Shown here piece after piece: positions 1-64,000 of a DNA stretch of 64,000 nucleotides. Position numbers and translations under genes: made by a program. Numbering within the stretch: the first letter of the stretch is position 1; every line of letters begins with the position of its first letter. The DNA is taken from the IMG/VR virus record IMGVR_UViG_3300002520_000085, positions 1 through 64,000 of that record, one strand, 5' to 3'. The notes beneath the pieces were generated by a model. That model saw only the letters and a list, made by a program, of their open reading frames with translations. It was not told the origin of the DNA and ran no database searches. The DNA comes from a virus.

Positions 1-776
1 ATGAATATTCCTAAGTATACAGAATCTTTTCGGAAAATTTTAATGCTTAAAAATTATTCTCAAAATACAATTCAAAATTATGTTTGTCAGATTGAGGTGT
101 TTTTAAGAAAAATGTCTGAAAATTTTACAGAACCCGCGAAAGTAAATGAAAAAAAACAACCAATACCAATAAACATGCACAATGTGCTTTGAGGTTGTTT
201 TATAAAACAATTATCCATCAACCGAATAAATTTAAGTTTATTCCGTATCCCAAAAAAGAAAAAAGCCTTCCGAGAGTAATAGACAAAGATTTTCTCATTT
301 CTCAAATTCAGAAAATTGAAAATGTGAAACATAAAGCAATTATCATGTTGGCTTTTTCTGCAGGTTTACGAGTTTCTGAGGTTTGCAATCTTTTAATTTC
401 CGATATAGACAGTAAGCAAAAACTTATTTTTATTCGGCAGGCAAAAGGAAAGAAAGACAGATTTGTACCACTTTCCGACAATGTTTTGCAAACGCTTCGT
501 GAATATTATAAAAAATACCATCCAAAAGAATATCTATTCAACGGACAGTTTGGAGGAAAATACACCCCAAGAAGTTGTAACCAAATCGTAAAAAAATATA
601 TCTCAAAAGATTGTCATTTTCATTTATTGCGGCATAGCAATGCCACCGCATTATTAGAATCTGGAACCGATTTACGAATTATACAAAGCCTTCTCGGTCA
701 CAATTCTGTAAAAACAACGCAAATATACACTCACGTTTCCGTGCAGTCTATTAGAAACATCAATACTCCAATTTGA
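1..776 (+). pseudogene. tyrosine site-specific recombinase (XerC/XerD-like phage integrase) split across two frames. SAM-like N-domain 1..192 (frame 1), catalytic domain 189..776 (frame 3, TTG start in the ORF track).
   Basis: ORF2 has the catalytic signature (GLRVSE Arg, HLLRHS, LGH, IYTHV Tyr). ORF1 resembles a core-binding domain. Frame change at ~185-192 implies a frameshift or sequencing error. Confidence 0.6.
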
Positions 777-3700
777 TTATGTCAAAAATTTCCCAAAATA
801 CCATCAACCAAATACAAGACGTAGAGCTATCTAAAGCCTTTCGTGGTTTTGTAGACCTTAAAAAATCGAGTTCTGTGTACAAAGCTCTTTCGCCTTTTAC
901 AGAAGAAAAAACACCGAGCTTTGTGGTTTCAGACGCAAAATCTATTTGGAAATGTTACGCTTCCGGAAAAGGAGGTAAGGATATTATTTCTTTCATCATG
1001 CAAAAAGAAAATCTAGATTTTCGTGCTGCAACAATGATGGCGGCGCAAGAACTTAATATCTTGGTAAGCTACGAAGAAGAAACTAAAGAAGCCAAAGAAA
1101 AGCGCGAGAAAAACGAAGTTTTACAAAGTATTGTTACCAAAGCAAACAATACTTATATCAAAAATTTTCAAAAATTACCTGCAGAACATTGGGCGAAAGT
1201 TTACATGATGCAAACCAGAGGTTTCAGCGAAGAAACGTTGGAGCATTTCGATATTGGTTTTGCTTTTGGTGATAACCGACTTACTTCGGTGATAAAAAAT
1301 GAAGGCTTACTTTCCGATGCTTTAGAATTGGGAATTGTAAAACAAAACGAGCACAACGAAGCCAATCATTACGATTTTTTCCGTGAAAGAATTGTTTTCC
1401 CAATCTACAATCAAAGAGCGTTTCCCGTTGGTTTTTCGGGAAGAAAAAGCCCTGAAAACGAAGATAAAAACATTGCAAAATATCTCAACTCTGTAGAGTC
1501 TAATATTTTCCATAAAAAAAATATTCTGTACGGGTTCAATTTAGCCAAAGAAGGCATTAAGTTTTTCCAATATGCTGTTTTGGTAGAAGGCGCTACAGAT
1601 GTAATGAGAATGCACCAAGTTGGATTCAACAACACGGTTGGTACACTTGGAACCGCGCTTTCGGTGGAACAAATTTCACTTTTAAAAAAGTACACCAACA
1701 AAGTTGTAATCTTCCGAGATAACGATAAAAATGAATCTGGACAAAAAGCCGCCAAAAGAGATATTGAAATTCTTTTGAAAAACGGTTTGATGGTTGATAT
1801 TATCGTTCCCGAACACGAAGGTGAAGATCCGGATTCTATAGGGCAAAAATTTGGTAAAGATTCAATTTCTTACATCTCTGCACTTATGCAGGATGCCGTT
1901 ATTTTTTTGGTGAAAGGTAAATATGAAGAGCTTACAAAAGATATTGAGCCAAACGCAAAAAAGAAAATCGTTCTTACACCACAGATTAAAAAAACTTTCG
2001 TTGAGTTTATCGTAAAAAATATGATGCTCTTCGAAAACCAAGTCGACAGAAATTTTTACATCAAATATATCGCAGACACCTTCAAAGGAGAGGTTTCCGA
2101 GAAAGATATTAATGATGTAATAAAAGCGGTAGAAGAGGAAGCGAAAACAAAAAAAGTAAAAACAAGTTGGGTAGACGAGTATTCTTTTGTGCTTCCGGAA
2201 TATGTTTCGGTTAAACTGGAAGATGTTTTGAAAGACATCAAAGAATACGGAATATTTCAAAGCAACAATAAAATTTTTGCAAAAAAAGGAACAAGTGAAC
2301 CATTTTATTTTGATGAAATTTCAAATTTCAGTATCGAAATTGTGCAGCACATGCAAGACGAAAAATTCCCAATGAAGTTGATAAAAGTTGCTAATGTTCA
2401 TGGGATTGAAAAAATATTCGATGTAAAATCTGATCTCATCAATACATTACAATCTTTTAAAAATGTAGTTACCGCTTTTGGAAACTTCTTCTTTTCTGGT
2501 TCTGCAGCCAATCACGAAAGTTTATTAAAATATCTTTTCGATAAAATGGGCAACGGTAGAAAAATAGATATTCTAGGTTGGCAACCAGAAGGTTTTTGGG
2601 TTTGGAATAATAAAATAATTATTCCAGGAGATTATGAAGAAGCTTTGAACAAAGAAGGGCTTTTTAAATACGATAACGAATCTTATTATATTCCGTCGGC
2701 AAACAAAAATTATGAAAAAAATATGTTTGCATTCGGACCACAAAAGAAATTTAAATCGATACCTTCAGAAATATCAGCGGCCAATTATTTCAACCAAGTT
2801 TATAAAGTACATCGTGAACATGCTATTACAGGGTTGCTTTTTGGGGTTGCTTCTTTATTTCAAGATATCGTTGTACACTACACCGGCTTTTTTCCAATCC
2901 TTTTTTATTTTGGTCCCGCTTCTACAGGTAAAGATAATTTAGCAGAAGCAATACAGTCGCTTTTAGGAGTTCCGCAAACTGCTATTCAGTTGGAAGGTGG
3001 AGCTTCAACAATTAAAGCTCAAATCCGAGAGTTTTCGCAGTTTAATAATGGTATTTCGCAACTTTCAGAATATAAAAGGGGAAATCCGCAACTTGATGGA
3101 GTTTTAAAAGGACTATGGGACAGACGAGGCTACAAACGTGGTTCTATAGAATCTAGAGTGGCAACTGATGAAATCCCGATTTTATCTTCTACCATTCTTA
3201 CAGGGAACGATTATCCAGATGCAGAAGCTTTAATAACACGCTGTTTGTGGGAAGAAATGAAAGTACAGGAATTTGACGAAAACGCAAAAATAGAGTACAA
3301 CAAACTGAAAGATATTATTAAAAAAGGAGTTTCCGGAATTTCAGATTATTTCATTAACAGAAGATCCTACTTCGAAGCTGAATTTTTAGAAATATACAGA
3401 AGTAATGTAAATCTTCTGAATGATTTAGATGCTTTCAGAGATACTACTTCAAGAATTATTTCAAACCTTAGTGTAATTCTAAGTATTTACAAGCTTTTTG
3501 AAAAAGAAAATTTCTTCCCTTTCGGGCAAAGCGAAATAATAAAACATTTTGCTGAAATGGTAGATAATCAAAAAAGAAAACTGGCATCGGCTTCACCGTT
3601 TATTAAGTTCTGGGATTGCTTCATTATGTGTATGCGTGGAAATGTAACCGACCGATTGATTGTGAATACAGACATTCGTATTGATGGTGCTACGTTGCTT

Positions 3701-4045
3701 TTCAATTTCAAAACAGCTTTTATGAAAATCCAAAGAATGTGGCTTGCTCAATATCAAGAAGCAGCACCAGATCAACGTAAAATGAAAGAGATTTTAAAAG
3801 AAGATTCTTCTTTCATTGCTGAAGGTGTAAAGGCAAGGGTTGATAAAGACGGAACGCCAACTTCGGCTTTCTCGGTAGATCTTTCTAAACTCGGTGCAAT
3901 ACATGGTGATATTATTCATCAAGTAAATGTACAGTTGAACCAAGGAACATTATTTAGTGAAAACGGAACGGTTGAAAAAGAAAGAGAAGAAGAAGAAGAA
4001 ACTCTTTTTGGTGATGATGATTTTGTGCCTTTCGCAGGCAGATAA
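773..4045 (+). CDS. phage DNA primase/helicase (degenerate CHC2 zinc-finger region, TOPRIM, P4/D5-type P-loop NTPase C-terminal domain)
   Basis: N-term EEKTPSFVVSDAKSIWKCYASGKGGKDIISFIM is zinc-finger-like. TOPRIM: VLVEGATDVMRM...VIFRDNDKNESG. Walker A: FGPASTGKDNLAE. 1090 aa, ATGA overlap with the upstream integrase. Confidence 0.8.
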   Translation: MIMSKISQNTINQIQDVELSKAFRGFVDLKKSSSVYKALSPFTEEKTPSFVVSDAKSIWKCYASGKGGKDIISFIMQKENLDFRAATMMAAQELNILVSYEEETKEAKEKREKNEVLQSIVTKANNTYIKNFQKLPAEHWAKVYMMQTRGFSEETLEHFDIGFAFGDNRLTSVIKNEGLLSDALELGIVKQNEHNEANHYDFFRERIVFPIYNQRAFPVGFSGRKSPENEDKNIAKYLNSVESNIFHKKNILYGFNLAKEGIKFFQYAVLVEGATDVMRMHQVGFNNTVGTLGTALSVEQISLLKKYTNKVVIFRDNDKNESGQKAAKRDIEILLKNGLMVDIIVPEHEGEDPDSIGQKFGKDSISYISALMQDAVIFLVKGKYEELTKDIEPNAKKKIVLTPQIKKTFVEFIVKNMMLFENQVDRNFYIKYIADTFKGEVSEKDINDVIKAVEEEAKTKKVKTSWVDEYSFVLPEYVSVKLEDVLKDIKEYGIFQSNNKIFAKKGTSEPFYFDEISNFSIEIVQHMQDEKFPMKLIKVANVHGIEKIFDVKSDLINTLQSFKNVVTAFGNFFFSGSAANHESLLKYLFDKMGNGRKIDILGWQPEGFWVWNNKIIIPGDYEEALNKEGLFKYDNESYYIPSANKNYEKNMFAFGPQKKFKSIPSEISAANYFNQVYKVHREHAITGLLFGVASLFQDIVVHYTGFFPILFYFGPASTGKDNLAEAIQSLLGVPQTAIQLEGGASTIKAQIREFSQFNNGISQLSEYKRGNPQLDGVLKGLWDRRGYKRGSIESRVATDEIPILSSTILTGNDYPDAEALITRCLWEEMKVQEFDENAKIEYNKLKDIIKKGVSGISDYFINRRSYFEAEFLEIYRSNVNLLNDLDAFRDTTSRIISNLSVILSIYKLFEKENFFPFGQSEIIKHFAEMVDNQKRKLASASPFIKFWDCFIMCMRGNVTDRLIVNTDIRIDGATLLFNFKTAFMKIQRMWLAQYQEAAPDQRKMKEILKEDSSFIAEGVKARVDKDGTPTSAFSVDLSKLGAIHGDIIHQVNVQLNQGTLFSENGTVEKEREEEEETLFGDDDFVPFAGR

Positions 4046-4094
4046 CTATTTTTTTAAGCCCTATAAGAGAAAAACTTCTGAAAACCTACTTTTT

Positions 4095-4310
4095 TTCGTC
4101 TACAATTTCTACAAGGGTTTAAAGTATTATAAATAAAGGATTTAGTATGTAGAATTTATTGTAGAAATTGTAGAAAGTTGTAGAAATATAAAACAAAGTT
4201 TCTACAAAATTCTACAAGAATGATTCTAAATAATATAAATAGAATCTTGTAAAGTGCTGTAAACAAACAGTTTTACATGTTTGTAGAAATTGTAGAAAAT
4301 GTAGAAGAAG
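4095..4310. repeat. iteron array: about 11 copies of TGTAGAA(A) in both orientations, ~9-10 bp spacing. Putative phage replication origin or regulatory site.
   Basis: Direct reading: tctacaatttctacaag, tgtagaatttattgtagaaattgtagaaagttgtagaaat, tttctacaaaattctacaag, ttgtagaaattgtagaaaatgtagaag. Non-coding, immediately 3' of the primase/helicase. Confidence 0.6.
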
Positions 4311-4344
4311 TTTTTAATACATCTGAGATAAATAACAAAAAAAA

Positions 4345-4593
4345 ATGCAAAAAAAATACTTTGAAAATGCGGAAGACTTTCAAAACTATGTGAAAGAACA
4401 TAAGCCGCAAGAAATTTGGCTCGATGATTTTTCGGAAACAAAACCTTATCTGAGTGGTTTGAAGTATTTTTTTCTGAAAAATAAAGAAATGGTAAGAGGC
4501 TCGTTTTCTTCGCAAACTTTTTATGTGAATAGTTTAGAAAACATTCATAATTCATTTGAGAAAGGAATGTATGTAAAAATAGAAACAAATTAA
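4345..4593 (+). CDS. hypothetical phage early protein (82 aa)
   Basis: ORF in the early gene block, no recognisable motif. Confidence 0.4.
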   Translation: MQKKYFENAEDFQNYVKEHKPQEIWLDDFSETKPYLSGLKYFFLKNKEMVRGSFSSQTFYVNSLENIHNSFEKGMYVKIETN

Positions 4594-4605
4594 ATTTTAA
4601 ATAAA

Positions 4606-4905
4606 ATGAAAACCAAAATCTACATCTCTGGTAAAATAACCGGTATAGAAGACAAAGCCTTCGAAATCTTCCAAAAAGCAGATGAGCATCTTCAGAGTAT
4701 GAATTTCGAAACCGTAAATCCTATGCTTCTCAAGCATAATCACGACAAAAGCTGGGAAAGCTACATGAAAGTTTGCCTGAAAGCTCTCATCGACTGCGAT
4801 AAAATATACATGCTCCTCAACTGGCGAGACAGCAAAGGCGCAATGATGGAACTGGAAGTCGCCAGAAAACTGGGCATCTCAGTAATTTTTGAAAAATATT
4901 TATAA
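4606..4905 (+). CDS. DUF4406 / nucleoside 2-deoxyribosyltransferase-like small protein
   Basis: MKTKIYISGKITGIED N-terminus and ~100 aa length typical of DUF4406, common in phages. Confidence 0.5.
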   Translation: MKTKIYISGKITGIEDKAFEIFQKADEHLQSMNFETVNPMLLKHNHDKSWESYMKVCLKALIDCDKIYMLLNWRDSKGAMMELEVARKLGISVIFEKYL

Positions 4906-5279
4906 TGTTCCCAAAACACAACATCCTTCCTCCAAAGGGAGACAACCCGATATTTAACGAGATGTATCAAAAGAAAATTGATTTTCATCCGTTGCCGTTC
5001 TGCGAGTTTTTCCAGGGGATGGATGTTTTGCAGATTTATGGCCAAGAAACGAAAGAGTACATCTATGCTTTGTATTTCAATAGTCGTTTGGTGGGCCACG
5101 TTTATCACGGAGATTTGTACTCAGAAAAACAAATTCTTCAGATAAAAGAACAGTTTTTCCCGCCAACTTGGGAAGAAATACAAAATTATGTAAATGAAAC
5201 CTCGGGCGTTTGGTACGCAAAAATGCACCAAAGCCAATACGCTTTTGTTTTCGATAGAGTTTTAAAAAAAATTGAGTGA
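4905..5279 (+). CDS. hypothetical phage protein (124 aa)
   Basis: ORF, ATGA-type overlap with neighbours. Confidence 0.45.
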   Translation: MFPKHNILPPKGDNPIFNEMYQKKIDFHPLPFCEFFQGMDVLQIYGQETKEYIYALYFNSRLVGHVYHGDLYSEKQILQIKEQFFPPTWEEIQNYVNETSGVWYAKMHQSQYAFVFDRVLKKIE

Positions 5280-5512
5280 TGAAATTATATTTTAATACAG
5301 CTTTAAAAGCATTGGAAGATAAAAATAATTTTCTTGTATGGTGGTTTCCTTGGAATGGAATGATTAGAAATAAAGATGGTGAAGAAGTTGGAGAAATATC
5401 TACTAAAATTATGGAAAAGCTTATTGATAGTGAAAAATTAACATTTATCGGTAGAGGTTCTGATTTATTAGACCATGAAAAATATTATAAACTTTTAAAA
5501 AAAATTGAGTGA
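5276..5512 (+). CDS. hypothetical phage protein (78 aa)
   Basis: ORF. Shares an identical 25-nt 3' end/junction with the previous gene. Confidence 0.4.
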   Translation: MMKLYFNTALKALEDKNNFLVWWFPWNGMIRNKDGEEVGEISTKIMEKLIDSEKLTFIGRGSDLLDHEKYYKLLKKIE

Positions 5513-5715
5513 TGAAACACCTAACAGTAAACGCAGAATACATCATTAAATCAGATTTAATTAAGATGTTAGAGGAATTTATAAAAGAATTAAAAAAGCC
5601 AGAAGAAACGGTATTATTTGAAGTTGAAAATAATATTGGAGGAAGCTTTAAAGCTGAGATTAAAACAGAAGAATTACCAGATTTAAGACAAAAAAACAAA
5701 GATGAAACAACTTGA
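5509..5715 (+). CDS. hypothetical phage protein (68 aa)
   Basis: ORF, translationally coupled. Confidence 0.4.
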   Translation: MMKHLTVNAEYIIKSDLIKMLEEFIKELKKPEETVLFEVENNIGGSFKAEIKTEELPDLRQKNKDETT

Positions 5716-6106
5716 ATTAGAATTAAAGGAAAGACTTCTTATTGTGGAAGGTGATTTTATGATTTATCATAATGGGAAACCATTAAAATACGTCTGCAAA
5801 GGTTCAGAATTAACGGAAGAAATAGCGAAAGGATTGGTTAAAAATGAAATCTCGGATTATTTGGTTGAGTGGGCTTATGATTATAAAAACGAAGAGGAAT
5901 TAAACTTAGATATTTTCAGTTGTTTAGAATCTTTCATTTCAGCGATAGAAGCACAAGGTTATTATTGGGGTGATAATCCAATTCGAGTACCAAAGCGGAC
6001 GGTTTACCAAGATGCCAATTTTAATGTAGATGAAATGGAGAAATTCAATATAGCCGAATACAGAACATTCAAACCCGAGAAAACTTTAATATTTAAAATA
6101 ATATGA
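5702..6106 (+). CDS. hypothetical phage protein (134 aa)
   Basis: ORF, overlapping starts/stops. Confidence 0.45.
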   Translation: MKQLELELKERLLIVEGDFMIYHNGKPLKYVCKGSELTEEIAKGLVKNEISDYLVEWAYDYKNEEELNLDIFSCLESFISAIEAQGYYWGDNPIRVPKRTVYQDANFNVDEMEKFNIAEYRTFKPEKTLIFKII

Positions 6107-6579
6107 AAACAAAAGAAGAACTTTTAAAAATATACTCGGCTTATTTGCCATATGGGTTGAAAGTAAAATTACATGAAAAAGATTCATTTTCAAACAAGGT
6201 TAAAGAGCTGTCAGGAATAATGGAGTTTGGATTATGTTTTTTAGGAAAAGGCGGATATTTCGGATTTACTGAAAGAAGCTTTGAAGATTTTAAACCAATC
6301 CTTTACTCAATGGATATGCTTACACAAGAAATCGAGCATAACGGCGAAAGGTTTGTTCCGATTGATAAAATAAAAGAATATAATTTAGGTCATGTAAATT
6401 GGATTTCAAACGAAAGGGAAGAATGGATTAATAGATATGGTTTTAATCACTGGTTTAAACATATCCCATTGGGAATTTACAATATTTTGTTAGAATGGCA
6501 CTTCAATATTTTCGGATTAGAAGAATCAGAATACATAAAAAAAGAAACTTTGAATTGGTCGGAAAATCCGAATAGTTAA
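6103..6579 (+). CDS. hypothetical phage protein (158 aa)
   Basis: ORF. Confidence 0.45.
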   Translation: MKTKEELLKIYSAYLPYGLKVKLHEKDSFSNKVKELSGIMEFGLCFLGKGGYFGFTERSFEDFKPILYSMDMLTQEIEHNGERFVPIDKIKEYNLGHVNWISNEREEWINRYGFNHWFKHIPLGIYNILLEWHFNIFGLEESEYIKKETLNWSENPNS

Positions 6580-6597
6580 AAATAAAAATTAGAAAAC

Positions 6598-7074
6598 ATG
6601 AAAATCACCATTCACTTACCTGTAACTCCCGCAATTAAAAAGTATCTCGATGTGCGGGTTGGTCCCAATTACAAAGTCGGTTCTGAAGACTGGTTTGGCG
6701 GTATTATTATTTCTGTTTTAGAAAATAAAAATAGCAATAAACATTACACGCTAAAAAACCACCGAGAAGAATCGGCAACCAAAGAATTTTCTTTTTTAAT
6801 GAGCCTTTCGTGTAGCGAGAAAAACGGAATTCTGATTCTTCCAAAACACGAAGTAATAATCAATAACATTATTGAAGATGCATTTCGTAGAGATATGTAT
6901 GTAAATGCCATCATCAACAAGAATCAATACAATATAGACTACAATACTACATTTCTTAACACCTTAGAATTCTACGATATTACAGATGAAGAAATGACTT
7001 TAGACGCCATTAAGAGAGATTTCAGCAGGAAAAAAGAAAGTATTGAAAAAAGAATGTTTCTACTGCCAAAATAA
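6598..7074 (+). CDS. hypothetical phage protein (158 aa)
   Basis: ORF. Confidence 0.45.
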   Translation: MKITIHLPVTPAIKKYLDVRVGPNYKVGSEDWFGGIIISVLENKNSNKHYTLKNHREESATKEFSFLMSLSCSEKNGILILPKHEVIINNIIEDAFRRDMYVNAIINKNQYNIDYNTTFLNTLEFYDITDEEMTLDAIKRDFSRKKESIEKRMFLLPK

Positions 7075-7108
7075 ACAATAAATATTTTTTCATTTTAAAG
7101 ACCGAAAA

Positions 7109-7609
7109 ATGCAAAATTTTACAAACCTACCCGAAAATTTCTTCCGAGAATTGAAAGGGATTTTAGTTTTCGACAAATCGAAAATTTCTTATCTCGACCA
7201 ACTCAAAGGAAAATTCCCCAATCCGGAAGAAGCACTTTACAAATATTGCGTACTTCCTGCCGATGTTTCAAGAGAAATTCCTACCGACATCAATTCGGGG
7301 AACGTCTCTTATGGAACCGATATTTCTATAAATCTTGTAGATTTAACCGTTCAAAACCGTGAAGATTGGTACGAACAGCTTAATAAATTCAACAAATTTG
7401 CTGTAATTCTTATTTCCAATACCGAAATGACCATGCTCGGAAATAACGATTTTCCGTTAAGCATTACGGTAAACGACAGCATTAAAGACGATGCTTCCGG
7501 AAGCGACACCTTCGTGATGCGCATCTACGGCGACAACGTAATTGCGCCAAAAGTGTACAAAATAATTCCAAAATTTAAAGTCCTTTTCTTTATTCCGCCT
7601 ATCCTATAG
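7109..7609 (+). CDS. hypothetical phage protein (166 aa)
   Basis: ORF. Confidence 0.45.
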   Translation: MQNFTNLPENFFRELKGILVFDKSKISYLDQLKGKFPNPEEALYKYCVLPADVSREIPTDINSGNVSYGTDISINLVDLTVQNREDWYEQLNKFNKFAVILISNTEMTMLGNNDFPLSITVNDSIKDDASGSDTFVMRIYGDNVIAPKVYKIIPKFKVLFFIPPIL

Positions 7610-7631
7610 TTTTGTCCGTGAAATCAATACG

Positions 7632-8450
7632 ATGAACGGAATTAACAACTATTTCAACGAGCCAATGATGATAGATCAGCCATTTTTAATGTCTGTTTTG
7701 TCATCATTGGTTCTTGGTTTTAAGTCAAATAGTTTTTTAAGACAGCAGGATATCAACAGAGAATTCAAAGAAGATATCAATCTTCAGATTTCTTCGATGG
7801 TAAATCGTGGTGCTTCTCAATTTCCTATTCAGATCAATATTGTAGGTCCCGTAATCAAATATTCAGACTGGTACTACACAGGAACTCAAACTATTCTTAA
7901 CATTCTTAAGCAGGTTGAAATGGATGACCGTATTTCTGGTGTTCTTTTCAATATTGATTCCGGCGGAGGAATGGGAGACGGAACCCGTGAACTGGCTAAT
8001 TTCATTCACAATATGGAAACGCCTTCCGTAGGTTATTCGAATGGTTTAGTTTGTTCGGCAGCTGAATATATTTTTGCCGCTTGCAACTACAGAACGCTGA
8101 ATCCTGATGCGAGTTACATCGGTTCTATCGGAACTTATTTTCCTTTTGCAAATTACCAGGGAATTTTCGAAAAACTTGGTGCCGAATTTAAAGACATCTA
8201 TGCTGAAGATTCATCTTTGAAAAATCTGTACTACCGAGAAATGGTAGAAAATAAAAACGACGCAATTTTTAAAGAAATGGCGGCGAATTTCAACAATGAA
8301 TTTGTAAGCGACATCAAAAAGTTTTACGGAACGAATTTGAAAGACGATGGTAAAGTTTTCAAAGGTCACATTTACAGACCGCAGGAAGCTTTGCAAATTG
8401 GTCTTGTTGATGAGCTGTGTAGTATTGAAGAAGCTATATTAAAATTTTAA
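7632..8450 (+). CDS. S49-family (SppA/ClpP-like) serine peptidase, putative prohead maturation protease
   Basis: FNIDSGGGMGDG...SNGLVCSAAEYIF resembles the S49/ClpP fold signature. Position ahead of the capsid-like gene. Confidence 0.6.
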   Translation: MNGINNYFNEPMMIDQPFLMSVLSSLVLGFKSNSFLRQQDINREFKEDINLQISSMVNRGASQFPIQINIVGPVIKYSDWYYTGTQTILNILKQVEMDDRISGVLFNIDSGGGMGDGTRELANFIHNMETPSVGYSNGLVCSAAEYIFAACNYRTLNPDASYIGSIGTYFPFANYQGIFEKLGAEFKDIYAEDSSLKNLYYREMVENKNDAIFKEMAANFNNEFVSDIKKFYGTNLKDDGKVFKGHIYRPQEALQIGLVDELCSIEEAILKF

Positions 8451-8453
8451 AAT

Positions 8454-8900
8454 ATGAAATACCCAAAATTAACTGCTCTTCTCGGTTTGGCAACTTTGGC
8501 GTTTCACTCAAGTGTTTGGGCGAAAAACCACGTAAGGCTTACCGAAGAAGAATGTCAAAAACTTGAGGATCATTTGGAAGCACAACCGGAAAACAACACC
8601 GAAGAGCTTACAAATCTTCAGACAAAATTTGATACGCTGCAGGAAAAGTACAATGCCCTTGAAGGCTCAAACAGTACTTTATCTACAGCCATCACAACCG
8701 CTTTAGAATTGAACGGCCTTACCGCCGAAACCGAAAATGCCACACCTGAAGAGGCTGTCGCTTTACTCGGTACAAAATGCAAGGAATATGGAAGTTCTGA
8801 AAACAGACACGCATTTCCTAAGAATGATGGGAAAGAAAAACCTGAAAACGGTCTTATCAACAACGTTGTTGATATGAATGATGCTCACAACAAAATTTAA
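8454..8900 (+). CDS. secreted/lipoprotein-like phage protein with signal peptide
   Basis: N-term MKYPKLTALLGLATLAFHSSVWA signal peptide. Confidence 0.45.
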   Translation: MKYPKLTALLGLATLAFHSSVWAKNHVRLTEEECQKLEDHLEAQPENNTEELTNLQTKFDTLQEKYNALEGSNSTLSTAITTALELNGLTAETENATPEEAVALLGTKCKEYGSSENRHAFPKNDGKEKPENGLINNVVDMNDAHNKI

Positions 8901-8906
8901 TAAACA

Positions 8907-9926
8907 ATGTCTGACAATTTAGATATCACAGCAATTGCGAACGAGATTGTTCGCTATGGTAAACAAAATCCTTTAGAATTGCAAGGTACAGTTCTATCTC
9001 CGGAGATTGTTGTAAACAAATTAAATCCTAAACCTTTATCGAAGGTAAAAGGAAAATGGACTTTCCCGTTGCTTTTAGTGGGCCACGTTATTCAGGCATT
9101 TTCTGATAAATGGACGCCGTACGGAATGGCGCAATTTCAGGCGAAAATTGCGAAAAACTTCCACCAAAAAGTAAACTTCCCGGTAAACCCTTACGATGCG
9201 TATGGTTCTTGGATTGAAGAAATGTATGAAGAAGAAAAAACGCCTGCTGAAATGCCGATTTCTAAGTACATCATGAATACCGTACTTCCGCCTGTAATTA
9301 TCAGCGATTTAAGTATTCTTTCCGTTACTGGGGAATACGATGCTACAGATGTAGGTTCGCCAACACCAACTTTTGGAAAATCGATGGATGGGCTTAATAA
9401 GATTGTAACCGATATGGTTGCAAACACTACGCATCCTGTTTTCAAAATTCCTACCGATGCAGCCGATAATATCGTAGATAGAGTAACGGCTTTTGAAAAA
9501 GGTCTTCCACAACATGTAAAAGTTGATTTCATCGTAGTTTCTATGAAAGAATTCACAGACTATGTTGAATTAAGAGAAACGCCAACAGATAAGTTTATCG
9601 ACTTCAATGATCCGCAAAGAGGGAAAACTAAATTCGGTAGAACGATTATCGGTATTCCTGGAAGAACCGATAACCAAATCTTAGCTTGGGTTTCTGGTAA
9701 CTTCTACAGAATTTACGACAGAAAAGACAATCCTGCAGTAATTGATATGGTACAAGTACAGGATTACATCATGAAGATCTTCTCTCAATTCCATTTAGGG
9801 TACGATTTTGCAGTAAATGAGCTTGTTTATGTAGAAACACAAGATGCAGACGATGAGAGAGGTTTGAATAACGCAGAGAAGAATGCTATGTTCTATCCGC
9901 ATGAAAACCTAAATGTAACACCATAA
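8907..9926 (+). CDS. putative major capsid protein (339 aa)
   Basis: Size and position after the S49 protease; no diagnostic motif. Confidence 0.4.
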   Translation: MSDNLDITAIANEIVRYGKQNPLELQGTVLSPEIVVNKLNPKPLSKVKGKWTFPLLLVGHVIQAFSDKWTPYGMAQFQAKIAKNFHQKVNFPVNPYDAYGSWIEEMYEEEKTPAEMPISKYIMNTVLPPVIISDLSILSVTGEYDATDVGSPTPTFGKSMDGLNKIVTDMVANTTHPVFKIPTDAADNIVDRVTAFEKGLPQHVKVDFIVVSMKEFTDYVELRETPTDKFIDFNDPQRGKTKFGRTIIGIPGRTDNQILAWVSGNFYRIYDRKDNPAVIDMVQVQDYIMKIFSQFHLGYDFAVNELVYVETQDADDERGLNNAEKNAMFYPHENLNVTP

Positions 9927-9933
9927 TTTTATC

Positions 9934-10356
9934 ATGGGAAAAGATACAAAACAAGAAGCTACTCCTCTTACTGAGGAGCAGCTTTTAGAAAAAGAAACTG
10001 CTCTTAACGAAAGAGAAGAAGTTTTGAATGCAAAAGAAAAAGAGCTTGAAGAAAAAGAAATCGCTCTTAACGCAAGAGAAGAAGCTTTGAACGCAAAAGA
10101 AAAAGAGCTTGAAGAAAAAGAAACCAACTTGAATGAGTTGGAAACTGATCTTCTAGCATCTCAAGGTAAAGAAGAGCCGGCGGAAGTAGTTCCAGGATTG
10201 GAGTTTACTTTCGAGAAAGAAAAATATAAATTCAAAGATTCTGCGCCTAAGAATCTTAGAATTGGTGGTAAGAAATTATCACAAGATGAAATTGCAAAAG
10301 ACAAAAATCTTGCTGCAAAAATTATTAAAACAAACCACGTTCAAAAATTTAAATAA
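9934..10356 (+). CDS. coiled-coil phage protein with internal 60-bp tandem repeat (scaffold/decoration-like)
   Basis: Repeated NAKEKELEEKE(I/T)ALNAREE units seen in sequence at 9997-10120. Confidence 0.5.
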   Translation: MGKDTKQEATPLTEEQLLEKETALNEREEVLNAKEKELEEKEIALNAREEALNAKEKELEEKETNLNELETDLLASQGKEEPAEVVPGLEFTFEKEKYKFKDSAPKNLRIGGKKLSQDEIAKDKNLAAKIIKTNHVQKFK

Positions 10357-10911
10357 ATGAGCTGCTTCGACGATATCAACTTAGAAAACGTAAACCACTG
10401 CCCAAATGACGAGACAGTGGCAGGTTTAGCAACGAAATTAAATTATATTCCGGAAGGGCAAGTTGAAACGCTTACGTTGCCAACTGTTACCGATGCTTCT
10501 ACTTATGAAGAAAGAGTAACCATTGCGCCTACAGGTTTAGTTCCTGTTACGGGGAAAGGTTTTAAGGAAATCGATATTTTGGTAGACCAAAACGAACTGA
10601 AAACCGAAATGGTTGGAACAAAAGGCAACATGAAATTGCGTACGCAAATTGAAGCTTTTATTCCTGGTTTCAAAGCTAAAGTTGTTGGGTTTTTACAAAC
10701 TCATAAAAACACACCGATGATTTTTAGTATTGTAGACAGTACGGGAACTCGATGGGTAATTGGCGACAAAAATAATCCAGCATTTATCGAATCTGCTCCT
10801 GGTACAACTGGGAAAACTTTCGAAGACAATTCTGGTATGACAGTTACTATTACAGCAAACTGTCCGCCAAGAAAATACGCAGGAACAATCACTTTACTTG
10901 CTGATGCTTAA
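10357..10911 (+). CDS. hypothetical phage structural protein (184 aa)
   Basis: ORF in the structural block. Confidence 0.45.
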   Translation: MSCFDDINLENVNHCPNDETVAGLATKLNYIPEGQVETLTLPTVTDASTYEERVTIAPTGLVPVTGKGFKEIDILVDQNELKTEMVGTKGNMKLRTQIEAFIPGFKAKVVGFLQTHKNTPMIFSIVDSTGTRWVIGDKNNPAFIESAPGTTGKTFEDNSGMTVTITANCPPRKYAGTITLLADA

Positions 10912-10916
10912 TTGTT

Positions 10917-11213
10917 ATGAAAGAACACATTATTTTATCGGTACCATCGGGAAGCAGAATTTTGCACAGCAATGGTTCTGTTGAAACTCTAAATAAAGTT
11001 CCCGATAATGCACTTGAACTTTTAGAAGCTGGAGCCACGCATTTAATGTTCAAAGAATCTGCAAAAGAACCTTTGAAAAAGCTTGGTAAAGAACGATTGA
11101 TGAGTTTGATTTCGGTTTTAAGAGCGCAGAAAAGAACGCGTGATTTGGCTATTGTAGAATTGGCTTTAGCTGAAAAAGAAGCCAATAAAAATTCAAAACC
11201 TGAAACTCCTTAA
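10917..11213 (+). CDS. hypothetical phage protein (98 aa)
   Basis: ORF. Confidence 0.4.
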   Translation: MKEHIILSVPSGSRILHSNGSVETLNKVPDNALELLEAGATHLMFKESAKEPLKKLGKERLMSLISVLRAQKRTRDLAIVELALAEKEANKNSKPETP

Positions 11214-11246
11214 TAGTTTCTATAATATTTGATTTAAAATTGTAAA

Positions 11247-11276
11247 ATCTCTCTCATTTTGGGAGAGATTTTTTTC
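11247..11276 (+). terminator. rho-independent terminator hairpin
   Basis: atctctctcattttgggagagat followed by a T-run. Confidence 0.5.
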
Positions 11277-11284
11277 TTAAAAAA

Positions 11285-11983
11285 ATGACAAGGGAAGAGC
11301 ATAAAAATTTAATTGATTTGTACCTCGCTTCCGGTGGTGATGCGAAGAAAATACAATTGTACCAATCTTTCAGCGCTGCGAATTTCGTAAAGCTGAAATA
11401 CTTTGTAAAGCAATTAAAAGTAGAACTTCCCGAAAATACCAAGCTTAGTACACCACCTACGAAGCTTAGTACACCACATCCAGAACCTAGTGCACCAGTT
11501 AAAGAAAGAAAAGGTATTTGGAATGATCTTATTTCGCAATATCCTGTAGAATTGCACCAGGAATACCAAAATCGTTACAAATATTGGTTAGAAGCCTGCA
11601 GTTTGAAAGTAGAGCTGAATGCAGTACATTATAAAGATGAGAAAACCGCCTACGAAATACAGGAGAAAATAATGTTTTGCTTCGAAAAGATGGATAAAGC
11701 GCAAAAAGCGTTGAACCATTACCAAAAAAACAAAAGAATTCTAAAAACCGAAACAAAGGTTGATTTTAGCGGTCTTTCTCCAATGGAATTGCTGAATAAA
11801 CGCAATGTAACCCGCTCCAATATTACGAAGCGAAAAGCTACCATTAAAAAAATGGAAGATGCACTCCCCAAAAGCGATCACCCCGATTTTAAACGCAAAC
11901 TACACTCTGTAAATCTGAAAATTGAACAGCTTCAAATGATGATTAATGAGTTGGAAGTTTTGGAGAAAATGGTTGGGAATTAA
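11285..11983 (+). CDS. hypothetical phage protein (232 aa) with 21-bp tandem duplication (TKLSTPPTKLSTP)
   Basis: ORF; tandem repeat seen at 11446-11487. Confidence 0.45.
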   Translation: MTREEHKNLIDLYLASGGDAKKIQLYQSFSAANFVKLKYFVKQLKVELPENTKLSTPPTKLSTPHPEPSAPVKERKGIWNDLISQYPVELHQEYQNRYKYWLEACSLKVELNAVHYKDEKTAYEIQEKIMFCFEKMDKAQKALNHYQKNKRILKTETKVDFSGLSPMELLNKRNVTRSNITKRKATIKKMEDALPKSDHPDFKRKLHSVNLKIEQLQMMINELEVLEKMVGN

Positions 11984-12026
11984 TCTTGTCCTTTCGCAAG
12001 GCTTTGTGTGAGGGTATTTTCGTTGT

Positions 12027-12608
12027 ATGGAAGTTGCAAAGTTCACACAAAATAATCTTTTACAACGTCTTAAAAATAATTATATAGACGATGAAAATTT
12101 CCCGCTAGAAAAAGCAGATCTCGAAAAGAAAAATATTTTGGAGAGAATTTGGGCTTTGCGAGCGGGTAATAAATATCATCAACAAGATATTATCGCTATT
12201 CTCATGCGACCAAAAGAGCGTGGCGGGGAAAATCTTTCCCGTTCTACAGCTTACCGAAATTATCAACTTTCTATGCAGCTTTTTGGCGAACTCGATAAGG
12301 TAGATGCGGCCGCCGAAAAAGCTGTTGCGCGTGCTACTTTTCACGATTTATACGTAAAAGCTTACCGAAACGGCGATTTTAAAACCGCAAATAAAGCCTA
12401 TGAAAATTATGTGAAACTGATACCGGAAGATTCAAAAAGTATTGATCCGGAAATGTTGAGCGCTTCTATTTTCAGACAGATTTTACCACCTGCCGTGAAG
12501 AGAATGTTTAAGAAATCTGCAGAACGTGGAGTAGTAGATCTTATGTTTTTAGGCGCTGAAGATGCAGAATGGAAGGAAGTAGATAACGAAGACGAAGACG
12601 ATGAGTAG
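12027..12608 (+). CDS. putative terminase small subunit
   Basis: Immediately upstream of and overlapping TerL; acidic C-terminus; position only. Confidence 0.35.
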   Translation: MEVAKFTQNNLLQRLKNNYIDDENFPLEKADLEKKNILERIWALRAGNKYHQQDIIAILMRPKERGGENLSRSTAYRNYQLSMQLFGELDKVDAAAEKAVARATFHDLYVKAYRNGDFKTANKAYENYVKLIPEDSKSIDPEMLSASIFRQILPPAVKRMFKKSAERGVVDLMFLGAEDAEWKEVDNEDEDDE

Positions 12609-14130
12609 TTTTTCACAATTTAAAATGCCTGTTAGAAACATCAATCACAATCTTATGCAGGCTGCGGTAACCGAGGCTATTATAGACGGAGTAAAAGAAA
12701 TTGATGTAGAGGCGGGAAGAGGAGCGGGTAAGTCTACGGTTTTAGGCAAAAAAATACATACCAATGTAAAAGAAATGCCTAAATCTACCGGTGTAGTGGT
12801 TGCTGAAACTTTCGTACAAATCAAAACCAGAACTTTAGCTTCTACAAAGGAGGGTTTAAAGATGTATGGCCTTCATGAAGATATTCATTATATCGTAGGT
12901 TCTTGCGGTAAGAAGAAAGGTTTTGAAATGCCTTTTCAATCTCCCGATTCTTGGCATAATGTTATTCATTTTTTTAATGGCACTATTGCGGTTTTTGTTT
13001 CTTTGGATGATCCCAATTCGGGGCGTGGTTTAAATGCTTCTTGGGTAGTTGGCGACGAGGCGGCGTTACTTGATTATACAAGATTATTCAATAACGTTTT
13101 AACGACCAATAGAACGGTAAAGGCAGAGTTTAAATACTCTAAATCGCTTAACTCGGTAATGTTTGTTTCTTCTGTTGCTATGTCGCAGAAAGGCGCTTGG
13201 TTTACAGAAAGAGAGGCTAAGAGTATTAAAAATCCTAAGAAATATAGGTTTATTAAAGCTAATGCTTTTGTAAATGCTCACAATCTTGCACCTGGTTGGA
13301 TTAAATATATGAAAGAGAATGCTCTTTCTAAGATGCTTTTTGAAGCCGAAATATTAAATATCCGACCTCGTGGTGTATTGGAAGGTTTTTATCCACAGCT
13401 CAAGGTAAGACATTATTATAATTCTAAAGACAATGTAGAGTTACTCGGAGGTGTGACCGAAGATTATACGCCGAGCTGTAAGTATGACCGTGATTTGGTG
13501 CGCAATGTACCACTAGATTTTAATCTTGACTTTGGTGGTAAGATTAATTGCGGGACCGTCTCGCAGTATCTTAGCACAACCAATGAGCTTAACTTTATTA
13601 AGGAGTTTTATGCAAAGTCTGTAGATAGTGAGAAGCTTAGTGATTTGGTTAAGAAGTTTATAGAATACTATGAGCCTCACAAATCTTCATGCAACGTTGT
13701 ACATCTTTACCACGACCGCTCCGGTTATAAGGAAGAAGCCAACAGTAAGACTACACTTGCGGAAGATGTAGAAAATCAATTGAGAAAGGCAGGATGGAAG
13801 GTTATAAATCGCACACCAAATACAAACAATCCTGGTCACATCATGAAGTTTAGACTTATTGAGGAAATATTGAGTGAGACTAACCACGAATTGCCAACGG
13901 TGCGCATCAATCAAGACCGTTGCCCGAATCTTATTATATCGATGGAGAATGCAGAAATCACGCATAAGAACTCAAACTTTGAGAAAGATAAAAGTAGTGA
14001 GCGTTCTAAGACTATACCGCAAGAACATGCAACGCATTTCAGTGATACTTTTGATTATAGGTTGTATTGGGGCTTCGGCTCGGTAATAGATCCTGCCTAT
14101 ACATCTTCGTTTATCATCCACAACCTGTAA
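12601..14130 (+). CDS. phage terminase large subunit
   Basis: Walker A-like VEAGRGAGKST, Walker B-like VVGDEAALL, 509 aa, followed by a terminator. Confidence 0.75.
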   Translation: MSSFSQFKMPVRNINHNLMQAAVTEAIIDGVKEIDVEAGRGAGKSTVLGKKIHTNVKEMPKSTGVVVAETFVQIKTRTLASTKEGLKMYGLHEDIHYIVGSCGKKKGFEMPFQSPDSWHNVIHFFNGTIAVFVSLDDPNSGRGLNASWVVGDEAALLDYTRLFNNVLTTNRTVKAEFKYSKSLNSVMFVSSVAMSQKGAWFTEREAKSIKNPKKYRFIKANAFVNAHNLAPGWIKYMKENALSKMLFEAEILNIRPRGVLEGFYPQLKVRHYYNSKDNVELLGGVTEDYTPSCKYDRDLVRNVPLDFNLDFGGKINCGTVSQYLSTTNELNFIKEFYAKSVDSEKLSDLVKKFIEYYEPHKSSCNVVHLYHDRSGYKEEANSKTTLAEDVENQLRKAGWKVINRTPNTNNPGHIMKFRLIEEILSETNHELPTVRINQDRCPNLIISMENAEITHKNSNFEKDKSSERSKTIPQEHATHFSDTFDYRLYWGFGSVIDPAYTSSFIIHNL

Positions 14131-14149
14131 ATTTTTATAAAAACATTGT

Positions 14150-14175
14150 AAACGCCCTATTTTAGGGCGTTTATT
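14150..14175 (+). terminator. rho-independent terminator
   Basis: aaacgccctattttagggcgttt hairpin plus T tract. Confidence 0.55.
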
Positions 14176-14705
14176 GTTATTAACCCTCTCATATATCACT
14201 TTTTTTAAAAACGGAAATTGTAGATAGAACTAAGGCGACCGTGGGATAGATCGTTACATTTTGGGATTTTTTGTAAAAATCACAAAATCAACTATTTGAA
14301 AATCAATTAACTATAAAAATAAGCGTGGGATTGGCTATGTTTTTTTAGTTGAAAAACTATGTCCTTTAGAATGGTTTTGTTGTAAAATACCTTTGATGCT
14401 GTGGAAAAAACAATGTTTTTGAGTGAAGTTTTGGAAAGAATGAAAGAAGCTCCTTTCACTTTGGAAATGCGCACGTTTAACAAGTACAATAAAAGCGGAG
14501 GCAAAACCATAATCTACGAAGATTGTGAACTTTTGCGACCACCCAAAAAAAAAGGAGTAAAACGCCTTGCAGATCCTACACCTTTTAAAAACCCCAACCA
14601 CTTCGAAAACAGAACAAGAAATATAAAATTACCCACCGGAGAAATAAAAACAATCCACATTATTTTTATTATTCGGTTTAATGGGATTTTAGTAGGTTAT
14701 TAATT

Positions 14706-15248
14706 ATGGGACAATTAAAAGAATTTTTTCAGTGGCTTTTAGATAGCGTTAAGATTTGGATTATTATTCAGCCTTGGCAATCTGGTCTTAGAGTAAGAAT
14801 GGGCAAAAAAATTAAGCATTTAAAGCAGGGAATTTATTTTAGACTGCCTTATTTTGATTCAGTTTTTGTACAAGAAAACAGACTTAGAATTATTCAGATG
14901 TCATTACAAACGCTTACCACTAAAGATTTGAATGCAATTACAATAGAAGGCGCTGTAGGATATACAATTAAAGATATTGAAAAATTATACAATACGCTGT
15001 ATCAGCCAGAAACTACTATTTCAAATCTTGTAAAAAGTAAGATTGCAGAATATATATTTACTAGAAAACATTGTGAAATTTTGCCTTCAGAAATTGAAAA
15101 AGATATTCTAAAAGACTTGCAAAATCTTGATTACGGTTTGAATATCGAATATTTCAGAATTCAAAATTTTGCTATTGTAAAAACATTTAGATTAATTCAA
15201 GACCAGTCTTGGAATATGGAAGGTTTAAGCATGACAGATAAGCAATAA
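14706..15248 (+). CDS. hypothetical phage protein (180 aa)
   Basis: ORF. Confidence 0.45.
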   Translation: MGQLKEFFQWLLDSVKIWIIIQPWQSGLRVRMGKKIKHLKQGIYFRLPYFDSVFVQENRLRIIQMSLQTLTTKDLNAITIEGAVGYTIKDIEKLYNTLYQPETTISNLVKSKIAEYIFTRKHCEILPSEIEKDILKDLQNLDYGLNIEYFRIQNFAIVKTFRLIQDQSWNMEGLSMTDKQ

Positions 15249-15249
15249 T

Positions 15250-16581
15250 ATGAGCACAAAAATAGCACAAGGAATTTACTCGGTTGGAGGTAATAGAGTA
15301 GCTGCGGTTTTCAGCAGCGCAAAAAATCTACCTGTACATACGCCATCAAAAATTCAAAAATCAAATGGCGATTCAGATGTTTGTTTTTGGGGTGATGACA
15401 ATCTTTACCCAATTAATTTTGAAAAAGAATTTAAAGATTCAGGTACTGGAATTGGTGGGCATGATATTTTATCTGATGTGCACTTTGGCACTGGTTTTTC
15501 GCTGTATAAGGAGACTGAAGAAGGGGTTACTGAAGATTATAGAGCCGTGCCATTTAGAGCTTATCCAGAGATTTATTCATTTTTAAGAAGAGTAAAAATC
15601 GATTTATTTTACAAAGCAGTTATTCGTGATTATGAAAAATGGAGATGGACCCCTGTAGAATATTTACTTTCTCCAGATACATCAAAAGTAATTTCAATAA
15701 AAAGACACGATACAAGTTGGGGACGATTTCAAATTCCAAATGAAAAAACGGGACTCATTGAAAATATTGTTATTAACAGCGACTGGCAAAATAGGAATAA
15801 AGATTTTGATGAAATTATACCTTGTTTCGACCAAATGATTTCTGTTGATGAGCTTAAAGAAGAAGTTAAAAAAAGAAAAATAACACGTTTTGTTATTCCT
15901 CACATGGATGCTTTGAGCGTTCAAAAAGTTTATCCTTTGGTAGGTTTCCATTCTTCATACAGAAACGGTTGGATGAAAGTTGTTTTGGCTATTCCAGAAC
16001 TGAAAAAATTCATGTTTGAAAACCAACTCAACTGGCAATATTTAGTTTTCATTGCAGACGATTATTTTGCTCACATTTACGGTGATGCTTGGAAAGAAAT
16101 GCCACCAGAAAAAAAAGAAGAAAAACGTGTAGAATTAATTAATAAGCTAGATGATAAAATTGCAGGAAATAAGGGAGGCGGAACTTCAATTATTTCTCCG
16201 TTTTTCAGAGACAAAAATACAGGTGAGCTTATTAAAGGAATTCAAATCGAGGTTATCAAAAAAGACAACACCAACGGCGACTTCCTTCTAGACGCATCCG
16301 CAGGAAATTCAGAAATCCTTTTCCCAATGGGAGTAGATCCTTGCTTATTGGGTGCAGGAATTCCAGGAGGGAAAAACCTTTCGGGTTCTGGCTCAGACAA
16401 AAGAGAAGCTTACACCATTCTTTGCTCAAGACTTCCGGCAAAGCACGCCGTTACTTTAGAAATCTTCCTCACGATTCGCGATTGGAACGGTTGGCCACAA
16501 GATTTAATTGGAAAATTTCCAAACGTGCAACTTACCACGTTAGATAAAAATCCGACGGGGCAAACTGCCGTTGTCAACTAA
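15250..16581 (+). CDS. putative portal protein (443 aa)
   Basis: Size and position after the terminase; no motif. Confidence 0.3.
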   Translation: MSTKIAQGIYSVGGNRVAAVFSSAKNLPVHTPSKIQKSNGDSDVCFWGDDNLYPINFEKEFKDSGTGIGGHDILSDVHFGTGFSLYKETEEGVTEDYRAVPFRAYPEIYSFLRRVKIDLFYKAVIRDYEKWRWTPVEYLLSPDTSKVISIKRHDTSWGRFQIPNEKTGLIENIVINSDWQNRNKDFDEIIPCFDQMISVDELKEEVKKRKITRFVIPHMDALSVQKVYPLVGFHSSYRNGWMKVVLAIPELKKFMFENQLNWQYLVFIADDYFAHIYGDAWKEMPPEKKEEKRVELINKLDDKIAGNKGGGTSIISPFFRDKNTGELIKGIQIEVIKKDNTNGDFLLDASAGNSEILFPMGVDPCLLGAGIPGGKNLSGSGSDKREAYTILCSRLPAKHAVTLEIFLTIRDWNGWPQDLIGKFPNVQLTTLDKNPTGQTAVVN

Positions 16582-16611
16582 AATATATTTTTTCATTTTA
16601 AGGTTAAAAAA

Positions 16612-17514
16612 ATGCAAAAACTTACAAAAGAACAATACATGGAGTTTGTGGGAGTAGATAAAAACTTCCACGAACACACAGTTTCCACTCACGAAGAATC
16701 TGCTTTCAGAAAATACATCTATCCGTATATTTCCGAAACTGTTTTGGATGGTTTAATTGCTTCCGAAGAAGAAGCTCAACAAAAAATTTCGCAACTCATT
16801 TTAAAAGCCGCAGCCAATTATACATTTGTAAAAGCTTTCCCTTCCATTAAAGTGAAGCTTTCAAACTATGGAGTTTTTAAATATGAAGCCGAAAAAACCA
16901 AAGCCGCAGAATGGTACGATTACCGCGACTTATTTTTATCGTACGTAAAAACCGCAGATGAATCTTTTTCTGATGCCTTGTCAGAAATTAATAAAATTGA
17001 CGAGCTAAAATCCCAGTGCGCATTCTTTACCGAATTTTCATTCGAGCCAATTCCAACGCCAGAAGAATTCAACAGAATTTATTCAATTAATAAATCGATG
17101 GAGGTTTATTTGAATTTGGTCCCGCTCATGCGAAGAGCGTGGCAATTCGGAATTCAAAATCAAATAAAAGCGTGTAGCATTTCAGACTTTTCGGGAAATG
17201 CAGAACTTTTCGCATTATTAAAAGATGCTATTGCCTATTCTGCACTCGGAAATGCACTGCGTTTTTCCCAGTTTACATTTTTATCTTCTGGAATTGCGAT
17301 TCAATATGACGAGTTTCCGTGGCAAAAAACCGTCATACTTTCCGAAGAAGCCAAAACAAAACTCGAAGAAGAGTTCAAAAAACTATCTTCAGAATCAATC
17401 GGAAGCTTAATTTCATATCTAAAAGAAAACTCCACCGATTTTCCGTGTTATCAACCCGAAACCGCCAAAGCAGTTCGGGAGATAATCGAAAAAAAATCAG
17501 GGCTTTACCTTTAA
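16612..17514 (+). CDS. hypothetical phage protein (300 aa)
   Basis: ORF. Confidence 0.45.
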   Translation: MQKLTKEQYMEFVGVDKNFHEHTVSTHEESAFRKYIYPYISETVLDGLIASEEEAQQKISQLILKAAANYTFVKAFPSIKVKLSNYGVFKYEAEKTKAAEWYDYRDLFLSYVKTADESFSDALSEINKIDELKSQCAFFTEFSFEPIPTPEEFNRIYSINKSMEVYLNLVPLMRRAWQFGIQNQIKACSISDFSGNAELFALLKDAIAYSALGNALRFSQFTFLSSGIAIQYDEFPWQKTVILSEEAKTKLEEEFKKLSSESIGSLISYLKENSTDFPCYQPETAKAVREIIEKKSGLYL

Positions 17515-17528
17515 AGAATGTCCTTTTG

Positions 17529-17554
17529 TAGCGGGTTTTAGCCCGCTATTTTTG
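17529..17554 (+). terminator. rho-independent terminator
   Basis: tagcgggttttagcccgcta hairpin plus T-run. Confidence 0.5.
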
Positions 17555-17571
17555 TTTCAAATAGATACAGA

Positions 17572-20526
17572 ATGGCACATGTTTTTGAAGAAGTTACCGG
17601 CTCTGCGGGTGCGCTCTCTTTTCAGTTTAACGGACAGTTTGCGCTGAAAAATTACAACGTTGAAATTGTGAACGGAAACCGTTTAAAAGTAGTTTCTACC
17701 ACAAACGAAATGTTTTCTTTACTCGAAGCAGATATTTCGGAAGTTGAGATTAATGGAGTAACATACACAGATCCAATCGCCGCACAAATTGCACTAACCT
17801 CATTAGTACACAGCGATGCCGAACCAGTAGTTCTTACAAAAGAACAATACATGGCTTTAGCAGCGGCAATTCAAGCAGCAGATCGTGGTAAAGTTTTACC
17901 AGATACTCTCGCACCAGTTGGAGGTTGGGAAACTGGTTGGTACACACCTGGATTATTCGAAAATTCAGATCCAGGAACAAATTACCCCAATCAAAACAAT
18001 CTGAAAGCTAAAAAAGGTTTTATCACCAAGTTTTTGTACAACGGCGTTACTTGGGATTATATAGAATATGAGCTTCCAAAAGCATCACAAAACATTCCGC
18101 AATTCGCAGACCTTAATTTCCCTGTTACCAATACAGCGACTGAAAAAATACAATGTATAGATAATTTTGGTTTTTATCAATTGCTAGATGGGCAAACTTC
18201 TACAAGTTCAGATACACCGTCTATTTCACCTACTATTTGGAAAGAAACAGGTAGATCTGATGAAAGTATTGTTAAAATTGCTCAAGGTGTTTCAAATCCC
18301 AAAAAATCTATTGTAGTTTCAGGAGCGTTTCAGAATGATTCAGAACAAAATTATTATAGAGATTTGCCTATTGCTATGACAGATAATGCTTATTTAAATA
18401 GTATAGGAATAACTAAATTAAACTGGACTGCAAGAAGTGGTAATGTAGAAAGTTATTGGTATTTTAATAATGGAGTCGAAACAGATAAAGGACTCGGAAA
18501 TATAATTGAGACTCAGAACGGAAGATATATGAAAATCGAATGGTATATTTTCTCTAAAACAGGAGTGCAACCATCTAGCGATACATCTAGTAGGCTAGGA
18601 GCTTTTATCATTACAAGTACTGGTAACACTCCTTTAATAGGTAGTGATTCGGTAAATGGTGCAGTTACTCTTATACAAGTTGCTGCGGATGTTTTTAAAG
18701 TTGAAAAAATATTACTATTTGAATATACCGGAACTTACACAACAATAGGCGTTTCTACAGTGCTAGAAGATGCTGATGTACCAGTTGGATTTGTAAATGG
18801 TGATTTTGCCGTAACCGGTTTAAAAATAGCTTTTGCAGACACGAAAGAAGAATTATACGGTGAAATTATAGGTGATTGGCAACCTAATGCTAATTACATA
18901 ACACAAGCTGAGGGGGACGCAAGATATGTTCAATCAGCGGATTTACCTAGTTTTACTGTTGATTTATCAAGGAATATTATTGAATCGCAAAGTCAATTAG
19001 CACCATTTTTTAAAAAACGTAAAGCTAAAAAAGTAGATGCTTATAATCGAATAACTATCGCAGAAGTAGGAGATTCTATTTTTGGAGGACAAGATTCAAC
19101 ATGGGGGATTTCTAACTCAGAAGATTTTAATAATCCTTCGGAAACTCAAGCAGGATATATTACGGGGCATTTTCCTCCAAACATGTGGCAGAAAAACGTT
19201 GCTTATTATATTTTAAAAGCACTTCAATATGAAGATGCAGATGTAAAATATTACAACCATGTAGCTTCTGAGGTTACTAAATCAGGCACATGGTCGAATA
19301 TTTATCCCGTAGGTGCTGATTCGTTAAGACTTTGTAGTACATCTGAAACTAACGCAGGAATCCAACTGTCTTTTACAGGTGCTAAATTTGCTAAATTTAT
19401 TTGGTCTACTTATAATTTTAACAGCAAAACAAGAAGGTTAGAATTAATGGTCTCAACAAACGGCGGTTCTACCTTTCAAAAAATTTCAGATGCTGGATTG
19501 ACGAGTAGTATTGTATTAGACACAGACAGCGCATTTCAAATTCCAAATGAAGATTTGAAATGGGGTAATGTTATTATCAGTGGATTTAATGAAGCTACAA
19601 ATTATATTTTTAGGGTTAGGAAAATAGATGGAAGTGGCATATTGGATGCGTGGGGTTTTGAAACATGGTCTAATCCTAGAATTGATGTTATTGTGACAGC
19701 AGAAGGAAGTAATTTAGCATCTTCGCAATTAGACAGACCAGACAGATTTTATCACTCGATTTATAACCAAGACTTAGTAATTTATAACGCTCCTTATCTC
19801 AATGACCTTGGAATAGGTCGCATTAATAATTTCTTTGGCGATATCACATTAGCACAATCTCCTATTACAGGATGGGCGGATTATGTGTTCTATAGAGCCG
19901 CTGAAACAGGTTTATATGTAAATTTCAACAACTTATATCTGTATGAAGGAGAGTACTTAGAATGGTTTGGAGGAGCTTGGAGAAAAGGAAGTACTACACT
20001 TTATAATGAAATTGATGTTAATTATCTTAATGATAATAAATCTGTTTTTGAAAGAATCCGACAGCAGGGAGTGCCAACGCTATGCGTTATGACTCACGAT
20101 GCTGTTTCATTCGCAGACAAACCGTTTACTTTCGATTATGCACTAAAACTTCAAAAATTGATGTTAAAGGAAGCAGGAATCACATATATTGATTTAAATT
20201 ATTATCAGAAAGAGAATGCTATTACAGGAATCTTCGCACCTGACGGGACGCATTTAAACGATTCTGGAGTTGAATTATATAGTGATTTAATTTTATCAGT
20301 ACTTGATGTAAATAGCGATTTTTTAGGTGTTCCAAGCTCTTTTTTTACAACTAAAAAATTAACAGGAAATTCAAATACTACAAACGTAGATTTTGGTTTT
20401 GAATTTAAAGAGATTCCTACAATTAGAATTTTCAATAATTCTACAATTGTAATTTCCTCTAAAACTAAAAAAGGATTTACAGTCACAGGAAGTGGTGATT
20501 TTGATTGGGAAGCTTTTATAAACTAA
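17572..20526 (+). CDS. large tail fibre/tailspike-like protein with SGNH/GDSL hydrolase domain (putative receptor-modifying esterase)
   Basis: 984 aa. GDSL block I ITIAEVGDSIFGG and block V-like DGTHLNDSG seen in translation. Gly/Thr/Ser/Asn-rich beta-type composition typical of fibres. Confidence 0.55.
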   Translation: MAHVFEEVTGSAGALSFQFNGQFALKNYNVEIVNGNRLKVVSTTNEMFSLLEADISEVEINGVTYTDPIAAQIALTSLVHSDAEPVVLTKEQYMALAAAIQAADRGKVLPDTLAPVGGWETGWYTPGLFENSDPGTNYPNQNNLKAKKGFITKFLYNGVTWDYIEYELPKASQNIPQFADLNFPVTNTATEKIQCIDNFGFYQLLDGQTSTSSDTPSISPTIWKETGRSDESIVKIAQGVSNPKKSIVVSGAFQNDSEQNYYRDLPIAMTDNAYLNSIGITKLNWTARSGNVESYWYFNNGVETDKGLGNIIETQNGRYMKIEWYIFSKTGVQPSSDTSSRLGAFIITSTGNTPLIGSDSVNGAVTLIQVAADVFKVEKILLFEYTGTYTTIGVSTVLEDADVPVGFVNGDFAVTGLKIAFADTKEELYGEIIGDWQPNANYITQAEGDARYVQSADLPSFTVDLSRNIIESQSQLAPFFKKRKAKKVDAYNRITIAEVGDSIFGGQDSTWGISNSEDFNNPSETQAGYITGHFPPNMWQKNVAYYILKALQYEDADVKYYNHVASEVTKSGTWSNIYPVGADSLRLCSTSETNAGIQLSFTGAKFAKFIWSTYNFNSKTRRLELMVSTNGGSTFQKISDAGLTSSIVLDTDSAFQIPNEDLKWGNVIISGFNEATNYIFRVRKIDGSGILDAWGFETWSNPRIDVIVTAEGSNLASSQLDRPDRFYHSIYNQDLVIYNAPYLNDLGIGRINNFFGDITLAQSPITGWADYVFYRAAETGLYVNFNNLYLYEGEYLEWFGGAWRKGSTTLYNEIDVNYLNDNKSVFERIRQQGVPTLCVMTHDAVSFADKPFTFDYALKLQKLMLKEAGITYIDLNYYQKENAITGIFAPDGTHLNDSGVELYSDLILSVLDVNSDFLGVPSSFFTTKKLTGNSNTTNVDFGFEFKEIPTIRIFNNSTIVISSKTKKGFTVTGSGDFDWEAFIN

Positions 20527-20536
20527 ATTGACAACA

Positions 20537-20562
20537 AGCACTCTCTTTCTGGGAGTGCTTTA
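20537..20562 (+). terminator. terminator-like hairpin
   Basis: agcactctctttctgggagtgct. Confidence 0.4.
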
Positions 20563-20577
20563 AAACAAAATATTAAA

Positions 20578-21057
20578 ATGATACTAGAATTTTTAAAAGA
20601 AGATTACGAGGCAATTATCATGAAGCTAGTTGTAATTGGCGTGTTATGGTGCGCTGTACTGCTTTCGATGATGATTGATTTTTATTTTGGGATTCGGAAA
20701 GCCAAACAAATTGGAGAAGTTCGAAGTTTTGAAGGCTATAAAAGAAGTGTGGCAAAGTTTAATCAATATTTTGGAATGCTCCTTTATGCTTTTATTTTTG
20801 ACACCATTGTTCCGATTTCTTATTTTTTTGAATTTCCAATTTCGGCAATTCCTGTAGTTTCTCTTTTAGCAACGGTTGCGCTTGTTTTTACGGAAGCAAA
20901 ATCCGTCCATGAAAAAGCGGATGATAAACAACGTAGAAAGGTAAATGCTTCGTTAATGCAGGTTTTAGAACTTCTTGAAAAAAAAGACGATGTTTTACAT
21001 GAATTACTCGATAATTATAAAAAACAAAAAGAAAATGAAAACATTGAAAATCCTTAG
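20578..21057 (+). CDS. putative holin (3 predicted TM segments)
   Basis: Hydrophobic segments VVIGVLWCAVLLSMMI, FGMLLYAFIF, AIPVVSLLATVALVF with a charged C-terminus; precedes the spanin-like and endolysin genes. Confidence 0.45.
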   Translation: MILEFLKEDYEAIIMKLVVIGVLWCAVLLSMMIDFYFGIRKAKQIGEVRSFEGYKRSVAKFNQYFGMLLYAFIFDTIVPISYFFEFPISAIPVVSLLATVALVFTEAKSVHEKADDKQRRKVNASLMQVLELLEKKDDVLHELLDNYKKQKENENIENP

Positions 21058-21727
21058 TGCCATTTTGCTGATGTCGGCAATATGGTCATGCGGAACTCGC
21101 TCTGTTGACAAAAACAAATACGTCCAAAAATCGGAAGAAAACAAGGAGCAAAATTCAGAAGTAAAAAAAGAATCTGAAAACAAAGAAACTGCGGTTATTT
21201 CCACCGAAAATAATTCAACAAGTGTAATAAATGCACAAGTTAAAATCGCCGAAATTGATAAGCAAAATGAACTTTCAACAAAAACGAAAACTGATTCTGA
21301 ATCTTCGGAAACTAAACTCTTTATTTCTGAATATTATCCAAATGGATTTTTAAAATCTAAAACAGAATATTCAGCAAATCAATCAAAACTTTTGCAGGAA
21401 AATTCCCAACTTAAAAAGGAAAATGAATCTTTTTACTCAACGATTTTAGCAAAAGAGGAAGAAAATAAAATTACTTCTGTTCAAAATTCTTTTTTAGAAA
21501 AAAACAACAAAGCAAAATCCGACAGCATTGGAAAATTAAAGAAGCAAATCGAAAACTTTTCAAAAAATACATCAAATAAAACCGAAAGAAAAGCTTATCC
21601 AGTTTGGGTTTGGATTTTACTAGGAGTTATCATCGGAAAATTTGGATGGGATATTTTAAAGTTGTTTTGGCAAAAAATAAAAGCTTCCCAATGGTGGCTA
21701 CAATTAATTTCAAAAATTAAAAAATGA
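21035..21727 (+). CDS. unimolecular-spanin-like lipoprotein (N-terminal lipobox and C-terminal TM)
   Basis: MKTLKILSAILLMSAIWSCG lipoprotein signal, coiled-coil middle, C-terminal TM VWVWILLGVIIGKFGW. True start taken at ATG 21035, not the track start 20975. Confidence 0.45.
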   Translation: MKTLKILSAILLMSAIWSCGTRSVDKNKYVQKSEENKEQNSEVKKESENKETAVISTENNSTSVINAQVKIAEIDKQNELSTKTKTDSESSETKLFISEYYPNGFLKSKTEYSANQSKLLQENSQLKKENESFYSTILAKEEENKITSVQNSFLEKNNKAKSDSIGKLKKQIENFSKNTSNKTERKAYPVWVWILLGVIIGKFGWDILKLFWQKIKASQWWLQLISKIKK

Positions 21728-22134
21728 GAGATATAGATTACCTCGTTGTGCATTGCACAGCCACACAGCCAGAAACTAAAGTTGAAAGTATTCAAAATTA
21801 CTGGAGAAAAAATTTAGGATGGAAAAGTCCAGGCTATCATTATATGATTAAGGCAGATGGAGAAATAGTTCCACTTCTTTCGATTGAAAAAGTGAGCAAT
21901 GGCGTTGCCGGCTATAATTCTAAGATTATCAACATTAGCTATATTGGAGGAATTGATAAAGCAGGAAAGCCGAAAGATACAAGAACTTCGGAGCAAAAGG
22001 CATCAATTTTGAAGCTTTTAAAAGATTTAAAAAAACGATTTCCTTCTGCTAAAATTCAAGGTCATAGAGATTTTCCGAAAGTAAATAAAGCCTGTCCCAG
22101 CTTTGATGCAAAAATGGAGTATTCAAAAATTTAG
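21724..22134 (+). CDS. N-acetylmuramoyl-L-alanine amidase endolysin (amidase_2/PGRP, T7-lysozyme-like)
   Basis: YLVVHCTAT...SPGYHYMI...GYNSKIINISYIGG...GHRDFPKVNKACPSFD are zinc-amidase motifs. Confidence 0.8.
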   Translation: MRDIDYLVVHCTATQPETKVESIQNYWRKNLGWKSPGYHYMIKADGEIVPLLSIEKVSNGVAGYNSKIINISYIGGIDKAGKPKDTRTSEQKASILKLLKDLKKRFPSAKIQGHRDFPKVNKACPSFDAKMEYSKI

Positions 22135-22189
22135 TTTAACCAAAGATGTCGAATTCGACACCTTTAAAAAAAATGAGATGTTTTTATCT

Positions 22190-22215
22190 GCCCTCACAAG
22201 TTTGAGGGCTTTTTT
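22190..22215 (+). terminator. rho-independent terminator
   Basis: gccctcacaagtttgagggc plus tttttt. Confidence 0.6.
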
Positions 22216-22266
22216 CATGTCCTTTTCTTCACACCTCCGATTTTTCACTTTTACAAAAAATAAAAA

Positions 22267-23034
22267 ATGAAAATTACGGTTGCAAAATCCTGGCAAGAAC
22301 TCACCAATTGGCAATTGGAAGAGATTATCGATCTCTATCTTCACCATTTCGAAAAAGAACCGCAGAAAACGTTTGATAAAATGATTTTCGTACTCTTTCA
22401 AAAAAAGAAAGGTTTTTTTACCCGCCTCAAGCTCTGGAAAATCATACGCTTGGTTCCGATATCGGAGTTGTACGAGTTTGGAGAATTTCTTTTGCAACCG
22501 CCAAAACTTCACGTTTTCCCAGAAGTTGAAAATCTTATAAAACCTGCAGACCGCCTTGGTGATATTTCTTCTAAACATTTTTCGTTTACAGACCAATTTT
22601 TCCAGGAATGGATTTCCACAAAAAACGATGAAGCTTTAAAAAGATTGTGCGCCAATATCTACATAATAAACGAAAATTTCGACGAACAAAAATTGAAAGA
22701 CGTTGCACAAACTACAAGTAAACTAAGCCGAAAAAAACGGCAAGTAATAGGTTTTACGTACATGTCTTGCTACCATCATTTAGCAGCGCAATATCCTACA
22801 GTTTACCCAAAACCGAAAGAAGAAGATCCGGAAGCAAAACCAAAACTAAAACCGCAGAAAAAACACACGCCATTTTCAGAAATTATCATCAATATGGTGA
22901 TGAACGAAGAAAGCCAACCGCTCGGAAACTTCCATCAAACTAACAATACAAGAATTTACGACTTCTTGAACGTGTTATCAAAAATTATAATCAAAAACAA
23001 AAAAGCCGAAGAAAATGCCAACCGAAAAAAATAG
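22267..23034 (+). CDS. hypothetical moron protein (255 aa)
   Basis: ORF downstream of the lysis terminator. Confidence 0.45.
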   Translation: MKITVAKSWQELTNWQLEEIIDLYLHHFEKEPQKTFDKMIFVLFQKKKGFFTRLKLWKIIRLVPISELYEFGEFLLQPPKLHVFPEVENLIKPADRLGDISSKHFSFTDQFFQEWISTKNDEALKRLCANIYIINENFDEQKLKDVAQTTSKLSRKKRQVIGFTYMSCYHHLAAQYPTVYPKPKEEDPEAKPKLKPQKKHTPFSEIIINMVMNEESQPLGNFHQTNNTRIYDFLNVLSKIIIKNKKAEENANRKK

Positions 23035-23518
23035 TTATCTAAAAATGAAAGATTACTTCGAAGATCTCGTAAGTAAATCTACACTCGTGCACTCTTTTGC
23101 AGGATATTTCCGCAGAGAATTGCTTAATAATATGCAATCTCCCGATTGGGATTCGCCATATCTCGCCTTATTCGATTATGAACTTTCACTTTCGGGACCA
23201 GAGCAAAACACGGTTTCTGTTCGCGAAATTGGTTTTGCCGTGATGTTTAATAATATCGATGAAAGCGACCTCGAAGCGCAATACAAAGCCATTGACGATG
23301 CTGAAAAAATTGTTATGAAATTTTTAGCAAGAATAAAACTGGATGCAGCCAATCCAGAGCATTTTTTGCATGGCTCTTTTGTGAAAGAAAATACAAACAT
23401 CACACCGGTAGAACTAGATACACAGTCTTTCGGTGCAGAATGTAGATTGCAGTTTAAAAACTCCCAAACTTTAAAAGCCGACGCAGCAGACTGGACAGAC
23501 GATTTCCTCACCTGCTAA
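23015..23518 (+). CDS. hypothetical moron protein (167 aa)
   Basis: ORF overlapping the previous one by 20 nt. Confidence 0.45.
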   Translation: MPTEKNSYLKMKDYFEDLVSKSTLVHSFAGYFRRELLNNMQSPDWDSPYLALFDYELSLSGPEQNTVSVREIGFAVMFNNIDESDLEAQYKAIDDAEKIVMKFLARIKLDAANPEHFLHGSFVKENTNITPVELDTQSFGAECRLQFKNSQTLKADAADWTDDFLTC

Positions 23519-23546
23519 ATTTTTTCATCATTTTTATTTTTTACTT

Positions 23547-23576
23547 CCCAACCCTGTAAGGTTGGGGTTTTTCTTT
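23547..23576 (+). terminator. rho-independent terminator
   Basis: cccaaccctgtaaggttgggg plus T-run. Confidence 0.6.
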
Positions 23577-23584
23577 TCCCACTT

Positions 23585-23637
23585 CCCACAAAAAAAAACA
23601 TTCTTTTTTTCTATATTAGTAGAAAAATTTTTAACCA
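23585..23637 (+). promoter_or_regulatory. conserved ~53-bp promoter/regulatory block, copy 1 (cccacaaaaa...ttctttttttctatattagtagaaaaatttttaacca)
   Basis: Near-identical copy at 25010-25064. Each lies between a terminator and a start codon; -7-like TAnnTTTG context for Bacteroidetes sigma-A. Confidence 0.5.
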
Positions 23638-23644
23638 GAAAACT

Positions 23645-24733
23645 ATGCAAACTATGGAAACTTTTGATGAAGTTTTAGATTATATTGTTGAACACGTGCA
23701 GACGATACCAAGCCGAAAAAGGTATTGGTTAATTCGTACCAATTCAGGACAATTTTATGATACTTTTAAAGAAAATAATTTTGTAGGATTAGATCATTCT
23801 CAAATTAGCCTAAGAGAACTATCAAAACTTCGAACGCGTTACAGAGATGATCTGTTATTTTTGTCTGCAATAAAAGAACAAATTGCTGATTTTTATACTC
23901 CAGATTTAGAAACCGGTGAAAGAACAAAAAATGATCGCGCTATTTCTCTTATTGCAAATCAGATTTTTAAATTTTATACACAGGTAAAAAAAGGAGATTT
24001 AGTAATAATACCTTCTTACAGCAGCTCGAAAGTCGCTTTCGGAATCGTTGATGAAACTTTTATTGCTGAATTTACTGAGGAAGAGTTAGATAAAATTGAT
24101 ATTGCAGAGCAATTTTTGAATAAAAGAGTCACATGGATAAACGATTTTGATAGGACATCTTTAGATCCAAACATTTATAAAATGTTTACTGCACATCAAG
24201 CAATTACTGAAGTAGGTAAATACGCAGATGTTATTGAAAGAACCCTACAAGACTTTTTCATACTTGAAAATGAAGCCCACTTGATAATTAATGTTCAAAA
24301 ACCAGATGGAATAAATGCTCGCAGTTTATTTGGATTAGGAAATAGTTTCTTAGATATTTTACAGGATGTGATTGACACACTTGAAATACAAGGTGTTTCC
24401 GCCAATGATTTTGAAGTAGAAGTAAATATTAACAGCCCTGGTAAAATTGATTTAAAATCAAGAATTAAAAAAGGAACGGTTTTGGCATTTTTCACTTTAG
24501 CTGTCTTTGGTGGAGGTTACGAAAGCCAAAGCTTTAAACTAAAATCAGATGGCTTACCAGGATTAATTAAAGCAATAACAGACGCTATTAATAATTACAG
24601 AGATGCTGAACAAGATAGAGCTATGCAAAAAGAAATATTCGACCAATATAAAGACAAACTTGATGTGAAACAAGTAGATGATATGATCAAAATAATGAAA
24701 CAAGTAGATGATAATCAGGATAAGCCAAAATAA
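23645..24733 (+). CDS. hypothetical moron protein (362 aa), own promoter and terminator
   Basis: ORF; no recognisable domain. Confidence 0.5.
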   Translation: MQTMETFDEVLDYIVEHVQTIPSRKRYWLIRTNSGQFYDTFKENNFVGLDHSQISLRELSKLRTRYRDDLLFLSAIKEQIADFYTPDLETGERTKNDRAISLIANQIFKFYTQVKKGDLVIIPSYSSSKVAFGIVDETFIAEFTEEELDKIDIAEQFLNKRVTWINDFDRTSLDPNIYKMFTAHQAITEVGKYADVIERTLQDFFILENEAHLIINVQKPDGINARSLFGLGNSFLDILQDVIDTLEIQGVSANDFEVEVNINSPGKIDLKSRIKKGTVLAFFTLAVFGGGYESQSFKLKSDGLPGLIKAITDAINNYRDAEQDRAMQKEIFDQYKDKLDVKQVDDMIKIMKQVDDNQDKPK

Positions 24734-24760
24734 TTTGTACATTTGCAAAAATAAACCACA

Positions 24761-24970
24761 ATGCCCTCAATTTTAAATCTAATCTCAGTGGCTAGTGCAT
24801 TCTTATTTGGAGTTGGTTGTTTGTATTGGATAATGGATGTTACCATTGGCAAGTTGAAATTTTTACATTCGGAAAAAGAATGGCATGGACTGCAAGTAAA
24901 AGATTTTGTTTTTTTAATCTCAGCTGCAATTCTTTTGATTAGTATTTTTGATTTTTATAAACCTTATTAA
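24761..24970 (+). CDS. small membrane protein (69 aa, 2 TM)
   Basis: Hydrophobic SVASAFLFGVGCLYWIM and FLISAAILLISIF. Confidence 0.4.
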   Translation: MPSILNLISVASAFLFGVGCLYWIMDVTIGKLKFLHSEKEWHGLQVKDFVFLISAAILLISIFDFYKPY

Positions 24971-24976
24971 AAATAT

Positions 24977-25004
24977 AACCCCGCCATCGCGGGGTTTTTC
25001 TTTT
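24977..25004 (+). terminator. rho-independent terminator
   Basis: aaccccgccatcgcggggtt plus T-run. Confidence 0.6.
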
Positions 25005-25009
25005 ACGGG

Positions 25010-25064
25010 TGCCCACAAAAACAAAAAAATTCTTTTTTTATATATTAGTAGAAAAATTTTTAAC
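25010..25064 (+). promoter_or_regulatory. conserved promoter/regulatory block, copy 2
   Basis: cccacaaaaacaaaaaaattctttttttatatattagtagaaaaatttttaacca, near-identical to 23585-23637. Confidence 0.5.
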
Positions 25065-26169
25065 CATGAAAAAAATAATGACTTACGACTTAATGGTCGC
25101 AGGAACTCAATTTATTGATCCTTCTTTGAATATGCCTAGATTTATGAACGCTTCCGGTTTACAAACTGGAGATTCTGTAATTCTAAAATTAGAACCTAAT
25201 AATCCAGTTGATAAATTTGCAGTTGCAGTTTTAAATAAAAATTTTCTAATTGGGTATATTCCTAAAAATGAAAACTTAGAAATTGCATATTACTTAGATC
25301 ATCCGGATAAATATGATGTACAAACTTTCGTAAAGAAGAAAGATGATTCTCGAGATATGCTTGTTTTATTGATAGATGTTTTGGCAAAAAATGAAACAGC
25401 AGAAAAAGTTGAAATTTCAATTTTACGAGATTGGATGAATAGCTTAAGAAAACCGCAAAGCCAAAACACAGCAGTTCCTCAGAATGTAGGATCAACAAAA
25501 AAAGGGACTAGCGGTTGCGTAATAGCTTTGTACGTAGTAATTTCTGTACTTATTGGTTTAGTTTTATTGGGATTATTGGTGAATACATGTGCTTCTAATA
25601 TGGAAACAAGCAAAGGTTCAGATTCTATCGCTATAAATGTAGATTCTACCGCTGTAAGTACAAATACGAAAACTATTGAAAAAAAGAAAAAAGATTCAGC
25701 AACCATCGCAAAATTGAAGCCTTTGTTTAGAGTAGAAAAAGATGAGTTTCAAGATATTTCTTGGGTTCATGGGAAAAATGAACCTCCTTACAGAAATTCA
25801 AATGGATTTTATTGCTACTTTGCAGAAGATGATAATGGTAATGTTTCAAATTTTAGATTTGTTGGGCAATATGCTGCCGAAGATTGGATATTTTTTAAAA
25901 AACTTACCTTTAATATTGATGGAAAAAATATAGATTTTTACCCACAAAATTTAAATTCAGACCATGATACTACAATTTGGGAATGGTACGACGATCAGGT
26001 AGACGCCACTACTTTTTTAACACTTTACGCTATTTCTAAAGCTAAAACAGTGAAAGTGAGATTTCACGGACAACAGTATTATGATGATAAAGTAATGTCT
26101 GAAAAAAGCAAAAGCAACATTAAAAATGCTCTAGAATATTATGTTGCAAGAGGTGGTAAAATAGAATAA
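25064..26169 (+). CDS. membrane-anchored HIRAN-domain protein (N-terminal HIRAN, single TM, ~200-aa C-terminal domain)
   Basis: MVAGTQFIDP...GDSVILKLEPNNPVDKFAVAV...IGYIPK matches the HIRAN consensus. TM: CVIALYVVISVLIGLVLLGLLV. Start taken at ATG 25064 (MKKIMTYDL) because the track start 25009 lies inside the promoter block. Confidence 0.55.
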
Positions 26170-26175
26170 AAATAA

Positions 26176-26207
26176 ATCCCGCAAAACTATTGCGGGATAT
26201 ATTTTTT
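26176..26207 (+). terminator. rho-independent terminator
   Basis: atcccgcaaaactattgcgggat plus T-run. Confidence 0.6.
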
Positions 26208-26491
26208 ATCGTAAATTTGTCTCGATAGAAATAACAAGACGAGGAAAGTCTCTAAATTTTCCAATACATTTTAACGATATTATACAAGCTCGGTCTTGGT
26301 GATTAATGGTAAAGCTTTTCCTCGGAATTGTTGTTTGTAGCAAAACACCACGAAAACCAAGACTTTCTTTTTTCGTGGTTTTAAGAGGAAAACTTTTAAA
26401 ACAAAAATAAATGCTACAAACAACACACACAGCCAAAAACCAAAGAACCAGTAAGTTTTTAGGCAACAGAAGAAAAAGACAACTAGGGAAA

Positions 26492-26698
26492 ATGTATGTT
26501 TCTGTACTCCCAGAAAACAAAAACCTAACAGCAAAAAAAAGAATACCCATTTTTTGCAGAATTCTACAAGGTATTTATCACGTAAAATACAAATCTGAAG
26601 AAACCGGAAGATTTGCGCAAGGTTTCGGTGCTACCCTCGAAATCGCCTTCGAAAACATGAACAAACATTTCACCGAAAAATATATTTTGCCATGCTAA
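26492..26698 (+). CDS. hypothetical small protein (start at MYVSVL)
   Basis: ORF; upstream part of the track ORF 26411.. is probably non-coding. Confidence 0.3.
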   Translation: MYVSVLPENKNLTAKKRIPIFCRILQGIYHVKYKSEETGRFAQGFGATLEIAFENMNKHFTEKYILPC

Positions 26699-26961
26699 TT
26701 AATCCAGAATCTTTCGAGTACCAGCTTTCGCACCGCCTTTCACACATGCAGGATCGTGCGCAGAAAACGAAGAAATACATTACAAAAATTCTTCAGATCA
26801 AAAAGCAAATAGAAATTGGCGATCCTATAGATGATGAAGATTTCAAACTTTTAGATACGATGCTCGATGATATAATATTTATCCGGGAACTTTGTGTAGA
26901 AAGTGAAGATTTCGGTAATTTTATTCACTATCATAGTGGCATAGATGCTTACTTAGATTAA
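26692..26961 (+). CDS. hypothetical protein (89 aa)
   Basis: ORF followed by a strong terminator. Confidence 0.4.
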   Translation: MLINPESFEYQLSHRLSHMQDRAQKTKKYITKILQIKKQIEIGDPIDDEDFKLLDTMLDDIIFIRELCVESEDFGNFIHYHSGIDAYLD

Positions 26962-26984
26962 ATTTAACTAACTTTTATATTCCA

Positions 26985-27024
26985 AACCCCGCTGTCCTTT
27001 CCTTTCGACAGCGGGGTTTTTACT
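26985..27024 (+). terminator. rho-independent terminator
   Basis: aaaccccgctgtcctttcctttcgacagcggggttt plus tt. Confidence 0.6.
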
Positions 27025-27043
27025 TTTATCAAAAAAAATTACG

Positions 27044-27355
27044 ATGGTAGATTATAAAGAAGAAATGATCGCTGTTTTTTGCAGATATTACGCTCCTACA
27101 GGAGAAGAGTACAACAAAAAACACATGACTACTACAGAAATAGATTTTCTTTTTCGTGGTATTATTCCCAATCTACCCAATTCTGAACACGATGTGTACG
27201 AGCTAATGAAAGAGCTTGGTTTCTTCCAGGAAAAAGTAATTATCTACGAAGAAAAAATAATTGTAGAAGAGAATTTAAAAAAAGGAATTCAGCAAGAAGT
27301 AGACCTTATCCCTGTAGGACAAGTTTTTAAATGGGTAGTTTTTGAAAAAGATTAA
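27044..27355 (+). CDS. hypothetical phage protein (103 aa), possibly a tail assembly chaperone by position
   Basis: ORF immediately upstream of the TMP module. Confidence 0.35.
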   Translation: MVDYKEEMIAVFCRYYAPTGEEYNKKHMTTTEIDFLFRGIIPNLPNSEHDVYELMKELGFFQEKVIIYEEKIIVEENLKKGIQQEVDLIPVGQVFKWVVFEKD

Positions 27356-27358
27356 ATC

Positions 27359-27829
27359 ATGAATAAAACCTTTGATGATAGATTAATTGGTAAACAGGCC
27401 GCCGCAAAACTAAACACCACTTTGCGTGCGAAAACTTCTGGTTTTGCAGATCACGTAACCCGCCCCGTAAACCAACCTTCTTTAAAAGATTCTAAAGCCG
27501 TCGCAAGACTTAAAAACTACGGATTAGTAAAAAACGGAACAAAAAGCTATTATTTGCGTGCGATTTCTATCGTAATGCCGAAACACGGTTTTATCCGTCA
27601 TTATGGGGTTCACATCAATCGTGCAGCAGGAGAACGTACTCGAGAAAAACCACGCTCTTTTAAATATCATTACCGAAGCCATTCTATGAAACAAGAAGCA
27701 AAACCTTTCTTGGATTCTGCAATTCAATCTTCCGGAGTTGTAGATTTTGTTGCCGAAAAAATTGCCGAAGCAAGAGGTGAAGAAATTGCACAGAATATTT
27801 CGGTTTCTATTCGAAATTTTTCACAATAG
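27359..27829 (+). CDS. hypothetical phage protein (156 aa)
   Basis: ORF. Confidence 0.4.
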   Translation: MNKTFDDRLIGKQAAAKLNTTLRAKTSGFADHVTRPVNQPSLKDSKAVARLKNYGLVKNGTKSYYLRAISIVMPKHGFIRHYGVHINRAAGERTREKPRSFKYHYRSHSMKQEAKPFLDSAIQSSGVVDFVAEKIAEARGEEIAQNISVSIRNFSQ

Positions 27830-27884
27830 TCTTGTCCTTTCAAACACTCCGCCAAAGAATCACATTTGATAAAAATATTATTCT

Positions 27885-30800
27885 ATGGCAGGAAGCAATG
27901 TTCCCGCAAATGTTGTTATTAGAATCAACGACAGGGAAGTTACCAATTCTTTTAGAGGTATAAACGCCGAAGTGCGCCGTTTACAACGTGAGCTTAATGG
28001 GGCAGAAGTAGGCTCTGAAGAATTCACACGCACATTCAACGAACTTCAAGTTGCGAGAAGGCATTTAGAAAGCGTACGAACAGAAATCCAAGGAACGACA
28101 CAAGATTTAAGAGAGAGCTCTACAGAAATAAAAAATTTCAGCGATCTAGGTTCTTTTCTTGGCGACAAATTTTCTAACGGTCTTTCGGGAGCTAATCTTT
28201 CTTTTCGTGGTCTTGGAACTACAATTAAGACTTTTGCGGTAGAATCTTGGGCTGCAATTGGTTCAATCCCAATTATCGGATGGATTGCCGCTTTAGTTGC
28301 AGGGATTGGTTTGGTGGTGAAAGAAGTTTTTGATTTTAATAAGGAATTGAATGAAGCTAATAAATTGGCTTCTGATGTTACAAAATTACAAGGAAGAGAA
28401 CTTGATTCAATTACAAACAGGAGTCAAAATCTTGAAAAATTAGTTGGATTCGACCGCCAAGAAACTTTAGAAGCGGCAAAAGCGGGGGTTATGTCTTTCA
28501 AAATAACCTATACCGAAGCCATGAATGAAATAGAAAATGGCGCAGTAAGAGGAGGGAGAGCGAATAAAGAATTTCTAAATTCATTAACTGAGTACGCCCC
28601 TTTTTTAGGTAAGGCAGGATATTCCTTCAAAGAATTTGTAGCTATTGTAAACACGGGATATGATTTGTCTATATATAAAGATAAACTTCCGGATGCGTTG
28701 AAAGAATTTGATATTTCAATGCGTGAGCAAACTAAATCTACTCGCGATGCATTAGTAAATGCTTTTGGAGCGACCTTCGCAGACGATTTATTAAAAAGAG
28801 TTTCTGATGGAAAACTTTTAATGAAAGATGCTCTCATTGAAATTAAAAAAGAATCAGATAAATATCATCTTTCAGAAAAACAACAGGCGCAGATTACAGC
28901 AGATATTATGCGAGGTGCTGCGGAAGATGCTTCCGGAAGTGCAATGGTTTTAATGGCAGTTACTAAAGCCCTTGTTGATCAAAATAAACCGCTCACGGAA
29001 GCTCAGCAAATTTTAAAAGATCAGATAGATAGTTATAATGAATTAGGTGAAGCAAAAATTGATGCATTAAAATCGGATGCTATTCTTGCATTTCAAAGAG
29101 ATTTAGAACATTTATGGATTAATATTCAAAAAGGGTTTTATAATGTAATAACCATTTTAAGATCAGTAAATACTTATACACAAACAGCTATACTTACAAT
29201 TTCACAATATTTAGCTGTGCTAAATGTGAGAGTTATGGGCGTTTTCAAGGGAATGTTAGCAGATTTGGGAAACGTAGCTTCAGCATTTTTCGAACTTGGG
29301 AAACTAGCTAAATCTGCCTATAACTTAGACTTTGAAAAAGTAGATCAGTCTTTTGATACCATAAAATCAAAACTAAAAAGCAGTTTAAGTAATACGAAGA
29401 AAGCGTTTAGCGAATTTGGAAAGGAATCTGGTATTAGTTTTATGAATAACTATAATAAGATTTTAGCCAATGACAAAGCTAAAGCTGATGCGCAAAGATA
29501 TGTAGATTCATTAAGAGAAAATGCCAGCAAAAAAACAAACAATTTTGATGGAACTGCGGGAAATGATCCTAATAAAGCGAAAAAAGATGCAGAAGCTCGT
29601 GCCAAAAAACTTGCTGCCGAAAACGAAAAACTGCGTAAAGAAATTCAAAAAGATCTTGAATATTCTGAAAATGATCTAGAAAAATCTGAAAAAAGAAAAC
29701 AAGACCTTAAAAACCAATATCGCTCCGAAGAAATTGCTTTAATGAAAGACGGCTTGCAAAAAGAACTTGCTCAAGCCGATTTTGCTCGTGCGCAAGAATT
29801 ACAAAAACTTTCTGCAAATGGAGAAGAAATTCAGGCCAAAATTTTAGAGCTCGAAAAAAAGAAACTCGAAGCAAAATCTCCTGTCGCAAAAGCCAATTAC
29901 GACAAAGCTTTAAAAGAAGAGCTCGAGGCAAGATATCAGAATGATCTTTTAATTGAAAAAACTGAGCAGACGCATCAATTTAGATTAAAAACGATTAAAG
30001 AAAAATGGCAGGCTTCAGATATTGAGAAAATTGTAAAGGCAGGGGCTAAAAAATTAGAATTATCAGCTCAGCAAAAAGAGCAGGAAATTCAAAATATTAC
30101 CTCTCTTGAAGATGCAAAATATCAGCTTCAGAATGCACAATATCTAAAACTTACAGGCGAAGAATTAAGGCAGATTGACACGCTTGAGAAAGCAAAAGCC
30201 GCCTTACGTGAAAATGCTTCTCGTGCGATGCTCGAAGAATCTAGAAAACTAGCCGAAGAAAATCTTGCAATTTTAGAAGAATCTGTAAAATCTATGACGG
30301 ATGGACCAGAGAAAGAAAAGCTAATGGAGTATATCGATACTTTGAAGGCTAGAATTCTGGAATTAAAAGGTTCTATTCAAAAAGGAGGTGAGCAAGATGC
30401 GGGGAAAGCATTAGAAGACCAAAACAAAGCAAAATCAAAAGTAGATATACTTGGCTTTTCTGCCAAAGACTGGGAAGATACATTTAAAAATACAGATGAT
30501 ATTTCCGGTAAATTAGCCGCCATGGGCATGATCTTCCAGGCGTTAGGAAATGCAGCACAAATGTTCGGCGATCTTCAAAGAGCCTTGGGCGAAAGAGAGC
30601 TAAAAAACTTTACCAAAATACAAAAAGCAAAAAAATCACAGCTTGACAAAAATCTCGCTTCCGGCTTAATTTCTCAGGAAGAATACAACAAGCGCACAGA
30701 AGCGATGGATATTGAACTTGCCAATAAGCAAGCTGAAATAGAATACAAGCAAGCGAAAGCAGATAAAATATCTAAATTGTTTTCTGCTATTGGAGCGACA

Positions 30801-31340
30801 GCTTTAGGGGTAGCCAACGCTTTATCAGCTGGTCCCGCAGGAATAGTTTTAGCCGCCATCGTCGGTGCATTAGGAGCTGTACAAATCGCCACCATTGCAG
30901 CACAGCCACTCCCTGAAAAGCCAAGTTTTGCAGACGGTGGTTTCACGGGCAAAGGTTTTGGTTTTCCAGATAAAACTGGCTTCAAACAAGCAGGCTTTGT
31001 ACACGAAAACGAATGGGTTGCCCCCGAATGGATGACAAAACACCCAAGAATTTCAAAAGACATTAAGCGGTTAGAATTTATGCGACAAAATGGTCCATCT
31101 TCTTACGCAGATGGCGGTTATACAGAAACTTCTTCTAATTCTACCAATACAACTACGGCAACAGCTTCAGAAAGTAACGATTCTCTTCGCTCACTTTTCG
31201 TGAGATTGCTCGGCATTTTCCAAAGAATAGACGACAACGGAGGTTTAGAAGCTTTTATCGTAGACAATCCGCAGAACCAAAAAAAGGTTTACCAAATGAC
31301 TAAAAAAAGAGAATCATTAGAAAATAAAAATAAACATTAA
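27885..31340 (+). CDS. tail tape measure protein
   Basis: 1151 aa, long alpha-helical/coiled-coil middle, hydrophobic glycine-rich segments (IIGWIAALVAGIGLVV; AGPAGIVLAAIVGALGAV), position upstream of the tail genes. Confidence 0.75.
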   Translation: MAGSNVPANVVIRINDREVTNSFRGINAEVRRLQRELNGAEVGSEEFTRTFNELQVARRHLESVRTEIQGTTQDLRESSTEIKNFSDLGSFLGDKFSNGLSGANLSFRGLGTTIKTFAVESWAAIGSIPIIGWIAALVAGIGLVVKEVFDFNKELNEANKLASDVTKLQGRELDSITNRSQNLEKLVGFDRQETLEAAKAGVMSFKITYTEAMNEIENGAVRGGRANKEFLNSLTEYAPFLGKAGYSFKEFVAIVNTGYDLSIYKDKLPDALKEFDISMREQTKSTRDALVNAFGATFADDLLKRVSDGKLLMKDALIEIKKESDKYHLSEKQQAQITADIMRGAAEDASGSAMVLMAVTKALVDQNKPLTEAQQILKDQIDSYNELGEAKIDALKSDAILAFQRDLEHLWINIQKGFYNVITILRSVNTYTQTAILTISQYLAVLNVRVMGVFKGMLADLGNVASAFFELGKLAKSAYNLDFEKVDQSFDTIKSKLKSSLSNTKKAFSEFGKESGISFMNNYNKILANDKAKADAQRYVDSLRENASKKTNNFDGTAGNDPNKAKKDAEARAKKLAAENEKLRKEIQKDLEYSENDLEKSEKRKQDLKNQYRSEEIALMKDGLQKELAQADFARAQELQKLSANGEEIQAKILELEKKKLEAKSPVAKANYDKALKEELEARYQNDLLIEKTEQTHQFRLKTIKEKWQASDIEKIVKAGAKKLELSAQQKEQEIQNITSLEDAKYQLQNAQYLKLTGEELRQIDTLEKAKAALRENASRAMLEESRKLAEENLAILEESVKSMTDGPEKEKLMEYIDTLKARILELKGSIQKGGEQDAGKALEDQNKAKSKVDILGFSAKDWEDTFKNTDDISGKLAAMGMIFQALGNAAQMFGDLQRALGERELKNFTKIQKAKKSQLDKNLASGLISQEEYNKRTEAMDIELANKQAEIEYKQAKADKISKLFSAIGATALGVANALSAGPAGIVLAAIVGALGAVQIATIAAQPLPEKPSFADGGFTGKGFGFPDKTGFKQAGFVHENEWVAPEWMTKHPRISKDIKRLEFMRQNGPSSYADGGYTETSSNSTNTTTATASESNDSLRSLFVRLLGIFQRIDDNGGLEAFIVDNPQNQKKVYQMTKKRESLENKNKH

Positions 31341-31343
31341 GAT

Positions 31344-33266
31344 ATGCCAACAATTAATTTAACGGTAAACCCGCCATCGCAAAACATAACTTGGCAAAGA
31401 GGCACGGCTTTTCCCACGCTTGTAGATTTAGGTGTTTCAGCAGCAGAAGATGCTTTTGTAGATTTTCAGTTTAATTTTGAAAATACAACAGTTAATTGGC
31501 TATATCTCACGGGAACGGATGTAATGACAGACCCGAATGCGATATATTTTCCTCCTGGAAGTAGTGCGACAACTGTCACTCCAGTTTTGCAAAATATTAA
31601 TTTATTGACAGGGAATTCTTATGCGGGAAAAATTATTTTCACGCGTGGTTCTATCCAAAGAACACACACGGTAAATCTTACGATTTTGGGCGCTTATTCG
31701 GCAATAAAATCAGAAAAAGACAATTACAGCGTAGTTTATAACCGAATTACAGACACGCTTTCGGGAGATACTTTGGTAAATATTCTCAACAACACCACAT
31801 CCGCAAACCTCAGTTTCGAAACCAATGGATCTTTATTCCTGGAGAAAACCGTAACAAATAATTTTTCGCTTGAAGAAGATTCCGCTTTTCCTTTTTCTAC
31901 AAACACAGAATTGCCGACCACGGGAAATAAAATCGTTTCTTGCCGTCTTAAAGATTCAACAGGCAATATCGTTTATGCGTTTACGGTAACAATTACAGTT
32001 ATAAATACCAATGATATTACGACTGATTTTCCGCAGGTAGATTTTACGATTTACAAGCATTTAGCCGAAACGAAAACAAAGGTTTTACAAATTATAAACC
32101 CTGCAAATCTAGATTTTACGGTTACGGCTCCAAGTTTTGTAACCATTTCACCGACGTCGGGAAATAGCTCCGTATATCTTACTATTGAAACCGATAATTC
32201 AGCGACTTTATTGGCGCAAACATATTCGGGAAATGTAGAAATTGCCTACGGAACGAAAGTTTTAATCGTTCCAATTACAGTAAAAAACGTCGATTTCCTT
32301 GATTTTCCTGTAGGAGACTACAATTTTTGCCTTGATGATTTTAAATTGACAGCTCACAGGATTTCCGACGAAGCAAAGCTCGTAAGAATTTCGCCCGAAA
32401 TTGTCATGAAAACCGCCAACGGAGATTTCACCGTAAAACCTGCCTATCAAATTGCCTATTTTGAAGACAAAGCCACGACAGATTTAGGTAGAAAAATACA
32501 CAATTATTTCCCGATTTTTGACAAACCTATTTTTGAAAATTCGGGAGCAGATTTCGACAACCGTTTTATTTACAATCCGGCTATTGTCTCCGTAACCGTA
32601 GAAGAATTAAATGCAGATTATGAAGTTGTTTTCACGAAAACGATTTCAGACATTAAATTGTTTCCTGGTAAAAAACCGAAAATGTTCCCTGCATTTACAA
32701 ACTCTGCATTAAAGAGAATCTACAGCAACACAGCGCATCTTTTTTCTTATCTCACAACAGAAGTGCAGCCTATTGATATAATTGGACAAAATTTGTCCAC
32801 AAATCCTTTTTCTCCGGATGAAGTGCATTCTGTTTTTTTTGAGGACAAAGATGAGTTGATGACTTTCGGAGACTACAAAAATGTTCTTGGAATCGATTTT
32901 ATGAGAATGGAAAAAGGAGACGATCAAATTTTTGTACAGTTTATCAATCAAAATTTAGTTCCAGAATTGTTGATTTTTAATGGGTTTTTCCAAATGAACG
33001 AAGAGTATAATCACAATTACGAAGATGCGGAAGGTTTTGTGAAAAAATACAGCACTTCAACAATTAAAAAGGCGACACTTCAAACCGGTTATTTATTTAA
33101 AGATGAAGCTTTGATTGTGGAAGAATTAATAAAATCTGTTTTGGCTTTTATTAAAATTGGAGACGAAATTTTTGAAGCTTTTCCTATCACATCAAAAACT
33201 ACCTCACGAAATTCTGCAAGCAATTTGCAAATTTTTGAAATTGAATTTTTAATCGCAATTAAATAA
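31344..33266 (+). CDS. phage tail structural protein (distal tail/baseplate-like, 640 aa)
   Basis: Directly follows the TMP; Thr/Asn/Ser-rich beta composition. Confidence 0.5.
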   Translation: MPTINLTVNPPSQNITWQRGTAFPTLVDLGVSAAEDAFVDFQFNFENTTVNWLYLTGTDVMTDPNAIYFPPGSSATTVTPVLQNINLLTGNSYAGKIIFTRGSIQRTHTVNLTILGAYSAIKSEKDNYSVVYNRITDTLSGDTLVNILNNTTSANLSFETNGSLFLEKTVTNNFSLEEDSAFPFSTNTELPTTGNKIVSCRLKDSTGNIVYAFTVTITVINTNDITTDFPQVDFTIYKHLAETKTKVLQIINPANLDFTVTAPSFVTISPTSGNSSVYLTIETDNSATLLAQTYSGNVEIAYGTKVLIVPITVKNVDFLDFPVGDYNFCLDDFKLTAHRISDEAKLVRISPEIVMKTANGDFTVKPAYQIAYFEDKATTDLGRKIHNYFPIFDKPIFENSGADFDNRFIYNPAIVSVTVEELNADYEVVFTKTISDIKLFPGKKPKMFPAFTNSALKRIYSNTAHLFSYLTTEVQPIDIIGQNLSTNPFSPDEVHSVFFEDKDELMTFGDYKNVLGIDFMRMEKGDDQIFVQFINQNLVPELLIFNGFFQMNEEYNHNYEDAEGFVKKYSTSTIKKATLQTGYLFKDEALIVEELIKSVLAFIKIGDEIFEAFPITSKTTSRNSASNLQIFEIEFLIAIK

Positions 33267-33268
33267 GC

Positions 33269-33595
33269 ATGGAAACAAAAATTATATCAGAATTTGGAAC
33301 TGAAGATTTAAGCGATGTTTTATTCACCATCGAAGAAAGCAATTCTAAAGTTGCCGACACGATGTTTACAAAATTTACATTGCCTTTTGATGTGAAAGTA
33401 ACGCCTGATTTTATTAAAAAGTATGGAGATTACAGAAGCTATGAAAGTAATAATTTGAAAAATAAAATTATTTCTCAATTTCAATTTGAAAACAAGATTC
33501 ACGACGCCGAAAGATTTATACAGAGCATCATCGATGATACGCTGACTAATCAAATTGATTTTGGTTTTGATGAATTGCCGAATTCTTTCTTTTGA
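33269..33595 (+). CDS. hypothetical tail-module protein (108 aa)
   Basis: ORF; overlaps the next ORF by 41 nt in another frame. Confidence 0.4.
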   Translation: METKIISEFGTEDLSDVLFTIEESNSKVADTMFTKFTLPFDVKVTPDFIKKYGDYRSYESNNLKNKIISQFQFENKIHDAERFIQSIIDDTLTNQIDFGFDELPNSFF

Positions 33596-35042
33596 AAAAT
33601 TTGTCGTTCCGGATATCCATATCTACGCCAAAGAAGTCGCTGCCAAAACATGGCCGGAGACAAATTTTAATTTTCCGAGAATCTATTCAAAAAAATATGA
33701 TTCTGATGAAAGTTTTAACGATTTTGACGGATATTACAACGACTTGCTTCCCGATGGAAGCGAAATGAAGCGAAATTATATTGATGGAGGAGGCACGCCG
33801 AGAAATATTAACATCATTCATCCATGTGTGCATCCTATCTACATTTTAATGAAAGGATTTTCAGACGCAAATCTTGAGCTCGAAGGCGATATTCTTACAG
33901 ATCCAGTTCTGCAAAAGAAATGGGTTTTTTCCGGAACCGAATATTTTTCGAGGTTTTCACAAAAACGATACGGACTCGACGTCAATGGTGATGATTTCGT
34001 TTCTTACAACGGTTTTGTTGCGACGTACATCAACAGTTTGACCGTTGAGAAAAAAGGAAAATACAAAATCGTAGGCTATTTTAATGCGAAAGGAATCGGA
34101 AGTGATAATTTATCTTCCATCAGAATGAATGGTATTTTGATCTGGCAGATAGGGAGCCACTACACGCAGGAGCAGGATCTGTTTTTCAACATCGATCTTA
34201 ATATTGAAAATGATAATACCGTACTTACATTTTTTCACCGCCGTGGCTATTCTTCAGCAGCTTCAACCGTGATTCATGTCGACTTAATCGGCGATGAGCT
34301 GATAGCCTCAGACACCGTTGATACTGGAGTGATCACCAATAAAAACGAAATCGATTTAGCCAGAGCCGTTCCCGACATGACGTTCGGCGAGTATTTTACG
34401 AAAATTAAAAACTGGCTGAATTACGACCTCGACATTATTGACAACCGCGCAATTATGAACAGAATTGCGACCGAAGAAATCACCGGAGTAAAAGATTTCA
34501 CCGCTTTCGAAGGCGCAAAACCGAAACGCACATTTCTCAACCAGCGTTCCTGGCTTATGAAATTTGCCGACCTCGACGGTGAAGAAAAAAAGGATTCCAT
34601 GTATTTCGACAACAATGGTCCGAAGCTCAACGGCACAGAAAAAGAAGATACCAACGTGATCGAAATCGATGGCTACGTCCTTCCACAAAGATTACCAAAG
34701 GAAAACGGCTACAATACCGCCTACGTTTTGAAAGATTCTTCCACAACACTCGCCCTCGTAGACTACGACGGACTGAAAAACGGACAAAACAACGCCAACA
34801 ACGCCACCGACTGCGATTTTCCTCAGCTGTTTGAAAGCCATTGGAAAAACTGGTTAAAACTTCGTTTGAATGGCCAAGAATTCAATTGGACTAAAATTGT
34901 AAACGCAGAACAGTTTTCGCAATTCAGCATTAAAAATTTCATTTATGCCTACAATAATGTGCACATAATTAAGAACTGGAGCAAAAACAAACTCAACCGA
35001 GAATTGTACAGCGTAGAATTTACAACAGAAACGGTAAGTTAA
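33555..35042 (+). CDS. phage tail/baseplate protein (495 aa)
   Basis: ORF in the tail module; last + strand gene before the integrase. Confidence 0.45.
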   Translation: MILVLMNCRILSFEKFVVPDIHIYAKEVAAKTWPETNFNFPRIYSKKYDSDESFNDFDGYYNDLLPDGSEMKRNYIDGGGTPRNINIIHPCVHPIYILMKGFSDANLELEGDILTDPVLQKKWVFSGTEYFSRFSQKRYGLDVNGDDFVSYNGFVATYINSLTVEKKGKYKIVGYFNAKGIGSDNLSSIRMNGILIWQIGSHYTQEQDLFFNIDLNIENDNTVLTFFHRRGYSSAASTVIHVDLIGDELIASDTVDTGVITNKNEIDLARAVPDMTFGEYFTKIKNWLNYDLDIIDNRAIMNRIATEEITGVKDFTAFEGAKPKRTFLNQRSWLMKFADLDGEEKKDSMYFDNNGPKLNGTEKEDTNVIEIDGYVLPQRLPKENGYNTAYVLKDSSTTLALVDYDGLKNGQNNANNATDCDFPQLFESHWKNWLKLRLNGQEFNWTKIVNAEQFSQFSIKNFIYAYNNVHIIKNWSKNKLNRELYSVEFTTETVS

Positions 35043-36256
35043 GCCAAATCTGAAAACTCGCCTTCCTCACTCGGAAACTCATTTATATCATCTAGAACAG
35101 CATCAATAATTTTCCTGTGAACTTCATCTTTGATTTTCACAGGAAATTTTCCTTCGTAAATAGACAAAGTATCGCCTTGCGAATGCCCAACTAATTCTTT
35201 TATAATGTCTCGATTTTGGTAAAGCTCCATGCTTCCAATGTGAATAAACGTATAGCGAGGTGTTTTTGAATCGACGTGAGAAAAAATATTGCATTGTGAA
35301 ACGGCTTTTCTAATTCTTTCTACATAATTTTTGCGGTAAGTTTCATAATCGTACTTATGAATTGGCAAAATAAACAGAGAATCTTCTTCGTGGAAGAAAT
35401 CAATTATTTTTTTTGCTTCCGGAAATATTTTATTATTAATTACTTCCTGCGTATTACCTTTTGCACGCATTTTTTTTATTCTGCCGTTTTTTATATCAGA
35501 TTTTCTTAAGGTAGCAATATCAATAAAATCAAGACCACCAAGATAAAAGCACAGCATGAAGTATTTATAGTGAACAGATTTTGAGGAACTTTTTAATAAA
35601 GTTTTCATTTCATCGCTCGTAAAATATTTGTCTTTTGTCGGCTTTTCTTTCTCCATAATTCTTGTAAATGGATACGTGCCTTCATTTTTGTAAATTCCGC
35701 GCCTAACTGCTTCGTTGTAGATGGCTTTTAGTTTTGATAAATAAGTATTTATTCCAGAAGCGCTACACGTCGCCGATTTTTCAATTTTAAACTTGGTTAA
35801 AAACTCGTACGTAATTTCTTCAAAAGACAATGTAGGCTTGTATTCTTTCCAGACATTCAAATTGTATTGGTAAACACCGGCATTGCCTTTTGTTTTTAAA
35901 ACTTTACTTTTATTTTCAAGCTTTTTCTTTTCTTCAGCAATCCGAGTTTCCCAAAAATCATAAACATCACCATCTTTCCCGAAGATGTAATTTTTTATTT
36001 GCAAAGAGGTGCGTTTTAAATTTGATTTTTGAAGTTTGTTAATTTTAAATTTTATATCTAATATTTTTTCGATAACAACAGAATAATTTGGATGAGATTT
36101 TTTCGGCTCTTCTTTTTCAAAATCCCAATGTTCTGCGAATGAAAATAAATTAATAGAAGGATAACACCGATCAGATTTAGAAATAAAAATATTAATAACA
36201 ATTGGATGTCCCTTTTGCCTATTTCTACTTTGATCTAACGTTATATTTACTTTCAT
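35039..36256 (-). CDS. tyrosine integrase, Bacteroidetes phage-integrase type with N-terminal arm-binding domain
   Basis: C-terminal TPRYTFIHIGSM...LVGHSQGDTLSIYEG matches the catalytic region. 405 aa. Adjacent to the 3' end of tRNA-Thr(GGT). Confidence 0.7.
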   Translation of the reverse strand: MKVNITLDQSRNRQKGHPIVINIFISKSDRCYPSINLFSFAEHWDFEKEEPKKSHPNYSVVIEKILDIKFKINKLQKSNLKRTSLQIKNYIFGKDGDVYDFWETRIAEEKKKLENKSKVLKTKGNAGVYQYNLNVWKEYKPTLSFEEITYEFLTKFKIEKSATCSASGINTYLSKLKAIYNEAVRRGIYKNEGTYPFTRIMEKEKPTKDKYFTSDEMKTLLKSSSKSVHYKYFMLCFYLGGLDFIDIATLRKSDIKNGRIKKMRAKGNTQEVINNKIFPEAKKIIDFFHEEDSLFILPIHKYDYETYRKNYVERIRKAVSQCNIFSHVDSKTPRYTFIHIGSMELYQNRDIIKELVGHSQGDTLSIYEGKFPVKIKDEVHRKIIDAVLDDINEFPSEEGEFSDLA

Positions 36257-36404
36257 CTTTTAAAATGTCTGAAAAATGTCTGAACAAATATAATATTTTG
36301 TAAGTATTTTGTAAGTATTTTAATCGGAATTTTAAATATGAAAAGTTAATGTAAAGCTTTAAGGAAAAAGAAAAACACGCTGTAAATCAACGTGTTTCAA
36401 AGTG

Positions 36405-36476
36405 AGCCAACTACGGGACTTGAACCCGTGACCTCTTCCTTACCAAGGAAGCACTCTACCGCTGAGCTAAGTCGGC
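36405..36476 (-). tRNA. tRNA-Thr (anticodon GGT)
   Basis: Reverse complement GCCGACTTAGCTCAGCGGTAGAGTGCTTCCTTGGTAAGGAAG...GGTTCAAGTCCCGTAGTTGGCT folds as a cloverleaf; anticodon loop TTGGTAA. Confidence 0.8.
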
Positions 36477-36515
36477 GTAAAATAAAAAATCACACTAAAA
36501 GCGTGATTTTTATTG

Positions 36516-36588
36516 AGCGGAAGACGGGGGTCGAACCCGCGACATTCAGCTTGGAAGGCTGACGCTCTACCAACTGAGCTACTTCCGC
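36516..36588 (-). tRNA. tRNA-Gly (anticodon TCC), copy 1
   Basis: Reverse complement GCGGAAGTAGCTCAGTTGGTAGAGCGTCAGCCTTCCAAGCTGAATGTCGCGGGTTCGACCCCCGTCTTCCGCT. Confidence 0.8.
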
Positions 36589-36610
36589 AATTTTGTTTCC
36601 AAAATTATTG

Positions 36611-36647
36611 GTACAGTCAGTCCCATTTAGCCACTCTGGAATCTCCC
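36611..36647 (-). pseudogene. truncated tRNA-Tyr remnant (5' half through anticodon GTA only), copy 1
   Basis: Reverse complement GGGGAGATTCCAGAGTGGCTAAATGGGACTGACTGTA closely resembles the tRNA-Tyr acceptor 5' strand, D-arm and anticodon loop. No matching 3' half before tRNA-Gly begins. Confidence 0.5.
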
Positions 36648-36666
36648 CGAGTTTATATTAAAATAG

Positions 36667-36740
36667 AGCTTCCAGAGGGATTCGAACCCACGACCCCGAG
36701 ATTACAAATCACGTGCTCTGGCCAACTGAGCTATGGAAGC
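36667..36740 (-). tRNA. tRNA-Thr (anticodon TGT), copy 1
   Basis: Reverse complement GCTTCCATAGCTCAGTTGGCCAGAGCACGTGATTTGTAATCTCGGGGTCGTGGGTTCGAATCCCTCTGGAAGC; anticodon loop TTTGTAA. One U-U mismatch in both the anticodon stem and the T stem, hence moderate confidence on isotype. Confidence 0.6.
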
Positions 36741-36832
36741 GTTTTAATATATTCTAAACTGAAAGCTGAGAGAAAAGCTACTCTGCACCAAATTCAGCAG
36801 TAAAAAATTATCTTATAATAAGAATAATTTTG

Positions 36833-36905
36833 AGCGGAAGACGGGGGTCGAACCCGCGACATTCAGCTTGGAAGGCTGACGCTCTACCAACTGAGCTACT
36901 TCCGC
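36833..36905 (-). tRNA. tRNA-Gly (TCC), copy 2
   Basis: Identical to copy 1. Confidence 0.8.
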
Positions 36906-36930
36906 AATTTTGTTTCCAAAATTATTGGGT

Positions 36931-36967
36931 TACAGTCAGTCCCATTTAGCCACTCTGGAATCTCCCC
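36931..36967 (-). pseudogene. truncated tRNA-Tyr remnant, copy 2
   Basis: Identical to copy 1. Confidence 0.5.
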
Positions 36968-36984
36968 GAGTTTATATTAAAAAG

Positions 36985-37058
36985 AGCTTCCAGAGGGATT
37001 CGAACCCACGACCCCGAGATTACAAATCACGTGCTCTGGCCAACTGAGCTATGGAAGC
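36985..37058 (-). tRNA. tRNA-Thr (TGT), copy 2
   Basis: Identical to copy 1. Confidence 0.6.
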
Positions 37059-37166
37059 ATAATAAAAAAGAATTCAAAAGATCGCTGTTCCTTTTTTGCG
37101 TGTGCAAATATAGAACGGATTTTTTGAATTCTAAAATTTTTTTGTATGTTTTTTTAAACTTTTTTA

Positions 37167-37457
37167 CTAGGCCATTTCTTTTTTCTTGATTAATAGCTTC
37201 TTAGCTGTATCTACGCAAGAATCTAAACTTTCTTCAAATGACGCGCATGTCTTTTTTACAACAATATCATCACCCGGAACGACTAAGATAAGCTCTGTAG
37301 TCTTATTGGCACCGTCTGAAGCGTTTTCAACTTTTAAGAAGATTTTACACTCCTGTATTTTGTCGTAGAAAGTGTCTAGTTTGTTTACTTTTTTTTCAAT
37401 GTGATCTTCTAGTGGTTCATGTGGTGTTAAACCAATTGATTGTACTGTGATCTTCAT
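37167..37457 (-). CDS. hpf: ribosome hibernation promoting factor / ribosome-associated inhibitor A (YfiA family)
   Basis: 96 aa, MKITVQSIGLTPHEPLEDHIEKKVNKLDTFYDKI matches the N-terminus of the HPF/RaiA family. Conserved neighbourhood with xer and rpsU. Confidence 0.8.
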   Translation of the reverse strand: MKITVQSIGLTPHEPLEDHIEKKVNKLDTFYDKIQECKIFLKVENASDGANKTTELILVVPGDDIVVKKTCASFEESLDSCVDTAKKLLIKKKEMA

Positions 37458-38368
37458 AATTCTTCTTTTTTAGCGGCTCTGGGATGAGCCAGATTAAACA
37501 CTTTTTTTAGTTGTTCTATATTAGCATTCGTATATACTTGTGTACTTGCAAGACTAGAATGTCCTAATATTTTTTTTACTTTTGATATTTCAGCACCATT
37601 ATCTAAAACGTGTGTAGCAAAGCTATGTCTTAGAATATGGGGGCTCTTTTTTTTCTTTGATGTTACAATACTAAGGTACTTATTAACGGCTAAGTAAACA
37701 AATTTTTCGGTGAGTTTTTTTCCATTTTTATTTACGAAAAAATATTCAGCGAAATCTGATTGCGCGCTTCTTATACTAAGGTATTGTGAGAGTAGCGATT
37801 GTAGGTTATCTGAGATGGGAATATAGCGTTCTTTATTGCCTTTTCCTATTATCTTTAGCTCTCGTGTATCTAGATTTACATTTTCAAATATCAAGCCACA
37901 CAGTTCTGCTTTTCGCATGCCTGTTTGGTAAAGTGTTTCAATGATGCAGTGTTCCAGGATATTATCTTTTTCAGAAAATGCTTTTTCTTCTAAAGTTTTC
38001 ATTTCTTCCGGAGAAATTGGAATCTGTTTTTCTGCGTAAAACTTTAGTGAACTTACATTTTCAACTGGTGAAGCTTTAATTTCATCAATTTTTAGTAAGA
38101 ATTTATAAAAGCTTCTTAGGGTTGAGATTTTTCTATTGATGCTTCGTTTGGCGATTTTCTTTTCGCTAAGGTCTATTATAAAGTTGCGAATTACTTTTTT
38201 ATCAACCACCAAAATGTTGTCTGAAGCCTCTGTTTTTAGATAGAATTCGGAAAAATCTTCCAAATCTTTTTTGTAGCTCGTAACGGTGTGAGGAGAATAA
38301 CGTTTTTCGTACGTGATGTATTGAAGAAATTTATCTATCATAGGTATATAAACAAAAAATTCACTCAA
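37454..38368 (-). CDS. chromosomal tyrosine recombinase XerC/XerD family
   Basis: ILRHSFATHVLDNGAEISKVKKILGHSSLASTQVYTN catalytic motifs (R, HxxR, H, Y). 304 aa. Conserved rpsU-xer-hpf context. Confidence 0.75.
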   Translation of the reverse strand: MSEFFVYIPMIDKFLQYITYEKRYSPHTVTSYKKDLEDFSEFYLKTEASDNILVVDKKVIRNFIIDLSEKKIAKRSINRKISTLRSFYKFLLKIDEIKASPVENVSSLKFYAEKQIPISPEEMKTLEEKAFSEKDNILEHCIIETLYQTGMRKAELCGLIFENVNLDTRELKIIGKGNKERYIPISDNLQSLLSQYLSIRSAQSDFAEYFFVNKNGKKLTEKFVYLAVNKYLSIVTSKKKKSPHILRHSFATHVLDNGAEISKVKKILGHSSLASTQVYTNANIEQLKKVFNLAHPRAAKKEEL

Positions 38369-38419
38369 TAAATATAACTATTTATAGAGTGAATTTAGTA
38401 TGTGGTTTAAGAAAATTTC

Positions 38420-38617
38420 TTAAGCCTGCTCTTCTTTGCTTAGATTTCTCTGCTTGTGAGCTGCTTTAAGTCTAGCTTGTCTTAAAGTAACTGAAGGCTT
38501 AATGAATTGTTGTCTAGCTCTTAGCTGACGTACAGTTCCTGTCTTGTCGAATTTTCTTTTATATTTTTTAAGTGCTCTGTCGATAGACTCTCCGTCTTTT
38601 ACTGGAATTATTAACAT
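38420..38617 (-). CDS. rpsU: 30S ribosomal protein S21
   Basis: 65 aa, basic. VKDGESIDRALKKYKRKFDKTGTVRQLRARQQF matches the S21 family. Confidence 0.85.
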   Translation of the reverse strand: MLIIPVKDGESIDRALKKYKRKFDKTGTVRQLRARQQFIKPSVTLRQARLKAAHKQRNLSKEEQA

Positions 38618-38767
38618 ATTTTACATCTCATTTTGGATTGCAAAACTAGTGATTTTTTGGAGAATAGCAAATTTATTGCGGTAATTTTTTATGTTTTTTT
38701 AATATTGCTTTCTATAACTAGGTTTATAAAGGTAAATTTTTTATATATTTGCTGTCACTTTACACAT

Positions 38768-39170
38768 GGGGTTGACTGGTTTCGACAGCAAGACCAATGG
38801 GTAAGTAAGCATGCAGAGAACCGTAGCGCGATCTCTATAATCCCTTGCTACAAAATTTTAACTGGCAACGAAGAGTTCGCTCTTGCAGCTTAATAATTGA
38901 AGTTTAGTAGATTCAAGCGTTTTCCCGAAGATTTTAGTAAGGAAGCAAGATGTTCCACAAATGCTCTGTTCTGCGGCGTTTGATTCTGGAATATAGGAAT
39001 GCGGAAATAAGTCTTATCTCGCTTCGCGATACGATCGAAAATCTTAGAAGATAAGCTGAAAGTTGGGTGTCTACTCTCTGCTTTCAGTCGAAAATAAATA
39101 GTAGAATAAGCATGTAGAAATCTTATGTATTGCTTGTTTGGACGAGGGTTCGAATCCCTCCAACTCCACA
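38768..39170 (+). ncRNA. ssrA: tmRNA (transfer-messenger RNA), tag peptide ...GNEEFALAA
   Basis: 5' GGGGTTGACTGGTTTCGAC pairs with 3' CAACTCCA. tRNA-like T-arm GGACGAGGGTTCGAATCCCTC. In-frame tag reading frame ctggcaacgaagagttcgctcttgcagcttaataa. Confidence 0.85.
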
Positions 39171-39173
39171 AAA

Positions 39174-39206
39174 AATCCTGTAAAGTGTTGATTTACAGGA
39201 TTTTTT
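39174..39206 (+). terminator. tmRNA rho-independent terminator
   Basis: atcctgtaaagtgttgatttacaggat plus tttttt. Confidence 0.7.
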
Positions 39207-39210
39207 ATTA

Positions 39211-39234
39211 TTAGGTGCTAAATTAGGTGCTAAT
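39211..39234. repeat. 24-bp direct repeat TTAGGTGCTAAATTAGGTGCTAAT (left copy), candidate att or integrase arm site of the tmRNA-associated element
   Basis: 23/24 identical to 58193-58216, ~19 kb away, at the opposite end of the integrase-bearing island. Confidence 0.55.
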
Positions 39235-39256
39235 TATTTCTTTTTATATTTTACAC

Positions 39257-39955
39257 TTAAGACAGGCTTCTTTCCAGATTTAGTTTTATTTTCTCCCAGC
39301 TAGGTAATACTTCGGCTAATGTTCTATAAAAATCTTTTGAATGATTGGGATGAATTAAATGGCAAAGCTCGTGCAGGATAACATACTCTATACAAGCCTT
39401 ATTTGCTTTTATCAACTCTGTATTCAATATGATATTGCCATTCATTGAGCAACTTCCCCAACGTTTTTTCATAAACCGATGAGTGAGTTTTATGTCATAA
39501 GTATTAAACTGTGGAAACTGAGAAAGTAATTGATCTAGCAATTCTTTGAAAACACTATCCGCCTTGCTTTTATAAAATTTTTGAATGATTTGTTCTATAT
39601 TATCATTTTTAGTTGTGATGGTAAACAAACCTTTCCCTAAATTAATATTGGTTTTATTTTGTTCCGTTTTATTAATCACCAATTTATACTGCCTTCCTAG
39701 ATAACGATGGGTTTCTCCAGGAATATATAATCTTTTTTTGGTAAATGGTCTGAACAATTCAAATGTGCGTTGTTGTTGCAAAATCCACTTAGATTTTGGT
39801 TTTATTTTTTCTACAATTTTTTCTATTGATGTATTTTTAGGAACTGTAATCTGGATATTACCTTCTGGAAAAACTCGTAAATCCATCGTCTTTCTGTCCG
39901 AATAAATAACTTCTGCTTCGATATTTTTCTTACCGTACTTATATTCAATCTTCAT
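39257..39955 (-). CDS. DUF45/M48-family zinc metallopeptidase (YgjP-like), Type I R-M associated
   Basis: HEXXH motif VILHELCHLIHPNHS; 232 aa; stop is 2 nt from the hsdR start. Confidence 0.65.
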   Translation of the reverse strand: MKIEYKYGKKNIEAEVIYSDRKTMDLRVFPEGNIQITVPKNTSIEKIVEKIKPKSKWILQQQRTFELFRPFTKKRLYIPGETHRYLGRQYKLVINKTEQNKTNINLGKGLFTITTKNDNIEQIIQKFYKSKADSVFKELLDQLLSQFPQFNTYDIKLTHRFMKKRWGSCSMNGNIILNTELIKANKACIEYVILHELCHLIHPNHSKDFYRTLAEVLPSWEKIKLNLERSLS

Positions 39956-39957
39956 CC

Positions 39958-42900
39958 TTAATCCATTTGCTTTTTAGCTATTTTAATCACTTCTTCTACA
40001 AAGTCATCTAAAATATCAAAAGGAATTTGATGATCCATTTCCAATGATAAGCTATAAAAATAGTCATCTAATTCACTCCAAATTTGCTTTTCAATTTCTT
40101 TGTTCAACTTCCAGTCAACGATAGCTCTATTGTTTTCTCTAGTTATATTTTTTATTAATTCTTTAATTTTTAAAGCAATTTCAGCATTTTGCAATCTATC
40201 TCCTAAAAATGTAAACAATTTCGCATTTATAAAATTATAAAATGCTACCGCTATTTTGTTTCCTTCAATTATTACTGGTACATCGTCTTGTTTTCCTGAT
40301 TGGAATCGTTCTTCAAAATCTTTCATTTTGTTTAGATATTCCGTTTCGTCAATACGACTTTGCTTATAATCCAAAATAGTTTCTTTTATTAACTCTGAAA
40401 GTTTTTTATAGAAAATAGGATCCTCATCCATTTTAATGGAAATCCCTTTTGAAGTACGTGCAGCAATATGATCTGCCTTTGCTGCTTTACCAATTAACTT
40501 TTCTACTTCTTCATCTCTCTCTTGTTTATTAAAAATATCAATAGGTTCTGTTATTCTTAGAACTTCACCATCTGTCGTAATGTGCTTATCAATCAGTTTT
40601 TGAACTTGAGTTTCATAAGCTTTAAAATCGATTTCATCATAGTACCTGCGTTTAACATCAATTCTTAACTGCACAAAAAACTTAATATCTTTTTTATACT
40701 TTTCAATAACAATATCATTTTTCACATCATTAAATTCTATGGTTGCCATTGCAAGACCAAAGAGCCTAACAAATTTGGATAGTTTTTCGTAAAATAAATG
40801 ACGTTGTTCTTCATCCCCTAAATGAACCGCATAAGCTTCGGTGTCGTATTTGTTTTTTATTCCTGAAAAAATATTCCAAACCTCTGAATGCGATTGTGGT
40901 AAATCTTTAATAATATCCTTTACATTCGTTACCGAACCTTTAACATCCTCTGGGTTCATTTCATCAGATCCGGAATAGATTTCTATTGCTTTATCTAAAT
41001 TTTCCAGGTTACCATAGTAATCTACAATTAGTCCATAATCTTTACCTTCAGCCAATCTATTAACTCTAGCAATCGCTTGCAAAAGAGTATGTTCCTTTAA
41101 GCTTCTTGTTAAATAAAGAACTCTATTTTTAGGAGCATCAAAACCTGTTAATAATTTATCTACTACAATAATAATTTCAGGATCATCTTGTTTCTTGAAA
41201 GCATTAATTATAGACTTTTCGTATTTTTCTTGAGTACCATATTTATCCATCATTGCTTTGTGAAATGATAAGACTAAATCTTCGTTTTCCTCAAAAGCAT
41301 CTTCGTGATTCTCACGAGTATCAGGAGCAGAAATAACAACATCTGAAGTCACCTTACCAATCTCATTAAGATATTTGCGGTATAAAATAGCTGTTGTCTT
41401 ATTAGGTGCCACCAACTGAGCTTTAAAACCAGTACCTTGAATGAAATTGACAAAATGCTCTGTTATGTCCCAAGCTCTATCATAAATTACTTGGTCTGCT
41501 TTATTAATGGCATTTTTGGAACTGTATTTTCTTTTTAAACCCGCTTTTCCATACTTCGTTAATGGTTCTGCTACTTTCTCAAAGAAATTATCAAGAGGCT
41601 TCTCATTTACAGTAATAGAATTGTGACGCCCTTCATAAAGTAAAGGAACGACAGCCCCATCTTCTACCGCATCTTTAATTGTATATTCATCTATTACCCC
41701 ACCAAATTTATCTGCTGTATTTTTTTCAGACTTCATTAAAGGCGTCCCAGTAAATGCAATAAAACATCCATTGGGGAAGGTTTTCTGCATTTTGACATTG
41801 AACGTTTTGTACTGACTACGGTGACCTTCGTCTATTAATACAAAAATCTCCGAAGAAGAAAACCCATCTGGCTCTTGATTGACTGCGGCTTTGAACTTAT
41901 TGATAATGGTAGTAATAACCGCATCTGACGTACTTTTCAATAATTCTATAAGATGCTTACCTGTGGCCGCTTCTTCCACAGGAATATTGCATTTCTGAAA
42001 AGTTTCTGTAATTTGAGAATTAAGATCTATACGGTCTGTAACTAATATTATTTTAGGATTTTTAATTTTTTTGCTCAAAGCAATTTGTTCCGCCAACATT
42101 ACCATTGTCAGCGATTTACCACTCCCTTGTGTATGCCAAATAACACCACCTTTTCTCTTACCAGAAGCCCCAATATCTTCAATTTGCTTAATGGTTTTTG
42201 TTATTCCATAATATTGCTGATATCTTGCTATCTTTTTAATACCTTCATCATATAGAATAAAACTAAACATCAACTCCAATAACCTTTTGGGATCACAAAT
42301 ACTGTATAGTAATTTGTCTTGTTCAGTAACCGCTACTTCTAACTTACCCAATTCTTTGAAATGCTTGATTGTGGGCCAATATCTTGTTTTAAAGATCTCT
42401 GTATGGCTATCGGTTGGCAGCTCTTGTTGTTTTAGATCGAATAAATTTTGAAAAAAAGACGCCTCTTTTTTAGCACTCGTAAACTTTTCTTTCCAAACCG
42501 ACCAGAATTTTGCAGGCGTAGCTGTTGTAGCATATTTAGCATCGCTTACCGCAAGTGATAAAAGTATATTAGAATAGACATATAAATCTCTGATACCATC
42601 TTCTTGTTGGTTGCGCAAATGTTGAGAAATCCCTTCTTCTACAGGCTGTTTTATCGAATTAGACTTACACTCTATAACCACCATAGGAATACCGTTTATA
42701 AACAGTACAATGTCTGGTCTATAACTGTCTGAACGATTAGAACGTGTTACCGAAAACTCCTCTGATACATGATAAGAATTGTTTTGTGGGTTTTCCCAGT
42801 CGATGTACTTGAAAGAATAGCTTTTACGGTCTTGATTAATGGTTTGGTCGAAACTTTTACCTAAAGTAATTAAATCATAAAAATGCTGGTTGGCATTAAT

Positions 42901-43167
42901 AAAACCCAGATGAAGTGGCAATTCTTTTAAAGTTTCGATAGCCAAGTCTATGTTACTCTCTGAAAAGTCGTGAGTCTGCCCTTTATAATCTATTTTATTG
43001 TTTTTTTTGAGCTGTTCTCTAAGTATATCGGTGAGGATTACATTCGTTTTTCTGTTGTCACGAAGCTCTAAAGCTTGATCGGGAGCTATATAAGTATAAC
43101 CCATTTTTATCAGCATTTGCAATGCTGGTATTTGACTTATATGATCTTCTGTGTATGATGGTGTCAT
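39958..43167 (-). CDS. hsdR: Type I restriction enzyme R subunit (HsdR)
   Basis: Walker A GSGKSLTMVMLAEQ, DEAH-box VLIDEGHRSQ, helicase motifs, 1069 aa. Confidence 0.9.
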   Translation of the reverse strand: MTPSYTEDHISQIPALQMLIKMGYTYIAPDQALELRDNRKTNVILTDILREQLKKNNKIDYKGQTHDFSESNIDLAIETLKELPLHLGFINANQHFYDLITLGKSFDQTINQDRKSYSFKYIDWENPQNNSYHVSEEFSVTRSNRSDSYRPDIVLFINGIPMVVIECKSNSIKQPVEEGISQHLRNQQEDGIRDLYVYSNILLSLAVSDAKYATTATPAKFWSVWKEKFTSAKKEASFFQNLFDLKQQELPTDSHTEIFKTRYWPTIKHFKELGKLEVAVTEQDKLLYSICDPKRLLELMFSFILYDEGIKKIARYQQYYGITKTIKQIEDIGASGKRKGGVIWHTQGSGKSLTMVMLAEQIALSKKIKNPKIILVTDRIDLNSQITETFQKCNIPVEEAATGKHLIELLKSTSDAVITTIINKFKAAVNQEPDGFSSSEIFVLIDEGHRSQYKTFNVKMQKTFPNGCFIAFTGTPLMKSEKNTADKFGGVIDEYTIKDAVEDGAVVPLLYEGRHNSITVNEKPLDNFFEKVAEPLTKYGKAGLKRKYSSKNAINKADQVIYDRAWDITEHFVNFIQGTGFKAQLVAPNKTTAILYRKYLNEIGKVTSDVVISAPDTRENHEDAFEENEDLVLSFHKAMMDKYGTQEKYEKSIINAFKKQDDPEIIIVVDKLLTGFDAPKNRVLYLTRSLKEHTLLQAIARVNRLAEGKDYGLIVDYYGNLENLDKAIEIYSGSDEMNPEDVKGSVTNVKDIIKDLPQSHSEVWNIFSGIKNKYDTEAYAVHLGDEEQRHLFYEKLSKFVRLFGLAMATIEFNDVKNDIVIEKYKKDIKFFVQLRIDVKRRYYDEIDFKAYETQVQKLIDKHITTDGEVLRITEPIDIFNKQERDEEVEKLIGKAAKADHIAARTSKGISIKMDEDPIFYKKLSELIKETILDYKQSRIDETEYLNKMKDFEERFQSGKQDDVPVIIEGNKIAVAFYNFINAKLFTFLGDRLQNAEIALKIKELIKNITRENNRAIVDWKLNKEIEKQIWSELDDYFYSLSLEMDHQIPFDILDDFVEEVIKIAKKQMD

Positions 43168-43203
43168 TTATAATATTGGTTTGGTTCAATAGTATTTTTA
43201 TAA

Positions 43204-44337
43204 TTATGCTGATTGATGAACAATATCAATCGCTTTCACAAAACCTCCAAGTTCTCTATTTTGGTCGAATATAGTCATCGATAAATCTGCTTTAGGCATC
43301 CACACACGACCTAGTTGAACAGCTAAAGAAACAGGCATTGCAGGAAAAATATTTAATATAGCTTCTTGACCGTGTAATCTTTTAATTTCTCTATAAGCTT
43401 CTTTCATTTTTTCTCCAAAATCTGTAATCTGTTTACGTGATTTTACGAAGTCGTTATCCGGATGATCTATTTTGATGCTGTATATAGAGGTATCATCTCC
43501 TAAAACAGAAGTTATACGATCATCTGTAATTGTATCACTTAATTCAATCTTTAAAGCAATATTTGTTTTGACTTCTGCTGCTAGTTCTAAGTTATATACC
43601 GTATCGATATCAGCTTCAAAATTCCAAGTATCTGGATTTCTCCTTTTTTGACGTACATCTACAGAATAGATATCATTTAACATTGTTCCTAATTTCATTA
43701 AAATAGGCATAGGCCCAAATGGAAACAATGAAATATGCTTTATCTCTCCACTGTTTAATAATGGAAATAAAAAACGTTCAAATTTTTGATTAAGATTCCT
43801 TAATTCATCAATCCAAAAATTTGGATCTGAATCTTTATTTAAAGAATTAATGACCCCTAAATCAATATTTTTAGCTTCGGCTGGATAATAATCAGGAGCT
43901 AAAAATTGACTAACAATACTATATTGAACATTGGGTGTGTGAACTCCGATATTCATATTCAATGTTACAATATGACTTTGTTTATCTGGAGCAATTGCAC
44001 AAGCATTTGCAATACGATTTTCGTGCTCCGTTTTCATTTCTACTAATAAACTTTCAGGATTACCTGCAACATCATCCCTATCAATCAAGCGATGGTGTGT
44101 ATCGCATAATAACATTAAATTTGAAATATCATCGGCCAATTGTACAGATCTTGTACTACAACCACGTGGTCCACCTGGACTATCGGCCACGATATGAGCT
44201 ATATATGATTGATTGAAATTTCTTTTCGTTAAAATGTCAGTATGTAGAATTTTATTACAACCTCTGTATTGGCATCTACCACCAGAGATAGACCAAAGCA
44301 TGTATTTATTTTTATCTGAAATAGATGTCACACTCAT
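43204..44337 (-). CDS. HNH nuclease fusion protein (N-terminal HNH, ~250-aa C-terminal domain of unknown function) between hsdS and hsdR
   Basis: CQYRGCNKILH...AHIVADSPGGPRG...NLMLLCDTHHRLID is a canonical HNH. ATGA overlap with the hsdS stop; 36 nt from the hsdR start. Confidence 0.65.
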   Translation of the reverse strand: MSVTSISDKNKYMLWSISGGRCQYRGCNKILHTDILTKRNFNQSYIAHIVADSPGGPRGCSTRSVQLADDISNLMLLCDTHHRLIDRDDVAGNPESLLVEMKTEHENRIANACAIAPDKQSHIVTLNMNIGVHTPNVQYSIVSQFLAPDYYPAEAKNIDLGVINSLNKDSDPNFWIDELRNLNQKFERFLFPLLNSGEIKHISLFPFGPMPILMKLGTMLNDIYSVDVRQKRRNPDTWNFEADIDTVYNLELAAEVKTNIALKIELSDTITDDRITSVLGDDTSIYSIKIDHPDNDFVKSRKQITDFGEKMKEAYREIKRLHGQEAILNIFPAMPVSLAVQLGRVWMPKADLSMTIFDQNRELGGFVKAIDIVHQSA

Positions 44338-45533
44338 ACCGTACGTACTTTACCGGTTAATAATTGCTGCATTAATCCTTTCTTTTGAAGTTTTAAAGCC
44401 TCTAATTTTTGTTGGTATTGTTTTACTTCTTGGTTGGCTGTATTTAGGATTTCTGCAATGGCATTTTGTTCTTCTAATGATGGATTTGGTAAAATAATCG
44501 TTGAAAAATCATCGTAACTAATATTTTTACCGTCTCTGATACCAATTACAGCAACTGATAAGCGTCCAATTAAATCTTCACTTTTGAAATAATATTTATA
44601 AAAATCATCATTAATTGGATTAATCGATTTTAAAACAGTATAAGCTGGACTTACAAGTCCTGTATATTCAGAATATTCAATACCACCTTGGAATGATCTT
44701 AAGCTAATTACAAAATCACCTTTTTCAACTAATTTATATGTCTTTAAACTACCAGAAGGCATTGTTACACGAGTTTCAATCATATCTCGAGGAATCATAC
44801 CAAATTCTTGAGTTGCTGATAATAATACTGAATCCTCTGGGTTATTTTTTATCGAAACACTTTTAAAAAGTTCATTCGCTAAAGATTTTATAAATTCTTT
44901 ACCCTCAAATCCTTTCACGCGCTTTTTACCTGTCAACAACGAAAACGCTAACGCCTTATTTCTAGCTTCTAGTTTTTTGATAATGGAATCGGTTTCTTGG
45001 ATGGCTTTATCCCACGTAGACAATACATCGGCAATTTTTTGTTGCTCTGGTAGTGGTGGAAGTGGGATATCAAAATCATTAATTGCTTTTGTGTCCAAAA
45101 ATGGTTGTGCTGCACCAACAAATGCTTTTTGTTTTTGCTGTTCAATGTAATTTGATTGTAAACTTAAAAAGATATATGATTTATTTTGATTTGCATTTAC
45201 TCTAATTCTTGGGGCGTTATAGCTATGTGGCAAATTAAACCATTCACATTTAGGTAGAAAAACAGCTCCAGCTGTAGCACCAGTTCCTGCAAATAAAATA
45301 TCTCTCTCATTCAAAAGAAAGTTATTTATGTTTTCAAAATCTTTTATGTAAACTGGTTTATCTTCAAAAAAATCATTAATGCGTATAAAGCGTATGCCTT
45401 CTTCATTAACATATTCTAAATATTGAGAACCAGCACCTCTTTTAACTTGCCCAATATCTTTTATTTTTACTAATTCCCAATCTGTAGGGATAGGTCCGAT
45501 GGATGTATTTTTATATTGTGTTGTTTTTATCAT
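44334..45533 (-). CDS. hsdS: Type I R-M specificity subunit (HsdS), two target-recognition domains
   Basis: Conserved repeats LPPLPEQQKIADVLSTWDKAIQ and LPNPSLEEQNAIAEILNTANQEV, 399 aa. Confidence 0.85.
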   Translation of the reverse strand: MIKTTQYKNTSIGPIPTDWELVKIKDIGQVKRGAGSQYLEYVNEEGIRFIRINDFFEDKPVYIKDFENINNFLLNERDILFAGTGATAGAVFLPKCEWFNLPHSYNAPRIRVNANQNKSYIFLSLQSNYIEQQKQKAFVGAAQPFLDTKAINDFDIPLPPLPEQQKIADVLSTWDKAIQETDSIIKKLEARNKALAFSLLTGKKRVKGFEGKEFIKSLANELFKSVSIKNNPEDSVLLSATQEFGMIPRDMIETRVTMPSGSLKTYKLVEKGDFVISLRSFQGGIEYSEYTGLVSPAYTVLKSINPINDDFYKYYFKSEDLIGRLSVAVIGIRDGKNISYDDFSTIILPNPSLEEQNAIAEILNTANQEVKQYQQKLEALKLQKKGLMQQLLTGKVRTV

Positions 45534-45546
45534 TTTTGTAATGTTT

Positions 45547-46329
45547 TTATGCTAGGTCTTGGTCTGTAATCGTAAAAACAGACTTTATTGCATGTAGTGC
45601 ATCTTCGCTTTTTGCGCCTTTCATTCCCATTGCTTTAAACACATCGGGTGTAGGTAAATCCTCTTTTATCATTTTAAGGAATTCTATCATCAGCTCTTTG
45701 ATGGGTTTTGGCAATTCAAAACGCTCTTCTCCAGTAAATAGCAAAGCTAATTTGAGGCAATCGTTTTTATGCTTTTTTAGGTGTTTGCTGTCTTCTTTGC
45801 TTCCATTAGCAATACGCCCCGTAATGTCTAAATATGCTTTTGCCTTTAAAGCAATTAAAGCTTCTGTATTTGCACGATGCACATCTGACACGATCACACT
45901 ATGTTCTCTAATAAATTGATAGAAGGTGTCGTCTAATAAAATGGCAGATAAGCTACTTAAATCATCATCTGCCGGAATAGGCGTTAAGTGCATCTCAGGA
46001 TCTAATTCAATCAAATCTGGTTTACGTGAAAACAATTCTATCTGCTGTGGAAAATCTTCGTTTTCCGGATCCATAAATCGATAGTATTGGCGTTCGTCGC
46101 TGCTTATTTCTTTTCGGTTGTAATTGCCCTCTTTTATAAATTGCCAAAATTTTTTTAAGAATTCCGGATTTAAAGCTTCTATCACTAAAATGATGTCAAT
46201 ATCTTTTGTGGCACGAGCTACTAATCCTTCATCTTCTATTATCATATCGCAAGCAGTACCACCGATAATGATATAATTATCTGGAAACGCAGCAAAATAT
46301 GCTTTAAATTGTTCTATGCCTTTTACCAT
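45547..46329 (-). CDS. AbiEii/MenT-like (DUF1814) nucleotidyltransferase toxin candidate
   Basis: IIGGTACDMI...ATKDIDIILVIE fits the GGTAL...DIDF pattern of the AbiEii NTase family. 260 aa. 7-nt overlap with the upstream gene. Confidence 0.45.
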   Translation of the reverse strand: MVKGIEQFKAYFAAFPDNYIIIGGTACDMIIEDEGLVARATKDIDIILVIEALNPEFLKKFWQFIKEGNYNRKEISSDERQYYRFMDPENEDFPQQIELFSRKPDLIELDPEMHLTPIPADDDLSSLSAILLDDTFYQFIREHSVIVSDVHRANTEALIALKAKAYLDITGRIANGSKEDSKHLKKHKNDCLKLALLFTGEERFELPKPIKELMIEFLKMIKEDLPTPDVFKAMGMKGAKSEDALHAIKSVFTITDQDLA

Positions 46330-47366
46330 ATAAATCGATTGATTAAGTGTTCTAATTCCATTTGCACACGTTCGTCTTGATCTTCTTTATAGGTTAAGAA
46401 TAAAGAGATTGGATCGACCTTGTCGTATGCTGATTGACTGATTCTGTTGATGAAACTTGGATCGTATTTCCATATTTGAAATAGATATTCTCCACCAAAT
46501 TCATTGAATGTATTGGGTTGGTTATTCTTCTTGATTAAGTTAAATGTTTGATTATCTATAGCAAAAGCCATTTGATTGCTTGGGTTTATATTGGTGTACT
46601 CCGTTAAGGCAGTATTTCCTGCTTTTAATAATGGTAAATTCCAATTGAAATTATATGCTACAAAATACTCTTTAGCAATGGGATTGATAAAAATGTTGTT
46701 TTGTAGTCCTTTTTCCCACAATGTTTTTCTATCGAATTTGAATTGGAACATTTTATAACGACCACGCTGTACGATTTCTATTAATTCTAATTCGGCTAAA
46801 TTTTCGACTGCACGAGAAACGTTGATGGTATTTACCTGAAATTGGTTTGCAATTTCTTTTAATGGAATATCTTCGATTGTATATCGATTATTTGTATTCA
46901 GCAAATGTGCAATGACTAATACCTGAGCAAAAGGTTGCAAGGTTTGTGCAGTACGACCTTTTGTTTGGTATCTGTATTCTGTAAAATCGATGAATACGTA
47001 TGGTATATACAGTTGCTTAAACGGTACGATAAATGCTCGTTTTTTTTCGATTAATCGTTTACGATTATAGGCTTCCATTTCGTCCACACAAAGAATAATG
47101 GGTTGATTAATTCTTTCTTCAATATTTGCTAGTTGTGTGTCTATGGCTGCAATTGTAAACTCGTCATCCGTTTCTGCATAGGCAATGACGAATTTTTTAT
47201 TTAACATCAACAACTCGTACCACTCATAGGCATTACGTAAATATATGGGTAATTGATTAAGGATATCCTTGCTTAAAGGGCTTACCTCGCAATGAATTCC
47301 TATCGTTTCGTTGATGTAATTTTTTAGCTGAATCATAATACTAACATTAAAATTGCACGATAACAA
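46323..47366 (-). CDS. AbiEi-like / wHTH-containing putative cognate antitoxin-regulator
   Basis: wHTH-like KEIANQFQVNTINVSRAVENLAELELIEIVQRGRY; overlaps the downstream NTase gene; 347 aa. Confidence 0.3.
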   Translation of the reverse strand: MLSCNFNVSIMIQLKNYINETIGIHCEVSPLSKDILNQLPIYLRNAYEWYELLMLNKKFVIAYAETDDEFTIAAIDTQLANIEERINQPIILCVDEMEAYNRKRLIEKKRAFIVPFKQLYIPYVFIDFTEYRYQTKGRTAQTLQPFAQVLVIAHLLNTNNRYTIEDIPLKEIANQFQVNTINVSRAVENLAELELIEIVQRGRYKMFQFKFDRKTLWEKGLQNNIFINPIAKEYFVAYNFNWNLPLLKAGNTALTEYTNINPSNQMAFAIDNQTFNLIKKNNQPNTFNEFGGEYLFQIWKYDPSFINRISQSAYDKVDPISLFLTYKEDQDERVQMELEHLINRFIW

Positions 47367-47401
47367 ATATAATGTTATTATGCAGAAAAAGCGTTACTAA
47401 T

Positions 47402-48136
47402 TTAAAAATGAATTATTTTGTTGCAATCCTTAATTTCCGAAGACTTATCCAATTGATTGGTAATTAAGCTCGTGTTCCTTATATTTATCATCTCATTGGC
47501 TGTATGTGTATGACCATAAATCCAATACAGTGGTTGGTATTTTACAATCAAATCCTCTAAAGAAGATCCATAAACAGTACTGAAATTTTCTTGTTCCGGA
47601 ATAGATAACATTACAGGACAATGATGTGTTACTACGATGGTTTTACTGGGATTTGCAGTTTGAAATTTATGCTCCAAAAAACTCAATGCATCGTTATGAA
47701 ATGCATTATAATCGAACGCATCTATATAATCCTCTTGGTTTTTAATGTATTTAAAATCGTTGATGTGATATTGTAAAAACCATCTTTTGTTTAGGTCTAC
47801 ATTAGACCATAAAGTAGAGCAAATCAATTCATAATCCTCTAGCAACACCGATTGGTTATTGATTAAAAATACATTTTCTCGAATGGGAATATTACAGGAT
47901 TGATATGATTGGTAATCTGAGCCATAAAATTCATGATTTCCAGGAATCCAAAAAACTTTAGTAAAAGCCTGACTGATATGATCTAGAAAAAAATTAATTT
48001 GATCGATCTGGTTTAATGGTATAATATCGCCCGCAAGAACTAAATAATCCGCACAAGGTTGAACAGGATATTTTTTAAAAAACATCCTGTTGTTAAGTGA
48101 TTCTAAATGAAGATCTGAAATGTATTGTATTTTCAT
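47402..48136 (-). CDS. calcineurin-like metallophosphoesterase
   Basis: MPP motifs SDLHLE, LAGDI, GNHEF, VTHH, GHTH. 244 aa. ATGA overlap with the upstream 144-aa gene. Confidence 0.8.
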   Translation of the reverse strand: MKIQYISDLHLESLNNRMFFKKYPVQPCADYLVLAGDIIPLNQIDQINFFLDHISQAFTKVFWIPGNHEFYGSDYQSYQSCNIPIRENVFLINNQSVLLEDYELICSTLWSNVDLNKRWFLQYHINDFKYIKNQEDYIDAFDYNAFHNDALSFLEHKFQTANPSKTIVVTHHCPVMLSIPEQENFSTVYGSSLEDLIVKYQPLYWIYGHTHTANEMINIRNTSLITNQLDKSSEIKDCNKIIHF

Positions 48137-48570
48137 TATTTTTTTGAATTACCGTGTTCTACACCACCACCATGCCATTCGCCAGTTACTAACCAAATTT
48201 CGTAATGATATAGCCATTCTATTGCCCATGGAATAATTGTACTTGCAATCATTTTACCTTCATGCCACTCCTTATCTTTAGGATAATATAAACACAACTC
48301 TTGTAAATCATGATTGTATACATGCTTGAGTCTGGTTTCGTTTTCAGGTAAACTTAATTTCTCAGGATTAACAACAAATGTTTTTGGTTTGCTACTCACT
48401 TCATAAATTATCTTAACTGTATATTTATCTCCCAGAGGAGATGACTTTAGTACACCTTCCCAAGTAAATCCCTTATTCTTGTTAAGAATTAATTTCGATT
48501 CAGGATAATACTGTTTTAATAAACGTAGTTGTTCTTTTAAAGGTATTTTATTAATCTTCTTCAATACCAA
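48136..48570 (-). CDS. hypothetical 144-aa protein in the NTase-phosphoesterase cassette
   Basis: ORF overlapping both neighbours; no recognisable motif. Confidence 0.5.
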   Translation of the reverse strand: MVLKKINKIPLKEQLRLLKQYYPESKLILNKNKGFTWEGVLKSSPLGDKYTVKIIYEVSSKPKTFVVNPEKLSLPENETRLKHVYNHDLQELCLYYPKDKEWHEGKMIASTIIPWAIEWLYHYEIWLVTGEWHGGGVEHGNSKK

Positions 48571-49837
48571 AAAATTTATGGGGTTTAATAGAATTAATTG
48601 ATGTTAAACCAGCCGTAGCTGTACCCACAACTCCGAGTTTACGATCAATATTATTTTGTCCTGATTCCGTTAATAATCTACTACGATTAGCATACTCGCT
48701 AAACGTTTTAAGTACAGCATCTTTTCCGAATGAATTTTTAAGCGATTCAGAAATATTTTGCAATCCTGTTTTAGATTGCGCATCTCTTAAATCAGCTTTC
48801 ACTTGCTCTAACCATCTGTAAAAATTTTCACGTCTAACCGATCCTTCGTCGTTCCAACGATCTGCAAAATTTTCTTTCCTATTCGTAGGGTTGGAAATCC
48901 ATTCAACATCTTTGTTTAAGTTAGGATCAAAAACAAATTCTATTTCATCTTCCATACGATTAATTACCCCCCACAATGCATCAATTAACTCTTCTTCCTC
49001 TCGGTACGCACGAGCTGCTAAAGTTGTTATGATACAAGAAATAGGTTTTTGTTTTTTCACATCTTCATCTTGTTCATGAGTAAAATAAATATCACGATGT
49101 CTCTTTAAAAGTTGAACCACTTTTTGTAGTGGTAAACGTGCCTCTTGATACTCTGGTACAGGCTTTACAGCTTCATTCAATGAAAATGTTCTTTTTTTCA
49201 TCCCTTTAATTGTTTTAGCTATATTCATAAACCAAATAGCATACCCATAAGGATTGCTTTGTTTCCAAAATTCTGATCTAACTTCAGTATCATACCCACT
49301 CTCTTCTTTATCAGTAATACTTAATCGTAGTTGATCAAAATCCTCGTAACTATCCGCACTCATTGCCTTTTCCAATATGATTGCATAACCAGAAGATATT
49401 AATGCTGGTAAAATATCCATATGATATCTTTGATTCGCAGATTCAGTATTTTCTCTATAATTTAGTGTCCAACATCTACGTCCTTCTTCATCCAGCATTT
49501 CCCTATAGCGATCACTTTCTTTTAAACGATTACCTACAGCATTTTTTAAATGATATTGTGCCCAATTTTCTGGTTTTCTCTTGAATTCGCATACAACATC
49601 TAGATCGATATCATCATTAGGATCTATAGGCTGGATTGTTGTACCGATAATAAATGAACCTTGAGGTTTAATGTATGGCTGATAAACAGATAATGATGAA
49701 TTATCATTAGATAAAAATTTCCCGACTGCTTTATAACTTTGAATAGCAGCTTCATGTTGCGACTTAGAAATACTAAGATTTTTCACTAGAGTTTCTAGTA
49801 TTTCGTTAAATTGAAATTTGTGATTTGGTGTATTCAT
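48551..49837 (-). CDS. cGAS/DncV/OAS-like nucleotidyltransferase (CD-NTase-like)
   Basis: GSFIIGTTIQPIDPNDDIDLDVV (GS...DxD) and downstream HMDILPAL (third-Asp h-D-h-LPA pattern of OAS/cGAS-type NTases). 428 aa. 21 nt after the hsdM stop. Confidence 0.55.
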   Translation of the reverse strand: MNTPNHKFQFNEILETLVKNLSISKSQHEAAIQSYKAVGKFLSNDNSSLSVYQPYIKPQGSFIIGTTIQPIDPNDDIDLDVVCEFKRKPENWAQYHLKNAVGNRLKESDRYREMLDEEGRRCWTLNYRENTESANQRYHMDILPALISSGYAIILEKAMSADSYEDFDQLRLSITDKEESGYDTEVRSEFWKQSNPYGYAIWFMNIAKTIKGMKKRTFSLNEAVKPVPEYQEARLPLQKVVQLLKRHRDIYFTHEQDEDVKKQKPISCIITTLAARAYREEEELIDALWGVINRMEDEIEFVFDPNLNKDVEWISNPTNRKENFADRWNDEGSVRRENFYRWLEQVKADLRDAQSKTGLQNISESLKNSFGKDAVLKTFSEYANRSRLLTESGQNNIDRKLGVVGTATAGLTSINSIKPHKFFGIEED

Positions 49838-49858
49838 TATTAGTTTTTTTTAAAAAAT

Positions 49859-51388
49859 TTATATCAAATTTAATTCTTTAAGATATTGCTCCATCTTAGC
49901 TTCTGTTTCTGCTAATTGTTCTTTCAGGTTAACAATGTCTGTATGCACGTCTTTTATTTCTACTTGTGCTTCTTCCTCAAAAGTATCAATATAACGAGGG
50001 ATATTAAGGTTGTACTCATTATCCTTAATATCTTGAAGCGTTGCACGATAAGAAAATTTATCGGTAAGAACTTCACCTTTTTCGGTTTCTAAAGATGGAA
50101 GAGCTTTGAATTTTTTGAATTCGGCAACAATTTTATCAATGTTCGCATTGGACATTTTGTTTTGGTTTTTCCATGATTCAAACTCCGCACTCGCATCAAT
50201 AAACAATACGTCTTTATTTGCCCCTTTAGCTTTGTTGAATAAAAGAATAGCGGCAGGAATTCCTGTTCCATAAAATAAATTAGCCGGTAATCCAATAACT
50301 GCTTCTAGTAAATTTTCGTCTATTAATTGCTGACGAATTTTTCCTTCACTACTTCCTCTAAACAAAACACCGTGCGGAACAATAACGCCCACTTTACCTT
50401 TATCTTCGAAAGTAGTTTCTATCATATGCGTAATAAATGCGTAATCTCCTTTTGATTTTGGAGGCACACCACGATGGAAACGATTGAACTCGTCTGCTGC
50501 AGCCTGTTCTGCGCCCCATTTATCTAAAGAGAAAGGAGGATTAGCCACCACAATATCAAACTTCATTAAAGCATCTGCTTCTTTTAGTTGTGGATTATTA
50601 AGAGTATCTCCCCATTCGATTACCGCATTATCTTCTTCGTGCAAAAACATATTCATACGAGCTAAAGCCCAAGTAGAACCATTATTTTCTTGTCCGTACA
50701 ACGCATAATTTTTACCTTCGATTTCTTTTGCTACTTTAATGAGCAAAGAACCAGAGCCACAAGCAGGATCGCAAATACGGTCACCAGCTTGAGGATTTAT
50801 CAATTTAGCCAATAATGTACTGACTTCTGAAGGGGTATAAAATTCACCAGCTTTTTTTCCTGCTTCGCCCGCAAACATCGAAATCAAATATTCATAACTG
50901 TCGCCAATCACATCATTGTTTGCCAAATGCGAGGGCTCTAAATTAAGTTCTGATAAATCTGTTAAAAGATTTTTCAAGATTTGGTTACGTTGTTTAGTTG
51001 GACCAAAAGCCGTTTCCGAATTGAATGAAATACTACGAAAAACCATTGCCAGTTTTGAACGGTTTTCATCTTCCAATTTCGTTAAAGCGATGTCTATTAG
51101 TTCGCCAATGTTGCTTTCGTTTCGGTTTTCAAATAAAAAATCGAAAGAACTTTGTTCAGGTAAAAAGAAACGCTCCCGTTTTAATTGACGTTTTACCATA
51201 TCTTCGTTGCCGTCGTACTTTATTCTTAATTCATTGGCTTTCTCTTTCCATACGTCCGATAAATATTTAACGAAAAGCAAGGTTAAAATATAATCTTTAT
51301 AAGAGCCACTTCCCATTACAGGTCTTAGAGAATCACAAGCTTTCCAAACGATTCTATTAATGTCTTGTTGTGTTAGTTTTGTTTCCAT
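49859..51388 (-). CDS. hsdM: Type I R-M DNA methyltransferase subunit (HsdM), N6-adenine
   Basis: DPACGSGSLL (motif I) and VVANPPFS (motif IV NPPF), 509 aa. Confidence 0.9.
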   Translation of the reverse strand: METKLTQQDINRIVWKACDSLRPVMGSGSYKDYILTLLFVKYLSDVWKEKANELRIKYDGNEDMVKRQLKRERFFLPEQSSFDFLFENRNESNIGELIDIALTKLEDENRSKLAMVFRSISFNSETAFGPTKQRNQILKNLLTDLSELNLEPSHLANNDVIGDSYEYLISMFAGEAGKKAGEFYTPSEVSTLLAKLINPQAGDRICDPACGSGSLLIKVAKEIEGKNYALYGQENNGSTWALARMNMFLHEEDNAVIEWGDTLNNPQLKEADALMKFDIVVANPPFSLDKWGAEQAAADEFNRFHRGVPPKSKGDYAFITHMIETTFEDKGKVGVIVPHGVLFRGSSEGKIRQQLIDENLLEAVIGLPANLFYGTGIPAAILLFNKAKGANKDVLFIDASAEFESWKNQNKMSNANIDKIVAEFKKFKALPSLETEKGEVLTDKFSYRATLQDIKDNEYNLNIPRYIDTFEEEAQVEIKDVHTDIVNLKEQLAETEAKMEQYLKELNLI

Positions 51389-51389
51389 A

Positions 51390-51974
51390 TTATTTGCTAA
51401 AATTATTAATGATTTGATTGAACAATACTTGTTTTTTTTCTTTCAACTGTTCAAGAATTTCTATTTCTTTTTTATGAATTTTATACATATCTACAATTTT
51501 TTTCTGCATTTCCATCGAATGTATAGGAATTTCAAAATCTAACAACTCTTTCTTTCTTATCGATGGAATGGAACTTCCTGCGCTTACCTGATTAAAATAG
51601 GAAATACTTTTGGAGTGGTTTAAAATACACGTCACATAATCTGGTAAAACCACCGTTGAATCTACTTTTATAATATAGAAAATAGAAGAAGCAACAGCGT
51701 CTCCCATTTCTTTATCGTATTTAAAAGCAAAAAACTTCATTCCTTTGCTTACAAAAAGAATTTCATCCTGTCTAAGAAGGATATTTTCTGAAATTTCATC
51801 AGCATTTACATAAGAATCTACATTATTCAGATACATTCCATTGTCTGAAAAGTTTTTCACTTGCAGATAAGGAATCCCCTTTTTATTAGATGCTTTTATA
51901 TATTGCCCGAAACTTAAAGCACAAATGTTTTGCAACTTTGTTTTGGTAATTTTAATCATTGTAGAGTTTTTCAA
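51390..51974 (-). CDS. hsdS: half-size HsdS (single TRD plus conserved C-terminal repeat)
   Basis: IPSIRKKELLDFEIPIHSMEMQKKIVDMY...ILEQLKEKKQVLFNQII is the conserved HsdS region; 194 aa; stop is 1 nt from the hsdM start. Confidence 0.7.
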   Translation of the reverse strand: MKNSTMIKITKTKLQNICALSFGQYIKASNKKGIPYLQVKNFSDNGMYLNNVDSYVNADEISENILLRQDEILFVSKGMKFFAFKYDKEMGDAVASSIFYIIKVDSTVVLPDYVTCILNHSKSISYFNQVSAGSSIPSIRKKELLDFEIPIHSMEMQKKIVDMYKIHKKEIEILEQLKEKKQVLFNQIINNFSK

Positions 51975-52114
51975 ATATCATTTTGCAAATATAGAATTAT
52001 ATTTCTGAATTCACAAAATAATTTTTTGTAGAATTTTTCAAAAAAATACATTTTTCAAAAATCTATTCTAAATAATTTATGATAAAAAATAAAAAAAATT
52101 AATATTAAGAACAA

Positions 52115-53269
52115 TTACCTTCTTGGTTTTATGTTTTTTTGAACATTCTCTATTTCTTGTGATTGTCTATTATTATTCCCACCACCCAACAAATTCAAAA
52201 GATAAGCTGTTTTATTTGAATCCTTAAAAACCTCCTCAAAAGCCGAAACAGGAATTTGATTTTCTTTTGAAGTTTTTTCCAATATCTCAATCATTTTATC
52301 TTTTCGTTCAGCATCGTTTAAACTGTGAAGATTCGGAATTTTTATACTTTCTTGTATGATGGCTTTTTTAAGTGTGTTTTCTACAGATCCTAAATATTTT
52401 TTCTTTTCAACAGCAAAAGCCTTTTCATTGGTCAGGAGTGTGGAGTTTTTGCTTTTGAAAAAGAAAACTTCTTTTTTTAGACTTTCAATCTTGGTATTGA
52501 GTTCTGCTATCTGTTTCTCTTTGGAGTCCAGTTCTGTTTTATTTTTAAGAAGTTGAATATTATTTGTTTTGATTGCCTTTTTGTAGTTTTCAATGGTTTT
52601 GTCCGTTTTTATTTTCTGAAAACCAAGAAAATCGGATTCTTTAACAATTAAATCTTCAGATTTTTTAGACTCCACCTCTTGTTGCATTTGGCTGTATCGT
52701 TCCTCCAAAATTTTCAAATCTTCTTCCTTTTTCTTGATTTTAAATTCAACTGCTTCTAATCTTGCTAACGAACCTGAAATTCCTCTTTCCATTTCCAAAC
52801 ATTCCGCCGCTAAATCCTGCATTTTAGAATAGTGAAAAGATTGATGCTTTAGCATTTTTCCAGTTTCCAAATCTTGCCAATCTGCAACTAAATGAGCGTG
52901 ATAATTCGGTTTCCATTCTTTGGTGTCTTTATCATAATGACCTTCATCTTTATGTATGGCAATCTGAAAAATTCGGATTTTAAGTTCTTCTTCTAGTCTT
53001 TTTGACAAATTATGCAAATCCTGCATCGTCGTATTTTCTTTAATTACAACCACAGCTTCCCGAACTGGCATTGCATTTTTCTGTAATTTTCTTCCTGATT
53101 TTTCTTTGCAAAAAGCTTCTATTTTTAACAGTCGATCAGCAATCTTTTGTTCCATCCAATATTCATTTTTGTGAGTTAAATCTTTGCGGATGTAATCAAA
53201 AGATTTCTTTCTGAAATTATGAATTTCGGAATCAGATTTTACTACTTTAAAATTGATGGAAGTTTTCAT
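52115..53269 (-). CDS. MobV-family (Mob_Pre) mobilisation relaxase
   Basis: N-terminal relaxase domain with NYHAHLV histidine motif; coiled-coil C-terminus; 384 aa. Confidence 0.7.
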   Translation of the reverse strand: MKTSINFKVVKSDSEIHNFRKKSFDYIRKDLTHKNEYWMEQKIADRLLKIEAFCKEKSGRKLQKNAMPVREAVVVIKENTTMQDLHNLSKRLEEELKIRIFQIAIHKDEGHYDKDTKEWKPNYHAHLVADWQDLETGKMLKHQSFHYSKMQDLAAECLEMERGISGSLARLEAVEFKIKKKEEDLKILEERYSQMQQEVESKKSEDLIVKESDFLGFQKIKTDKTIENYKKAIKTNNIQLLKNKTELDSKEKQIAELNTKIESLKKEVFFFKSKNSTLLTNEKAFAVEKKKYLGSVENTLKKAIIQESIKIPNLHSLNDAERKDKMIEILEKTSKENQIPVSAFEEVFKDSNKTAYLLNLLGGGNNNRQSQEIENVQKNIKPRR

Positions 53270-53279
53270 TTTTATTTAA

Positions 53280-53420
53280 ATTTGATGTATTAAACCTGTA
53301 ACTTTTTTATTCAGGGTAACTAACAACCTGTATCTATTTTATACAGGGTAACTGATACCCTTGCTTTATTTTAAAAGGTTCTGGGGAATTAAACCTTGTA
53401 CTATTTTTTACAGGTTAAAG
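53280..53420. promoter_or_regulatory. oriT-like region with CAGGGTAACT / AACCTGTA repeats upstream of mob
   Basis: ttcagggtaactaacaacctgt...atacagggtaactgatacc...aaaccttgtact...tacaggttaaag. Confidence 0.4.
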
Positions 53421-53527
53421 CCTCGCAGAGCGAAGAAGAAACTTTGTTGGGAGAGCATCGACCTTCAAAGTTGCGAATGAGCTCCTAACTTCTGCGTGTA
53501 GTTGGTAAAAAATATCCGCACGCATAA

Positions 53528-54333
53528 TCAGCGTTTTCTTTTGTAAGTTTGATGAGCTTGATTGATTTCGTTTTCCTCCTGTTCTTGTTTTGGGTTCAAT
53601 TCTATCCGCTGTTGTTTTTCGATTTCAGTGTTATTTCTGAAAACGAAGTAGTCATTCAAATCTTTATGAAGAGCATAAATTTCGGAATGATCTTTTGCTT
53701 CGGGAAATGATTTCAGAATTTCATTTTTACAAGTTTCACCTGCTTTATCATTGTCTAAAAACAAATGGATTTCGGAATAATTTTTTAAATAGCCTTTAAA
53801 AAATGGTTTCATCTCCACAAAAGACAAAGCATCCATAAATCCTTCAAAAACGACTATTCTTTTTCCTGTTTCATTTTGACCTTGGCTTTCATTATTGAAA
53901 TTTACAATTGAAATATCCTTTTTCAGAACTGATCCTTTGTAAAAGGAATTTCTAAGCTCCCAACCTCCAGAAAAATTTTCAAAACCAATAGCGTAAAGTT
54001 TCTTTTCTCCAATGGTAAAATGAATTTCTTTAACTAACGGATATACTACTTTTGAAAGCCCTCTTTGATGAAGATAGCTTTTAAGATGTTCGTTATGGAG
54101 TTTTTTGATTTCGGTGATTTGATAATTTGGTTTTGAATTTATTGAATGAATAACATTCTGCTGTTGAAAAGAAGAAAAATTTTGCTTTTCTGCCCGAGTT
54201 TAAAAGAGGCTTGGGTTTCTGTGGAAAAAGGATTAAGATACCAAGCTTCTTTTTCATTTTGTTTCGTTGGATGGTGTCCGAGTGAAATAAGGACTTCTTC
54301 CAACTTTACAGAGTTGAATTGGTTGCAGTTCAT
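53528..54333 (-). pseudogene. degraded toprim/primase-like gene (fragments 54139-54333 and 53528-53836 in different frames)
   Basis: 53528..53836 carries the TOPRIM-like LFLDNDKAGE. The 54139..54333 fragment is primase-N-like. No intact ORF spans them. Confidence 0.4.
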
Positions 54334-54339
54334 AAGTGT

Positions 54340-54600
54340 AAAATGTTAGGGGTTGATTTTTGGAAATATTTTGATGAAATGATGAGAAAACCGTATAATG
54401 ATTTGACTGTAAGTAAAATACATTCTCATCAAAGTATCATCATCTCATCAAACTTCAAATTTTTTGCTCATCGGTCTTTCATCAAAAATCAAGGTTTTAA
54501 AATTTGATGAGGATTTTGATGAGATATAAATTGTTGATTTTCTTCTTATTATCAATTAATTCATCATTTCATCAAATTTTTGAAGAATAAAATCTTTTTT
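54340..54600. repeat. iteron-like TCATCAAA/TTTGATGA repeats (at least 8 copies, both orientations), putative element ori
   Basis: tttgatgaaatgatgag, catctcatcaaacttc, tttcatcaaaaatc, atttgatgaggattttgatgagat, ttcatcatttcatcaaattt. Confidence 0.55.
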
Positions 54601-55794
54601 TATCGTGAAGTAGCGTCCTGTTTTATTCGATTGATAAAAACTTCCACTATAATCAATATCATATTTTATGTAAGCCAAAGAGTTATTTTGTGGTTCTAGT
54701 TTCCAGCTTTCTTTAAGGAGTTTTCTGATGTCGTTTACAGTCCAATAATGGTTTCTGAACATTCTTCCGAGCATATTGAAAATATCTTGCGGAATGACTT
54801 GGATTTCTTTTTCTTCGGTACTCTCAAAAAACTCGTACAAAAGCTCAATAATTTTTGATTCAAGTTTGTTATTATTCTTCCATACTAACTTCTGTAAAGC
54901 CTTTGTTCTTATCTCGGAATCAGTAAACCACATTCGGGTTTGTTTCTGGCTAAAGAACGATCTTTGAATCAGATAGCGAAGGAAATAGGGAATTTCTTTA
55001 ATTAGGTTTTGCAGGAATTCAGTATTCTCTGTTTTTATAGATTTAACTTTGATAATCCAAAACCGAATTTCTTCTTCATCAATCTGAATAAAATTATCTT
55101 CATTGTTGGAACAAAGAATGAATTTTCCAAAAAATTCAACTTCCTCACGATCTTTTCCTTTCGCTTCTTTCTTGTCTTTATCGGTTGTGGAAAGGTATTT
55201 TAATCGTTCTGTGATTTCTTTTTTATCAAAAAACACTTCATCAATAGCTACAATGAGCATTGAAGCCCAATCCGAATTGAATTGACTGCTGAATGAATCT
55301 CCTTTAATGTAGGTCATATTCAACCCGAAAATGGATTTGAGCCATTTGATAAAAGTGGATTTTCCCGTAGAACGCTCTTTGCTTACCAAACATAAAATCG
55401 GAAGCATTTGGGTAGGTTTTTCAAGCAAGATTTTGATATAATCTAAACCCAACTCAAGCTGTTCTCCGAAAATATGTTCCATAAAGTTCAGGGAAAACTG
55501 AATTTTTTCTTTGAGAGCATCTGAATTTAGGCTTTCTTCAATTGGTTGATAAGGAATTTCATTGTATATATTGTAAAATCCTTCAATTATTTTTTCATAA
55601 TTCAGATGATTGGGAATACAGCAAAAACCGTCATATTTCGGAACTTGTGAAACATAAGTTTTTCCGTAGTCGCTGATAATGGTTTCCCGATTCCAACGAA
55701 CCAGTATGGAAATTTTATCGCCTGAAATTAAGGGTTTTTCTATGGTTTTGTAGTAGGTGGTTCCTACTCTTAGGTAAAGAATTTTTTCGCTCAT
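54556..55794 (-). CDS. P-loop NTPase replication protein (VirE / primase-C-terminal-like)
   Basis: Walker A ERSTGKSTFIKW and Walker B-like LIVAIDEVFF; 412 aa; adjacent iterons. Confidence 0.55.
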   Translation of the reverse strand: MSEKILYLRVGTTYYKTIEKPLISGDKISILVRWNRETIISDYGKTYVSQVPKYDGFCCIPNHLNYEKIIEGFYNIYNEIPYQPIEESLNSDALKEKIQFSLNFMEHIFGEQLELGLDYIKILLEKPTQMLPILCLVSKERSTGKSTFIKWLKSIFGLNMTYIKGDSFSSQFNSDWASMLIVAIDEVFFDKKEITERLKYLSTTDKDKKEAKGKDREEVEFFGKFILCSNNEDNFIQIDEEEIRFWIIKVKSIKTENTEFLQNLIKEIPYFLRYLIQRSFFSQKQTRMWFTDSEIRTKALQKLVWKNNNKLESKIIELLYEFFESTEEKEIQVIPQDIFNMLGRMFRNHYWTVNDIRKLLKESWKLEPQNNSLAYIKYDIDYSGSFYQSNKTGRYFTIKKDFILQKFDEMMN

Positions 55795-55867
55795 TTTTTT
55801 GGATTTTAATTCCGTGGGAATACGGAAGGTTAGGGAATGGTGTTTTGGATAAACAAATGAAAAATGT

Positions 55868-56146
55868 TTATCTTTTGTACTTCAATGATTTTACTTCATT
55901 TAAAGCATTCATCAAATCCAAGTGATTGATACGATAAAATCTGCCTATTTTTTCGGCTTTGATATTCCCTTTGAGAACGTGGGAGCGAACCGTTTGATAA
56001 TCTAACTTCAAAATTTCTGATGCCTCTTTAAAGGAATAAAATTTTTTTTTTAGTTCAATTTCGGGTTCTTTTTTTATGGAATAGATAAGTTCTTTTAACT
56101 CTTCTAATCCGTCCATAATGGGTTGAAATGGATTGACTGTTTGCAT
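55868..56146 (-). CDS. HTH excisionase/DNA-binding protein (Xis-like, HTH_17 type)
   Basis: FKEASEILKLDYQTVRSHVLKGNIKAEKIGRFYRI; 92 aa; upstream of the integrase. Confidence 0.6.
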   Translation of the reverse strand: MQTVNPFQPIMDGLEELKELIYSIKKEPEIELKKKFYSFKEASEILKLDYQTVRSHVLKGNIKAEKIGRFYRINHLDLMNALNEVKSLKYKR

Positions 56147-56223
56147 ATATTTATTTTAAAATTCTATGCAAATATTCCTCGTTTATGTGTTTAATCTATA
56201 AATTATAGTAAATTCAGTAAAAT

Positions 56224-56952
56224 TTAATACTTTATCATAAATTCTTTTGATAAGTCATCAAATAGTTTTTTCTCCTCGTCTTTGGTTGGGTAGGGTGTAG
56301 CACTAGAAAAAGAAGAAGGAGATATTTCGAAATTAAAATCGTCTTTCAAAAATTTTACTATGTCAATATTTTTGACTTTTTTTATAATACCATTTTTTTT
56401 GAGAAAAGTTAAGATGCCCGCAAAAAAGATAATCGGGATGTCTATTTTGTTATTTTCATTCAAGTAAGAATTATTCTTCATTATTGAAATGAATTTATTA
56501 TAGTTTTCCTTATTTGCAAAGATTGATTGGAATGTTTTTTTAGGCTTTTTATTCTCATTTATAATGAAATAATAAAAAAGCGTTTCTTGTGCACCTTTTA
56601 AAAAATTTTCTTCTAAAACTACAGTGTTGGCAGCAGATAATAAGCTTTTGGATTCTTTAGCATACTTTTTTAAACAATACTTTATTTTATCTTCGAAAGT
56701 ATGTTCATTGGAATTTTCCAGCGCTTTAAAGTGTGTGGCAAAAAAATTTTCAATGTTATTATATTCTATTTGAGCTTCAAATTTCTCCAGCTCATTTAAC
56801 TTTACATTAGCAGCTTTTTCTCTAATAGCATTAATAATATCATAAAGCAATTCTTTTATATTTTTTCCTTTAATAATTCGACTGACAATAAAAGGTATTG
56901 CTATAATTTCTGCACCAGGATTGTATTTGAGATATAAATTGTTTTGTTTCAT
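56224..56952 (-). CDS. hypothetical protein (242 aa) coupled to the integrase
   Basis: ORF with its start overlapping the integrase stop. Confidence 0.45.
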   Translation of the reverse strand: MKQNNLYLKYNPGAEIIAIPFIVSRIIKGKNIKELLYDIINAIREKAANVKLNELEKFEAQIEYNNIENFFATHFKALENSNEHTFEDKIKYCLKKYAKESKSLLSAANTVVLEENFLKGAQETLFYYFIINENKKPKKTFQSIFANKENYNKFISIMKNNSYLNENNKIDIPIIFFAGILTFLKKNGIIKKVKNIDIVKFLKDDFNFEISPSSFSSATPYPTKDEEKKLFDDLSKEFMIKY

Positions 56953-58193
56953 TATTTAAAAACTTCATTCATATAATTAACTTTATCTTCTTCGCTCGGG
57001 CGGTAATAATTATTGAAAACCTCCAAACTTCTATGTCCAGTATAAGACATAATTACCTTATCTGGAACTCGTTTATTTTTCATTATTGTAATAAAACTTC
57101 TTCTAGCGGTATGGCTGGATATTCTTTCCCAAAACTCAGATTTTTTATCTATCAATTCATCGCCATATCTCATTGTCTTTTTTATTTCATCCGTAAACGC
57201 CATTTTCTGAAAAACTTCCTTTATAAATTTGTTCATTCTTTGATTGGAAATACTTGGAAGTGCATAATCATACTTTTCTAAAATCGCTCGTGAGATACTG
57301 TTCAATGGAATTGAGAGATTTTTAGTTTTGCTTTTCAAATCGACTACACGAATAAAATCTCCTTGAATATCTTCTTTTGAAATACTACTGTAATTTCCAA
57401 AACGCATCCCTGTAACACAACCCAAAACAAATAAATCTCTTACTCTTTCTAATCGTTTATTTTTGGTGAAATCGTAATTGTAAATCTCTTCCACTTGCTG
57501 ATAGTTTAATGCAATTTCGTCTGTCCTGAATTTTGATGGCTTTTTGAAATTGAGAAAACTATTATTGTATGTATATTTCTTTTCAAAAGACCATCCTAAA
57601 AAGGTTTTTAACAATCCAACATTACGATGAACAGTATTTGCCGAATGCTTCTTTTCTTCAATACAGTATTTAAGAAATTTGTTATAAAGTTTTTCATCAA
57701 AATTTCCGAGGGTAATTTTAACTTTATAATCTTTTTGGAAATCTTCAAGCAAAGTCTTGTTACATTTATACCTTTTTAGTGTCGAAATAGAAATAGAATT
57801 TCCTGTATAATCGTTTTCTTTTTCATTTAAAAAATCCTGATAAACTCTAAAAAAATCACTTTTTACAGTTACCTTTTTAAAATGTTCATCAAATCTCTGT
57901 TTAATTACGTCCGTGGTCAGTTCTTCATTAATATTCTTATAACGATTAACTATCTCAGTGAAAAAACCACTATATCTATCTAATTGCTTTTTAATACTTC
58001 TGTGATTTTCTGCTTTTTGAGTTCTTCCATTCAAATCATTTGGCTGTCTATTTTCAAAATCCCATTCAGATGGTTTTATTTTTTCTCCAGTAGAGTAGAT
58101 GAAATTCTTATTTTCATTCCCAAAATAAGAGCGGAAATAAATAAGAGTTTCCTTTTCGCTATTAGGTTCTTTGAGTTTAAATGTTGAATTCAT
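56952..58193 (-). CDS. tyrosine integrase of the tmRNA-associated mobilisable element
   Basis: C-terminal HTARRSFITIMKNKRVPDKVIMSYTGHRSLEVFNNYYRP catalytic motifs; 413 aa. Confidence 0.8.
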   Translation of the reverse strand: MNSTFKLKEPNSEKETLIYFRSYFGNENKNFIYSTGEKIKPSEWDFENRQPNDLNGRTQKAENHRSIKKQLDRYSGFFTEIVNRYKNINEELTTDVIKQRFDEHFKKVTVKSDFFRVYQDFLNEKENDYTGNSISISTLKRYKCNKTLLEDFQKDYKVKITLGNFDEKLYNKFLKYCIEEKKHSANTVHRNVGLLKTFLGWSFEKKYTYNNSFLNFKKPSKFRTDEIALNYQQVEEIYNYDFTKNKRLERVRDLFVLGCVTGMRFGNYSSISKEDIQGDFIRVVDLKSKTKNLSIPLNSISRAILEKYDYALPSISNQRMNKFIKEVFQKMAFTDEIKKTMRYGDELIDKKSEFWERISSHTARRSFITIMKNKRVPDKVIMSYTGHRSLEVFNNYYRPSEEDKVNYMNEVFK

Positions 58194-58216
58194 TAGGTGC
58201 TAAAATAGGTGCTAAT
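58193..58216. repeat. 24-bp direct repeat TTAGGTGCTAAAATAGGTGCTAAT (right copy)
   Basis: Matches 39211-39234 at 23/24; abuts the integrase start codon. Confidence 0.55.
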
Positions 58217-58331
58217 ATTTATATAATTAAGCATAAAAACAATGTATTTTTATTTATACAAATATATATAAAATATTGGTAAATAGCATATTTATATAAA
58301 ATTAGATATAATGAATTTAATAATGTTCATT

Positions 58332-58345
58332 TCCCTCCAACTCCA
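58332..58345. repeat. 14-bp duplicate of the tmRNA 3' end (CCCTCCAACTCCAC), candidate attR core
   Basis: Identical to tmRNA 39156-39169; ~110 bp outside the right 24-bp repeat. Confidence 0.5.
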
Positions 58346-58528
58346 CTTTTCAAACTAAAGAGAATTTGTAAATTATTGAATTTTAAATAATTACATTTTC
58401 TCTTTTTTGCTTTTGTACCCAAAATTGTACCCGAGTTTTTGAAATGTACTTTTTTAAATCTGTTTGAATTTAATTAAACTTATTTGAATTTTGAGAATAC
58501 AATAAGTTATTGTAATAGTACAAATATA

Positions 58529-59053
58529 CTACGATTTAAAGTAATGTCCGTTACATTCAAAATAATCAAACATTATACTCCTTGCCGTAGTTTCCCAATC
58601 TATCACTACCCAATTAGGAATATTAAAAGTATCATCTTCATATAGCCATTGTACAAAATCTTCATCACTTCCAAACTCGCCGTAATAGAAATTATTTACA
58701 TACTCATAAAGGCTTTGAAACTCCATTTTACCTAAGCAATCTAAACACGCTTCGTAAACCTCTACTTCATGTCCTGAATCACTGATTTGTTCCAGAACAT
58801 CGTATATATCTTTTGATATATGGCACTCGCTCAATAGTCCTAGTTTTTCCAGAATCGGACATTCATAGTCCTGAAACATAAATTCGGGGTCTTGTTCATC
58901 AGAATGCAATTCATACATTGCGGTAATTAGTTCGTCATAGCTTCCATAGTCGCTAAGATTAAGCCATTTCCCAAATAATGAGCCGTTGTTGTACTTCCTG
59001 TACGTTCCTACATAGATACTAGCAGTATCAAGACAATTTTGTAAATTTGCCAT
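58529..59053 (-). CDS. ardA: ArdA-family anti-restriction protein (DNA mimic, anti-Type I R-M)
   Basis: IYVGTYRKYNNGSLFGKWLNLSDYGSYDEL N-terminal signature; strongly acidic; 174 aa. Confidence 0.7.
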   Translation of the reverse strand: MANLQNCLDTASIYVGTYRKYNNGSLFGKWLNLSDYGSYDELITAMYELHSDEQDPEFMFQDYECPILEKLGLLSECHISKDIYDVLEQISDSGHEVEVYEACLDCLGKMEFQSLYEYVNNFYYGEFGSDEDFVQWLYEDDTFNIPNWVVIDWETTARSIMFDYFECNGHYFKS

Positions 59054-60106
59054 GTTAATAAGTTTTAGATGTATTAAAATTTATTGATGTTGCCTAGCAA
59101 GTACGCCAATACTTCTAGGCATTTTTGTTTTTATATCGAACCTTGTACACAAAGAAACAAGGCTTGCTTTTAGTAGTAAAGTACAGAATAAAGATACGTA
59201 AAAAACACGATAACCACCAGTTTTTCAGGCACTTTTTAACCAAAATATTAACACTTTGCAAGACTGGTTAAAAACTTTTTAACCACTCCAAGTGCATAGA
59301 AACAAAAACAGTTATCAAAAAATAACATTATGCAGATAGGGGGCTAATAGAAAAAAGATCTTTAACCCCACATTAAACAGGATTAGTACCTTCTGATTAG
59401 ATGCCTGTAAATAAATTTCAGAATTTGACCAAGGAATTGTGTATTATCCGATCTTATTTTTTTGATACGGCTGGACGGGGGTACTTTTATATGCTACGCT
59501 TTGACGGGATGGGGTAAATGGGAGTATATGTATTGCTCATTCAGTCTGGCAATTCTCTAACTACAAATCCTGAACATCTAAAACACCTAACGGGTTCACC
59601 TCAAAGAATCCCAAAATATTAGTATTAGTAGGTATTAGAATGTTTAAGTATAGTATAAATGTTATTATATAAGTATGATGATGCAGAATTTATTAAGCTA
59701 TAGTATTACAGTTAATTACGAGGATTTGGGGTTAATCAACAGATAATATATTGACAAAACTAAAGTTGTTGAGAAACTAGTTTTTTTATGCCCCGACCAA
59801 CATTAAAGATCGCTTACCACACCTAATCACAACTTACTACAAGTATTTGAAAAAATTCTTATCTTAGTCGCTCAAATTTTATCGAAAAAAAAATAAAGCG
59901 TTAGCTTTTATTCTGTTATAGGGAATCTGGTAAATTCAAAATGTAACACGGAATAAACAGTTGATGCTCACGTCATATGGCGTGGGCTATTCTTGTTTGT
60001 GTTACAGGCTTACCAGAGCCCCCTATTACAGATTGAGTTTAGTCCCACGCTTTCTGTTTTATTAAACCTTCACTTTGGGACTGGGTGATAAATAATAAAT
60101 CACTTT

Positions 60107-60619
60107 ATGAAAAAGATCTTTATTTCCGTATGTCTGCTAATCGGAATTTCTTGTTTTTCTCAAACTGCAACCAAAAAGTACAATCCATTCTACAACCGAT
60201 ATGATTACTTTGATTCGGGAGGTAATATGATAGGCTATGAAAAGTACAATAACTTATCAAAACAATGGGAATATTACACAACAGGTACTACTTCACAACC
60301 TAAACAGCCGACGCAATATCGTGATCCACAACAATTAAATATTTCAGGTCTAGGAAATGCTACAAGTATTTTACAGAATAGATATAACAGTAACGTGCAG
60401 CAAGTTCAAAACACAGTAAATTCTATAACCGATCAAATCAATAATTTGGAAGTAACTGATGAACAAAGATTACTTATTTCAGATACTTTTCAAAAAAAAT
60501 GTGTTGATGAAATAAATCGAACAAGAATTAATTATTCATCAGCAAATGAAACGAACCGTATTATAAAGTGGTTGTATGATTCTGTGAATACGATAATTAA
60601 AAATGTCACAGCAAATTAA
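60107..60619 (+). CDS. secreted/lipoprotein-like protein (170 aa)
   Basis: MKKIFISVCLLIGISCFSQ signal; Q/N-rich. Confidence 0.5.
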   Translation: MKKIFISVCLLIGISCFSQTATKKYNPFYNRYDYFDSGGNMIGYEKYNNLSKQWEYYTTGTTSQPKQPTQYRDPQQLNISGLGNATSILQNRYNSNVQQVQNTVNSITDQINNLEVTDEQRLLISDTFQKKCVDEINRTRINYSSANETNRIIKWLYDSVNTIIKNVTAN

Positions 60620-60625
60620 ATTAGC

Positions 60626-61513
60626 ATGAGTAAAAAGATCTTGAATATCGACCATAATTTCGTAGATACTTTAATGCTTGGATTTGTGTTTGCATTTCTC
60701 ACAGTTTTTGCAGTTGCACACTTTAGCACTTACTCATACATTCCTAACTTAGGTAAGCCTATTATTGGTTACGGAGGTCAGGTAATTGTACCTGATTCAT
60801 TTGAGACCAGCATAACTCCCATAGGCGCATTATATCAAACTACGCCATTCGGAACAAAAATAAATCTACCTACAAATGGAATGATGTGCAGTGAACTGAT
60901 TTTTAAGGATTCGGACTTCAAAAAATATCCTAATCAGGTTGTGCTGTACTTCAAAGCTATATTTAGCGATTACAAATATTTACTGTCCTTTTGGTTGGCA
61001 TATACCTTAATTATTCTGTTTTTCAAAAGATACCGATTAAAGGTTTTGATTTTAATACTCCCAATCACAATAACAAACTGTGATAATAAGATCGTGCAGG
61101 AAAAGGTTCCAACAACGGCAGTAGCCGATACAGCCATTCAAACTACTCAGTCGACAACTAACTTATCTCGGCATAAAATAGAGCCTGTAAAGCATTCTTT
61201 TGTGGTTTTTAAAGTAAGAGATAAATTTTTCGATCATAAAGAATCTCTAATGGTTACAGGGATATTTAATACTCCTTTACTTATCACAAAAGACGAAGAA
61301 TATATGATACTGGATAATGTACAAGAACAATGTAAATTAAATTTATTTGACCAGGAAATTATTGAACGATTTATGATGAGATTTAATAGTTATACAGAAG
61401 CAAGTCGCGAAAAAGAAAAGATATTAAGAATAAACAATTCTTCACTAAACAATTCATATCCTAAAGAATATGACTTTGAGTTAATAGATTCCGCTAGACT
61501 TAGTCAGCCTTGA
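60626..61513 (+). CDS. membrane protein (295 aa, at least 2 TM)
   Basis: Hydrophobic LMLGFVFAFLTVFAVAHF and LLSFWLAYTLIILFF. Confidence 0.5.
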   Translation: MSKKILNIDHNFVDTLMLGFVFAFLTVFAVAHFSTYSYIPNLGKPIIGYGGQVIVPDSFETSITPIGALYQTTPFGTKINLPTNGMMCSELIFKDSDFKKYPNQVVLYFKAIFSDYKYLLSFWLAYTLIILFFKRYRLKVLILILPITITNCDNKIVQEKVPTTAVADTAIQTTQSTTNLSRHKIEPVKHSFVVFKVRDKFFDHKESLMVTGIFNTPLLITKDEEYMILDNVQEQCKLNLFDQEIIERFMMRFNSYTEASREKEKILRINNSSLNNSYPKEYDFELIDSARLSQP

Positions 61514-61718
61514 CAAAATTTAAATTCTAAAATATTCTAATTAATTAGGAAATCAAAAAAAACACGTCAAGTTTTGACGTGTTTTAAATTTAACTTGCAA
61601 ACAAATATATGACCTATGTATGAAATTCAAAAGACTTATTTGTTGTAATGCATAAACGTTCTTATACAAAAATAAAAGTCAAAAAAAATGTTGTAGAAGA
61701 ATTTACAATTCCATATTT

Positions 61719-63230
61719 TTGGACAAAATAGTCCAAACAAAAAAGCATACAAATATGGAAGTTACATTTGGAGAATACATAAAGCAAAAAAGAAATGAAT
61801 TAGGTTTCCCACTTCGCAAGGTTGCTTCGCATATCGATATTGACCCTTCAACACTAGGAAAAATTGAAAAAGATGAGCGTCAATTAAATATTGAACAATT
61901 TGACAATTTGAGTCAAATTTTGCAAACTGACAAAAACACCCTATTAAATTACCATTATTCAACAAGAATTTTCGACGATTTGAAATACTATCCAAAATAT
62001 CAAGAGGTTTTGAATATTGTCAATGACCAGTTGACACAACATTTAACTAAGCAAACATCAATAAGATTTGATGACGATTGGAGAGAAAAAGAATTTTCAA
62101 ACCCAAATGCAACCATTAGAATTGGGACAATGTTCTCAGGAATTGGAGCGATTGAATATGCTTTAAAACGATTGAATTTGAAATCAAAAATTCAATTTGC
62201 CAGTGACATTGATACTTTTGCTAAACAAAGTTATTTTGCAAATTATGAAATTGATGAAAGTAATTGGTATAATGATGTTCGAGATATTGATGGTAAGAAA
62301 TACAAAGGAAAACTTGATTTACTTGTTGGTGGAAGTCCCTGCCAGTCTTTTTCAATGGTTGGTAAACGCAGAGGTTTTGATGACACAAGAGGAACTTTAT
62401 TCTATGAATTTGCAAGAGTTGTAAAAGAAAGTCAACCTAATGTTTTTATTTTTGAAAATGTAAAAGGTCTGATAAGCCATGACAGTGGAAATACTTTTGA
62501 AATAATTAAAGCAACATTCGATGAACTTGGTTACAAATACTTTTACCAAGTTTTAAATGCCAAAAATTATGGAATGCCCCAGCATAGGGAAAGAATTTTT
62601 GTGATAGGCTTCAAGAATAAAAAAACAGAATTTGCTTTTCCAGAACCAATTGAGTTAGAATATAAAATGCAGGATTTTTTAGAAGATTTTACAGACAGTA
62701 AATATTATCTAAAAGAGAAAGGAGTGAAATTCGTCACTAGTTCTAAAAATAGAAATAAGAGATATACTCAAATAAATGGAGAAATTGCACTTTGCCAAAA
62801 AGCTAACCAACAGTTTAACTGGCACGGTGATTTTGTTTTTGAACAAGGAGAAAGCGAATTTGATGAATTTATTTTTGATGTAAATGATGTTGAAGAAAAA
62901 TATTATCTTTCCGATAAAGTGCGCGATTATGTTTTAAGCAGCGGAACAAAAACTTTCAAAACATCAATAAAAACAGACCTTGAAGTTGCAAGACCACTTT
63001 TACAGAGCATGCATAAAATGCATAGAGCTGGAGTAGATAATTATGTAACACACAAAGGAAAGATCAGGAAACTGACACCTAAAGAATGTCTCCGTCTAAT
63101 GGGATTCAGAGACGATTTCATACAGGTTGTAAGTGATACCCAAATGTACAGGCAGGCTGGAAACAGTATAGTTGTAGACGTACTCATTGCTTTACTTAAA
63201 CAAATGGATATTACCAAATACGTAGGATAA
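61719..63230 (+). CDS. C-5 cytosine DNA methyltransferase with N-terminal XRE-type HTH domain
   Basis: HTH: IKQKRNELGFPLRKVASHIDIDPSTLGKIEKDE. m5C motifs I FSGIGA, IV GGSPCQSFS, VI ENVKGL, VIII QHRERIF, X AGNSIVV. Confidence 0.85.
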   Translation: MDKIVQTKKHTNMEVTFGEYIKQKRNELGFPLRKVASHIDIDPSTLGKIEKDERQLNIEQFDNLSQILQTDKNTLLNYHYSTRIFDDLKYYPKYQEVLNIVNDQLTQHLTKQTSIRFDDDWREKEFSNPNATIRIGTMFSGIGAIEYALKRLNLKSKIQFASDIDTFAKQSYFANYEIDESNWYNDVRDIDGKKYKGKLDLLVGGSPCQSFSMVGKRRGFDDTRGTLFYEFARVVKESQPNVFIFENVKGLISHDSGNTFEIIKATFDELGYKYFYQVLNAKNYGMPQHRERIFVIGFKNKKTEFAFPEPIELEYKMQDFLEDFTDSKYYLKEKGVKFVTSSKNRNKRYTQINGEIALCQKANQQFNWHGDFVFEQGESEFDEFIFDVNDVEEKYYLSDKVRDYVLSSGTKTFKTSIKTDLEVARPLLQSMHKMHRAGVDNYVTHKGKIRKLTPKECLRLMGFRDDFIQVVSDTQMYRQAGNSIVVDVLIALLKQMDITKYVG

Positions 63231-64000
63231 TGAACCAAATTGAAATATTAGAACAAGACTATGAAATTTTAGGTACGTTAAAGAATATAAACATTGCTGA
63301 TTCTTTTGTAAGTCCCTTGAACAAAATCGGGGATGGTAATGGAGAAGCAAAACTATACATAGGGCAAGCTGGAAAAAAAATTACAGATTTTTTTGGAGAA
63401 AGAGGATTTGAGTCTAATTGTTTTTTATTGAAAGAAGACTTAATCCAATATTTGGATGAAATAAGAAAAGAACATCTAGCTCCGACACAGGATTATAGAG
63501 AAAAAGACCAGTTTGACAGACTATGGGAAACTAAGCTCGAAAAAGTTCTTTGTTTAGATGAGTTGGTAGAATTTAAAATTAAAGATCAAAATAACTTACA
63601 AGGCCAACGAGTATATATAAACTCCAATGCCGAAGGATATAAATTAATTCGTGATATTTCTCTTCCAGTCATTTCACATCTTGAAATAACCAAAGTTAGA
63701 AATGTTGAAGATAACATAATAAAATATTACTTCTACTTATTTTCAGACTATGTAAATGAGATAATTGAAGAGGAAGATGCTAAACTAGAAGATTCTGAAT
63801 TTGAACCATTTAATCCAGAGCTGATATCTATTGACACAAAAAAAATAACAATGGATACACTTTTACGAAGATTAAAACAAGGTACAATAAATCTTAACCC
63901 TGATTTTCAAAGAAATTCCGTTTGGACAATGGATAAAAAATGTCAACTCATTGAATCTCTAATGCTAAAAATTCCACTTCCTATGTTTTATGTTTCAGCA
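63230..64000 (+). CDS. DUF262 (GmrSD-N / ParB-like nuclease domain) protein, 5' partial, continues past the window end
   Basis: Start ATG overlaps the MTase stop (taATG). C-terminal visible part LNPDFQRNSVWTMDKKCQLIESLMLKIPLPMFYV matches the DUF262 N-terminal motif region. Confidence 0.5.
   Translation, partial: MNQIEILEQDYEILGTLKNINIADSFVSPLNKIGDGNGEAKLYIGQAGKKITDFFGERGFESNCFLLKEDLIQYLDEIRKEHLAPTQDYREKDQFDRLWETKLEKVLCLDELVEFKIKDQNNLQGQRVYINSNAEGYKLIRDISLPVISHLEITKVRNVEDNIIKYYFYLFSDYVNEIIEEEDAKLEDSEFEPFNPELISIDTKKITMDTLLRRLKQGTINLNPDFQRNSVWTMDKKCQLIESLMLKIPLPMFYVSA

Follow-up and report, generated by a model that had tools for sequence, protein, structure and literature searches.

A repeated putative terminator-promoter module precedes unrelated accessory genes in the tail region of Chryseobacterium siphophages

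Introduction

Temperate phages keep exclusion and defence functions among the accessory genes of their tail operons. To our knowledge, what governs the gain of such genes is known mainly from lambdoid and T4-like phages of Proteobacteria. The archetypal moron, gene 15 of HK97, is located between the genes for the tail chaperone and the tape measure (PMC3594210) and encodes gp15, an inner-membrane exclusion protein (Juhala et al, 2000; Cumby et al, 2012; reviewed in PMC3594210). Classical morons are not thought to move via conserved flanking sequences (PMC2839356). T4-like phages carry promoter-early stem-loop (PeSL) modules (Arbiol et al, 2010, PMC2839356; Comeau et al, 2014, PMC4122927).

Here we analyse a 64,000-nucleotide stretch of viral DNA ("the window"; IMG/VR record IMGVR_UViG_3300002520_000085, positions 1 to 64,000), in which two unrelated cargo units near the tape-measure gene are each preceded by a copy of one repeated block. 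All coordinates are positions in the window on the + strand.

Results

A variable site in the tail region

The window consists of ~28 kb of host DNA and 36 kb of prophage. The phage is a temperate Chryseobacterium siphophage whose integrase, the only one found, adjoins the tRNA-Thr attachment end. In the family of phages that share the module described below, a hypervariable region spans from a conserved 167-aa gene, its left anchor (23,015-23,518), to the tail-chaperone/tape-measure genes. Homologues of the 167-aa gene are 56-70% identical in six related loci (L003-L005 and L013-L015). Between-phage nucleotide similarity stops just past the T-run of the terminator of this gene, which marks the left breakpoint. 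A preliminary description had put the cassettes between the lysis cassette and the tape measure gene; conserved phage genes intervene on both sides (255 and 167 aa towards the lysis genes; 95, 89, 103 and 156 aa towards the tape-measure gene). Its view that the location is atypical did not survive comparison with HK97, where gene 15, the first moron described, also sits beside the tape-measure gene, with the tail chaperone gene on its other side (PMC3594210).

Among the related loci examined, duplicate contigs aside, the flanks are conserved and the cargo differs, and the cassette site is a conserved hot-spot of the module-bearing family. Cassette 1 is lacking in the sister phages and recurs only in the more distant L022/L023, and a single cargo gene separates the 167-aa gene from the downstream genes in L013 and in L075/L076. 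The site is organised alike in L022, but with a different repeated module, present in three copies, and one of the L022 cassettes consists of a DUF8426 gene and its partner. The cassettes of the window thus separate genes that are neighbours in related phages, as morons do by the Hendrix/Juhala definition, and the variation of cargo between loci bears out the accessory status first proposed for them. The cargo genes have a GC3 of 0.20-0.24 (~0.20), against 0.33-0.38 in four flanking genes, a low value that is shared by the holin gene and a 984-aa gene.

A nucleotide search of GenBank phages matched the amidase gene alone, in Flavobacterium phages. Protein-anchored scans retrieved three loci from genome contigs, three from IMG/VR and three from metagenome contigs (only two of them new), whereas none came from scanning with the 156-aa protein. 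Since these scans gave so few loci, the family is rare in the sampled data.

The duplicated block belongs to a ~100-nt composite module

A repeat search reported a single block pair of this kind, 23,587-23,642 and 25,016-25,071, with 89% identity over 56 nt. The 25-mer TATATTAGTAGAAAAATTTTTAACC occurs exactly twice in the 64 kb, a count unchanged when up to three mismatches are allowed, and gave no match in 100 shuffles; the duplication is far beyond chance. Each copy lies 3′ of a hairpin and T-run and 5′ of an unrelated gene. The duplication of a ~53-bp promoter block, as it was originally described, is therefore real, but the block is not a mere promoter: it forms the 3′ part of a family-wide module of ~100 nt. 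The order of elements in the module is terminator hairpin, TTTTTCTTTT(ACGG), phage-specific upstream box, T-run, -7 box, A/U-rich leader and ATG(AAAAAA). Between the window copies, similarity reaches upstream into the T-run (TTTTTCTTTT) and continues downstream beyond the start codon (AACCAGAAAA versus AACCATGAAA), and the leader of copy 1 retains a relic of a start codon (AACCAGAAAA).

A terminator scan predicted three intrinsic terminators that bracket the two cassettes. Terminator 1 (23,546-23,577; hairpin 23,546-23,567 plus TTTTTCTTTT) ends the 167-aa gene and forms the 5′ part of module copy 1; its hairpin, CCCAACCC(C/T)GTAAGGTTGGG, is kept in the sister phages. It is followed by block copy 1 (23,584-23,644), with the CCCACAAAAA box, T-run, -7 box TATATTAG (23,612-23,619), a predicted transcription start site (TSS) at ~23,624 and a 21-nt A/U-rich leader. 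Terminator 2 (24,977-25,006; hairpin 24,977-24,996 plus TTTTTCTTTT) forms the 5′ part of module copy 2 and precedes block copy 2 (25,007-25,065), which has the ACGGGTGCCCACAAAAA box, T-run, -7 box TATATTAG (25,041-25,048), a predicted TSS at ~25,053 and a 13-nt leader. Terminator 3 (26,176-26,209; hairpin 26,176-26,198 plus T-run) closes the second cassette. Terminators 2 and 3 are predicted on both strands, and their hairpins and T-runs agree with the earlier claim that each cassette has its own terminator. A weak third "copy" of the block at 26,348-26,373 was rejected, being the terminator hairpin of the adjacent leader.

We found 13 copies of the module in 10 phage loci, all from one small family of Chryseobacterium siphophages; ten copies were aligned over 108 consensus positions, and three further copies lie in L075, L076 and L077. 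A single copy lies elsewhere; the others sit between the 167-aa gene and the genes for the tail chaperone and tape measure. Two copies each are present in the window, L003 and L015, with within-genome identities of 87, 69 and 84%, respectively, compared with 43-82% between genomes. A profile search of the window and 229 kb of loci added one copy only, before a further cargo gene of L005, and module copies were confined to positions before cargo genes of related phages. Across the whole of IMG/VR, scans found the module on no contigs other than those of L004 and L005, both family members, and the exact 25-mer had no match there. Two looser patterns were discarded: the seven matches of the degenerate core TTTTNTATATTWGNNGAAAAATT were all unrelated generic promoters, and 48 of the 50 matches of TTTTNTTTTACGGNNTCCC were chance occurrences inside coding sequence.

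The block contains a Bacteroidetes-type -7 box

The -7 box of the block is of the Bacteroidetes sigma-A type (TAnnTTTG), for which the box position and the G-5 rule have been described (PMC6847099). Six of the ten aligned module copies have the canonical form (TATATTTG), and from copy to copy the column of the box (T, A, T, T, T) hardly varies. Both window copies read TATATTAG, in which A replaces T-6, where the -7 element hardly ever deviates (PMC6847099). The distance from the box to the ATG is 13-26 nt, which fits the published geometry of Flavobacterium promoters and 5′UTRs (PMC6847099, PMC9723704). A TATATTTG/TATATTTA box also lies ~20 nt ahead of orthologous DUF8426 genes found in unrelated contexts. 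No -33 TTTG was found at the expected distance in the block, and with 22 matches of TAHHTTAG on the + strand of the window, the motif by itself says little. Some of what the phages share here (T-run, TATATTTG, A-rich leader) is a generic promoter consensus that is present in unrelated phage contigs too. A scan for the sigma-70 consensus, which is irrelevant for Bacteroidetes, showed no enrichment (25 found, 27.8 expected). Promoter activity, the start sites, terminator efficiency and lysogenic expression of the cassettes are predictions from sequence.

Cassette 1 encodes a DUF8426 protein and a small membrane partner

The first gene of cassette 1 (23,645-24,733) encodes a 362-aa protein of the DUF8426 family (PF28530), with 25-54% identity over 76-100% of its length to proteins with precomputed PF28530 matches (40-54% except for four distant members). 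Its N-terminal domain (~20-200) is EVE/YTH/PUA-like, and the C-terminal half has no assigned function. Residues 26-202 match positions 3-159 of the 324-position PADLOC profile PDC-S02 (E 2.6e-12), and the C-terminal half is unmatched. A Pfam SAM_2 match fell below the cut-off and was rejected.

Cassette 1 had been presented as a single gene; it is not one, as a second ORF (24,761-24,970) intervenes before the terminator and encodes a 69-aa protein with two transmembrane (TM) segments by hydropathy. A homologous ORF of 69-76 aa lies 3′ of the DUF8426 gene in six of six independent contexts (the window, L001, L002, L020, L022 and L024), a count from which the duplicate loci L021 and L023, which also carry it, were excluded. 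A canonical -7 box, TACATTTG (24,738-24,745), lies 15 nt before the 69-aa ORF and is a candidate internal promoter; TAAATTTG occupies the equivalent position before the partner ORF in L001 and L002.

One DUF8426 homologue has RADAR-like and DUF4365 neighbours. No HNH, PD-(D/E)xK or GTPase effector was detected with the EVE/YTH-like protein, and the small membrane partner would be the only candidate effector of cassette 1. Our guess is that the two genes of cassette 1 probably form a candidate defence pair able to sense modified nucleic acid; an EVE/YTH-like reader (DUF8426) signalling to a 69-aa two-TM effector may constitute a new kind of defence pair.

Cassette 2 encodes a HIRAN-TM protein

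Cassette 2 (25,066-26,169) encodes a 367-aa membrane protein with a cytoplasmic HIRAN domain (~1-110) and a single TM segment (146-179); its C-terminal domain (~215-367) is extracytoplasmic and rich in beta structure and belongs to a large unnamed family of secreted proteins and lipoproteins. The HIRAN assignment (PF08797) scored above the gathering threshold and agrees with the fold. Against PADLOC, only this region matches, at positions 129-221 of the 232 in PDC-M03B, and no gene adjacent to cassette 2 resembles a second PDC-M03 component. Sequence searches of the PDB were uninformative for both cargo proteins, and an NCBIfam search returned nothing. By a similar guess, cassette 2 is probably an exclusion-type protein located in the envelope.

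A defence role of the cargo is plausible in view of the PADLOC matches, which denote candidate families with one domain covered in each, together with the EVE/YTH-like fold, the HIRAN domain and the RADAR-like neighbourhood of a homologue.

An unannotated leader RNA lies immediately downstream of the cassettes

Beside cassette 2, a unit at 26,212-26,425 comprises a perfect -7 box, TAAATTTG (26,212-26,219), and a predicted leader RNA. Segment A (26,224-26,237) starts at the predicted 5′ end and is followed by segment B (26,328-26,342), a hairpin and T-run (26,348-26,383), and segment C (26,412-26,425), which covers the UG of the AUG and the first four codons of a 95-aa ORF. Two mutually exclusive helices are predicted, both covarying, one of which would sequester the start codon. 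We rejected an origin of the A/B/C repeats as a MITE or target-site duplication because the three segments change in step across 10 phages, even though C lies in coding sequence. A search of Rfam matched nothing at the gathering score anywhere in the window, and even at E ≤ 1 it gave no match within 26,205-26,432.

The 95-aa and 89-aa genes behind the leader (26,411-27,016) are closed by a hairpin (26,987-27,016); their function is unassigned, and neither protein matched Pfam, PHROG or PADLOC. The unit is optional: it occurs with the leader in 10 phages, and both are absent in L005 and L075/L076. The leader may be an undescribed RNA in which its own 5′ end and its own start-codon region compete for one sequestering segment, and it may gate a third, optional cassette made up of these two genes.

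Discussion

We favour, with a probability of roughly 0.6, the reading that the block is the promoter-and-leader half of a module that delimits insulated moron cassettes and supplies homology for their exchange. The hairpin would halt transcription arriving from upstream and host RNA polymerase would re-initiate at the -7 box, so that every cargo unit would act as a moron, insulated from its neighbours and expressed on its own. Homology for the gain, loss and swapping of cassettes would come from the repeated ~100 nt, as it does from PeSL modules in T4-like phages, and the block probably serves as recombination homology as well. Recombination at the modules is suggested by the breakpoints, the start-codon relic in copy 1 and the within-genome similarity of copies. 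In the window, the resident unit may originally have been a module with the HIRAN-TM gene, and the added cassette (DUF8426 protein, 69-aa two-TM partner and terminator) would have been inserted at the start codon of the resident gene, the module being duplicated during this two-gene insertion.

The block might instead be a regulated, factor-dependent promoter or operator, through which a dimeric regulator of phage or host origin bound near -40 directs signal-driven or lytic expression of the cargo. Both the T-6 deviation of the window -7 box and the lack of a -33 element suit such an arrangement, and several sister copies contain a palindrome, TACGG-N4-CCGTA, centred at about -40, which in L003 is the compensated variant TACGT-N4-ACGTA. 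Moreover, the upstream box is 83-89% identical within the window and within L015 and 18-71% identical between genomes, the phage-specific pattern expected if a co-evolving regulator binds there. Recent duplication, however, explains the within-genome similarity equally well; the window copies both have only a degenerate form of the palindrome (TACGGGTGCCCACA; TCCCACTTCCCACA), no regulator gene is linked to it, and the perfect -7 box in six of ten aligned copies implies no obvious need for an activator. We consider regulation of this kind rather unlikely. Duplication could also be all there is, the repeat having arisen passively from a single local duplication or insertion event, with no role in recombination and perhaps only one functional copy. 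Such an origin is in keeping with the start-codon relic and with the window copies being closer to each other (87-89% identical) than to any other copy. It is improbable given that doubling or tripling of a module before unrelated cargo recurs independently in L003, L015 and L022, with another module sequence in L022, and that both window copies keep a full T-run, box, leader and proper distance to the start codon.

Two further explanations treat the repeat as an element of a different class. If the module were the target of a dedicated site-specific recombinase, in the manner of integron cassettes, one would expect conserved hairpin-containing sites bounding cassettes at one locus, as observed, and a conserved motif such as the TTTTACGG..CCCGTA that adjoins the breakpoints. 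Yet there is no recombinase gene at the site, the only integrase being at the tRNA-Thr attachment end; the hairpins have the form of ordinary terminators, and other promoters serve some of the cargo units there, all of which makes this very improbable. The preliminary description had itself named a REP-like element found genome-wide as the outcome that would contradict it, and the block is indeed intergenic, repeated and beside a hairpin, as a REP- or MITE-like repeat dispersed through the host genome would be. But no further copy exists in the 28 kb of host DNA or elsewhere in the 36-kb prophage, and both the 229-kb profile search and the restriction of real modules in IMG/VR to two family members speak against dispersal, to which we assign next to no probability.

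On our preferred reading of insulated, exchangeable cassettes, the locus points to Bacteroidota siphophages inserting unrelated cargo at a single safe site by means of a repeated terminator-promoter module built on the unusual -7 promoter of the phylum. The module is a sequence handle for cargo and therefore for candidate defence genes in Flavobacteriia prophages, of which two are nominated here: DUF8426 with its two-TM partner, and the HIRAN-anchored envelope protein. That the hot-spot combines a Bacteroidota form of PeSL- or integron-like shuffling, in which a dedicated ~100-nt module with an operator-like palindrome at about -40 would both express and mobilise cargo, with a new defence pair and a new gating leader RNA is a broader proposal that we make tentatively and hold to be more doubtful than not; the strongly covarying leader RNA, if confirmed, would be a new riboregulator.

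In the phage P4 CI RNA (seqA/seqB/seqC) and in the fold-back of type I toxin mRNAs, one segment is complementary to two flanking ones, and alternative pairing involves the transcript's 5′ end. The leader adjacent to the cassettes shares this arrangement, including the involvement of its 5′ end; it has no sequence or Rfam relationship to these RNAs, and its segment C is the start-codon region of the 95-aa ORF.

The N-terminal EVE-like region of the 362-aa protein and the HIRAN region of the 367-aa protein resemble PADLOC PDC-S02 and the C-terminal part of PDC-M03B profiles, respectively, whereas the C-terminal halves differ, with one domain matched in each case. DUF8426 also differs from PDC-S02 in always being paired with a two-TM partner, and PDC-M03 is a multi-gene system. 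Modification-dependent restriction proteins with EVE/YTH domains (VcaM4I; N-terminal domains of McrB) differ from cassette 1, in which no HNH, PD-(D/E)xK or GTPase effector was detected.

Like the lambdoid morons exemplified by HK97 gene 15, the cassettes are extra genes of deviant base composition in the tail region by the tape-measure gene, with their own terminator and their own, here predicted, promoter. Cassette 2 is membrane-anchored, as is gp15, to which there is no similarity in sequence. Unlike classical morons, the cassettes are flanked by a conserved repeated module.

The closest analogue of that module is the PeSL module of T4-like phages, which it resembles in combining a stem-loop terminator, an AT-rich tract, a promoter and the start of translation in ~100 conserved bp, repeated before unrelated non-essential ORFs in a hyperplastic region. 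PeSL modules insulate their cassettes transcriptionally, as the module described here would, and in both cases the boundaries of indels between related phages coincide with modules. The Chryseobacterium module differs in its Bacteroidetes -7 TAnnTTTG box without -35/-10 elements or a Shine-Dalgarno sequence, in a stem-loop that is always upstream of the promoter, and in having only one to three copies per genome at one or two sites; recombination between copies that yields indels or mini-circles is a mark of PeSL modules, and for the Chryseobacterium module recombination is a proposal drawn from the breakpoints. PeSL modules have a sigma-70-type early promoter and belong to virulent T4-like myoviruses, whereas the module described here has a -7-type box and belongs to a temperate siphovirus with an integrase on its tRNA attachment side, and we therefore regard it as an analogue of PeSL rather than a member.

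A duplicated, predicted terminator-promoter module in the prophage

The prophage lies in + strand orientation, with genes for primase (773-4045), large terminase (12601-14130), holin (20578-21057), amidase (21724-22134) and tape-measure protein (27885-31340) on the + strand and the integrase gene (35039-36256) on the minus strand, adjoining tRNA-Thr(ggt) and then host genes. Its GC content is ~0.33. Its genes have their nearest relatives in Chryseobacterium genomes, and a nucleotide search of GenBank phages returned the amidase as the sole match, in Flavobacterium phages. The integrase end carries a duplicated tRNA array (Thr-Gly-Thr-Gly-Thr; 36404-37058), with a tmRNA gene 1.7 kb beyond it (38768-39171).

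The preliminary description reported a duplicated promoter block, which we recovered as a single 56-nt pair (23587-23642 and 25016-25071) with 89% identity. Within the 64 kb, its 25-nt core has exactly two occurrences even with three mismatches permitted, and none of 100 shuffles contained any match. Similarity of the copies also spans the T-run TTTTTCTTTT and extends beyond the start codon, where copy 1 reads AACCAGAAAA and copy 2 AACCATGAAA. The order proposed earlier, hairpin and T-run, block, gene and terminator, held for the hairpins, which are present at all three sites (23546-23567, 24977-24996 and 26176-26198), but cassette 1 consists of two genes, as a 69-aa ORF with two transmembrane segments (two-TM; 24761-24970) precedes the terminator. 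The second cargo gene starts at 25066 rather than 25064. Comparing the 362-aa and HIRAN-TM proteins confirmed that they are unrelated.

Related loci (L-numbers) were gathered via homologues of the cargo proteins, via the conserved 167-aa gene and via the 95-aa gene. A module of ~100 nt precedes cargo genes in related Chryseobacterium (pro)phages, with 13 copies found: ten in the alignment and three further ones in L075, L076 and L077. Its elements are, in order, a hairpin followed by TTTTTCTTTTACGG, a variable box that often reads TCCCGTA, a T-run with TATATTTG behind it, an A/U-rich stretch whose last letters are ACC, and finally ATGAAAAAA. By sequence comparison, the octamer matches the Bacteroidetes sigma-A -7 element TAnnTTTG, which spans -12 to -5; Flavobacterium promoters also have a weak -33 element and AT-rich tracts near -18 and -28, their 5'UTRs have a median of ~24 nt, and initiation is favoured by A at -3 (PMC6847099, PMC9723704). 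The -7 box is canonical in 6 of the 10 aligned copies; both window copies read TATATTAG, with A replacing the nearly invariant T-6. Using the G-5 rule, transcription is predicted to start at ~23624 and ~25053, which would give copy 1 a 21-nt leader and copy 2 a 13-nt leader, both with A at -3. DUF8426 orthologues in unrelated contexts are preceded, at a distance of ~20 nt, by a TATATTTG or TATATTTA box of their own, which supports reading the position of the box as the promoter. The motif by itself is weak evidence (39 canonical boxes on the + strand against 28 expected; 22 occurrences of TAHHTTAG), and the promoter argument draws on position, conservation and context. At 17527-17554, a canonical -7 box (TATTTTTG) 17 nt upstream of a 984-aa structural gene directly adjoins a hairpin (gcgggttttagcccgc); terminator-then-promoter junctions therefore punctuate the structural region too.

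The promoter could be regulated rather than a constitutive moron promoter. Several module copies have a palindrome, TACGG-N4-CCGTA, near -40, which may be an operator; the two window copies carry a degenerate version. Its centre lies ~40 nt ahead of the predicted start in L005 (~7998-8011), L014 (~9320-9333), L015 (~8917-8930) and L077 (upstream of 1440), and L003 (~5942-5955) has the compensated variant TACGT-N4-ACGTA. In the window, the related loci and the IMG/VR contigs scanned, the block is not a dispersed REP-like repeat. A search for further copies, as the preliminary description had suggested, used a profile scoring 58-79 bits on its ten training copies and yielded a single extra copy in 229 kb of window and loci; this copy (32 bits) lies upstream of another L005 cargo gene on the opposite strand, and the best further score in the window was 11.8 bits. 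In scans of 2.9 million IMG/VR contigs, real modules were confined to those of L004 and L005, both members of the family. The extra copy in L005 (3018-3090, minus strand) stands upstream of a ~100-aa gene within a second cargo site after the lysis genes, where 3206-4923 holds a 154-aa ORF and a 418-aa ORF that are umuD/umuC-like by eye.

The module marks a conserved cargo hot-spot

Both the 167-aa gene and the genes downstream of the site (103 aa, ~155 aa and tape measure) are conserved across the core set of related (pro)phages, and the cargo between them differs locus by locus, duplicate contigs excepted. The mid-structural lysis genes are likewise conserved. The site had been called atypical. 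It is instead a conserved hot-spot in this Chryseobacterium phage family, and HK97 carries the first-named moron between its tail chaperone and tape-measure genes (PMC3594210). The moron reading was largely right, though incomplete and wrong on location and gene content.

In the window (87%) and in L015 (84%), the module copies of one genome are closest to one another; the L003 copies are 69% identical, and identities between genomes are 43-82%. Phage-to-phage similarity ends directly after the T-run of the 167-aa gene's terminator. Single-cargo phages (L013, L075/L076) show the order 167-aa gene, terminator, module, secreted protein. At the equivalent site of a more distant phage (L022, 4900-7090), three near-identical copies of a different module, a hairpin plus TTTTTTTATTATCTTTGTGGCTGAAGAAAAATTTGTG, precede DUF8426 and its partner, a 164-aa protein and a 257-aa lipoprotein. 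The hot-spot also contains another repeated promoter block (cgtataaattatttgtacg ... gtttaacaattaaaattt), unrelated to the module, ahead of other small cargo genes (L005 6590-6693 and 7610-7697; L014 ~7640-7683; L015 ~7620-7662).

Cargo of the two cassettes

The 362-aa protein of cassette 1 belongs to DUF8426 (PF28530) and phrog_10226, and its EVE/YTH-like N-terminal region also matches the PADLOC candidate PDC-S02; neither a nuclease nor another effector fold was found in its C-terminal half. A two-TM ORF of 69-76 aa lies downstream of the DUF8426 gene in six of six independent contexts. We infer that cassette 1 is a two-gene candidate defence unit, coupling a modified-nucleic-acid reader to a small membrane effector. 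In L020 (1-4582), the neighbours of the pair are two genes encoding 934 aa and 775 aa, the second adenosine-deaminase-like by a faint Pfam hit, and a DUF4365 gene. This looks like a defence-island context; we take the 934-aa and 775-aa genes to resemble RADAR. Located after the stop codon of DUF8426 and ahead of the 69-aa ORF, a canonical -7 box (TACATTTG, 24738-24745) may serve the small membrane partner as an internal promoter; TAAATTTG occurs at the equivalent position of both L001 and L002. A perfect 18-nt direct repeat (TGAAACAAGTAGATGATA; 24666-24683 and 24696-24713, spacing 30 nt) close to the 3' end of the DUF8426 gene encodes a repeated KQVDD motif. In Chryseobacterium sp. S0630 (L001, 6001-8174), an 86%-identical DUF8426 gene and its partner are flanked by cyanophycin-related genes and accompanied by a solitary phage amidase gene; no module was found at this locus, which looks like a prophage remnant.

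The conserved part of the 367-aa protein of cassette 2 is its extracytoplasmic C-terminal domain, which reappears at the same site as a lipoprotein or anchored protein (L003, L005, L014, L017, L075/L076 and L077). The family it defines is large (884 cluster representatives, E<=1e-10) and has no Pfam name; only a handful of these representatives reach into the HIRAN region. Other phages have DUF4468, DUF4760, Adhesin_E-like or unnamed secreted proteins at this position. The most economical guess is that cassette 2 would act in exclusion at the envelope.

A predicted leader RNA heads a third, optional unit

Directly after terminator 3, a perfect -7 box on the + strand (TAAATTTG, 26212-26219) precedes a predicted leader of ~190 nt. 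On the same strand, segment A (26224-26237) starts where the 5' end is predicted; segment B (26328-26342) has complementarity both to A and to segment C (26412-26425), the latter made up of the UG of the AUG together with the first four codons of the 95-aa ORF. A hairpin with T-run (26348-26383) lies between B and C. In eight phages, the A:B helix comprises 14 pairs, with 98.2% of cells paired and compensatory changes at 8 of the pairs, and the B:C helix 13 (96.2%, 8 compensatory); both helices show strong covariation. None of 500 shuffles equalled the real alignment in paired percentage or in covariation score, and slid controls were only 29-48% paired. The three-way complementarity recurs in L022 and L077 with yet other sequences. 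The full-length fold of the window leader has B paired with C (z = -5.4), and an Rfam search of the leader gave no match. From its sequence, the leader resembles a switch with two forms, one in which the start codon is sequestered and one rescued by the 5' end.

The leader was found in the window, L003, L004, L013, L014, L015, L017, L019, L022 and L077, always together with the 95-aa and 89-aa genes, and all are jointly missing from L005 and L075/L076; because it is present only with these genes and absent with them, it heads a third, optional unit. The two genes, which gave no family match, occupy 26411-27016, closed by a hairpin (26987-27016) directly upstream of the 103-aa gene, which has no visible promoter.

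Comparison with known systems

Experiments are likeliest to pay off on the candidate defence cargo and on the adjacent leader RNA. The block itself is best described, by analogy, as a PeSL-like terminator-promoter module for a cargo hot-spot in temperate Chryseobacterium phages. In the PeSL model, a conserved terminator-promoter composite insulates cassettes and provides homology for their gain, loss and swapping (PMC2839356, PMC4122927). The model fits because of within-genome likeness, the breakpoint after the T-run, the single-cargo order and the L022 parallel taken together. The module would insulate its cassettes and may supply homology for their gain, loss and exchange. The likeness to PeSL lies in a terminator-promoter composite at variable cargo. 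For the exclusion role guessed for cassette 2, the analogue would be HK97 gp15, which is at the equivalent place.

What the first reader, a model, noticed from the sequence alone, without database searches (positions are those of the whole stretch)
39156..58345. ~19-kb integrative mobilisable element inserted immediately downstream of tmRNA, with two layers of flanking repeats
The tmRNA 3' end CCCTCCAACTCCAC (39156-39169) is duplicated at 58332-58345. Inside that, a 24-bp sequence TTAGGTGCTAAAWTAGGTGCTAAT occurs at 39211 and 58193 (23/24 identical), the latter abutting the integrase start. Between them lie integrase, excisionase, MobV relaxase with oriT-like repeats, a replication NTPase with iterons, and the R-M/defence operon as cargo. 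This is a classic tmRNA-hotspot island carrying an immune locus.
Basis: seen in the sequence. Interest (0 to 1): 0.55.

Follow-up and report, generated by a model that had tools for sequence, protein, structure and literature searches.

The report
Mobilisable defence island in tmRNA gene
A 19-kb mobile DNA island carrying restriction-modification and CBASS anti-phage genes sits in the 3' end of the tmRNA gene of a Chryseobacterium-like bacterium; it is a cleanly delimited member of a common, well-understood kind of element, not a new kind.

Summary
An intact tmRNA gene ends at 39169. A 24-bp tandem 12-mer lies inside each end.

The 19,177 bp between them are one integrative mobilisable element. 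It encodes a tyrosine integrase, an excisionase-like protein, a P4-type NTPase, a primase, a relaxase with an oriT-like region, and no transfer apparatus. The cargo is a type I restriction-modification system interleaved with CBASS.

Related DNA supports this:
- Three metagenome contigs carry tmRNA followed directly by the sequence right of 58346, which is the empty site.
- The same cargo lies next to tmRNA in three different host contexts.
- 44 of 45 related integrase genes have the same tandem repeat at their start codon, followed by a tmRNA- or tRNA-like 3' fragment.

I read the outer repeat as the crossover core and the inner repeats as arm-type integrase binding sites, as in Bacteroides NBU1.

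"MobV" is defensible by fold and motifs but not by Pfam.

This copy has a 106-bp frameshifting deletion in its primase gene and may be crippled.

Verdict: a new member of a known kind, of low to moderate interest. The most useful by-product is that the target site co-varies with a short segment of the integrase core-binding domain.

The parts
38768..39169 (+). tmRNA (ssrA) gene, intact. Its 3' end and terminator are now supplied by the island.
   Evidence: ARAGORN. Rfam RF00023, 150.1 bits, model 1-374.
39155..39169 (+). attL core: the 15-bp identity block TCCCTCCAACTCCAC, covering the 3' half of the T-stem, the acceptor strand, the discriminator and the first C.
39170..39207 (+). Terminator hairpin plus T-run brought in by the island, replacing the native tmRNA terminator.
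   Evidence: RNA fold -16.3 kcal/mol, z -5.0. Identical in L063 and L064. L065 keeps the hairpin through compensatory changes.
39211..39234 (+). Left arm pair: TTAGGTGCTAAA + TTAGGTGCTAAT. Proposed arm-type integrase sites, 41 bp after the core (42 bp start to start).
   Evidence: The same arrangement follows tmRNA in L049, L063, L064, L065 and L003.
39257..39955 (-). YgjP-like metallopeptidase, the last gene of the cargo operon.
   Evidence: PF01863, 4.8e-53.
39958..43167 (-). Type I restriction subunit HsdR.
   Evidence: Pfam HSDR_N, SWI2_SNF2 and T1R_D3. PADLOC REase_I, 2e-195.
43204..44337 (-). CBASS effector Cap5-type (HNH + SAVED), sitting between hsdS and hsdR.
   Evidence: SAVED, 1.3e-44. 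PADLOC SAVED_HNH effector, 5e-144.
44334..45533 (-). Type I specificity subunit HsdS, full length. This is the variable region between copies.
   Evidence: The blastn alignment breaks at 44338-45500 in the other copies.
45547..47366 (-). Two genes of unknown function: 260 aa, and 347 aa with a weak winged-helix signal.
   Evidence: No family or PDB match. Both are conserved in all copies of the cargo.
47402..48136 (-). Calcineurin-like metallophosphoesterase.
   Evidence: PF00149, 6.7e-14. PADLOC PDC-S10. PHROG 1649.
48136..49837 (-). CBASS CD-NTase (48551-49837) and E2-only accessory protein (48136-48570).
   Evidence: PADLOC cyclase, 7e-124, and E2, 1e-47. SMODS and DncV-like NTFase.
49859..51974 (-). 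HsdM (49859-51388) and a half-size HsdS (51390-51974).
   Evidence: N6_Mtase, 6.7e-105; Methylase_S.
52115..53269 (-). Relaxase: an N-terminal 3-His nuclease domain (residues 1-165) followed by a long coiled coil.
   Evidence: Invariant H17-N-x-R20, H106xD108E109G and N122xH124xH126 in 60 diverse homologues. PF03432 matched in 45/60 of them. AF2 pLDDT 95-98 for residues 1-160. Best PDB matches are MobM entries 4LVK/4LVJ/4LVI, E 1e-5, probability 1.0.
53270..53527 (-). oriT-like region. It has three hairpin units of the form ACCTGTA..TACAGGT (53293-53356 plus a third, degenerate copy). It also has a ~95-nt block (about 53425-53520) that is more conserved than the flanking genes.
   Evidence: Its function is inferred.
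53528..54333 (-). Toprim/DnaG-like primase gene, here a pseudogene. A 106-bp deletion between 54196 and 54195 shifts the frame, leaving a 64-aa N-terminal ORF and a 102-aa Toprim ORF.
   Evidence: Alignment with L050 and L012. The gene is intact at 316-320 aa in L012, L013, L040, L044 and L050. Pfam Toprim_2, 3e-13, on the L050 copy.
54334..54600 (.). Cluster of 10 TGATGA hexamers in both orientations, between the NTPase and primase genes. A possible replication origin or protein-binding array.
   Evidence: the densest 270-bp stretch in the window.
54556..55794 (-). P4-type / VapE-like NTPase (DUF5906).
   Evidence: PF19263, 5e-19. PHROG 'DNA primase' C-terminal region.
55868..56146 (-). Excisionase-like HTH_17 protein.
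   Evidence: PF12728, 4e-8. TIGR01764, 30.1 bits against a cut-off of 28.8. PHROG excisionase.
56224..56952 (-). 242-aa protein of unknown function. It always lies next to int but is highly divergent (30-100% identity among relatives).
56952..58193 (-). Tyrosine integrase with an arm-binding N-domain, a SAM-like core-binding domain and a catalytic domain.
   Evidence: PF17293, PF13102 and PF00589. The R...HxxR...H...Y residues are visible in the translation.
58193..58216 (+). Right arm pair: TTAGGTGCTAAA + ATAGGTGCTAAT, abutting the int start codon.
   Evidence: The equivalent tandem repeat is found at the int ATG in 44 of 45 related loci.
58217..58331 (-). Element-side arm of attP/attR. It contains a conserved TATATTTG box, which matches the Bacteroidetes -7 consensus, and the imperfect T-arm mimic TGTTCATTT.
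   Evidence: The promoter reading is inferred from the known TAnnTTTG consensus.
58332..58346 (+). attR core: the displaced copy of the tmRNA 3' end.
58347..58408 (+). The displaced native tmRNA terminator, marking the host side of the junction.
   Evidence: Fold -15.7 kcal/mol, z -5.2. It lies directly after intact tmRNA in L057-L062 and L008.

Best explanation
Bases 39170-58346 (19,177 bp, counting one copy of the core) are one integrative mobilisable element of the Bacteroidetes NBU type. Its tyrosine integrase recombined a circular form into the 3' end of the tmRNA gene.

Shown:
- The crossover lay within the 15-bp block shared by attP and attB.
- The island regenerated the tmRNA 3' end and gave it a new terminator.
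- The original 3' fragment and the native terminator were pushed 19 kb downstream.

Inferred:
- The two tandem 12-mer pairs (GGTGCTA-N5-GGTGCTA) flank the core in attP, about 117 bp on the int side and 42 bp on the other. They are arm-type sites bound by the integrase N-terminal arm-binding domain, which bridges arm and core as in lambda, CTnDOT and NBU1.
- The int-side pair lies in the int 5' leader, so it may also autoregulate int.
- Excision would need Int plus the HTH_17 excisionase-like protein, and possibly the NTPase and primase.
- Transfer would start with the relaxase nicking the oriT-like region upstream of its gene. It would depend on the mating apparatus of a co-resident conjugative element, because the island encodes none.

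The backbone (int to relaxase, about 6.2 kb) is a conserved module. The remaining 13 kb is exchangeable cargo: here a type I R-M operon with a CBASS system (CD-NTase, E2, Cap5) and three further genes interleaved.

This copy has a frameshifted primase gene, so it may be impaired in excision, replication or transfer.
For: Junctions: an intact tmRNA plus a displaced 15-bp fragment, each followed by a strong terminator.

Empty site: in L058, L059 and L060 an intact tmRNA is followed directly by the homologue of window 58347-59325. L057 carries the identical 62-nt terminator. L012, whose Int protein is identical, has as its attR flank the native flank seen in the island-free L002 and L010.

Mobility: cargo and attL that are 97-99% identical lie next to tmRNA in three different host contexts, namely the window, L063, and L064/L065. 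A 99%-identical integrase is found in a Kaistella MAG.

Mosaicism: the right part is L012-like (98.9%) and the left part is TY3-like (98.7%), while TY3's int is only 76% identical.

Family: 1969 integrase homologues. In 45 genome loci, 44 have the tandem repeat at the int ATG followed by a tDNA-like fragment. The order int-orf242-xis-NTPase-primase-relaxase is conserved, with variable cargo.

Gene functions. None of the 18 ORFs matches a T4SS or coupling protein.

Arm sites: PF17293 is present in Int. The four exact TAGGTGCTAA copies occur only at the two ends. The same terminator-plus-tandem-repeat layout follows tmRNA in L003, L049, L063-L065, and in L053 where two islands lie in tandem. Other island types at the same tmRNA, and the window's own tRNA-Thr prophage, carry different tandem ~12-mers in the equivalent place.

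Relaxase.

Published framework: islands in tRNA/tmRNA genes regenerate the target and displace a fragment (PMC4383910). NBU1 and related IMEs need several element genes for excision and a helper for transfer (PMC5704250).
Against: - There is no direct evidence of excision. The predicted attP junction was absent from IMG/VR and from all fetched loci.
- No helper conjugative element was identified.
- The primase gene is broken in this copy. The attR T-arm mimic reads TGTTC where nearly all relatives have GGTTC.
- The whole int-to-core spacer is fairly conserved in the family, so conservation alone does not single out the repeats.
- Binding of Int to the repeats is untested.
- Homology to NBU1 proteins could not be tested, because no NBU1 sequence was available to the tools.
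- The conserved oriT-like block does not fold significantly better than shuffles (z -1.5).
Confidence: 0.82

Rival explanations
1. Two nested insertion events. On this view the 24-bp repeats are the true att sites of an inner element, which entered the remnant of an older tmRNA island whose ends are the 15-bp repeats.
For: There are two concentric direct repeats. Tandem or serial insertion at tmRNA does occur in relatives, for example L053.
Against: Only 41 bp and 115 bp separate the two layers. The int promoter-like region would fall outside the inner element. The arm-spacer-core layout is constant in 44 loci whatever the target. No site was seen that holds the 24-mer alone. Each 24-mer is an internal tandem, as expected of protein-binding sites and not of a crossover duplicate.
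Confidence: 0.03
2. The element is a phage satellite (PICI- or P4-like) that a helper phage packages, not one mobilised by conjugation. The 'relaxase' would then serve replication.
For: Int, an AlpA/excisionase-like HTH protein and a primase plus P4-type NTPase form the usual satellite core. A prophage lies 3 kb away in the same window. There is an iteron-like TGATGA array.
Against: No packaging, capsid-redirecting or interference genes were found. The 384-aa protein has no PHROG relative. It has the fold and catalytic motifs of conjugative relaxases, with MobM as the best match, and hairpin repeats directly upstream. The gene order matches Bacteroides IMEs as described in PMC5704250. The attP junction is absent from 2.9 million viral contigs.
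Confidence: 0.07
3. This particular copy is no longer mobile. It would be a decaying island kept for its defence genes.
For: There is a 106-bp frameshifting deletion in the primase gene, which is intact in the five relatives read in full and uninterrupted at this point in the roughly 30 loci that align across it. There is a G-to-T change in the T-arm mimic of attR. In NBU1, excision needs more than Int and Xis (PMC5704250).
Against: Int is identical in protein sequence to the VT16-26 copy, and both core copies and all four arm repeats are intact. The deletion could be an assembly error. IntN1-like integrases can excise without accessory genes in Riemerella (PMC6764341).
Confidence: 0.3
4. The tandem 12-mers are operators for a regulator, such as the HTH_17 protein or a host factor. 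On this view they control int expression and read-through from tmRNA and are not integrase arm sites.
For: The right pair overlaps the int start codon and 5' leader. The left pair follows the tmRNA terminator. NBU1 Orf2x also binds att DNA (my recollection of Wood et al. 2013, which I could not read here).
Against: The integrase carries a dedicated arm-binding domain. The pairs lie on both sides of the core in attP, at a constant spacing. Three unrelated integrase types that carry PF17293 each come with their own tandem ~12-mers. The two functions are not mutually exclusive.
Confidence: 0.15

Closest known systems
NBU1 / NBU2 mobilisable transposons of Bacteroides
   Same: A tyrosine integrase targets the 3' end of a tRNA-type gene through a short common core (about 14 bp in NBU1, 15 bp here). 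Paired direct-repeat arm sites surround the core. The gene order is int, small ORFs and Xis, primase, oriT, relaxase, then cargo. Neither encodes a mating apparatus, so both depend on a co-resident conjugative element (PMC5704250). The arm-site details are my recollection of Wood et al. 2013.
   Different: The target is tmRNA (or other tRNAs in relatives), not tRNA-Leu. There is an extra P4-type NTPase. The hosts are Flavobacteriia (Weeksellaceae). The cargo is R-M plus CBASS, not antibiotic resistance. Sequence homology to NBU1 proteins was not tested.
Riemerella anatipestifer 10K genomic island (PMC6764341)
   Same: The host family (Weeksellaceae) is the same. It has an IntN1-like tyrosine integrase and integrates at a tRNA-type gene. 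Integration and excision have been shown experimentally.
   Different: It targets tRNA-Arg with a 53-bp direct repeat. The integrase lies next to the tRNA. No relaxase is reported. The integrase alone suffices for excision.
tRNA/tmRNA-gene genomic islands as catalogued by Islander/TIGER (PMC4383910, PMC12424338)
   Same: The signature is exactly the one those tools use: the target gene is regenerated, its displaced 3' fragment marks the far end, and a tyrosine integrase lies inside. tmRNA is a frequent target (PMC11915505).
   Different: Nothing in principle. Here the integrase sits at the end far from the intact gene.
MobM of pMV158 (MOBV relaxases)
   Same: MobM is the best structural match to the relaxase domain. 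The HxxR and HxDE...HxH motifs are shared. The oriT-like region has three inverted repeats, as described for MOBV1 oriTs (PMC5863519).
   Different: Sequence identity is only about 15%. The Pfam Mob_Pre model does not match, and relatives score on PF03432 instead. The spacing between HxDE and HxH is longer. A nearly invariant Tyr26 is also present, so the catalytic residue is open.
IntDOT of CTnDOT
   Same: It is a Bacteroidetes integrase with an N-terminal arm-binding domain of the PF17293 type, and it has both arm-type and core-type sites (PMC2817482).
   Different: CTnDOT is a self-transmissible element with loose target choice. This island is site-specific for a tRNA-type gene.

Membership tests
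Genomic island integrated in a tRNA/tmRNA gene | The target gene is intact and its 3' fragment is duplicated at the far end. | tested here: met
Genomic island integrated in a tRNA/tmRNA gene | A tyrosine integrase gene lies inside the island. | tested here: met
Genomic island integrated in a tRNA/tmRNA gene | Related genomes have an empty site with the same flank. | tested here: met
   L058-L060, and L057 for the terminator only. These are related species (flanks about 78% identical), not the same strain.
Integrative mobilisable element (canonical IME) | It has its own relaxase with an adjacent oriT. | tested here: met
   The relaxase fold and invariant catalytic motifs are present. Hairpin repeats and a conserved block lie upstream. 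The nick site is not known.
Integrative mobilisable element (canonical IME) | It has no coupling protein and no mating-pair formation genes. | tested here: met
   None of the 18 ORFs matches such families.
Integrative mobilisable element (canonical IME) | It excises and is transferred with a helper element. | not testable with these tools
   Only indirect evidence: the same island is found in three host contexts and in two genera. No attP junction was found.
NBU1-type mobilisable transposon | A short common core lies at the 3' end of a tRNA-type gene. | tested here: met
   A 15-bp core in tmRNA. A relative with a related backbone sits at tRNA-Leu.
NBU1-type mobilisable transposon | Paired direct-repeat arm sites bound by the integrase. 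| tested here: inconclusive
   Two pairs are present on both sides of the core, and Int has PF17293. Binding is untested.
NBU1-type mobilisable transposon | An excision/mobilisation module that includes a primase gene. | tested here: inconclusive
   The module is present and conserved in relatives, but the primase is frameshifted in this copy.
NBU1-type mobilisable transposon | Sequence homology to IntN1, PrmN1 and MobN1. | not tested
   No NBU1 sequence was reachable with the tools.
MOBV relaxase | It matches the Mob_Pre (PF01076) profile. | tested here: not met
   No hit at E up to 10 for the window protein. Among diverse homologues, 1/60 matches Mob_Pre at 1e-3 and 45/60 match PF03432.
MOBV relaxase | The HxxR motif and HxDE...HxH metal site are present, with a MobM-like fold. 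| tested here: met
   H17NxR20, H106xDE and H124xH126 are invariant. The four best PDB hits are all MobM, E 1e-5 to 3e-4, TM 0.56-0.62 on the target. NES and MobA score about 5e-3.
Type I restriction-modification system | HsdR, HsdM and HsdS are present together. | tested here: met
CBASS (E2-only, 'type II short') | A CD-NTase, an E2-like accessory protein and a SAVED-linked effector. | tested here: met
   However, the effector is separated from the cyclase by four genes, one of which is hsdS.
Phage satellite (PICI / P4-like) | Packaging or capsid-redirecting genes alongside int, alpA and pri-rep. | tested here: not met
   No such genes were found.

The most novel reading that the evidence does not exclude
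The integrase family is a natural retargeting series. Proteins 77-100% identical, with the same arm sites, integrate at tmRNA or at five or more different tRNA-like 3' ends.

The choice of target tracks with one short stretch of the core-binding domain, residues about 126-200. For example, ...STLKRYKC... goes with cores ending CTCCAC, and ...STK(T/D/S/N)RY(E/D/G/S)(Y/H/F)... goes with cores ending CTCTGC or CTCCGC. Target types are interspersed in the integrase tree.

If this segment alone sets the target, swapping it together with the ~14-bp core mimic in attP would reprogram integration. That would give a simple rule for how tRNA-gene specificity evolves, and a toolkit of orthogonal integration vectors for Flavobacteriia.
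Probability: 0.3. Interest if true: 0.55.

Novelty: new member of a known kind. Interest (0 to 1): 0.3.

Why it matters
The island shows concretely how a packaged immune locus (type I R-M with CBASS) moves between species and genera of Weeksellaceae. That family includes the opportunistic pathogens Chryseobacterium and Elizabethkingia. The vehicle is a small, conserved 6-kb module that always lands in the tmRNA gene.

The family is abundant: about 2000 integrase homologues in the protein database, and 45 of the roughly 186,000 species genomes scanned. I found no description of it in the searchable literature.

Its anatomy is clear: core, arm pairs, replacement terminator. That makes it a good candidate for site-specific integration vectors in Flavobacteriia, as was done with the Riemerella island. 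It is also a good system for studying how tyrosine integrases switch targets.

As an individual finding it is ordinary. tmRNA-gene islands with defence cargo are well known.

Tried and rejected
- **Same-species relatives.** An exact-protein look-up of the neighbouring XerD-like gene returned only a 1.3-kb contig, so I found no same-species genome. The ArdA look-up returned nothing.
- **Circular form.** The predicted attP junction was absent from IMG/VR and from the 68 loci fetched by then.
- **PDB by sequence.** Searches with the relaxase (single sequence and profile), the integrase and the two unknown cargo proteins gave nothing useful. Only the fold search resolved the relaxase.
- **Relaxase family.** After the Pfam results I first concluded the relaxase was not MobV. 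I revised this when the model matched MobM best.
- **Conserved 95-nt block upstream of the relaxase.** It does not fold significantly better than shuffles (z -1.5). It has no Rfam match at the gathering threshold.
- **Conservation of the arm repeats.** This is weak evidence on its own, because the whole int-to-core spacer is conserved.
- **Far end of the tRNA-Thr prophage.** I looked for it in the window and found only a single stray 12-mer at 109-120.
- **The 444-aa ORF at the far end of L058.** It is not an integrase, so the nature and extent of the ArdA block remain open.
- **Wood et al. 2013 (PMC3889623).** The paper could not be read. Statements about NBU1 arm sites rest on my memory.

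Full report
**1. The observation**

ARAGORN finds a tmRNA gene at 38768-39169(+) with the tag GNEEFALAA. Rfam matches it full-length at 150 bits.

The last 14 bases, CCCTCCAACTCCAC, occur exactly twice in the window, at 39156-39169 and 58333-58346. Chance predicts 0.01 matches. The identity is 15 bp once the preceding T is counted.

The 24-mer occurs at 39211-39234 and 58193-58216 and is 23/24 identical. Each copy is a tandem of two 12-mers. The four exact TAGGTGCTAA copies are the only ones in the 64 kb. The right-hand copy overlaps the integrase start codon by one base.

**2. Gene content**

All 18 ORFs between the repeats lie on the minus strand. Starting at the int end they are:
- a tyrosine integrase with Arm-DNA-bind_5, SAM_5 and catalytic domains;
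- a 242-aa protein of unknown function;
- an HTH_17 protein that passes the TIGR01764 excisionase cut-off;
- a DUF5906/VapE P4-type NTPase;
- a broken Toprim primase gene;
- a 384-aa relaxase;
- the cargo operon: a half-size hsdS, hsdM, CD-NTase, an E2-only CBASS accessory gene, a metallophosphoesterase, two unknown genes (347 and 260 aa), hsdS, a SAVED-HNH (Cap5) effector, hsdR and a YgjP-like peptidase.

No gene matches a coupling protein or a mating-pore component.

**3. The island boundaries, tested against related DNA**

Ribosomal protein S21 next to the tmRNA is identical in ten Chryseobacterium genomes, and all of them carry the same tmRNA. The DNA downstream of their tmRNA differs from genome to genome:
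- L002 and L010 run straight into housekeeping genes.
- The others carry various inserts, several of them defence genes.

So this is a hotspot.

A metagenome scan for 'tmRNA 3' end + the sequence right of 58346' found six contigs.
- In L058, L059 and L060 an intact tmRNA is followed directly by the homologue of window 58347-59325: terminator, TTGTACCC x2, then ArdA.
- L057 has the identical 62-nt terminator and then diverges.

Two further points agree. C. mucoviscidosis VT16-26 (L012), whose Int protein is identical, has to the right of its core the same flank that follows tmRNA in the island-free L002 and L010. And both the island-supplied hairpin (39170-39207) and the displaced native one (58347-58408) fold as strong terminators, with z -5.0 and -5.2.

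**4. Evidence that the island moves**

The YgjP protein is found unchanged on 21 contigs. The cargo order is the same on five of the six shown; L065 begins inside hsdR, and the TY3 copy has one extra gene.

In L063 (Chryseobacterium sp. TY3), L064 and L065 it lies 88 bp from a tmRNA gene, with the same attL. The genes beyond tmRNA are different in each case: ribonucleotide reductase, or SIMPL/L31, or S21/XerD in the window. L065 even has a different tag peptide.

A 99%-identical integrase sits in a Kaistella MAG.

The window copy is a mosaic:
- 54199-58346 is 98.9% identical to VT16-26.
- 47127-54195 is 98.7% identical to TY3, whose integrase is only 76% identical.
- VT16-26 has different genes after hsdM.

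**5. The family**

The integrase has 1969 homologues at E <= 1e-20. The best 120 are 81-98% identical and come from Chryseobacterium, Elizabethkingia, Epilithonimonas, Soonwooa and Cloacibacterium.

A scan of one genome per species returned 45 loci.
- In 44 of them the int ATG is immediately preceded by GGTGCYA-N5-GGTGCTA.
- In the 43 where enough upstream DNA was held, a conserved spacer with a TATATTTG box follows, and then a fragment that looks like the 3' end of tmRNA or of a tRNA.
- The module int-orf242-xis-NTPase-primase-relaxase is shared by about 25 loci.
- What follows the relaxase varies. L013 has a two-component system plus efflux genes. L040 has a different type I R-M system.

**6. 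The inner repeats**

If the circle is rebuilt, the two pairs flank the core in direct orientation, about 117 bp on the int side and 42 bp on the other.

The same layout (tmRNA end, terminator, tandem pair at about +41) is seen in L049, L063, L064, L065 and L003. It is also seen in L053, where a second island of the family follows the first. In L065 the hairpin has changed by compensatory substitutions while GGTGCTAA is kept.

Other island types at the same tmRNA have their own tandem ~12-mers in the same place:
- GGTGGTAACAA in L005, L006 and L009;
- GTGAGTC in L007, whose integrase also has PF17293.

The prophage integrase at tRNA-Thr in this window also has its own pairs.

Together with the arm-binding domain in Int, this makes arm-type integrase sites the best reading. 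NBU1 is reported to have paired DR arm sites; that is my recollection of Wood et al. 2013, which I could not read here. Binding is not shown. The general conservation of the spacer weakens any argument from conservation alone.

A nested second element is very unlikely. The two layers are only 41 and 115 bp apart, and the int promoter-like region would lie outside the inner element.

**7. The relaxase**

Pfam gives the window protein only a sub-threshold PF03432 hit and no Mob_Pre hit.

Among 60 diverse homologues from the 1.8-billion-protein library:
- H17-N-x-R20, H106-x-D-E-G and N122-x-H124-x-H126 are invariant;
- 45 match PF03432 (best E 2.8e-8);
- one matches Mob_Pre.

An AlphaFold model built on that alignment is confident for residues 1-160, with pLDDT 95-98. 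Its four best PDB matches are all the MobM relaxase domain, the MOBV prototype: E 1e-5 to 3e-4, probability 1.0. NES and MobA (MOBQ) score about 5e-3.

MobM nicks with a histidine, and its oriT has three inverted repeats (PMC5863519). Here the HNxR histidine is invariant, and three hairpin units precede the gene.

A nearly invariant Tyr26 leaves the nucleophile open. A review classes the Bacteroides IME relaxases of NBU1 and Tn4555 as MobP (PMC5704250), which suggests the family assignment is not settled.

**8. A defect in this copy**

Five relatives read in full have an intact 316-320-aa Toprim/DnaG-like gene between the NTPase and the relaxase. About 30 loci align across this point with roughly 100 extra bases that the window lacks.

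The window lacks 106 bp between 54196 and 54195. This shifts the frame and leaves ORFs of 64 and 102 aa.

In NBU1, excision needs a large region beyond Int and the recombination directionality factor (PMC5704250). The copy may therefore be impaired. An assembly error cannot be excluded.

**9. A by-product: target switching**

Of 43 int-proximal junctions:
- 24 carry a tmRNA-type core (...CCAACTCCAC or a close variant);
- 19 carry other tRNA-like ends: CCCTTCCTCTCTGC (12 loci), CCCTCTCTCTCCGC (3), CCCGTATTCTCCAC (2), and two single types.

These types are interspersed in an integrase tree.

All 15 positions that are fixed-different between the tmRNA-type and CTGC-type proteins fall in residues 126-200, which is the SAM-like core-binding domain. 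Between-group identity drops to 0.59-0.60 there. Within-group identity in that region is 0.73-0.91, and elsewhere the two values are about equal.

This fits the known role of that domain in reading core-type sites, and it gives a testable specificity segment.

**10. Comparison and verdict**

In mechanism and layout the element is closest to the Bacteroides NBU-type mobilisable transposons. It carries exactly the signature used to catalogue tRNA/tmRNA-gene islands (PMC4383910). An IntN1-like island in the same bacterial family has been shown to integrate and excise (PMC6764341).

I found no paper describing this tmRNA-targeting family in Weeksellaceae.

It is a new member of a known kind.

Noticed in passing
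window 1-36476: A prophage-like block is integrated at tRNA-Thr(ggt). It holds a DnaG-type primase (773-4045), a tape-measure protein (27885-31340) and many unknown ORFs on the plus strand. It ends in a second integrase with Arm-DNA-bind_5 (35039-36256, minus strand), 148 bp from tRNA-Thr(ggt) at 36404-36476. Between the tRNA and int lie a terminator hairpin and two different tandem 12-mer pairs: AAAATACTTACA x2 and TTCAGACATTTT x2. The far end lies beyond the window start.
   Followed up: partly
window 58409-64000: The DNA to the right of the island is itself a variable block. It holds TTGTACCC x2 (58413, 58425) just after the native terminator, ArdA antirestriction (58529-59053), a 1-kb stretch without ORFs (59054-60106), two unknown ORFs, and an HTH-fused C5 cytosine methyltransferase (61719-63230). 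In L058-L060 the homologous block follows tmRNA directly. In L058 it continues with a BT4734-like/PriCT_2 primase, a reverse transcriptase and an HNH protein. It may be a second island or the leading end of a conjugative element, and so a possible helper. No integrase was found for it.
   Followed up: partly
window 43204-51974: The CBASS system is interleaved with the type I R-M operon. The cyclase and E2 follow hsdM. Next come a metallophosphoesterase and two proteins with no detectable family (347 and 260 aa), then hsdS. Only after that comes the Cap5 effector, followed by hsdR. The order is the same in five of the six places shown of 21 contigs. The TY3 copy has an extra AbiTii gene between hsdS and Cap5. 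In VT16-26 the slot after hsdM holds different genes. Whether the three extra genes form a defence system, or are tied to CBASS, is open.
   Followed up: partly
window 53405-53520 (minus strand): A GC-richer block of about 95 nt upstream of the relaxase is at least 90% conserved in most relatives, although the flanking genes are only about 70% identical. An inner stem, AACTTTG...CAAAGTT, is kept in L015 through changes on both sides. The predicted fold is not significant (z -1.5). It is a candidate oriT core or a small RNA.
   Followed up: partly
window 54330-54600: Ten TGATGA hexamers, in both orientations, lie in the 270 bp between the NTPase and primase genes. This is the densest such cluster in the window. 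It may be an origin or a binding array.
   Followed up: partly
L001-L010, downstream of tmRNA: The tmRNA 3' flank is a hotspot in Chryseobacterium. L005 has Z1/DUF4420/AIPR genes. L006 and L009 have DUF6932 genes. L007 has an integrase plus a type I HsdR. L003 has a remnant of the present family. Each island type starts with a terminator hairpin followed by its own tandem ~12-bp repeats.
   Followed up: partly
L055 14100-14310: A relative with a related backbone (xis 95%, NTPase 85% identical) abuts tRNA-Leu(caa), the kind of gene NBU1 targets. It is followed by a terminator and yet another tandem pair (TTGCCGACAATATGCCGA).
   Followed up: no
window 36404-37058: The tRNA array here is Thr-Gly-Thr-Gly-Thr. 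It lacks the two tRNA-Tyr genes present at the same place in all ten Chryseobacterium genomes compared, and host flanks are only about 78-79% identical to them. The source is therefore a more distant Weeksellaceae species. A 1.3-kb Logan contig (L011, SRR34434919) is 99.5% identical.
   Followed up: no

Follow-up and report, generated by a model that had tools for sequence, protein, structure and literature searches.

A predicted CBASS divided by hsdS inside a Type I restriction-modification operon on a mobilisable island

In the 64-kb stretch of DNA analysed here (positions 1 to 64,000 of IMG/VR record IMGVR_UViG_3300002520_000085; hereafter the window), the sensor and killer genes of a predicted CBASS flank hsdS inside a Type I restriction-modification (R-M) operon. 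The array occupies minus-strand positions 39257-51974, where 11 co-directional open reading frames (ORFs) are closely packed: from half-hsdS to the DUF45 gene, successive junctions measure +1, +21, -20, -1, +35, -7, +13, -4, +36 and +2 nt, the widest gap being 36 nt and the largest overlap 20 nt. On the minus strand, a terminator scan detected nothing resembling an intrinsic terminator in the gaps between the operon's genes. The gene order is repeated with an identical CD-NTase on 21 metagenomic contigs and is conserved in other genera. A first-pass annotation had described defence genes nested among the M, S and R genes of a Type I R-M operon, and the coordinates and family matches agree with it; the embedded genes are of defence type rather than housekeeping genes (Pfam, PADLOC).

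The R-M genes, all on the minus strand, start with a half-size HsdS with a single target-recognition domain (51390-51974; Pfam Methylase_S 1.3e-6 in one stretch, PADLOC Specificity_I 2.5e-17), whose likely start is the ATG at 51959, giving 189 aa. Every complete related scaffold, like 74 of 80 metagenome loci, has this gene upstream of hsdM, and its identity in locus L001 is 62% versus 94% for hsdM, a variation like that of recognition domains. HsdM, the N6-adenine DNA methyltransferase (49859-51388; Pfam N6_Mtase 6.7e-105, HsdM_N 1.6e-22), carries an ANPPF motif that is invariant in alignment A4. Full-length HsdS (44334-45533; Pfam Methylase_S 2.3e-29 in two stretches, PADLOC Specificity_I 3e-89) has two target-recognition domains; its gene sits between the CBASS cyclase/E2 genes and the CBASS effector gene cap5, whose start overlaps the hsdS stop by 4 nt, and its alleles of 392, 399 and 409 aa (40-69% identity) occur among otherwise 95-100% identical copies. 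HsdR, the restriction/translocase subunit (39958-43167; Pfam HSDR_N 4e-38, SWI2_SNF2 1e-77, T1R_D3-like), contains GSGKS and DEGH motifs and, when aligned to EcoR124I HsdR, places rpD...IECK opposite ryD...IELK, which we take to be the nuclease residues D151/E165/K167 of that enzyme. The scaffold's final gene encodes a YgjP-like (DUF45) HEXXH metallopeptidase (39257-39955; Pfam YgjP-like 4.8e-53) and starts within a few nt of the hsdR end in most related scaffolds, whether CBASS is present or absent. We refer to the interval between hsdM and hsdS as slot A and to that between hsdS and hsdR as slot B.

The cyclase CdnG is a clade G-type CD-NTase (48551-49837, minus strand; PADLOC cyclase 7e-124, Pfam SMODS/DncV-like) with PDB sequence matches to 9WOO cGAS (2e-54) and SmCdnG (8HSB_A, 3e-39). 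Residues G60, S61, D76, D78 and D141 are invariant in the alignment, as is Gly424, which is followed by a four-residue tail (...FFGIEED, stop). In its AF2 model, the central region (about residues 151-235) is of low confidence and the C-tail is disordered; the sequence contains a VPEY motif. The adjoining 144-aa protein (48136-48570, minus strand; PADLOC CBASS E2 1.1e-47) is a CBASS E2-only protein (Cap2-short): identical copies have a precomputed Pfam E2-CBASS match, and it matches the E2 of the SmCdnG complex (PDB 8HSB_B, 7.8e-18), with the Cys of LCLYYP aligned with LCLFLP. The effector, Cap5, fuses an HNH endonuclease to a SAVED cyclic-nucleotide sensor (43204-44337, minus strand; Pfam SAVED 1.3e-44 and HNH_2, PADLOC effector endonuclease 5e-144, PDB 7RWK Cap5 2.5e-84) and is separated from E2 by 4.2 kb, four genes away. 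Its position is occupied in Empedobacter and Sphingobacterium by a CBASS phospholipase (PADLOC 1.7e-92) and a GGDEF protein; because Cap5 and this phospholipase (patatin) alternate at slot B beside cyclases that are 75-85% identical, the slot-B gene is taken as a true CBASS effector. Judged by sequence, CdnG, E2 and Cap5 are thus one predicted type II-short CBASS divided by hsdS, and the three-module division of the first-pass annotation, in which the NTase with the 144-aa protein and the HNH fusion stood apart, gives way to two halves of a single system (PADLOC, PDB matches).

Between E2 and hsdS, on the same strand, a metallophosphoesterase, a winged-helix (wHTH) protein and a nucleotidyltransferase (NTase) constitute an autonomous travelling three-gene module. 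The calcineurin-like metallophosphoesterase (47402-48136; Pfam Metallophos 6.7e-14, PADLOC candidate PDC-S10 6.9e-14) had earlier been grouped with the cyclase; instead it moves with the wHTH/NTase pair, also where R-M or CBASS is absent. The trio relocates as a unit in L026, L044, L045 and L058, accompanies a Type I scaffold without CBASS in L096 and occurs without any R-M in L097 and L098. Its second gene encodes a 337-aa putative antitoxin or regulator with a central MarR-like winged helix (46323-47336; the ORF is open up to a TTG at 47366, giving 347 aa over 46323-47366). The matches of this protein are weak (HVO_A0114 0.0013; PADLOC AbiEi 5.5e-4; MarR in 6 of 8 homologues), and a PDB profile search returned MarR/ZitR alone at E of about 0.06; in every locus, the last 7 nt of the gene lie within the NTase gene. 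The 260-aa NTase, a putative toxin (45547-46329), had no match in Pfam, NCBIfam or PDB sequence searches. Its motif IIGGTACD...TKDIDI is invariant, and its AF2 model (pLDDT 82.6) has a Pol-beta fold whose best Foldseek matches include TglT/MenT3, MenT1, MenT4 and JHP933 (6e-4). The earlier labelling of the pair therefore holds in part: the NTase is MenT/AbiEii-like by fold, while 'AbiEi-like' is a weak description of the MarR-like partner.

A candidate operon promoter with the Bacteroidota -7 box TATATTTG (51986-51993, minus strand) lies about 27 nt upstream of the half-hsdS ATG, and a second match to TATATTTG (47364-47371, minus strand) marks a candidate internal promoter for the wHTH/NTase pair. 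Of the related loci, 21 of 29 have TAnnTTTG within 90 nt upstream of half-hsdS (about 5% expected), and 9 of 10 have it between the phosphoesterase and wHTH genes. The box is enriched upstream of half-hsdS and wHTH genes only, being nearly missing (0-1 of about 30) before hsdM, cdnG, E2, hsdS, effectors and hsdR. Its rarity before cdnG (1 of 31 relatives) proves little, because most stand-alone CBASS operons also lack it (upstream box in 3 of 46). Elsewhere in the window, copies of the box stand ahead of the tmRNA gene, rpsU, the tRNA array and the integrase gene.

This CdnG-E2 clade is linked to Type I R-M very strongly and repeatedly. Among 80 species-representative Bacteroidota genomes carrying a CdnG relative, 32 have it inside this one scaffold family, and in 48 (60%) it is stand-alone, some of the latter intermixed with embedded ones in the tree. 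About 27 of the 80 species, a subset of the 32, have hsdS between E2 and effector in the recurring order halfS-hsdM-[CdnG-E2]-hsdS-[effector]-hsdR-YgjP, which supports the conserved co-occurrence expected by the first-pass annotation; in the minimal 8-gene forms (L029, L031, L036) intergenic space is practically zero. Junctions in these relatives are of a translational-coupling type (hsdM-cdnG 1-5 nt, hsdS-effector -4 nt), and CdnG identity follows hsdM and hsdR identity (Spearman 0.69-0.72). Other configurations have the entire CBASS inserted in slot A (L090) or slot B (L028), or place it beside unrelated Type I systems (L019, L021, L033).

The scaffold and its cargo also separate. Compared with L044, L045 and L051, locus L026 has hsdM 91-92% and hsdR 89-92% identical, and CdnG just 50-55%, a mosaic which indicates that CdnG/E2 cassettes are exchanged between scaffolds about 90% identical. 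The CdnG, E2, patatin and GGDEF proteins of L027 are 91-96% identical to those embedded in L026, and L027 lacks hsdM and hsdR; an hsdS N-terminal remnant alone persists there between E2 and patatin, and the locus may represent a CBASS in decay, not one that still works on its own. At L003, hsdS (40%) and Cap5 (68%) have been replaced jointly between flanks that are 99-100% identical. In 80 metagenome loci whose hsdM is 55-75% identical to the window's, the order is halfS-hsdM-slot-hsdS-slot-hsdR-YgjP, with split CBASS in L103 only and any CBASS-like gene in 5 others; the slots hold Fic/SoFic, RhuM, Bro-N, DUF3800, HAD and Schlafen-type genes. The R-M genes of L102 are 91/88/77% identical to those of CBASS-bearing L029, yet its cargo differs.

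In the window, a 19.2-kb mobilisable island inserted in the tmRNA gene carries the array as cargo, as the first-pass annotation had proposed in part. The 3' end of the tmRNA gene (38768-39169 by ARAGORN) forms the left attachment repeat (39148-39169, plus strand), and the right one is a 22-nt direct repeat at 58325-58346, 86% identical to the left. The mobility half (52115-58346), with genes on the minus strand assigned by Pfam, comprises a relaxase-like gene (52115-53269), a disrupted primase remnant, a DUF5906/VapE-like gene (54556-55794), an HTH_17 gene (55868-56146) and a tyrosine integrase (56952-58193). In L014, too, the operon is flanked by these mobility genes. The annotated neighbour ardA (58529-59053) lies just beyond the right attachment repeat and is therefore part of a neighbouring element, not of the island.

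The explanation that we favour, with moderate confidence, is a generic two-slot Type I R-M platform, belonging to a family widespread in Bacteroidota, that carries independent, mostly co-transcribed defence layers as mobilisable-island cargo. The steps below are drawn from homology and gene layout, each functional step resting on homology. Slot A holds CdnG and E2 followed by the trio, and slot B Cap5; a single promoter upstream of half-hsdS would transcribe the full array, with a second one serving the wHTH/NTase pair. HsdM and HsdS, possibly with a half-HsdS dimer, would methylate host DNA, and early in infection HsdR would cut incoming unmethylated DNA. Phages that escape restriction would be countered late by CBASS: E2 would prime or regulate CdnG via its C-terminal glycine, CdnG would make a cyclic dinucleotide (3',2'-cGAMP if studied CdnG-Cap5 systems are a guide), and its binding to the Cap5 SAVED domain would lead HNH to degrade DNA and the infected cell to die. 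The trigger is probably prohead-protease cleavage in the central loop, by analogy with E. coli CdnG, clade G CD-NTases being activated by such cleavage in a central disordered loop (bioRxiv 10.64898/2026.03.04.709575); with its low-confidence central region and VPEY motif, the window's CdnG could plausibly have such an R-M-independent trigger. The trio would act as a separate toxin-antitoxin or abortive-infection layer. These layers would share transcription and mobility and keep independent mechanisms; the CBASS would be split around hsdS because the platform has two slots, and recombination in the conserved R-M genes would maintain the split.

Functional coupling, which had been suggested for the locus, finds the evidence leaning against it, with the scaffold mostly carrying other cargo and near-identical CBASS parts lying outside it; a selected functional link would also fit the persistence of the split order through cassette exchange over deep divergence. 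One coupled reading, fairly unlikely in our judgement, casts the embedded CBASS, perhaps together with the NTase trio, as a monitor of the Type I enzyme, comparable to PrrC with EcoprrI: an ArdA- or Ocr-like anti-restriction protein from a phage or plasmid would block R-M, CdnG would be released or activated and Cap5 would kill, the hsdS interleaving reflecting co-assembly. PrrC, embedded in Type IC operons and active upon enzyme inhibition (PMC12707154), is an established precedent and is nearly always embedded according to one survey (bioRxiv 10.1101/2024.01.29.577857). The three embedded configurations, the copies beside unrelated Type I systems, the coupling-type junctions and the correlated identities are all in keeping with such monitoring, but the 48 stand-alone relatives, the CBASS proteins retained in L027, the unrelated cargo in nearly identical scaffolds, the swapped cassettes and the R-M-independent trigger demonstrated for clade G cyclases argue against it. 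It is very improbable that the Type I enzyme itself senses unmethylated DNA, with translocation, stalled complexes or fragments activating CdnG and CBASS amplifying restriction into cell death. HsdR retains the D...ExK residues and ATPase motifs in the EcoR124I alignment and therefore needs no surrogate effector, the same CBASS parts form a unit elsewhere without R-M, the R-M family is mostly without CBASS, and cell death at each restriction event would cost much; the conserved interleaved order and single apparent promoter are all that speak for it.

Embedding could also have been selected mainly for protecting cargo from loss, without a biochemical link, which we think unlikely. Deleting cdnG-E2 together with cap5 would take hsdS too, and the cargo would gain the R-M promoter and mobility; many unrelated cargo kinds in the same two slots, the travel of the full array on mobilisable islands and the joint replacement in L003 are consistent with this. 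Type I systems are, however, weak addiction modules, since restriction alleviation tolerates methylation loss, exit from the scaffold did happen (L027), and the idea overlaps the two-slot platform more than it rivals it. A recombination shufflon made of half-hsdS and full hsdS, with the genes between them as bystanders, is scarcely credible: the operon has two hsdS-type genes with alleles that vary among near-identical copies, but no direct or inverted repeats joining the two were found, both lie on the same strand, the operon has no recombinase gene, and the allele differences are between strains, none within a locus.

Embedding of defence genes in Type I R-M operons is of an already known kind, termed 'guilt by embedding' (Payne et al. 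2024, bioRxiv 10.1101/2024.01.29.577857); DarTG2 between hsdS and hsdR in EPEC (PMC12255303) and TgvAB in the Vibrio cholerae VPI-2 Type I cluster (PMC11411939) are embedded but independent. As in that survey, the R-M promoter apparently also drives non-R-M defence genes placed, on the same strand, between hsdM/hsdS and hsdR, and the other scaffold cargo includes survey candidates (Fic/PDC-S04, RhuM/PDC-S05, Bro-N/PDC-S13, DUF3800/PDC-M04A, HAD/PDC-S34). Unlike the survey examples, here one multi-gene system is split over two slots around hsdS in about 27 species, and three systems are stacked in one operon; the survey's main text makes no mention of CBASS. Known type II-short CdnG-Cap5 systems include those of Asticcacaulis and Lactococcus (PMC8568899). 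The cyclase, E2 and Cap5 are homologous to those of CdnG-E2-Cap5 CBASS, including the Serratia marcescens complex (PDB 8HSB), and share the GS...DxD...D motif, the aligned E2 Cys, the cyclase C-terminal Gly and a poorly ordered central region. Their effector is adjacent, whereas here it lies behind hsdS, is replaced in relatives by a phospholipase and GGDEF protein in the same position, and cdnG has no conserved promoter motif before it in relatives. The likeness to PrrC/EcoprrI is a suicide effector within a Type I operon beside hsdS and hsdR; the chemistry differs (anticodon nuclease versus Cap5 HNH), and PrrC is almost exclusively embedded, whereas most sampled CdnG relatives stand alone.

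SMODS (CD-NTase) systems were reportedly described in the abstract of Burroughs et al. 2015 as 'sometimes combined with' restriction-modification; to our knowledge, that abstract holds nothing on gene order, the hsdS split, effector swapping at a slot or species breadth. An Elizabethkingia ICE is described as carrying Type I R-M and CBASS together (bioRxiv 10.1101/2024.12.10.627669), in an account without gene order, hsdS split, fixed-slot effector swapping or species breadth. Common to both accounts and the window is the pairing of CD-NTase systems with R-M, which extends to Bacteroidota and Weeksellaceae. The trio, in turn, resembles AbiE/MenAT in its overlapping pair of wHTH protein and Pol-beta-fold NTase with a GG[ST]...DxD motif, here with a likely promoter of its own. 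Unlike AbiE, it does not match the Pfam families AbiEii/DUF1814 or AbiEi at the sequence level; unlike both, its winged helix is central rather than N-terminal, and a metallophosphoesterase gene always stands ahead of the pair.

Eleven co-directional ORFs occupy 39257-51974 on the minus strand, at the same coordinates as in the first-pass annotation; neighbouring genes overlap by at most 20 nt and are separated by at most 36 nt. Profile searches identified the restriction-modification (R-M) parts as a one-domain half HsdS, HsdM, a two-domain HsdS, HsdR and a YgjP/DUF45 peptidase (5e-53). HsdM matches N6-adenine methyltransferases (Pfam N6_Mtase, 6.7e-105) and contains the NPPF catalytic motif, with ANPPF invariant in the hsdM alignment A4. 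The full HsdS has two target-recognition domains (two stretches of Pfam Methylase_S, 2.3e-29; PADLOC Specificity_I, 3e-89), and HsdR combines a PD-(D/E)xK nuclease (HSDR_N, 4e-38) with an SF2 translocase (SWI2_SNF2, 1e-77). When HsdR was aligned with that of EcoR124I, the window's rpD...IECK fell opposite ryD...IELK, which we take to be the nuclease residues D151/E165/K167 (D...ExK), and the GSGKS and DEGH ATPase motifs were present. HsdM, HsdS and HsdR thus each carry the features of Type I subunits, and together they are a predicted Type I R-M system.

The half-size HsdS gene at 51390-51974 (-) is additional to the full HsdS. Among related loci in other genomes and metagenomes (numbered L001-L178), it lies upstream of hsdM in 74 of 80 metagenomic scaffolds (L099-L178) and likewise in the CBASS-bearing scaffolds, and it diverges as a recognition domain would (62% identity in L001, versus 94% for hsdM). 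The half HsdS may confer a second, palindromic specificity on the methylase. An hsdS shufflon or other phase variation was considered and rejected, because the two genes (51390-51974 and 44334-45533) share no connecting repeats and run in the same direction, and the operon encodes no recombinase.

The genes nested among these subunits had been divided into three accessory modules, but two of them are a single system. The 428-aa nucleotidyltransferase (NTase) matches the PADLOC CBASS cyclase model (7e-124) and, in the PDB, bacterial cGAS 9WOO (2e-54) as well as Serratia CdnG (8HSB_A). Its catalytic residues G60, S61, D76, D78 and D141 are invariant across 18 homologues, and an invariant Gly424 lies four residues from the C-terminal end. 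This glycine was reportedly described by Yan et al. in 2024 as the residue by which E2-only systems conjugate the cyclase. The adjacent 144-aa protein matches the PADLOC CBASS E2 (1.1e-47) and 8HSB_B, the E2 of the Serratia CdnG complex (7.8e-18), with its candidate catalytic cysteine aligned to that of 8HSB_B; Pfam and PADLOC scans found no E1 or JAB partner genes in the operon. Finally, the gene noted as an HNH fusion encodes an HNH-SAVED endonuclease effector (PADLOC, 5e-144; PDB Cap5 7RWK, 2.5e-84). With a cyclase bearing a near-terminal glycine, a lone E2 with its cysteine and an effector of the cyclic-nucleotide-sensing type, these genes are a predicted type II-short (E2-only) CBASS, and the former first (NTase and 144-aa protein) and third (HNH fusion) modules are therefore one. 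By analogy with studied CdnG-Cap5 and CdnG-E2 systems (PMC8568899; bioRxiv 10.64898/2026.03.04.709575), this CBASS would be expected to act through phage-triggered cyclic-nucleotide synthesis and abortive infection. The usual CBASS is a contiguous operon of cyclase, accessory and effector genes, whereas this one is split by hsdS: four genes including hsdS stand between E2 and Cap5, although all parts still belong to one co-directional array. A nuclease-dead HsdR with Cap5 as its surrogate was rejected, because the HsdR alignment shows D...ExK residues in place.

The split arrangement is widely conserved; an absence of conserved co-occurrence in related genomes had been named as evidence against a composite locus. 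On 21 metagenomic contigs an identical cyclase sits in an unchanged gene order but beside differing hsdS alleles, a 99% identical copy is found in Chryseobacterium sp. TY3 (L016), and the whole order is kept in Chishuiella, Empedobacter and Sphingobacterium, whose cyclases are 75-85% identical. In two of these three relatives the position after hsdS is occupied not by Cap5 but by a CBASS phospholipase (PADLOC, 1.7e-92) and a GGDEF protein, and this swap at one position confirms the gene after hsdS as the CBASS effector. We then surveyed one genome per species, which returned 80 loci with CdnG relatives, and determined synteny by tblastn. The CBASS lay inside this Type I scaffold in 32 of the 80, and hsdS separated E2 from the effector in 27 of these; three more were cut before the effector, and two had all CBASS genes together at a single site (between hsdM and hsdS in L090; between hsdS and hsdR in L028). 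Carriers of the embedded form include Flavobacteriales, Sphingobacteriales, Chitinophagales, Cytophagales and Bacteroidales MAGs, and the minimal form (L029, L031 and L036) consists of eight genes with essentially zero intergenic space.

Two further genes accompany the CBASS in relatives. Close relatives have an AbiT-like gene of ~320 aa (PADLOC AbiTii, 3e-29) between hsdS and cap5 (L014, 15538-16497; L016, 15457-16419; L017), which the window does not. A GGDEF protein of ~250 aa, with no PADLOC match and not known to have a role in CBASS, follows the patatin effector in L015 (16442-17194), L011, L024-L027 and L029; of these, the CBASS copies in L024 and L027 are stand-alone, and many other embedded copies have the gene.

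The remaining nested genes, encoding a metallophosphoesterase, a winged-helix (wHTH) protein and a 260-aa NTase, form a separate unit. The phosphoesterase had been grouped with the cyclase, but it instead travels with the wHTH/NTase pair; this trio shifts as a unit to other positions (L026, L044, L045 and L058), occurs in an R-M scaffold without CBASS (L096, 6160-8768) and is found outside any R-M locus beside a Schlafen-type helicase in Sphingobacterium (L097 and L098, 6186-8780). A role for the phosphoesterase as a CBASS signal-degrading regulator was rejected on the grounds that it travels with the wHTH and NTase genes and occurs without CBASS. The 260-aa protein was placed by structure prediction only: sequence and profile searches of Pfam, NCBIfam, PADLOC and the PDB found no relative of it, and those of Pfam, NCBIfam and PADLOC found none for six homologues. 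Like AbiE/MenAT toxins, it has a predicted MenT/AbiEii-type NTase fold with the catalytic motif, an invariant GGT...DID, but it falls outside the DUF1814/AbiEii sequence family. Its own family exceeds 7,000 database proteins at E<=0.001 and is almost unannotated; none of the top 120 matches listed carries a precomputed Pfam domain. The 337-aa partner, whose gene overlaps that of the NTase by 7 nt, has solely a central MarR-like winged helix, in contrast to AbiEi antitoxins, in which this domain is N-terminal; its PADLOC AbiEi match is weak (5.5e-4) and it has no AbiEi match in Pfam. For the 347-aa open-frame version, sequence and profile searches of Pfam, NCBIfam, PADLOC and the PDB were uninformative beyond a weak wHTH. 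Within the trio PADLOC matches the phosphoesterase gene alone (partial, candidate PDC-S10), and we regard the three genes as one candidate new defence system.

Transcription of the array was assessed from promoter and terminator signals. Internal terminators separating the modules had been named as evidence against a single operon, and a terminator scan found no intrinsic-terminator-like site in any of its minus-strand intergenic gaps. A sigma-70 promoter scan returned 64 sites versus 72 expected and is uninformative for Bacteroidota, so we used the Bacteroidota -7 box TAnnTTTG, which in the window precedes the tmRNA gene, rpsU, the tRNA array and the integrase gene. Since its window-wide count is at chance (103 versus 98 expected), only position and conservation are informative. 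The box occurs at 51986-51993 (-), ~27 nt upstream of the likely half-hsdS start, and at 47364-47371 (-), in the gap between the phosphoesterase and wHTH genes; among related loci it precedes half-hsdS in 21 of 29 and the wHTH gene in 9 of 10 (~5% expected). Before hsdM, cdnG, E2, hsdS, the effectors and hsdR it was found in 0-1 of ~30 loci each, versus ~5% expected. Its absence before cdnG is weak evidence because stand-alone CBASS operons, used as a control, mostly lack it too (3/46 with the box). This pattern supports one main candidate promoter and one internal candidate promoter for the toxin-antitoxin-like pair. A TAAATTTG box 28 nt upstream of cdnG was not counted as a promoter, being conserved in 1 of 31 loci. 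The 20-nt sequence that includes the wHTH -7 box, 47364-47383 (-), recurs with one mismatch in antisense inside cap5, 44104-44123 (+); an antisense promoter is a possibility, but the match is probably coincidence because the cap5 copy encodes the conserved segment SNLMLLCD.

We scanned metagenomes with an hsdM alignment and obtained 80 loci at 55-75% identity, and these speak for a generic platform. Nearly all have the order half-hsdS, hsdM, gap, hsdS, gap, hsdR, YgjP, and the two gaps commonly hold cargo: more than 600 nt separate hsdM from hsdS in 39 of 60 loci and hsdS from hsdR in 31 of 37. The split CBASS is present in only one of the 80 (L103), and five others have any CBASS-like gene. 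The commonest cargo is Fic/SoFic, RhuM, Bro-N, DUF3800, HAD and Schlafen-type genes, most of which match PADLOC 'phage defence candidate' models; we infer that these models derive from the 2024 embedding survey, although the database copy is dated 2023.

The CBASS could be wired to the R-M complex as a guard, as PrrC is, and several observations point that way. Overall, CdnG identity rises with that of hsdM and hsdR (Spearman 0.69-0.72), the CdnG-E2 clade is embedded in three configurations, and other members of the clade stand beside unrelated Type I systems (L019, L021 and L033). However, PrrC is found almost exclusively inside Type I R-M loci, whereas 48 of the 80 cyclase relatives are stand-alone, interleaved with embedded ones in a neighbour-joining tree. 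In the stand-alone locus L027 (Flavobacterium quisquiliarum), CdnG, E2, patatin and GGDEF proteins are 91-96% identical to those of the embedded L026, and the first ~125-130 hsdS residues remain between E2 and patatin (11727-12121), a scar showing that this CBASS derives from the split embedded form and left the scaffold. Cargo is also replaced within the scaffold: the R-M genes of L102 are 91/88/77% identical to those of the CBASS-bearing L029, yet its cargo is RhuM and Schlafen, and L026 shares 91-92% hsdM and 89-92% hsdR identity with L044, L045 and L051 but 50-55% CdnG identity, indicating cassette exchange. We therefore consider PrrC-like coupling unlikely. Slightly less likely is the specific version in which placing cdnG and E2 before hsdS and the effector after it couples their synthesis and assembly to the specificity and methylase subunits, so that the CBASS is a dedicated partner firing when R-M is blocked or hijacked, for example by ArdA/Ocr DNA mimics. 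If true, the CBASS would do through cyclic-nucleotide signalling what the PrrC guard does, in a form conserved across Bacteroidota, and the interest of the locus would be high.

We favour, as the somewhat more probable reading, independent layers of early restriction and late abortive infection, plus a toxin-antitoxin layer. Restriction would act on unmethylated DNA at entry, and the CBASS layer would be a self-sufficient pathway as in studied relatives. A studied CdnG makes 3',2'-cGAMP, which activates Cap5 (PMC8568899), and clade G cyclases are switched on by a phage prohead-protease cut in a central disordered loop of ~30 residues (bioRxiv 10.64898/2026.03.04.709575). The model of the window cyclase has a low-confidence central region, residues ~151-235, which holds KPVPEYQE, and a disordered C-terminal tail; these modelled features are consistent with the protease-activation pathway, as compatibility rather than a test of it.

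A 2015 comparative study reportedly stated that SMODS systems are sometimes combined with R-M. That defence genes nest in Type I operons is already established, as PrrC, rlo genes, DarTG2 (PMC12255303), TgvAB (PMC11411939) and the 2024 embedding survey (bioRxiv 10.1101/2024.01.29.577857) show, and an Elizabethkingia ICE carries R-M and CBASS together in an order that was not described (bioRxiv 10.1101/2024.12.10.627669). Full-text literature searches turned up no account of a CBASS split by hsdS, of effector swapping at a fixed post-hsdS slot, of the two-slot scaffold with a leading half HsdS or of the phosphoesterase/wHTH/NTase trio. The window locus is real, orderly and conserved, an instance of a known phenomenon in a distinctive form. 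Some CBASS operons are non-contiguous, and tools that require a neighbouring cyclase and effector may overlook the effector or report an incomplete system; tools that handle the Type I R-M genes as a single block may overlook the genes within it. The scaffold (half HsdS, HsdM, slot, HsdS, slot, HsdR, YgjP), widespread in Bacteroidota, is a natural docking site for defence cargo and a good place to look for new systems, and its 8-11 genes offer a compact test case for whether nested defence systems are co-expressed only or wired as guards.

A 19.2-kb island inserted at the 3' end of the tmRNA (ssrA) gene, 38768-39169 (+), carries the operon as cargo; this island is bounded by a 22-nt repeat of the tmRNA end at 39148-39169 and 58325-58346. 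A 93-aa ORF at 38890-39171 (-) overlaps the tmRNA gene over nearly its whole length and is probably spurious. The island's mobility genes encode an integrase, an HTH_17 protein, a VapE-like protein, a disrupted primase and a relaxase-like product. In the DnaG-like primase region, 53642-54184 (-), there are only ORFs of 64 and 102 aa, versus a 284-aa gene in relatives, so autonomous replication or mobilisation of the island may have been lost. A 25-nt element, ATTAGGTGCTAA[A/T]TAGGTGCTAAT (a tandem of ATTAGGTGCTAA), is found just inside both ends, at 39210-39234 and 58192-58216, and these copies may be integrase arm-type sites. The operon had been described as sitting next to an ardA gene; this anti-restriction gene, 58529-59053 (-), is indeed next to the island, but it lies outside the right repeat (58325-58346), in a neighbouring element that also includes an HTH-fused C5 cytosine methyltransferase gene at 61719-63230 (+). 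On the other side, a second tyrosine integrase gene, 35039-36256, adjoins a Thr-Gly-Thr-Gly-Thr tRNA array, 36404-37058 (region 35039-37058), which points to a further integrated element upstream of the rpsU/xerC-like/hpf block.
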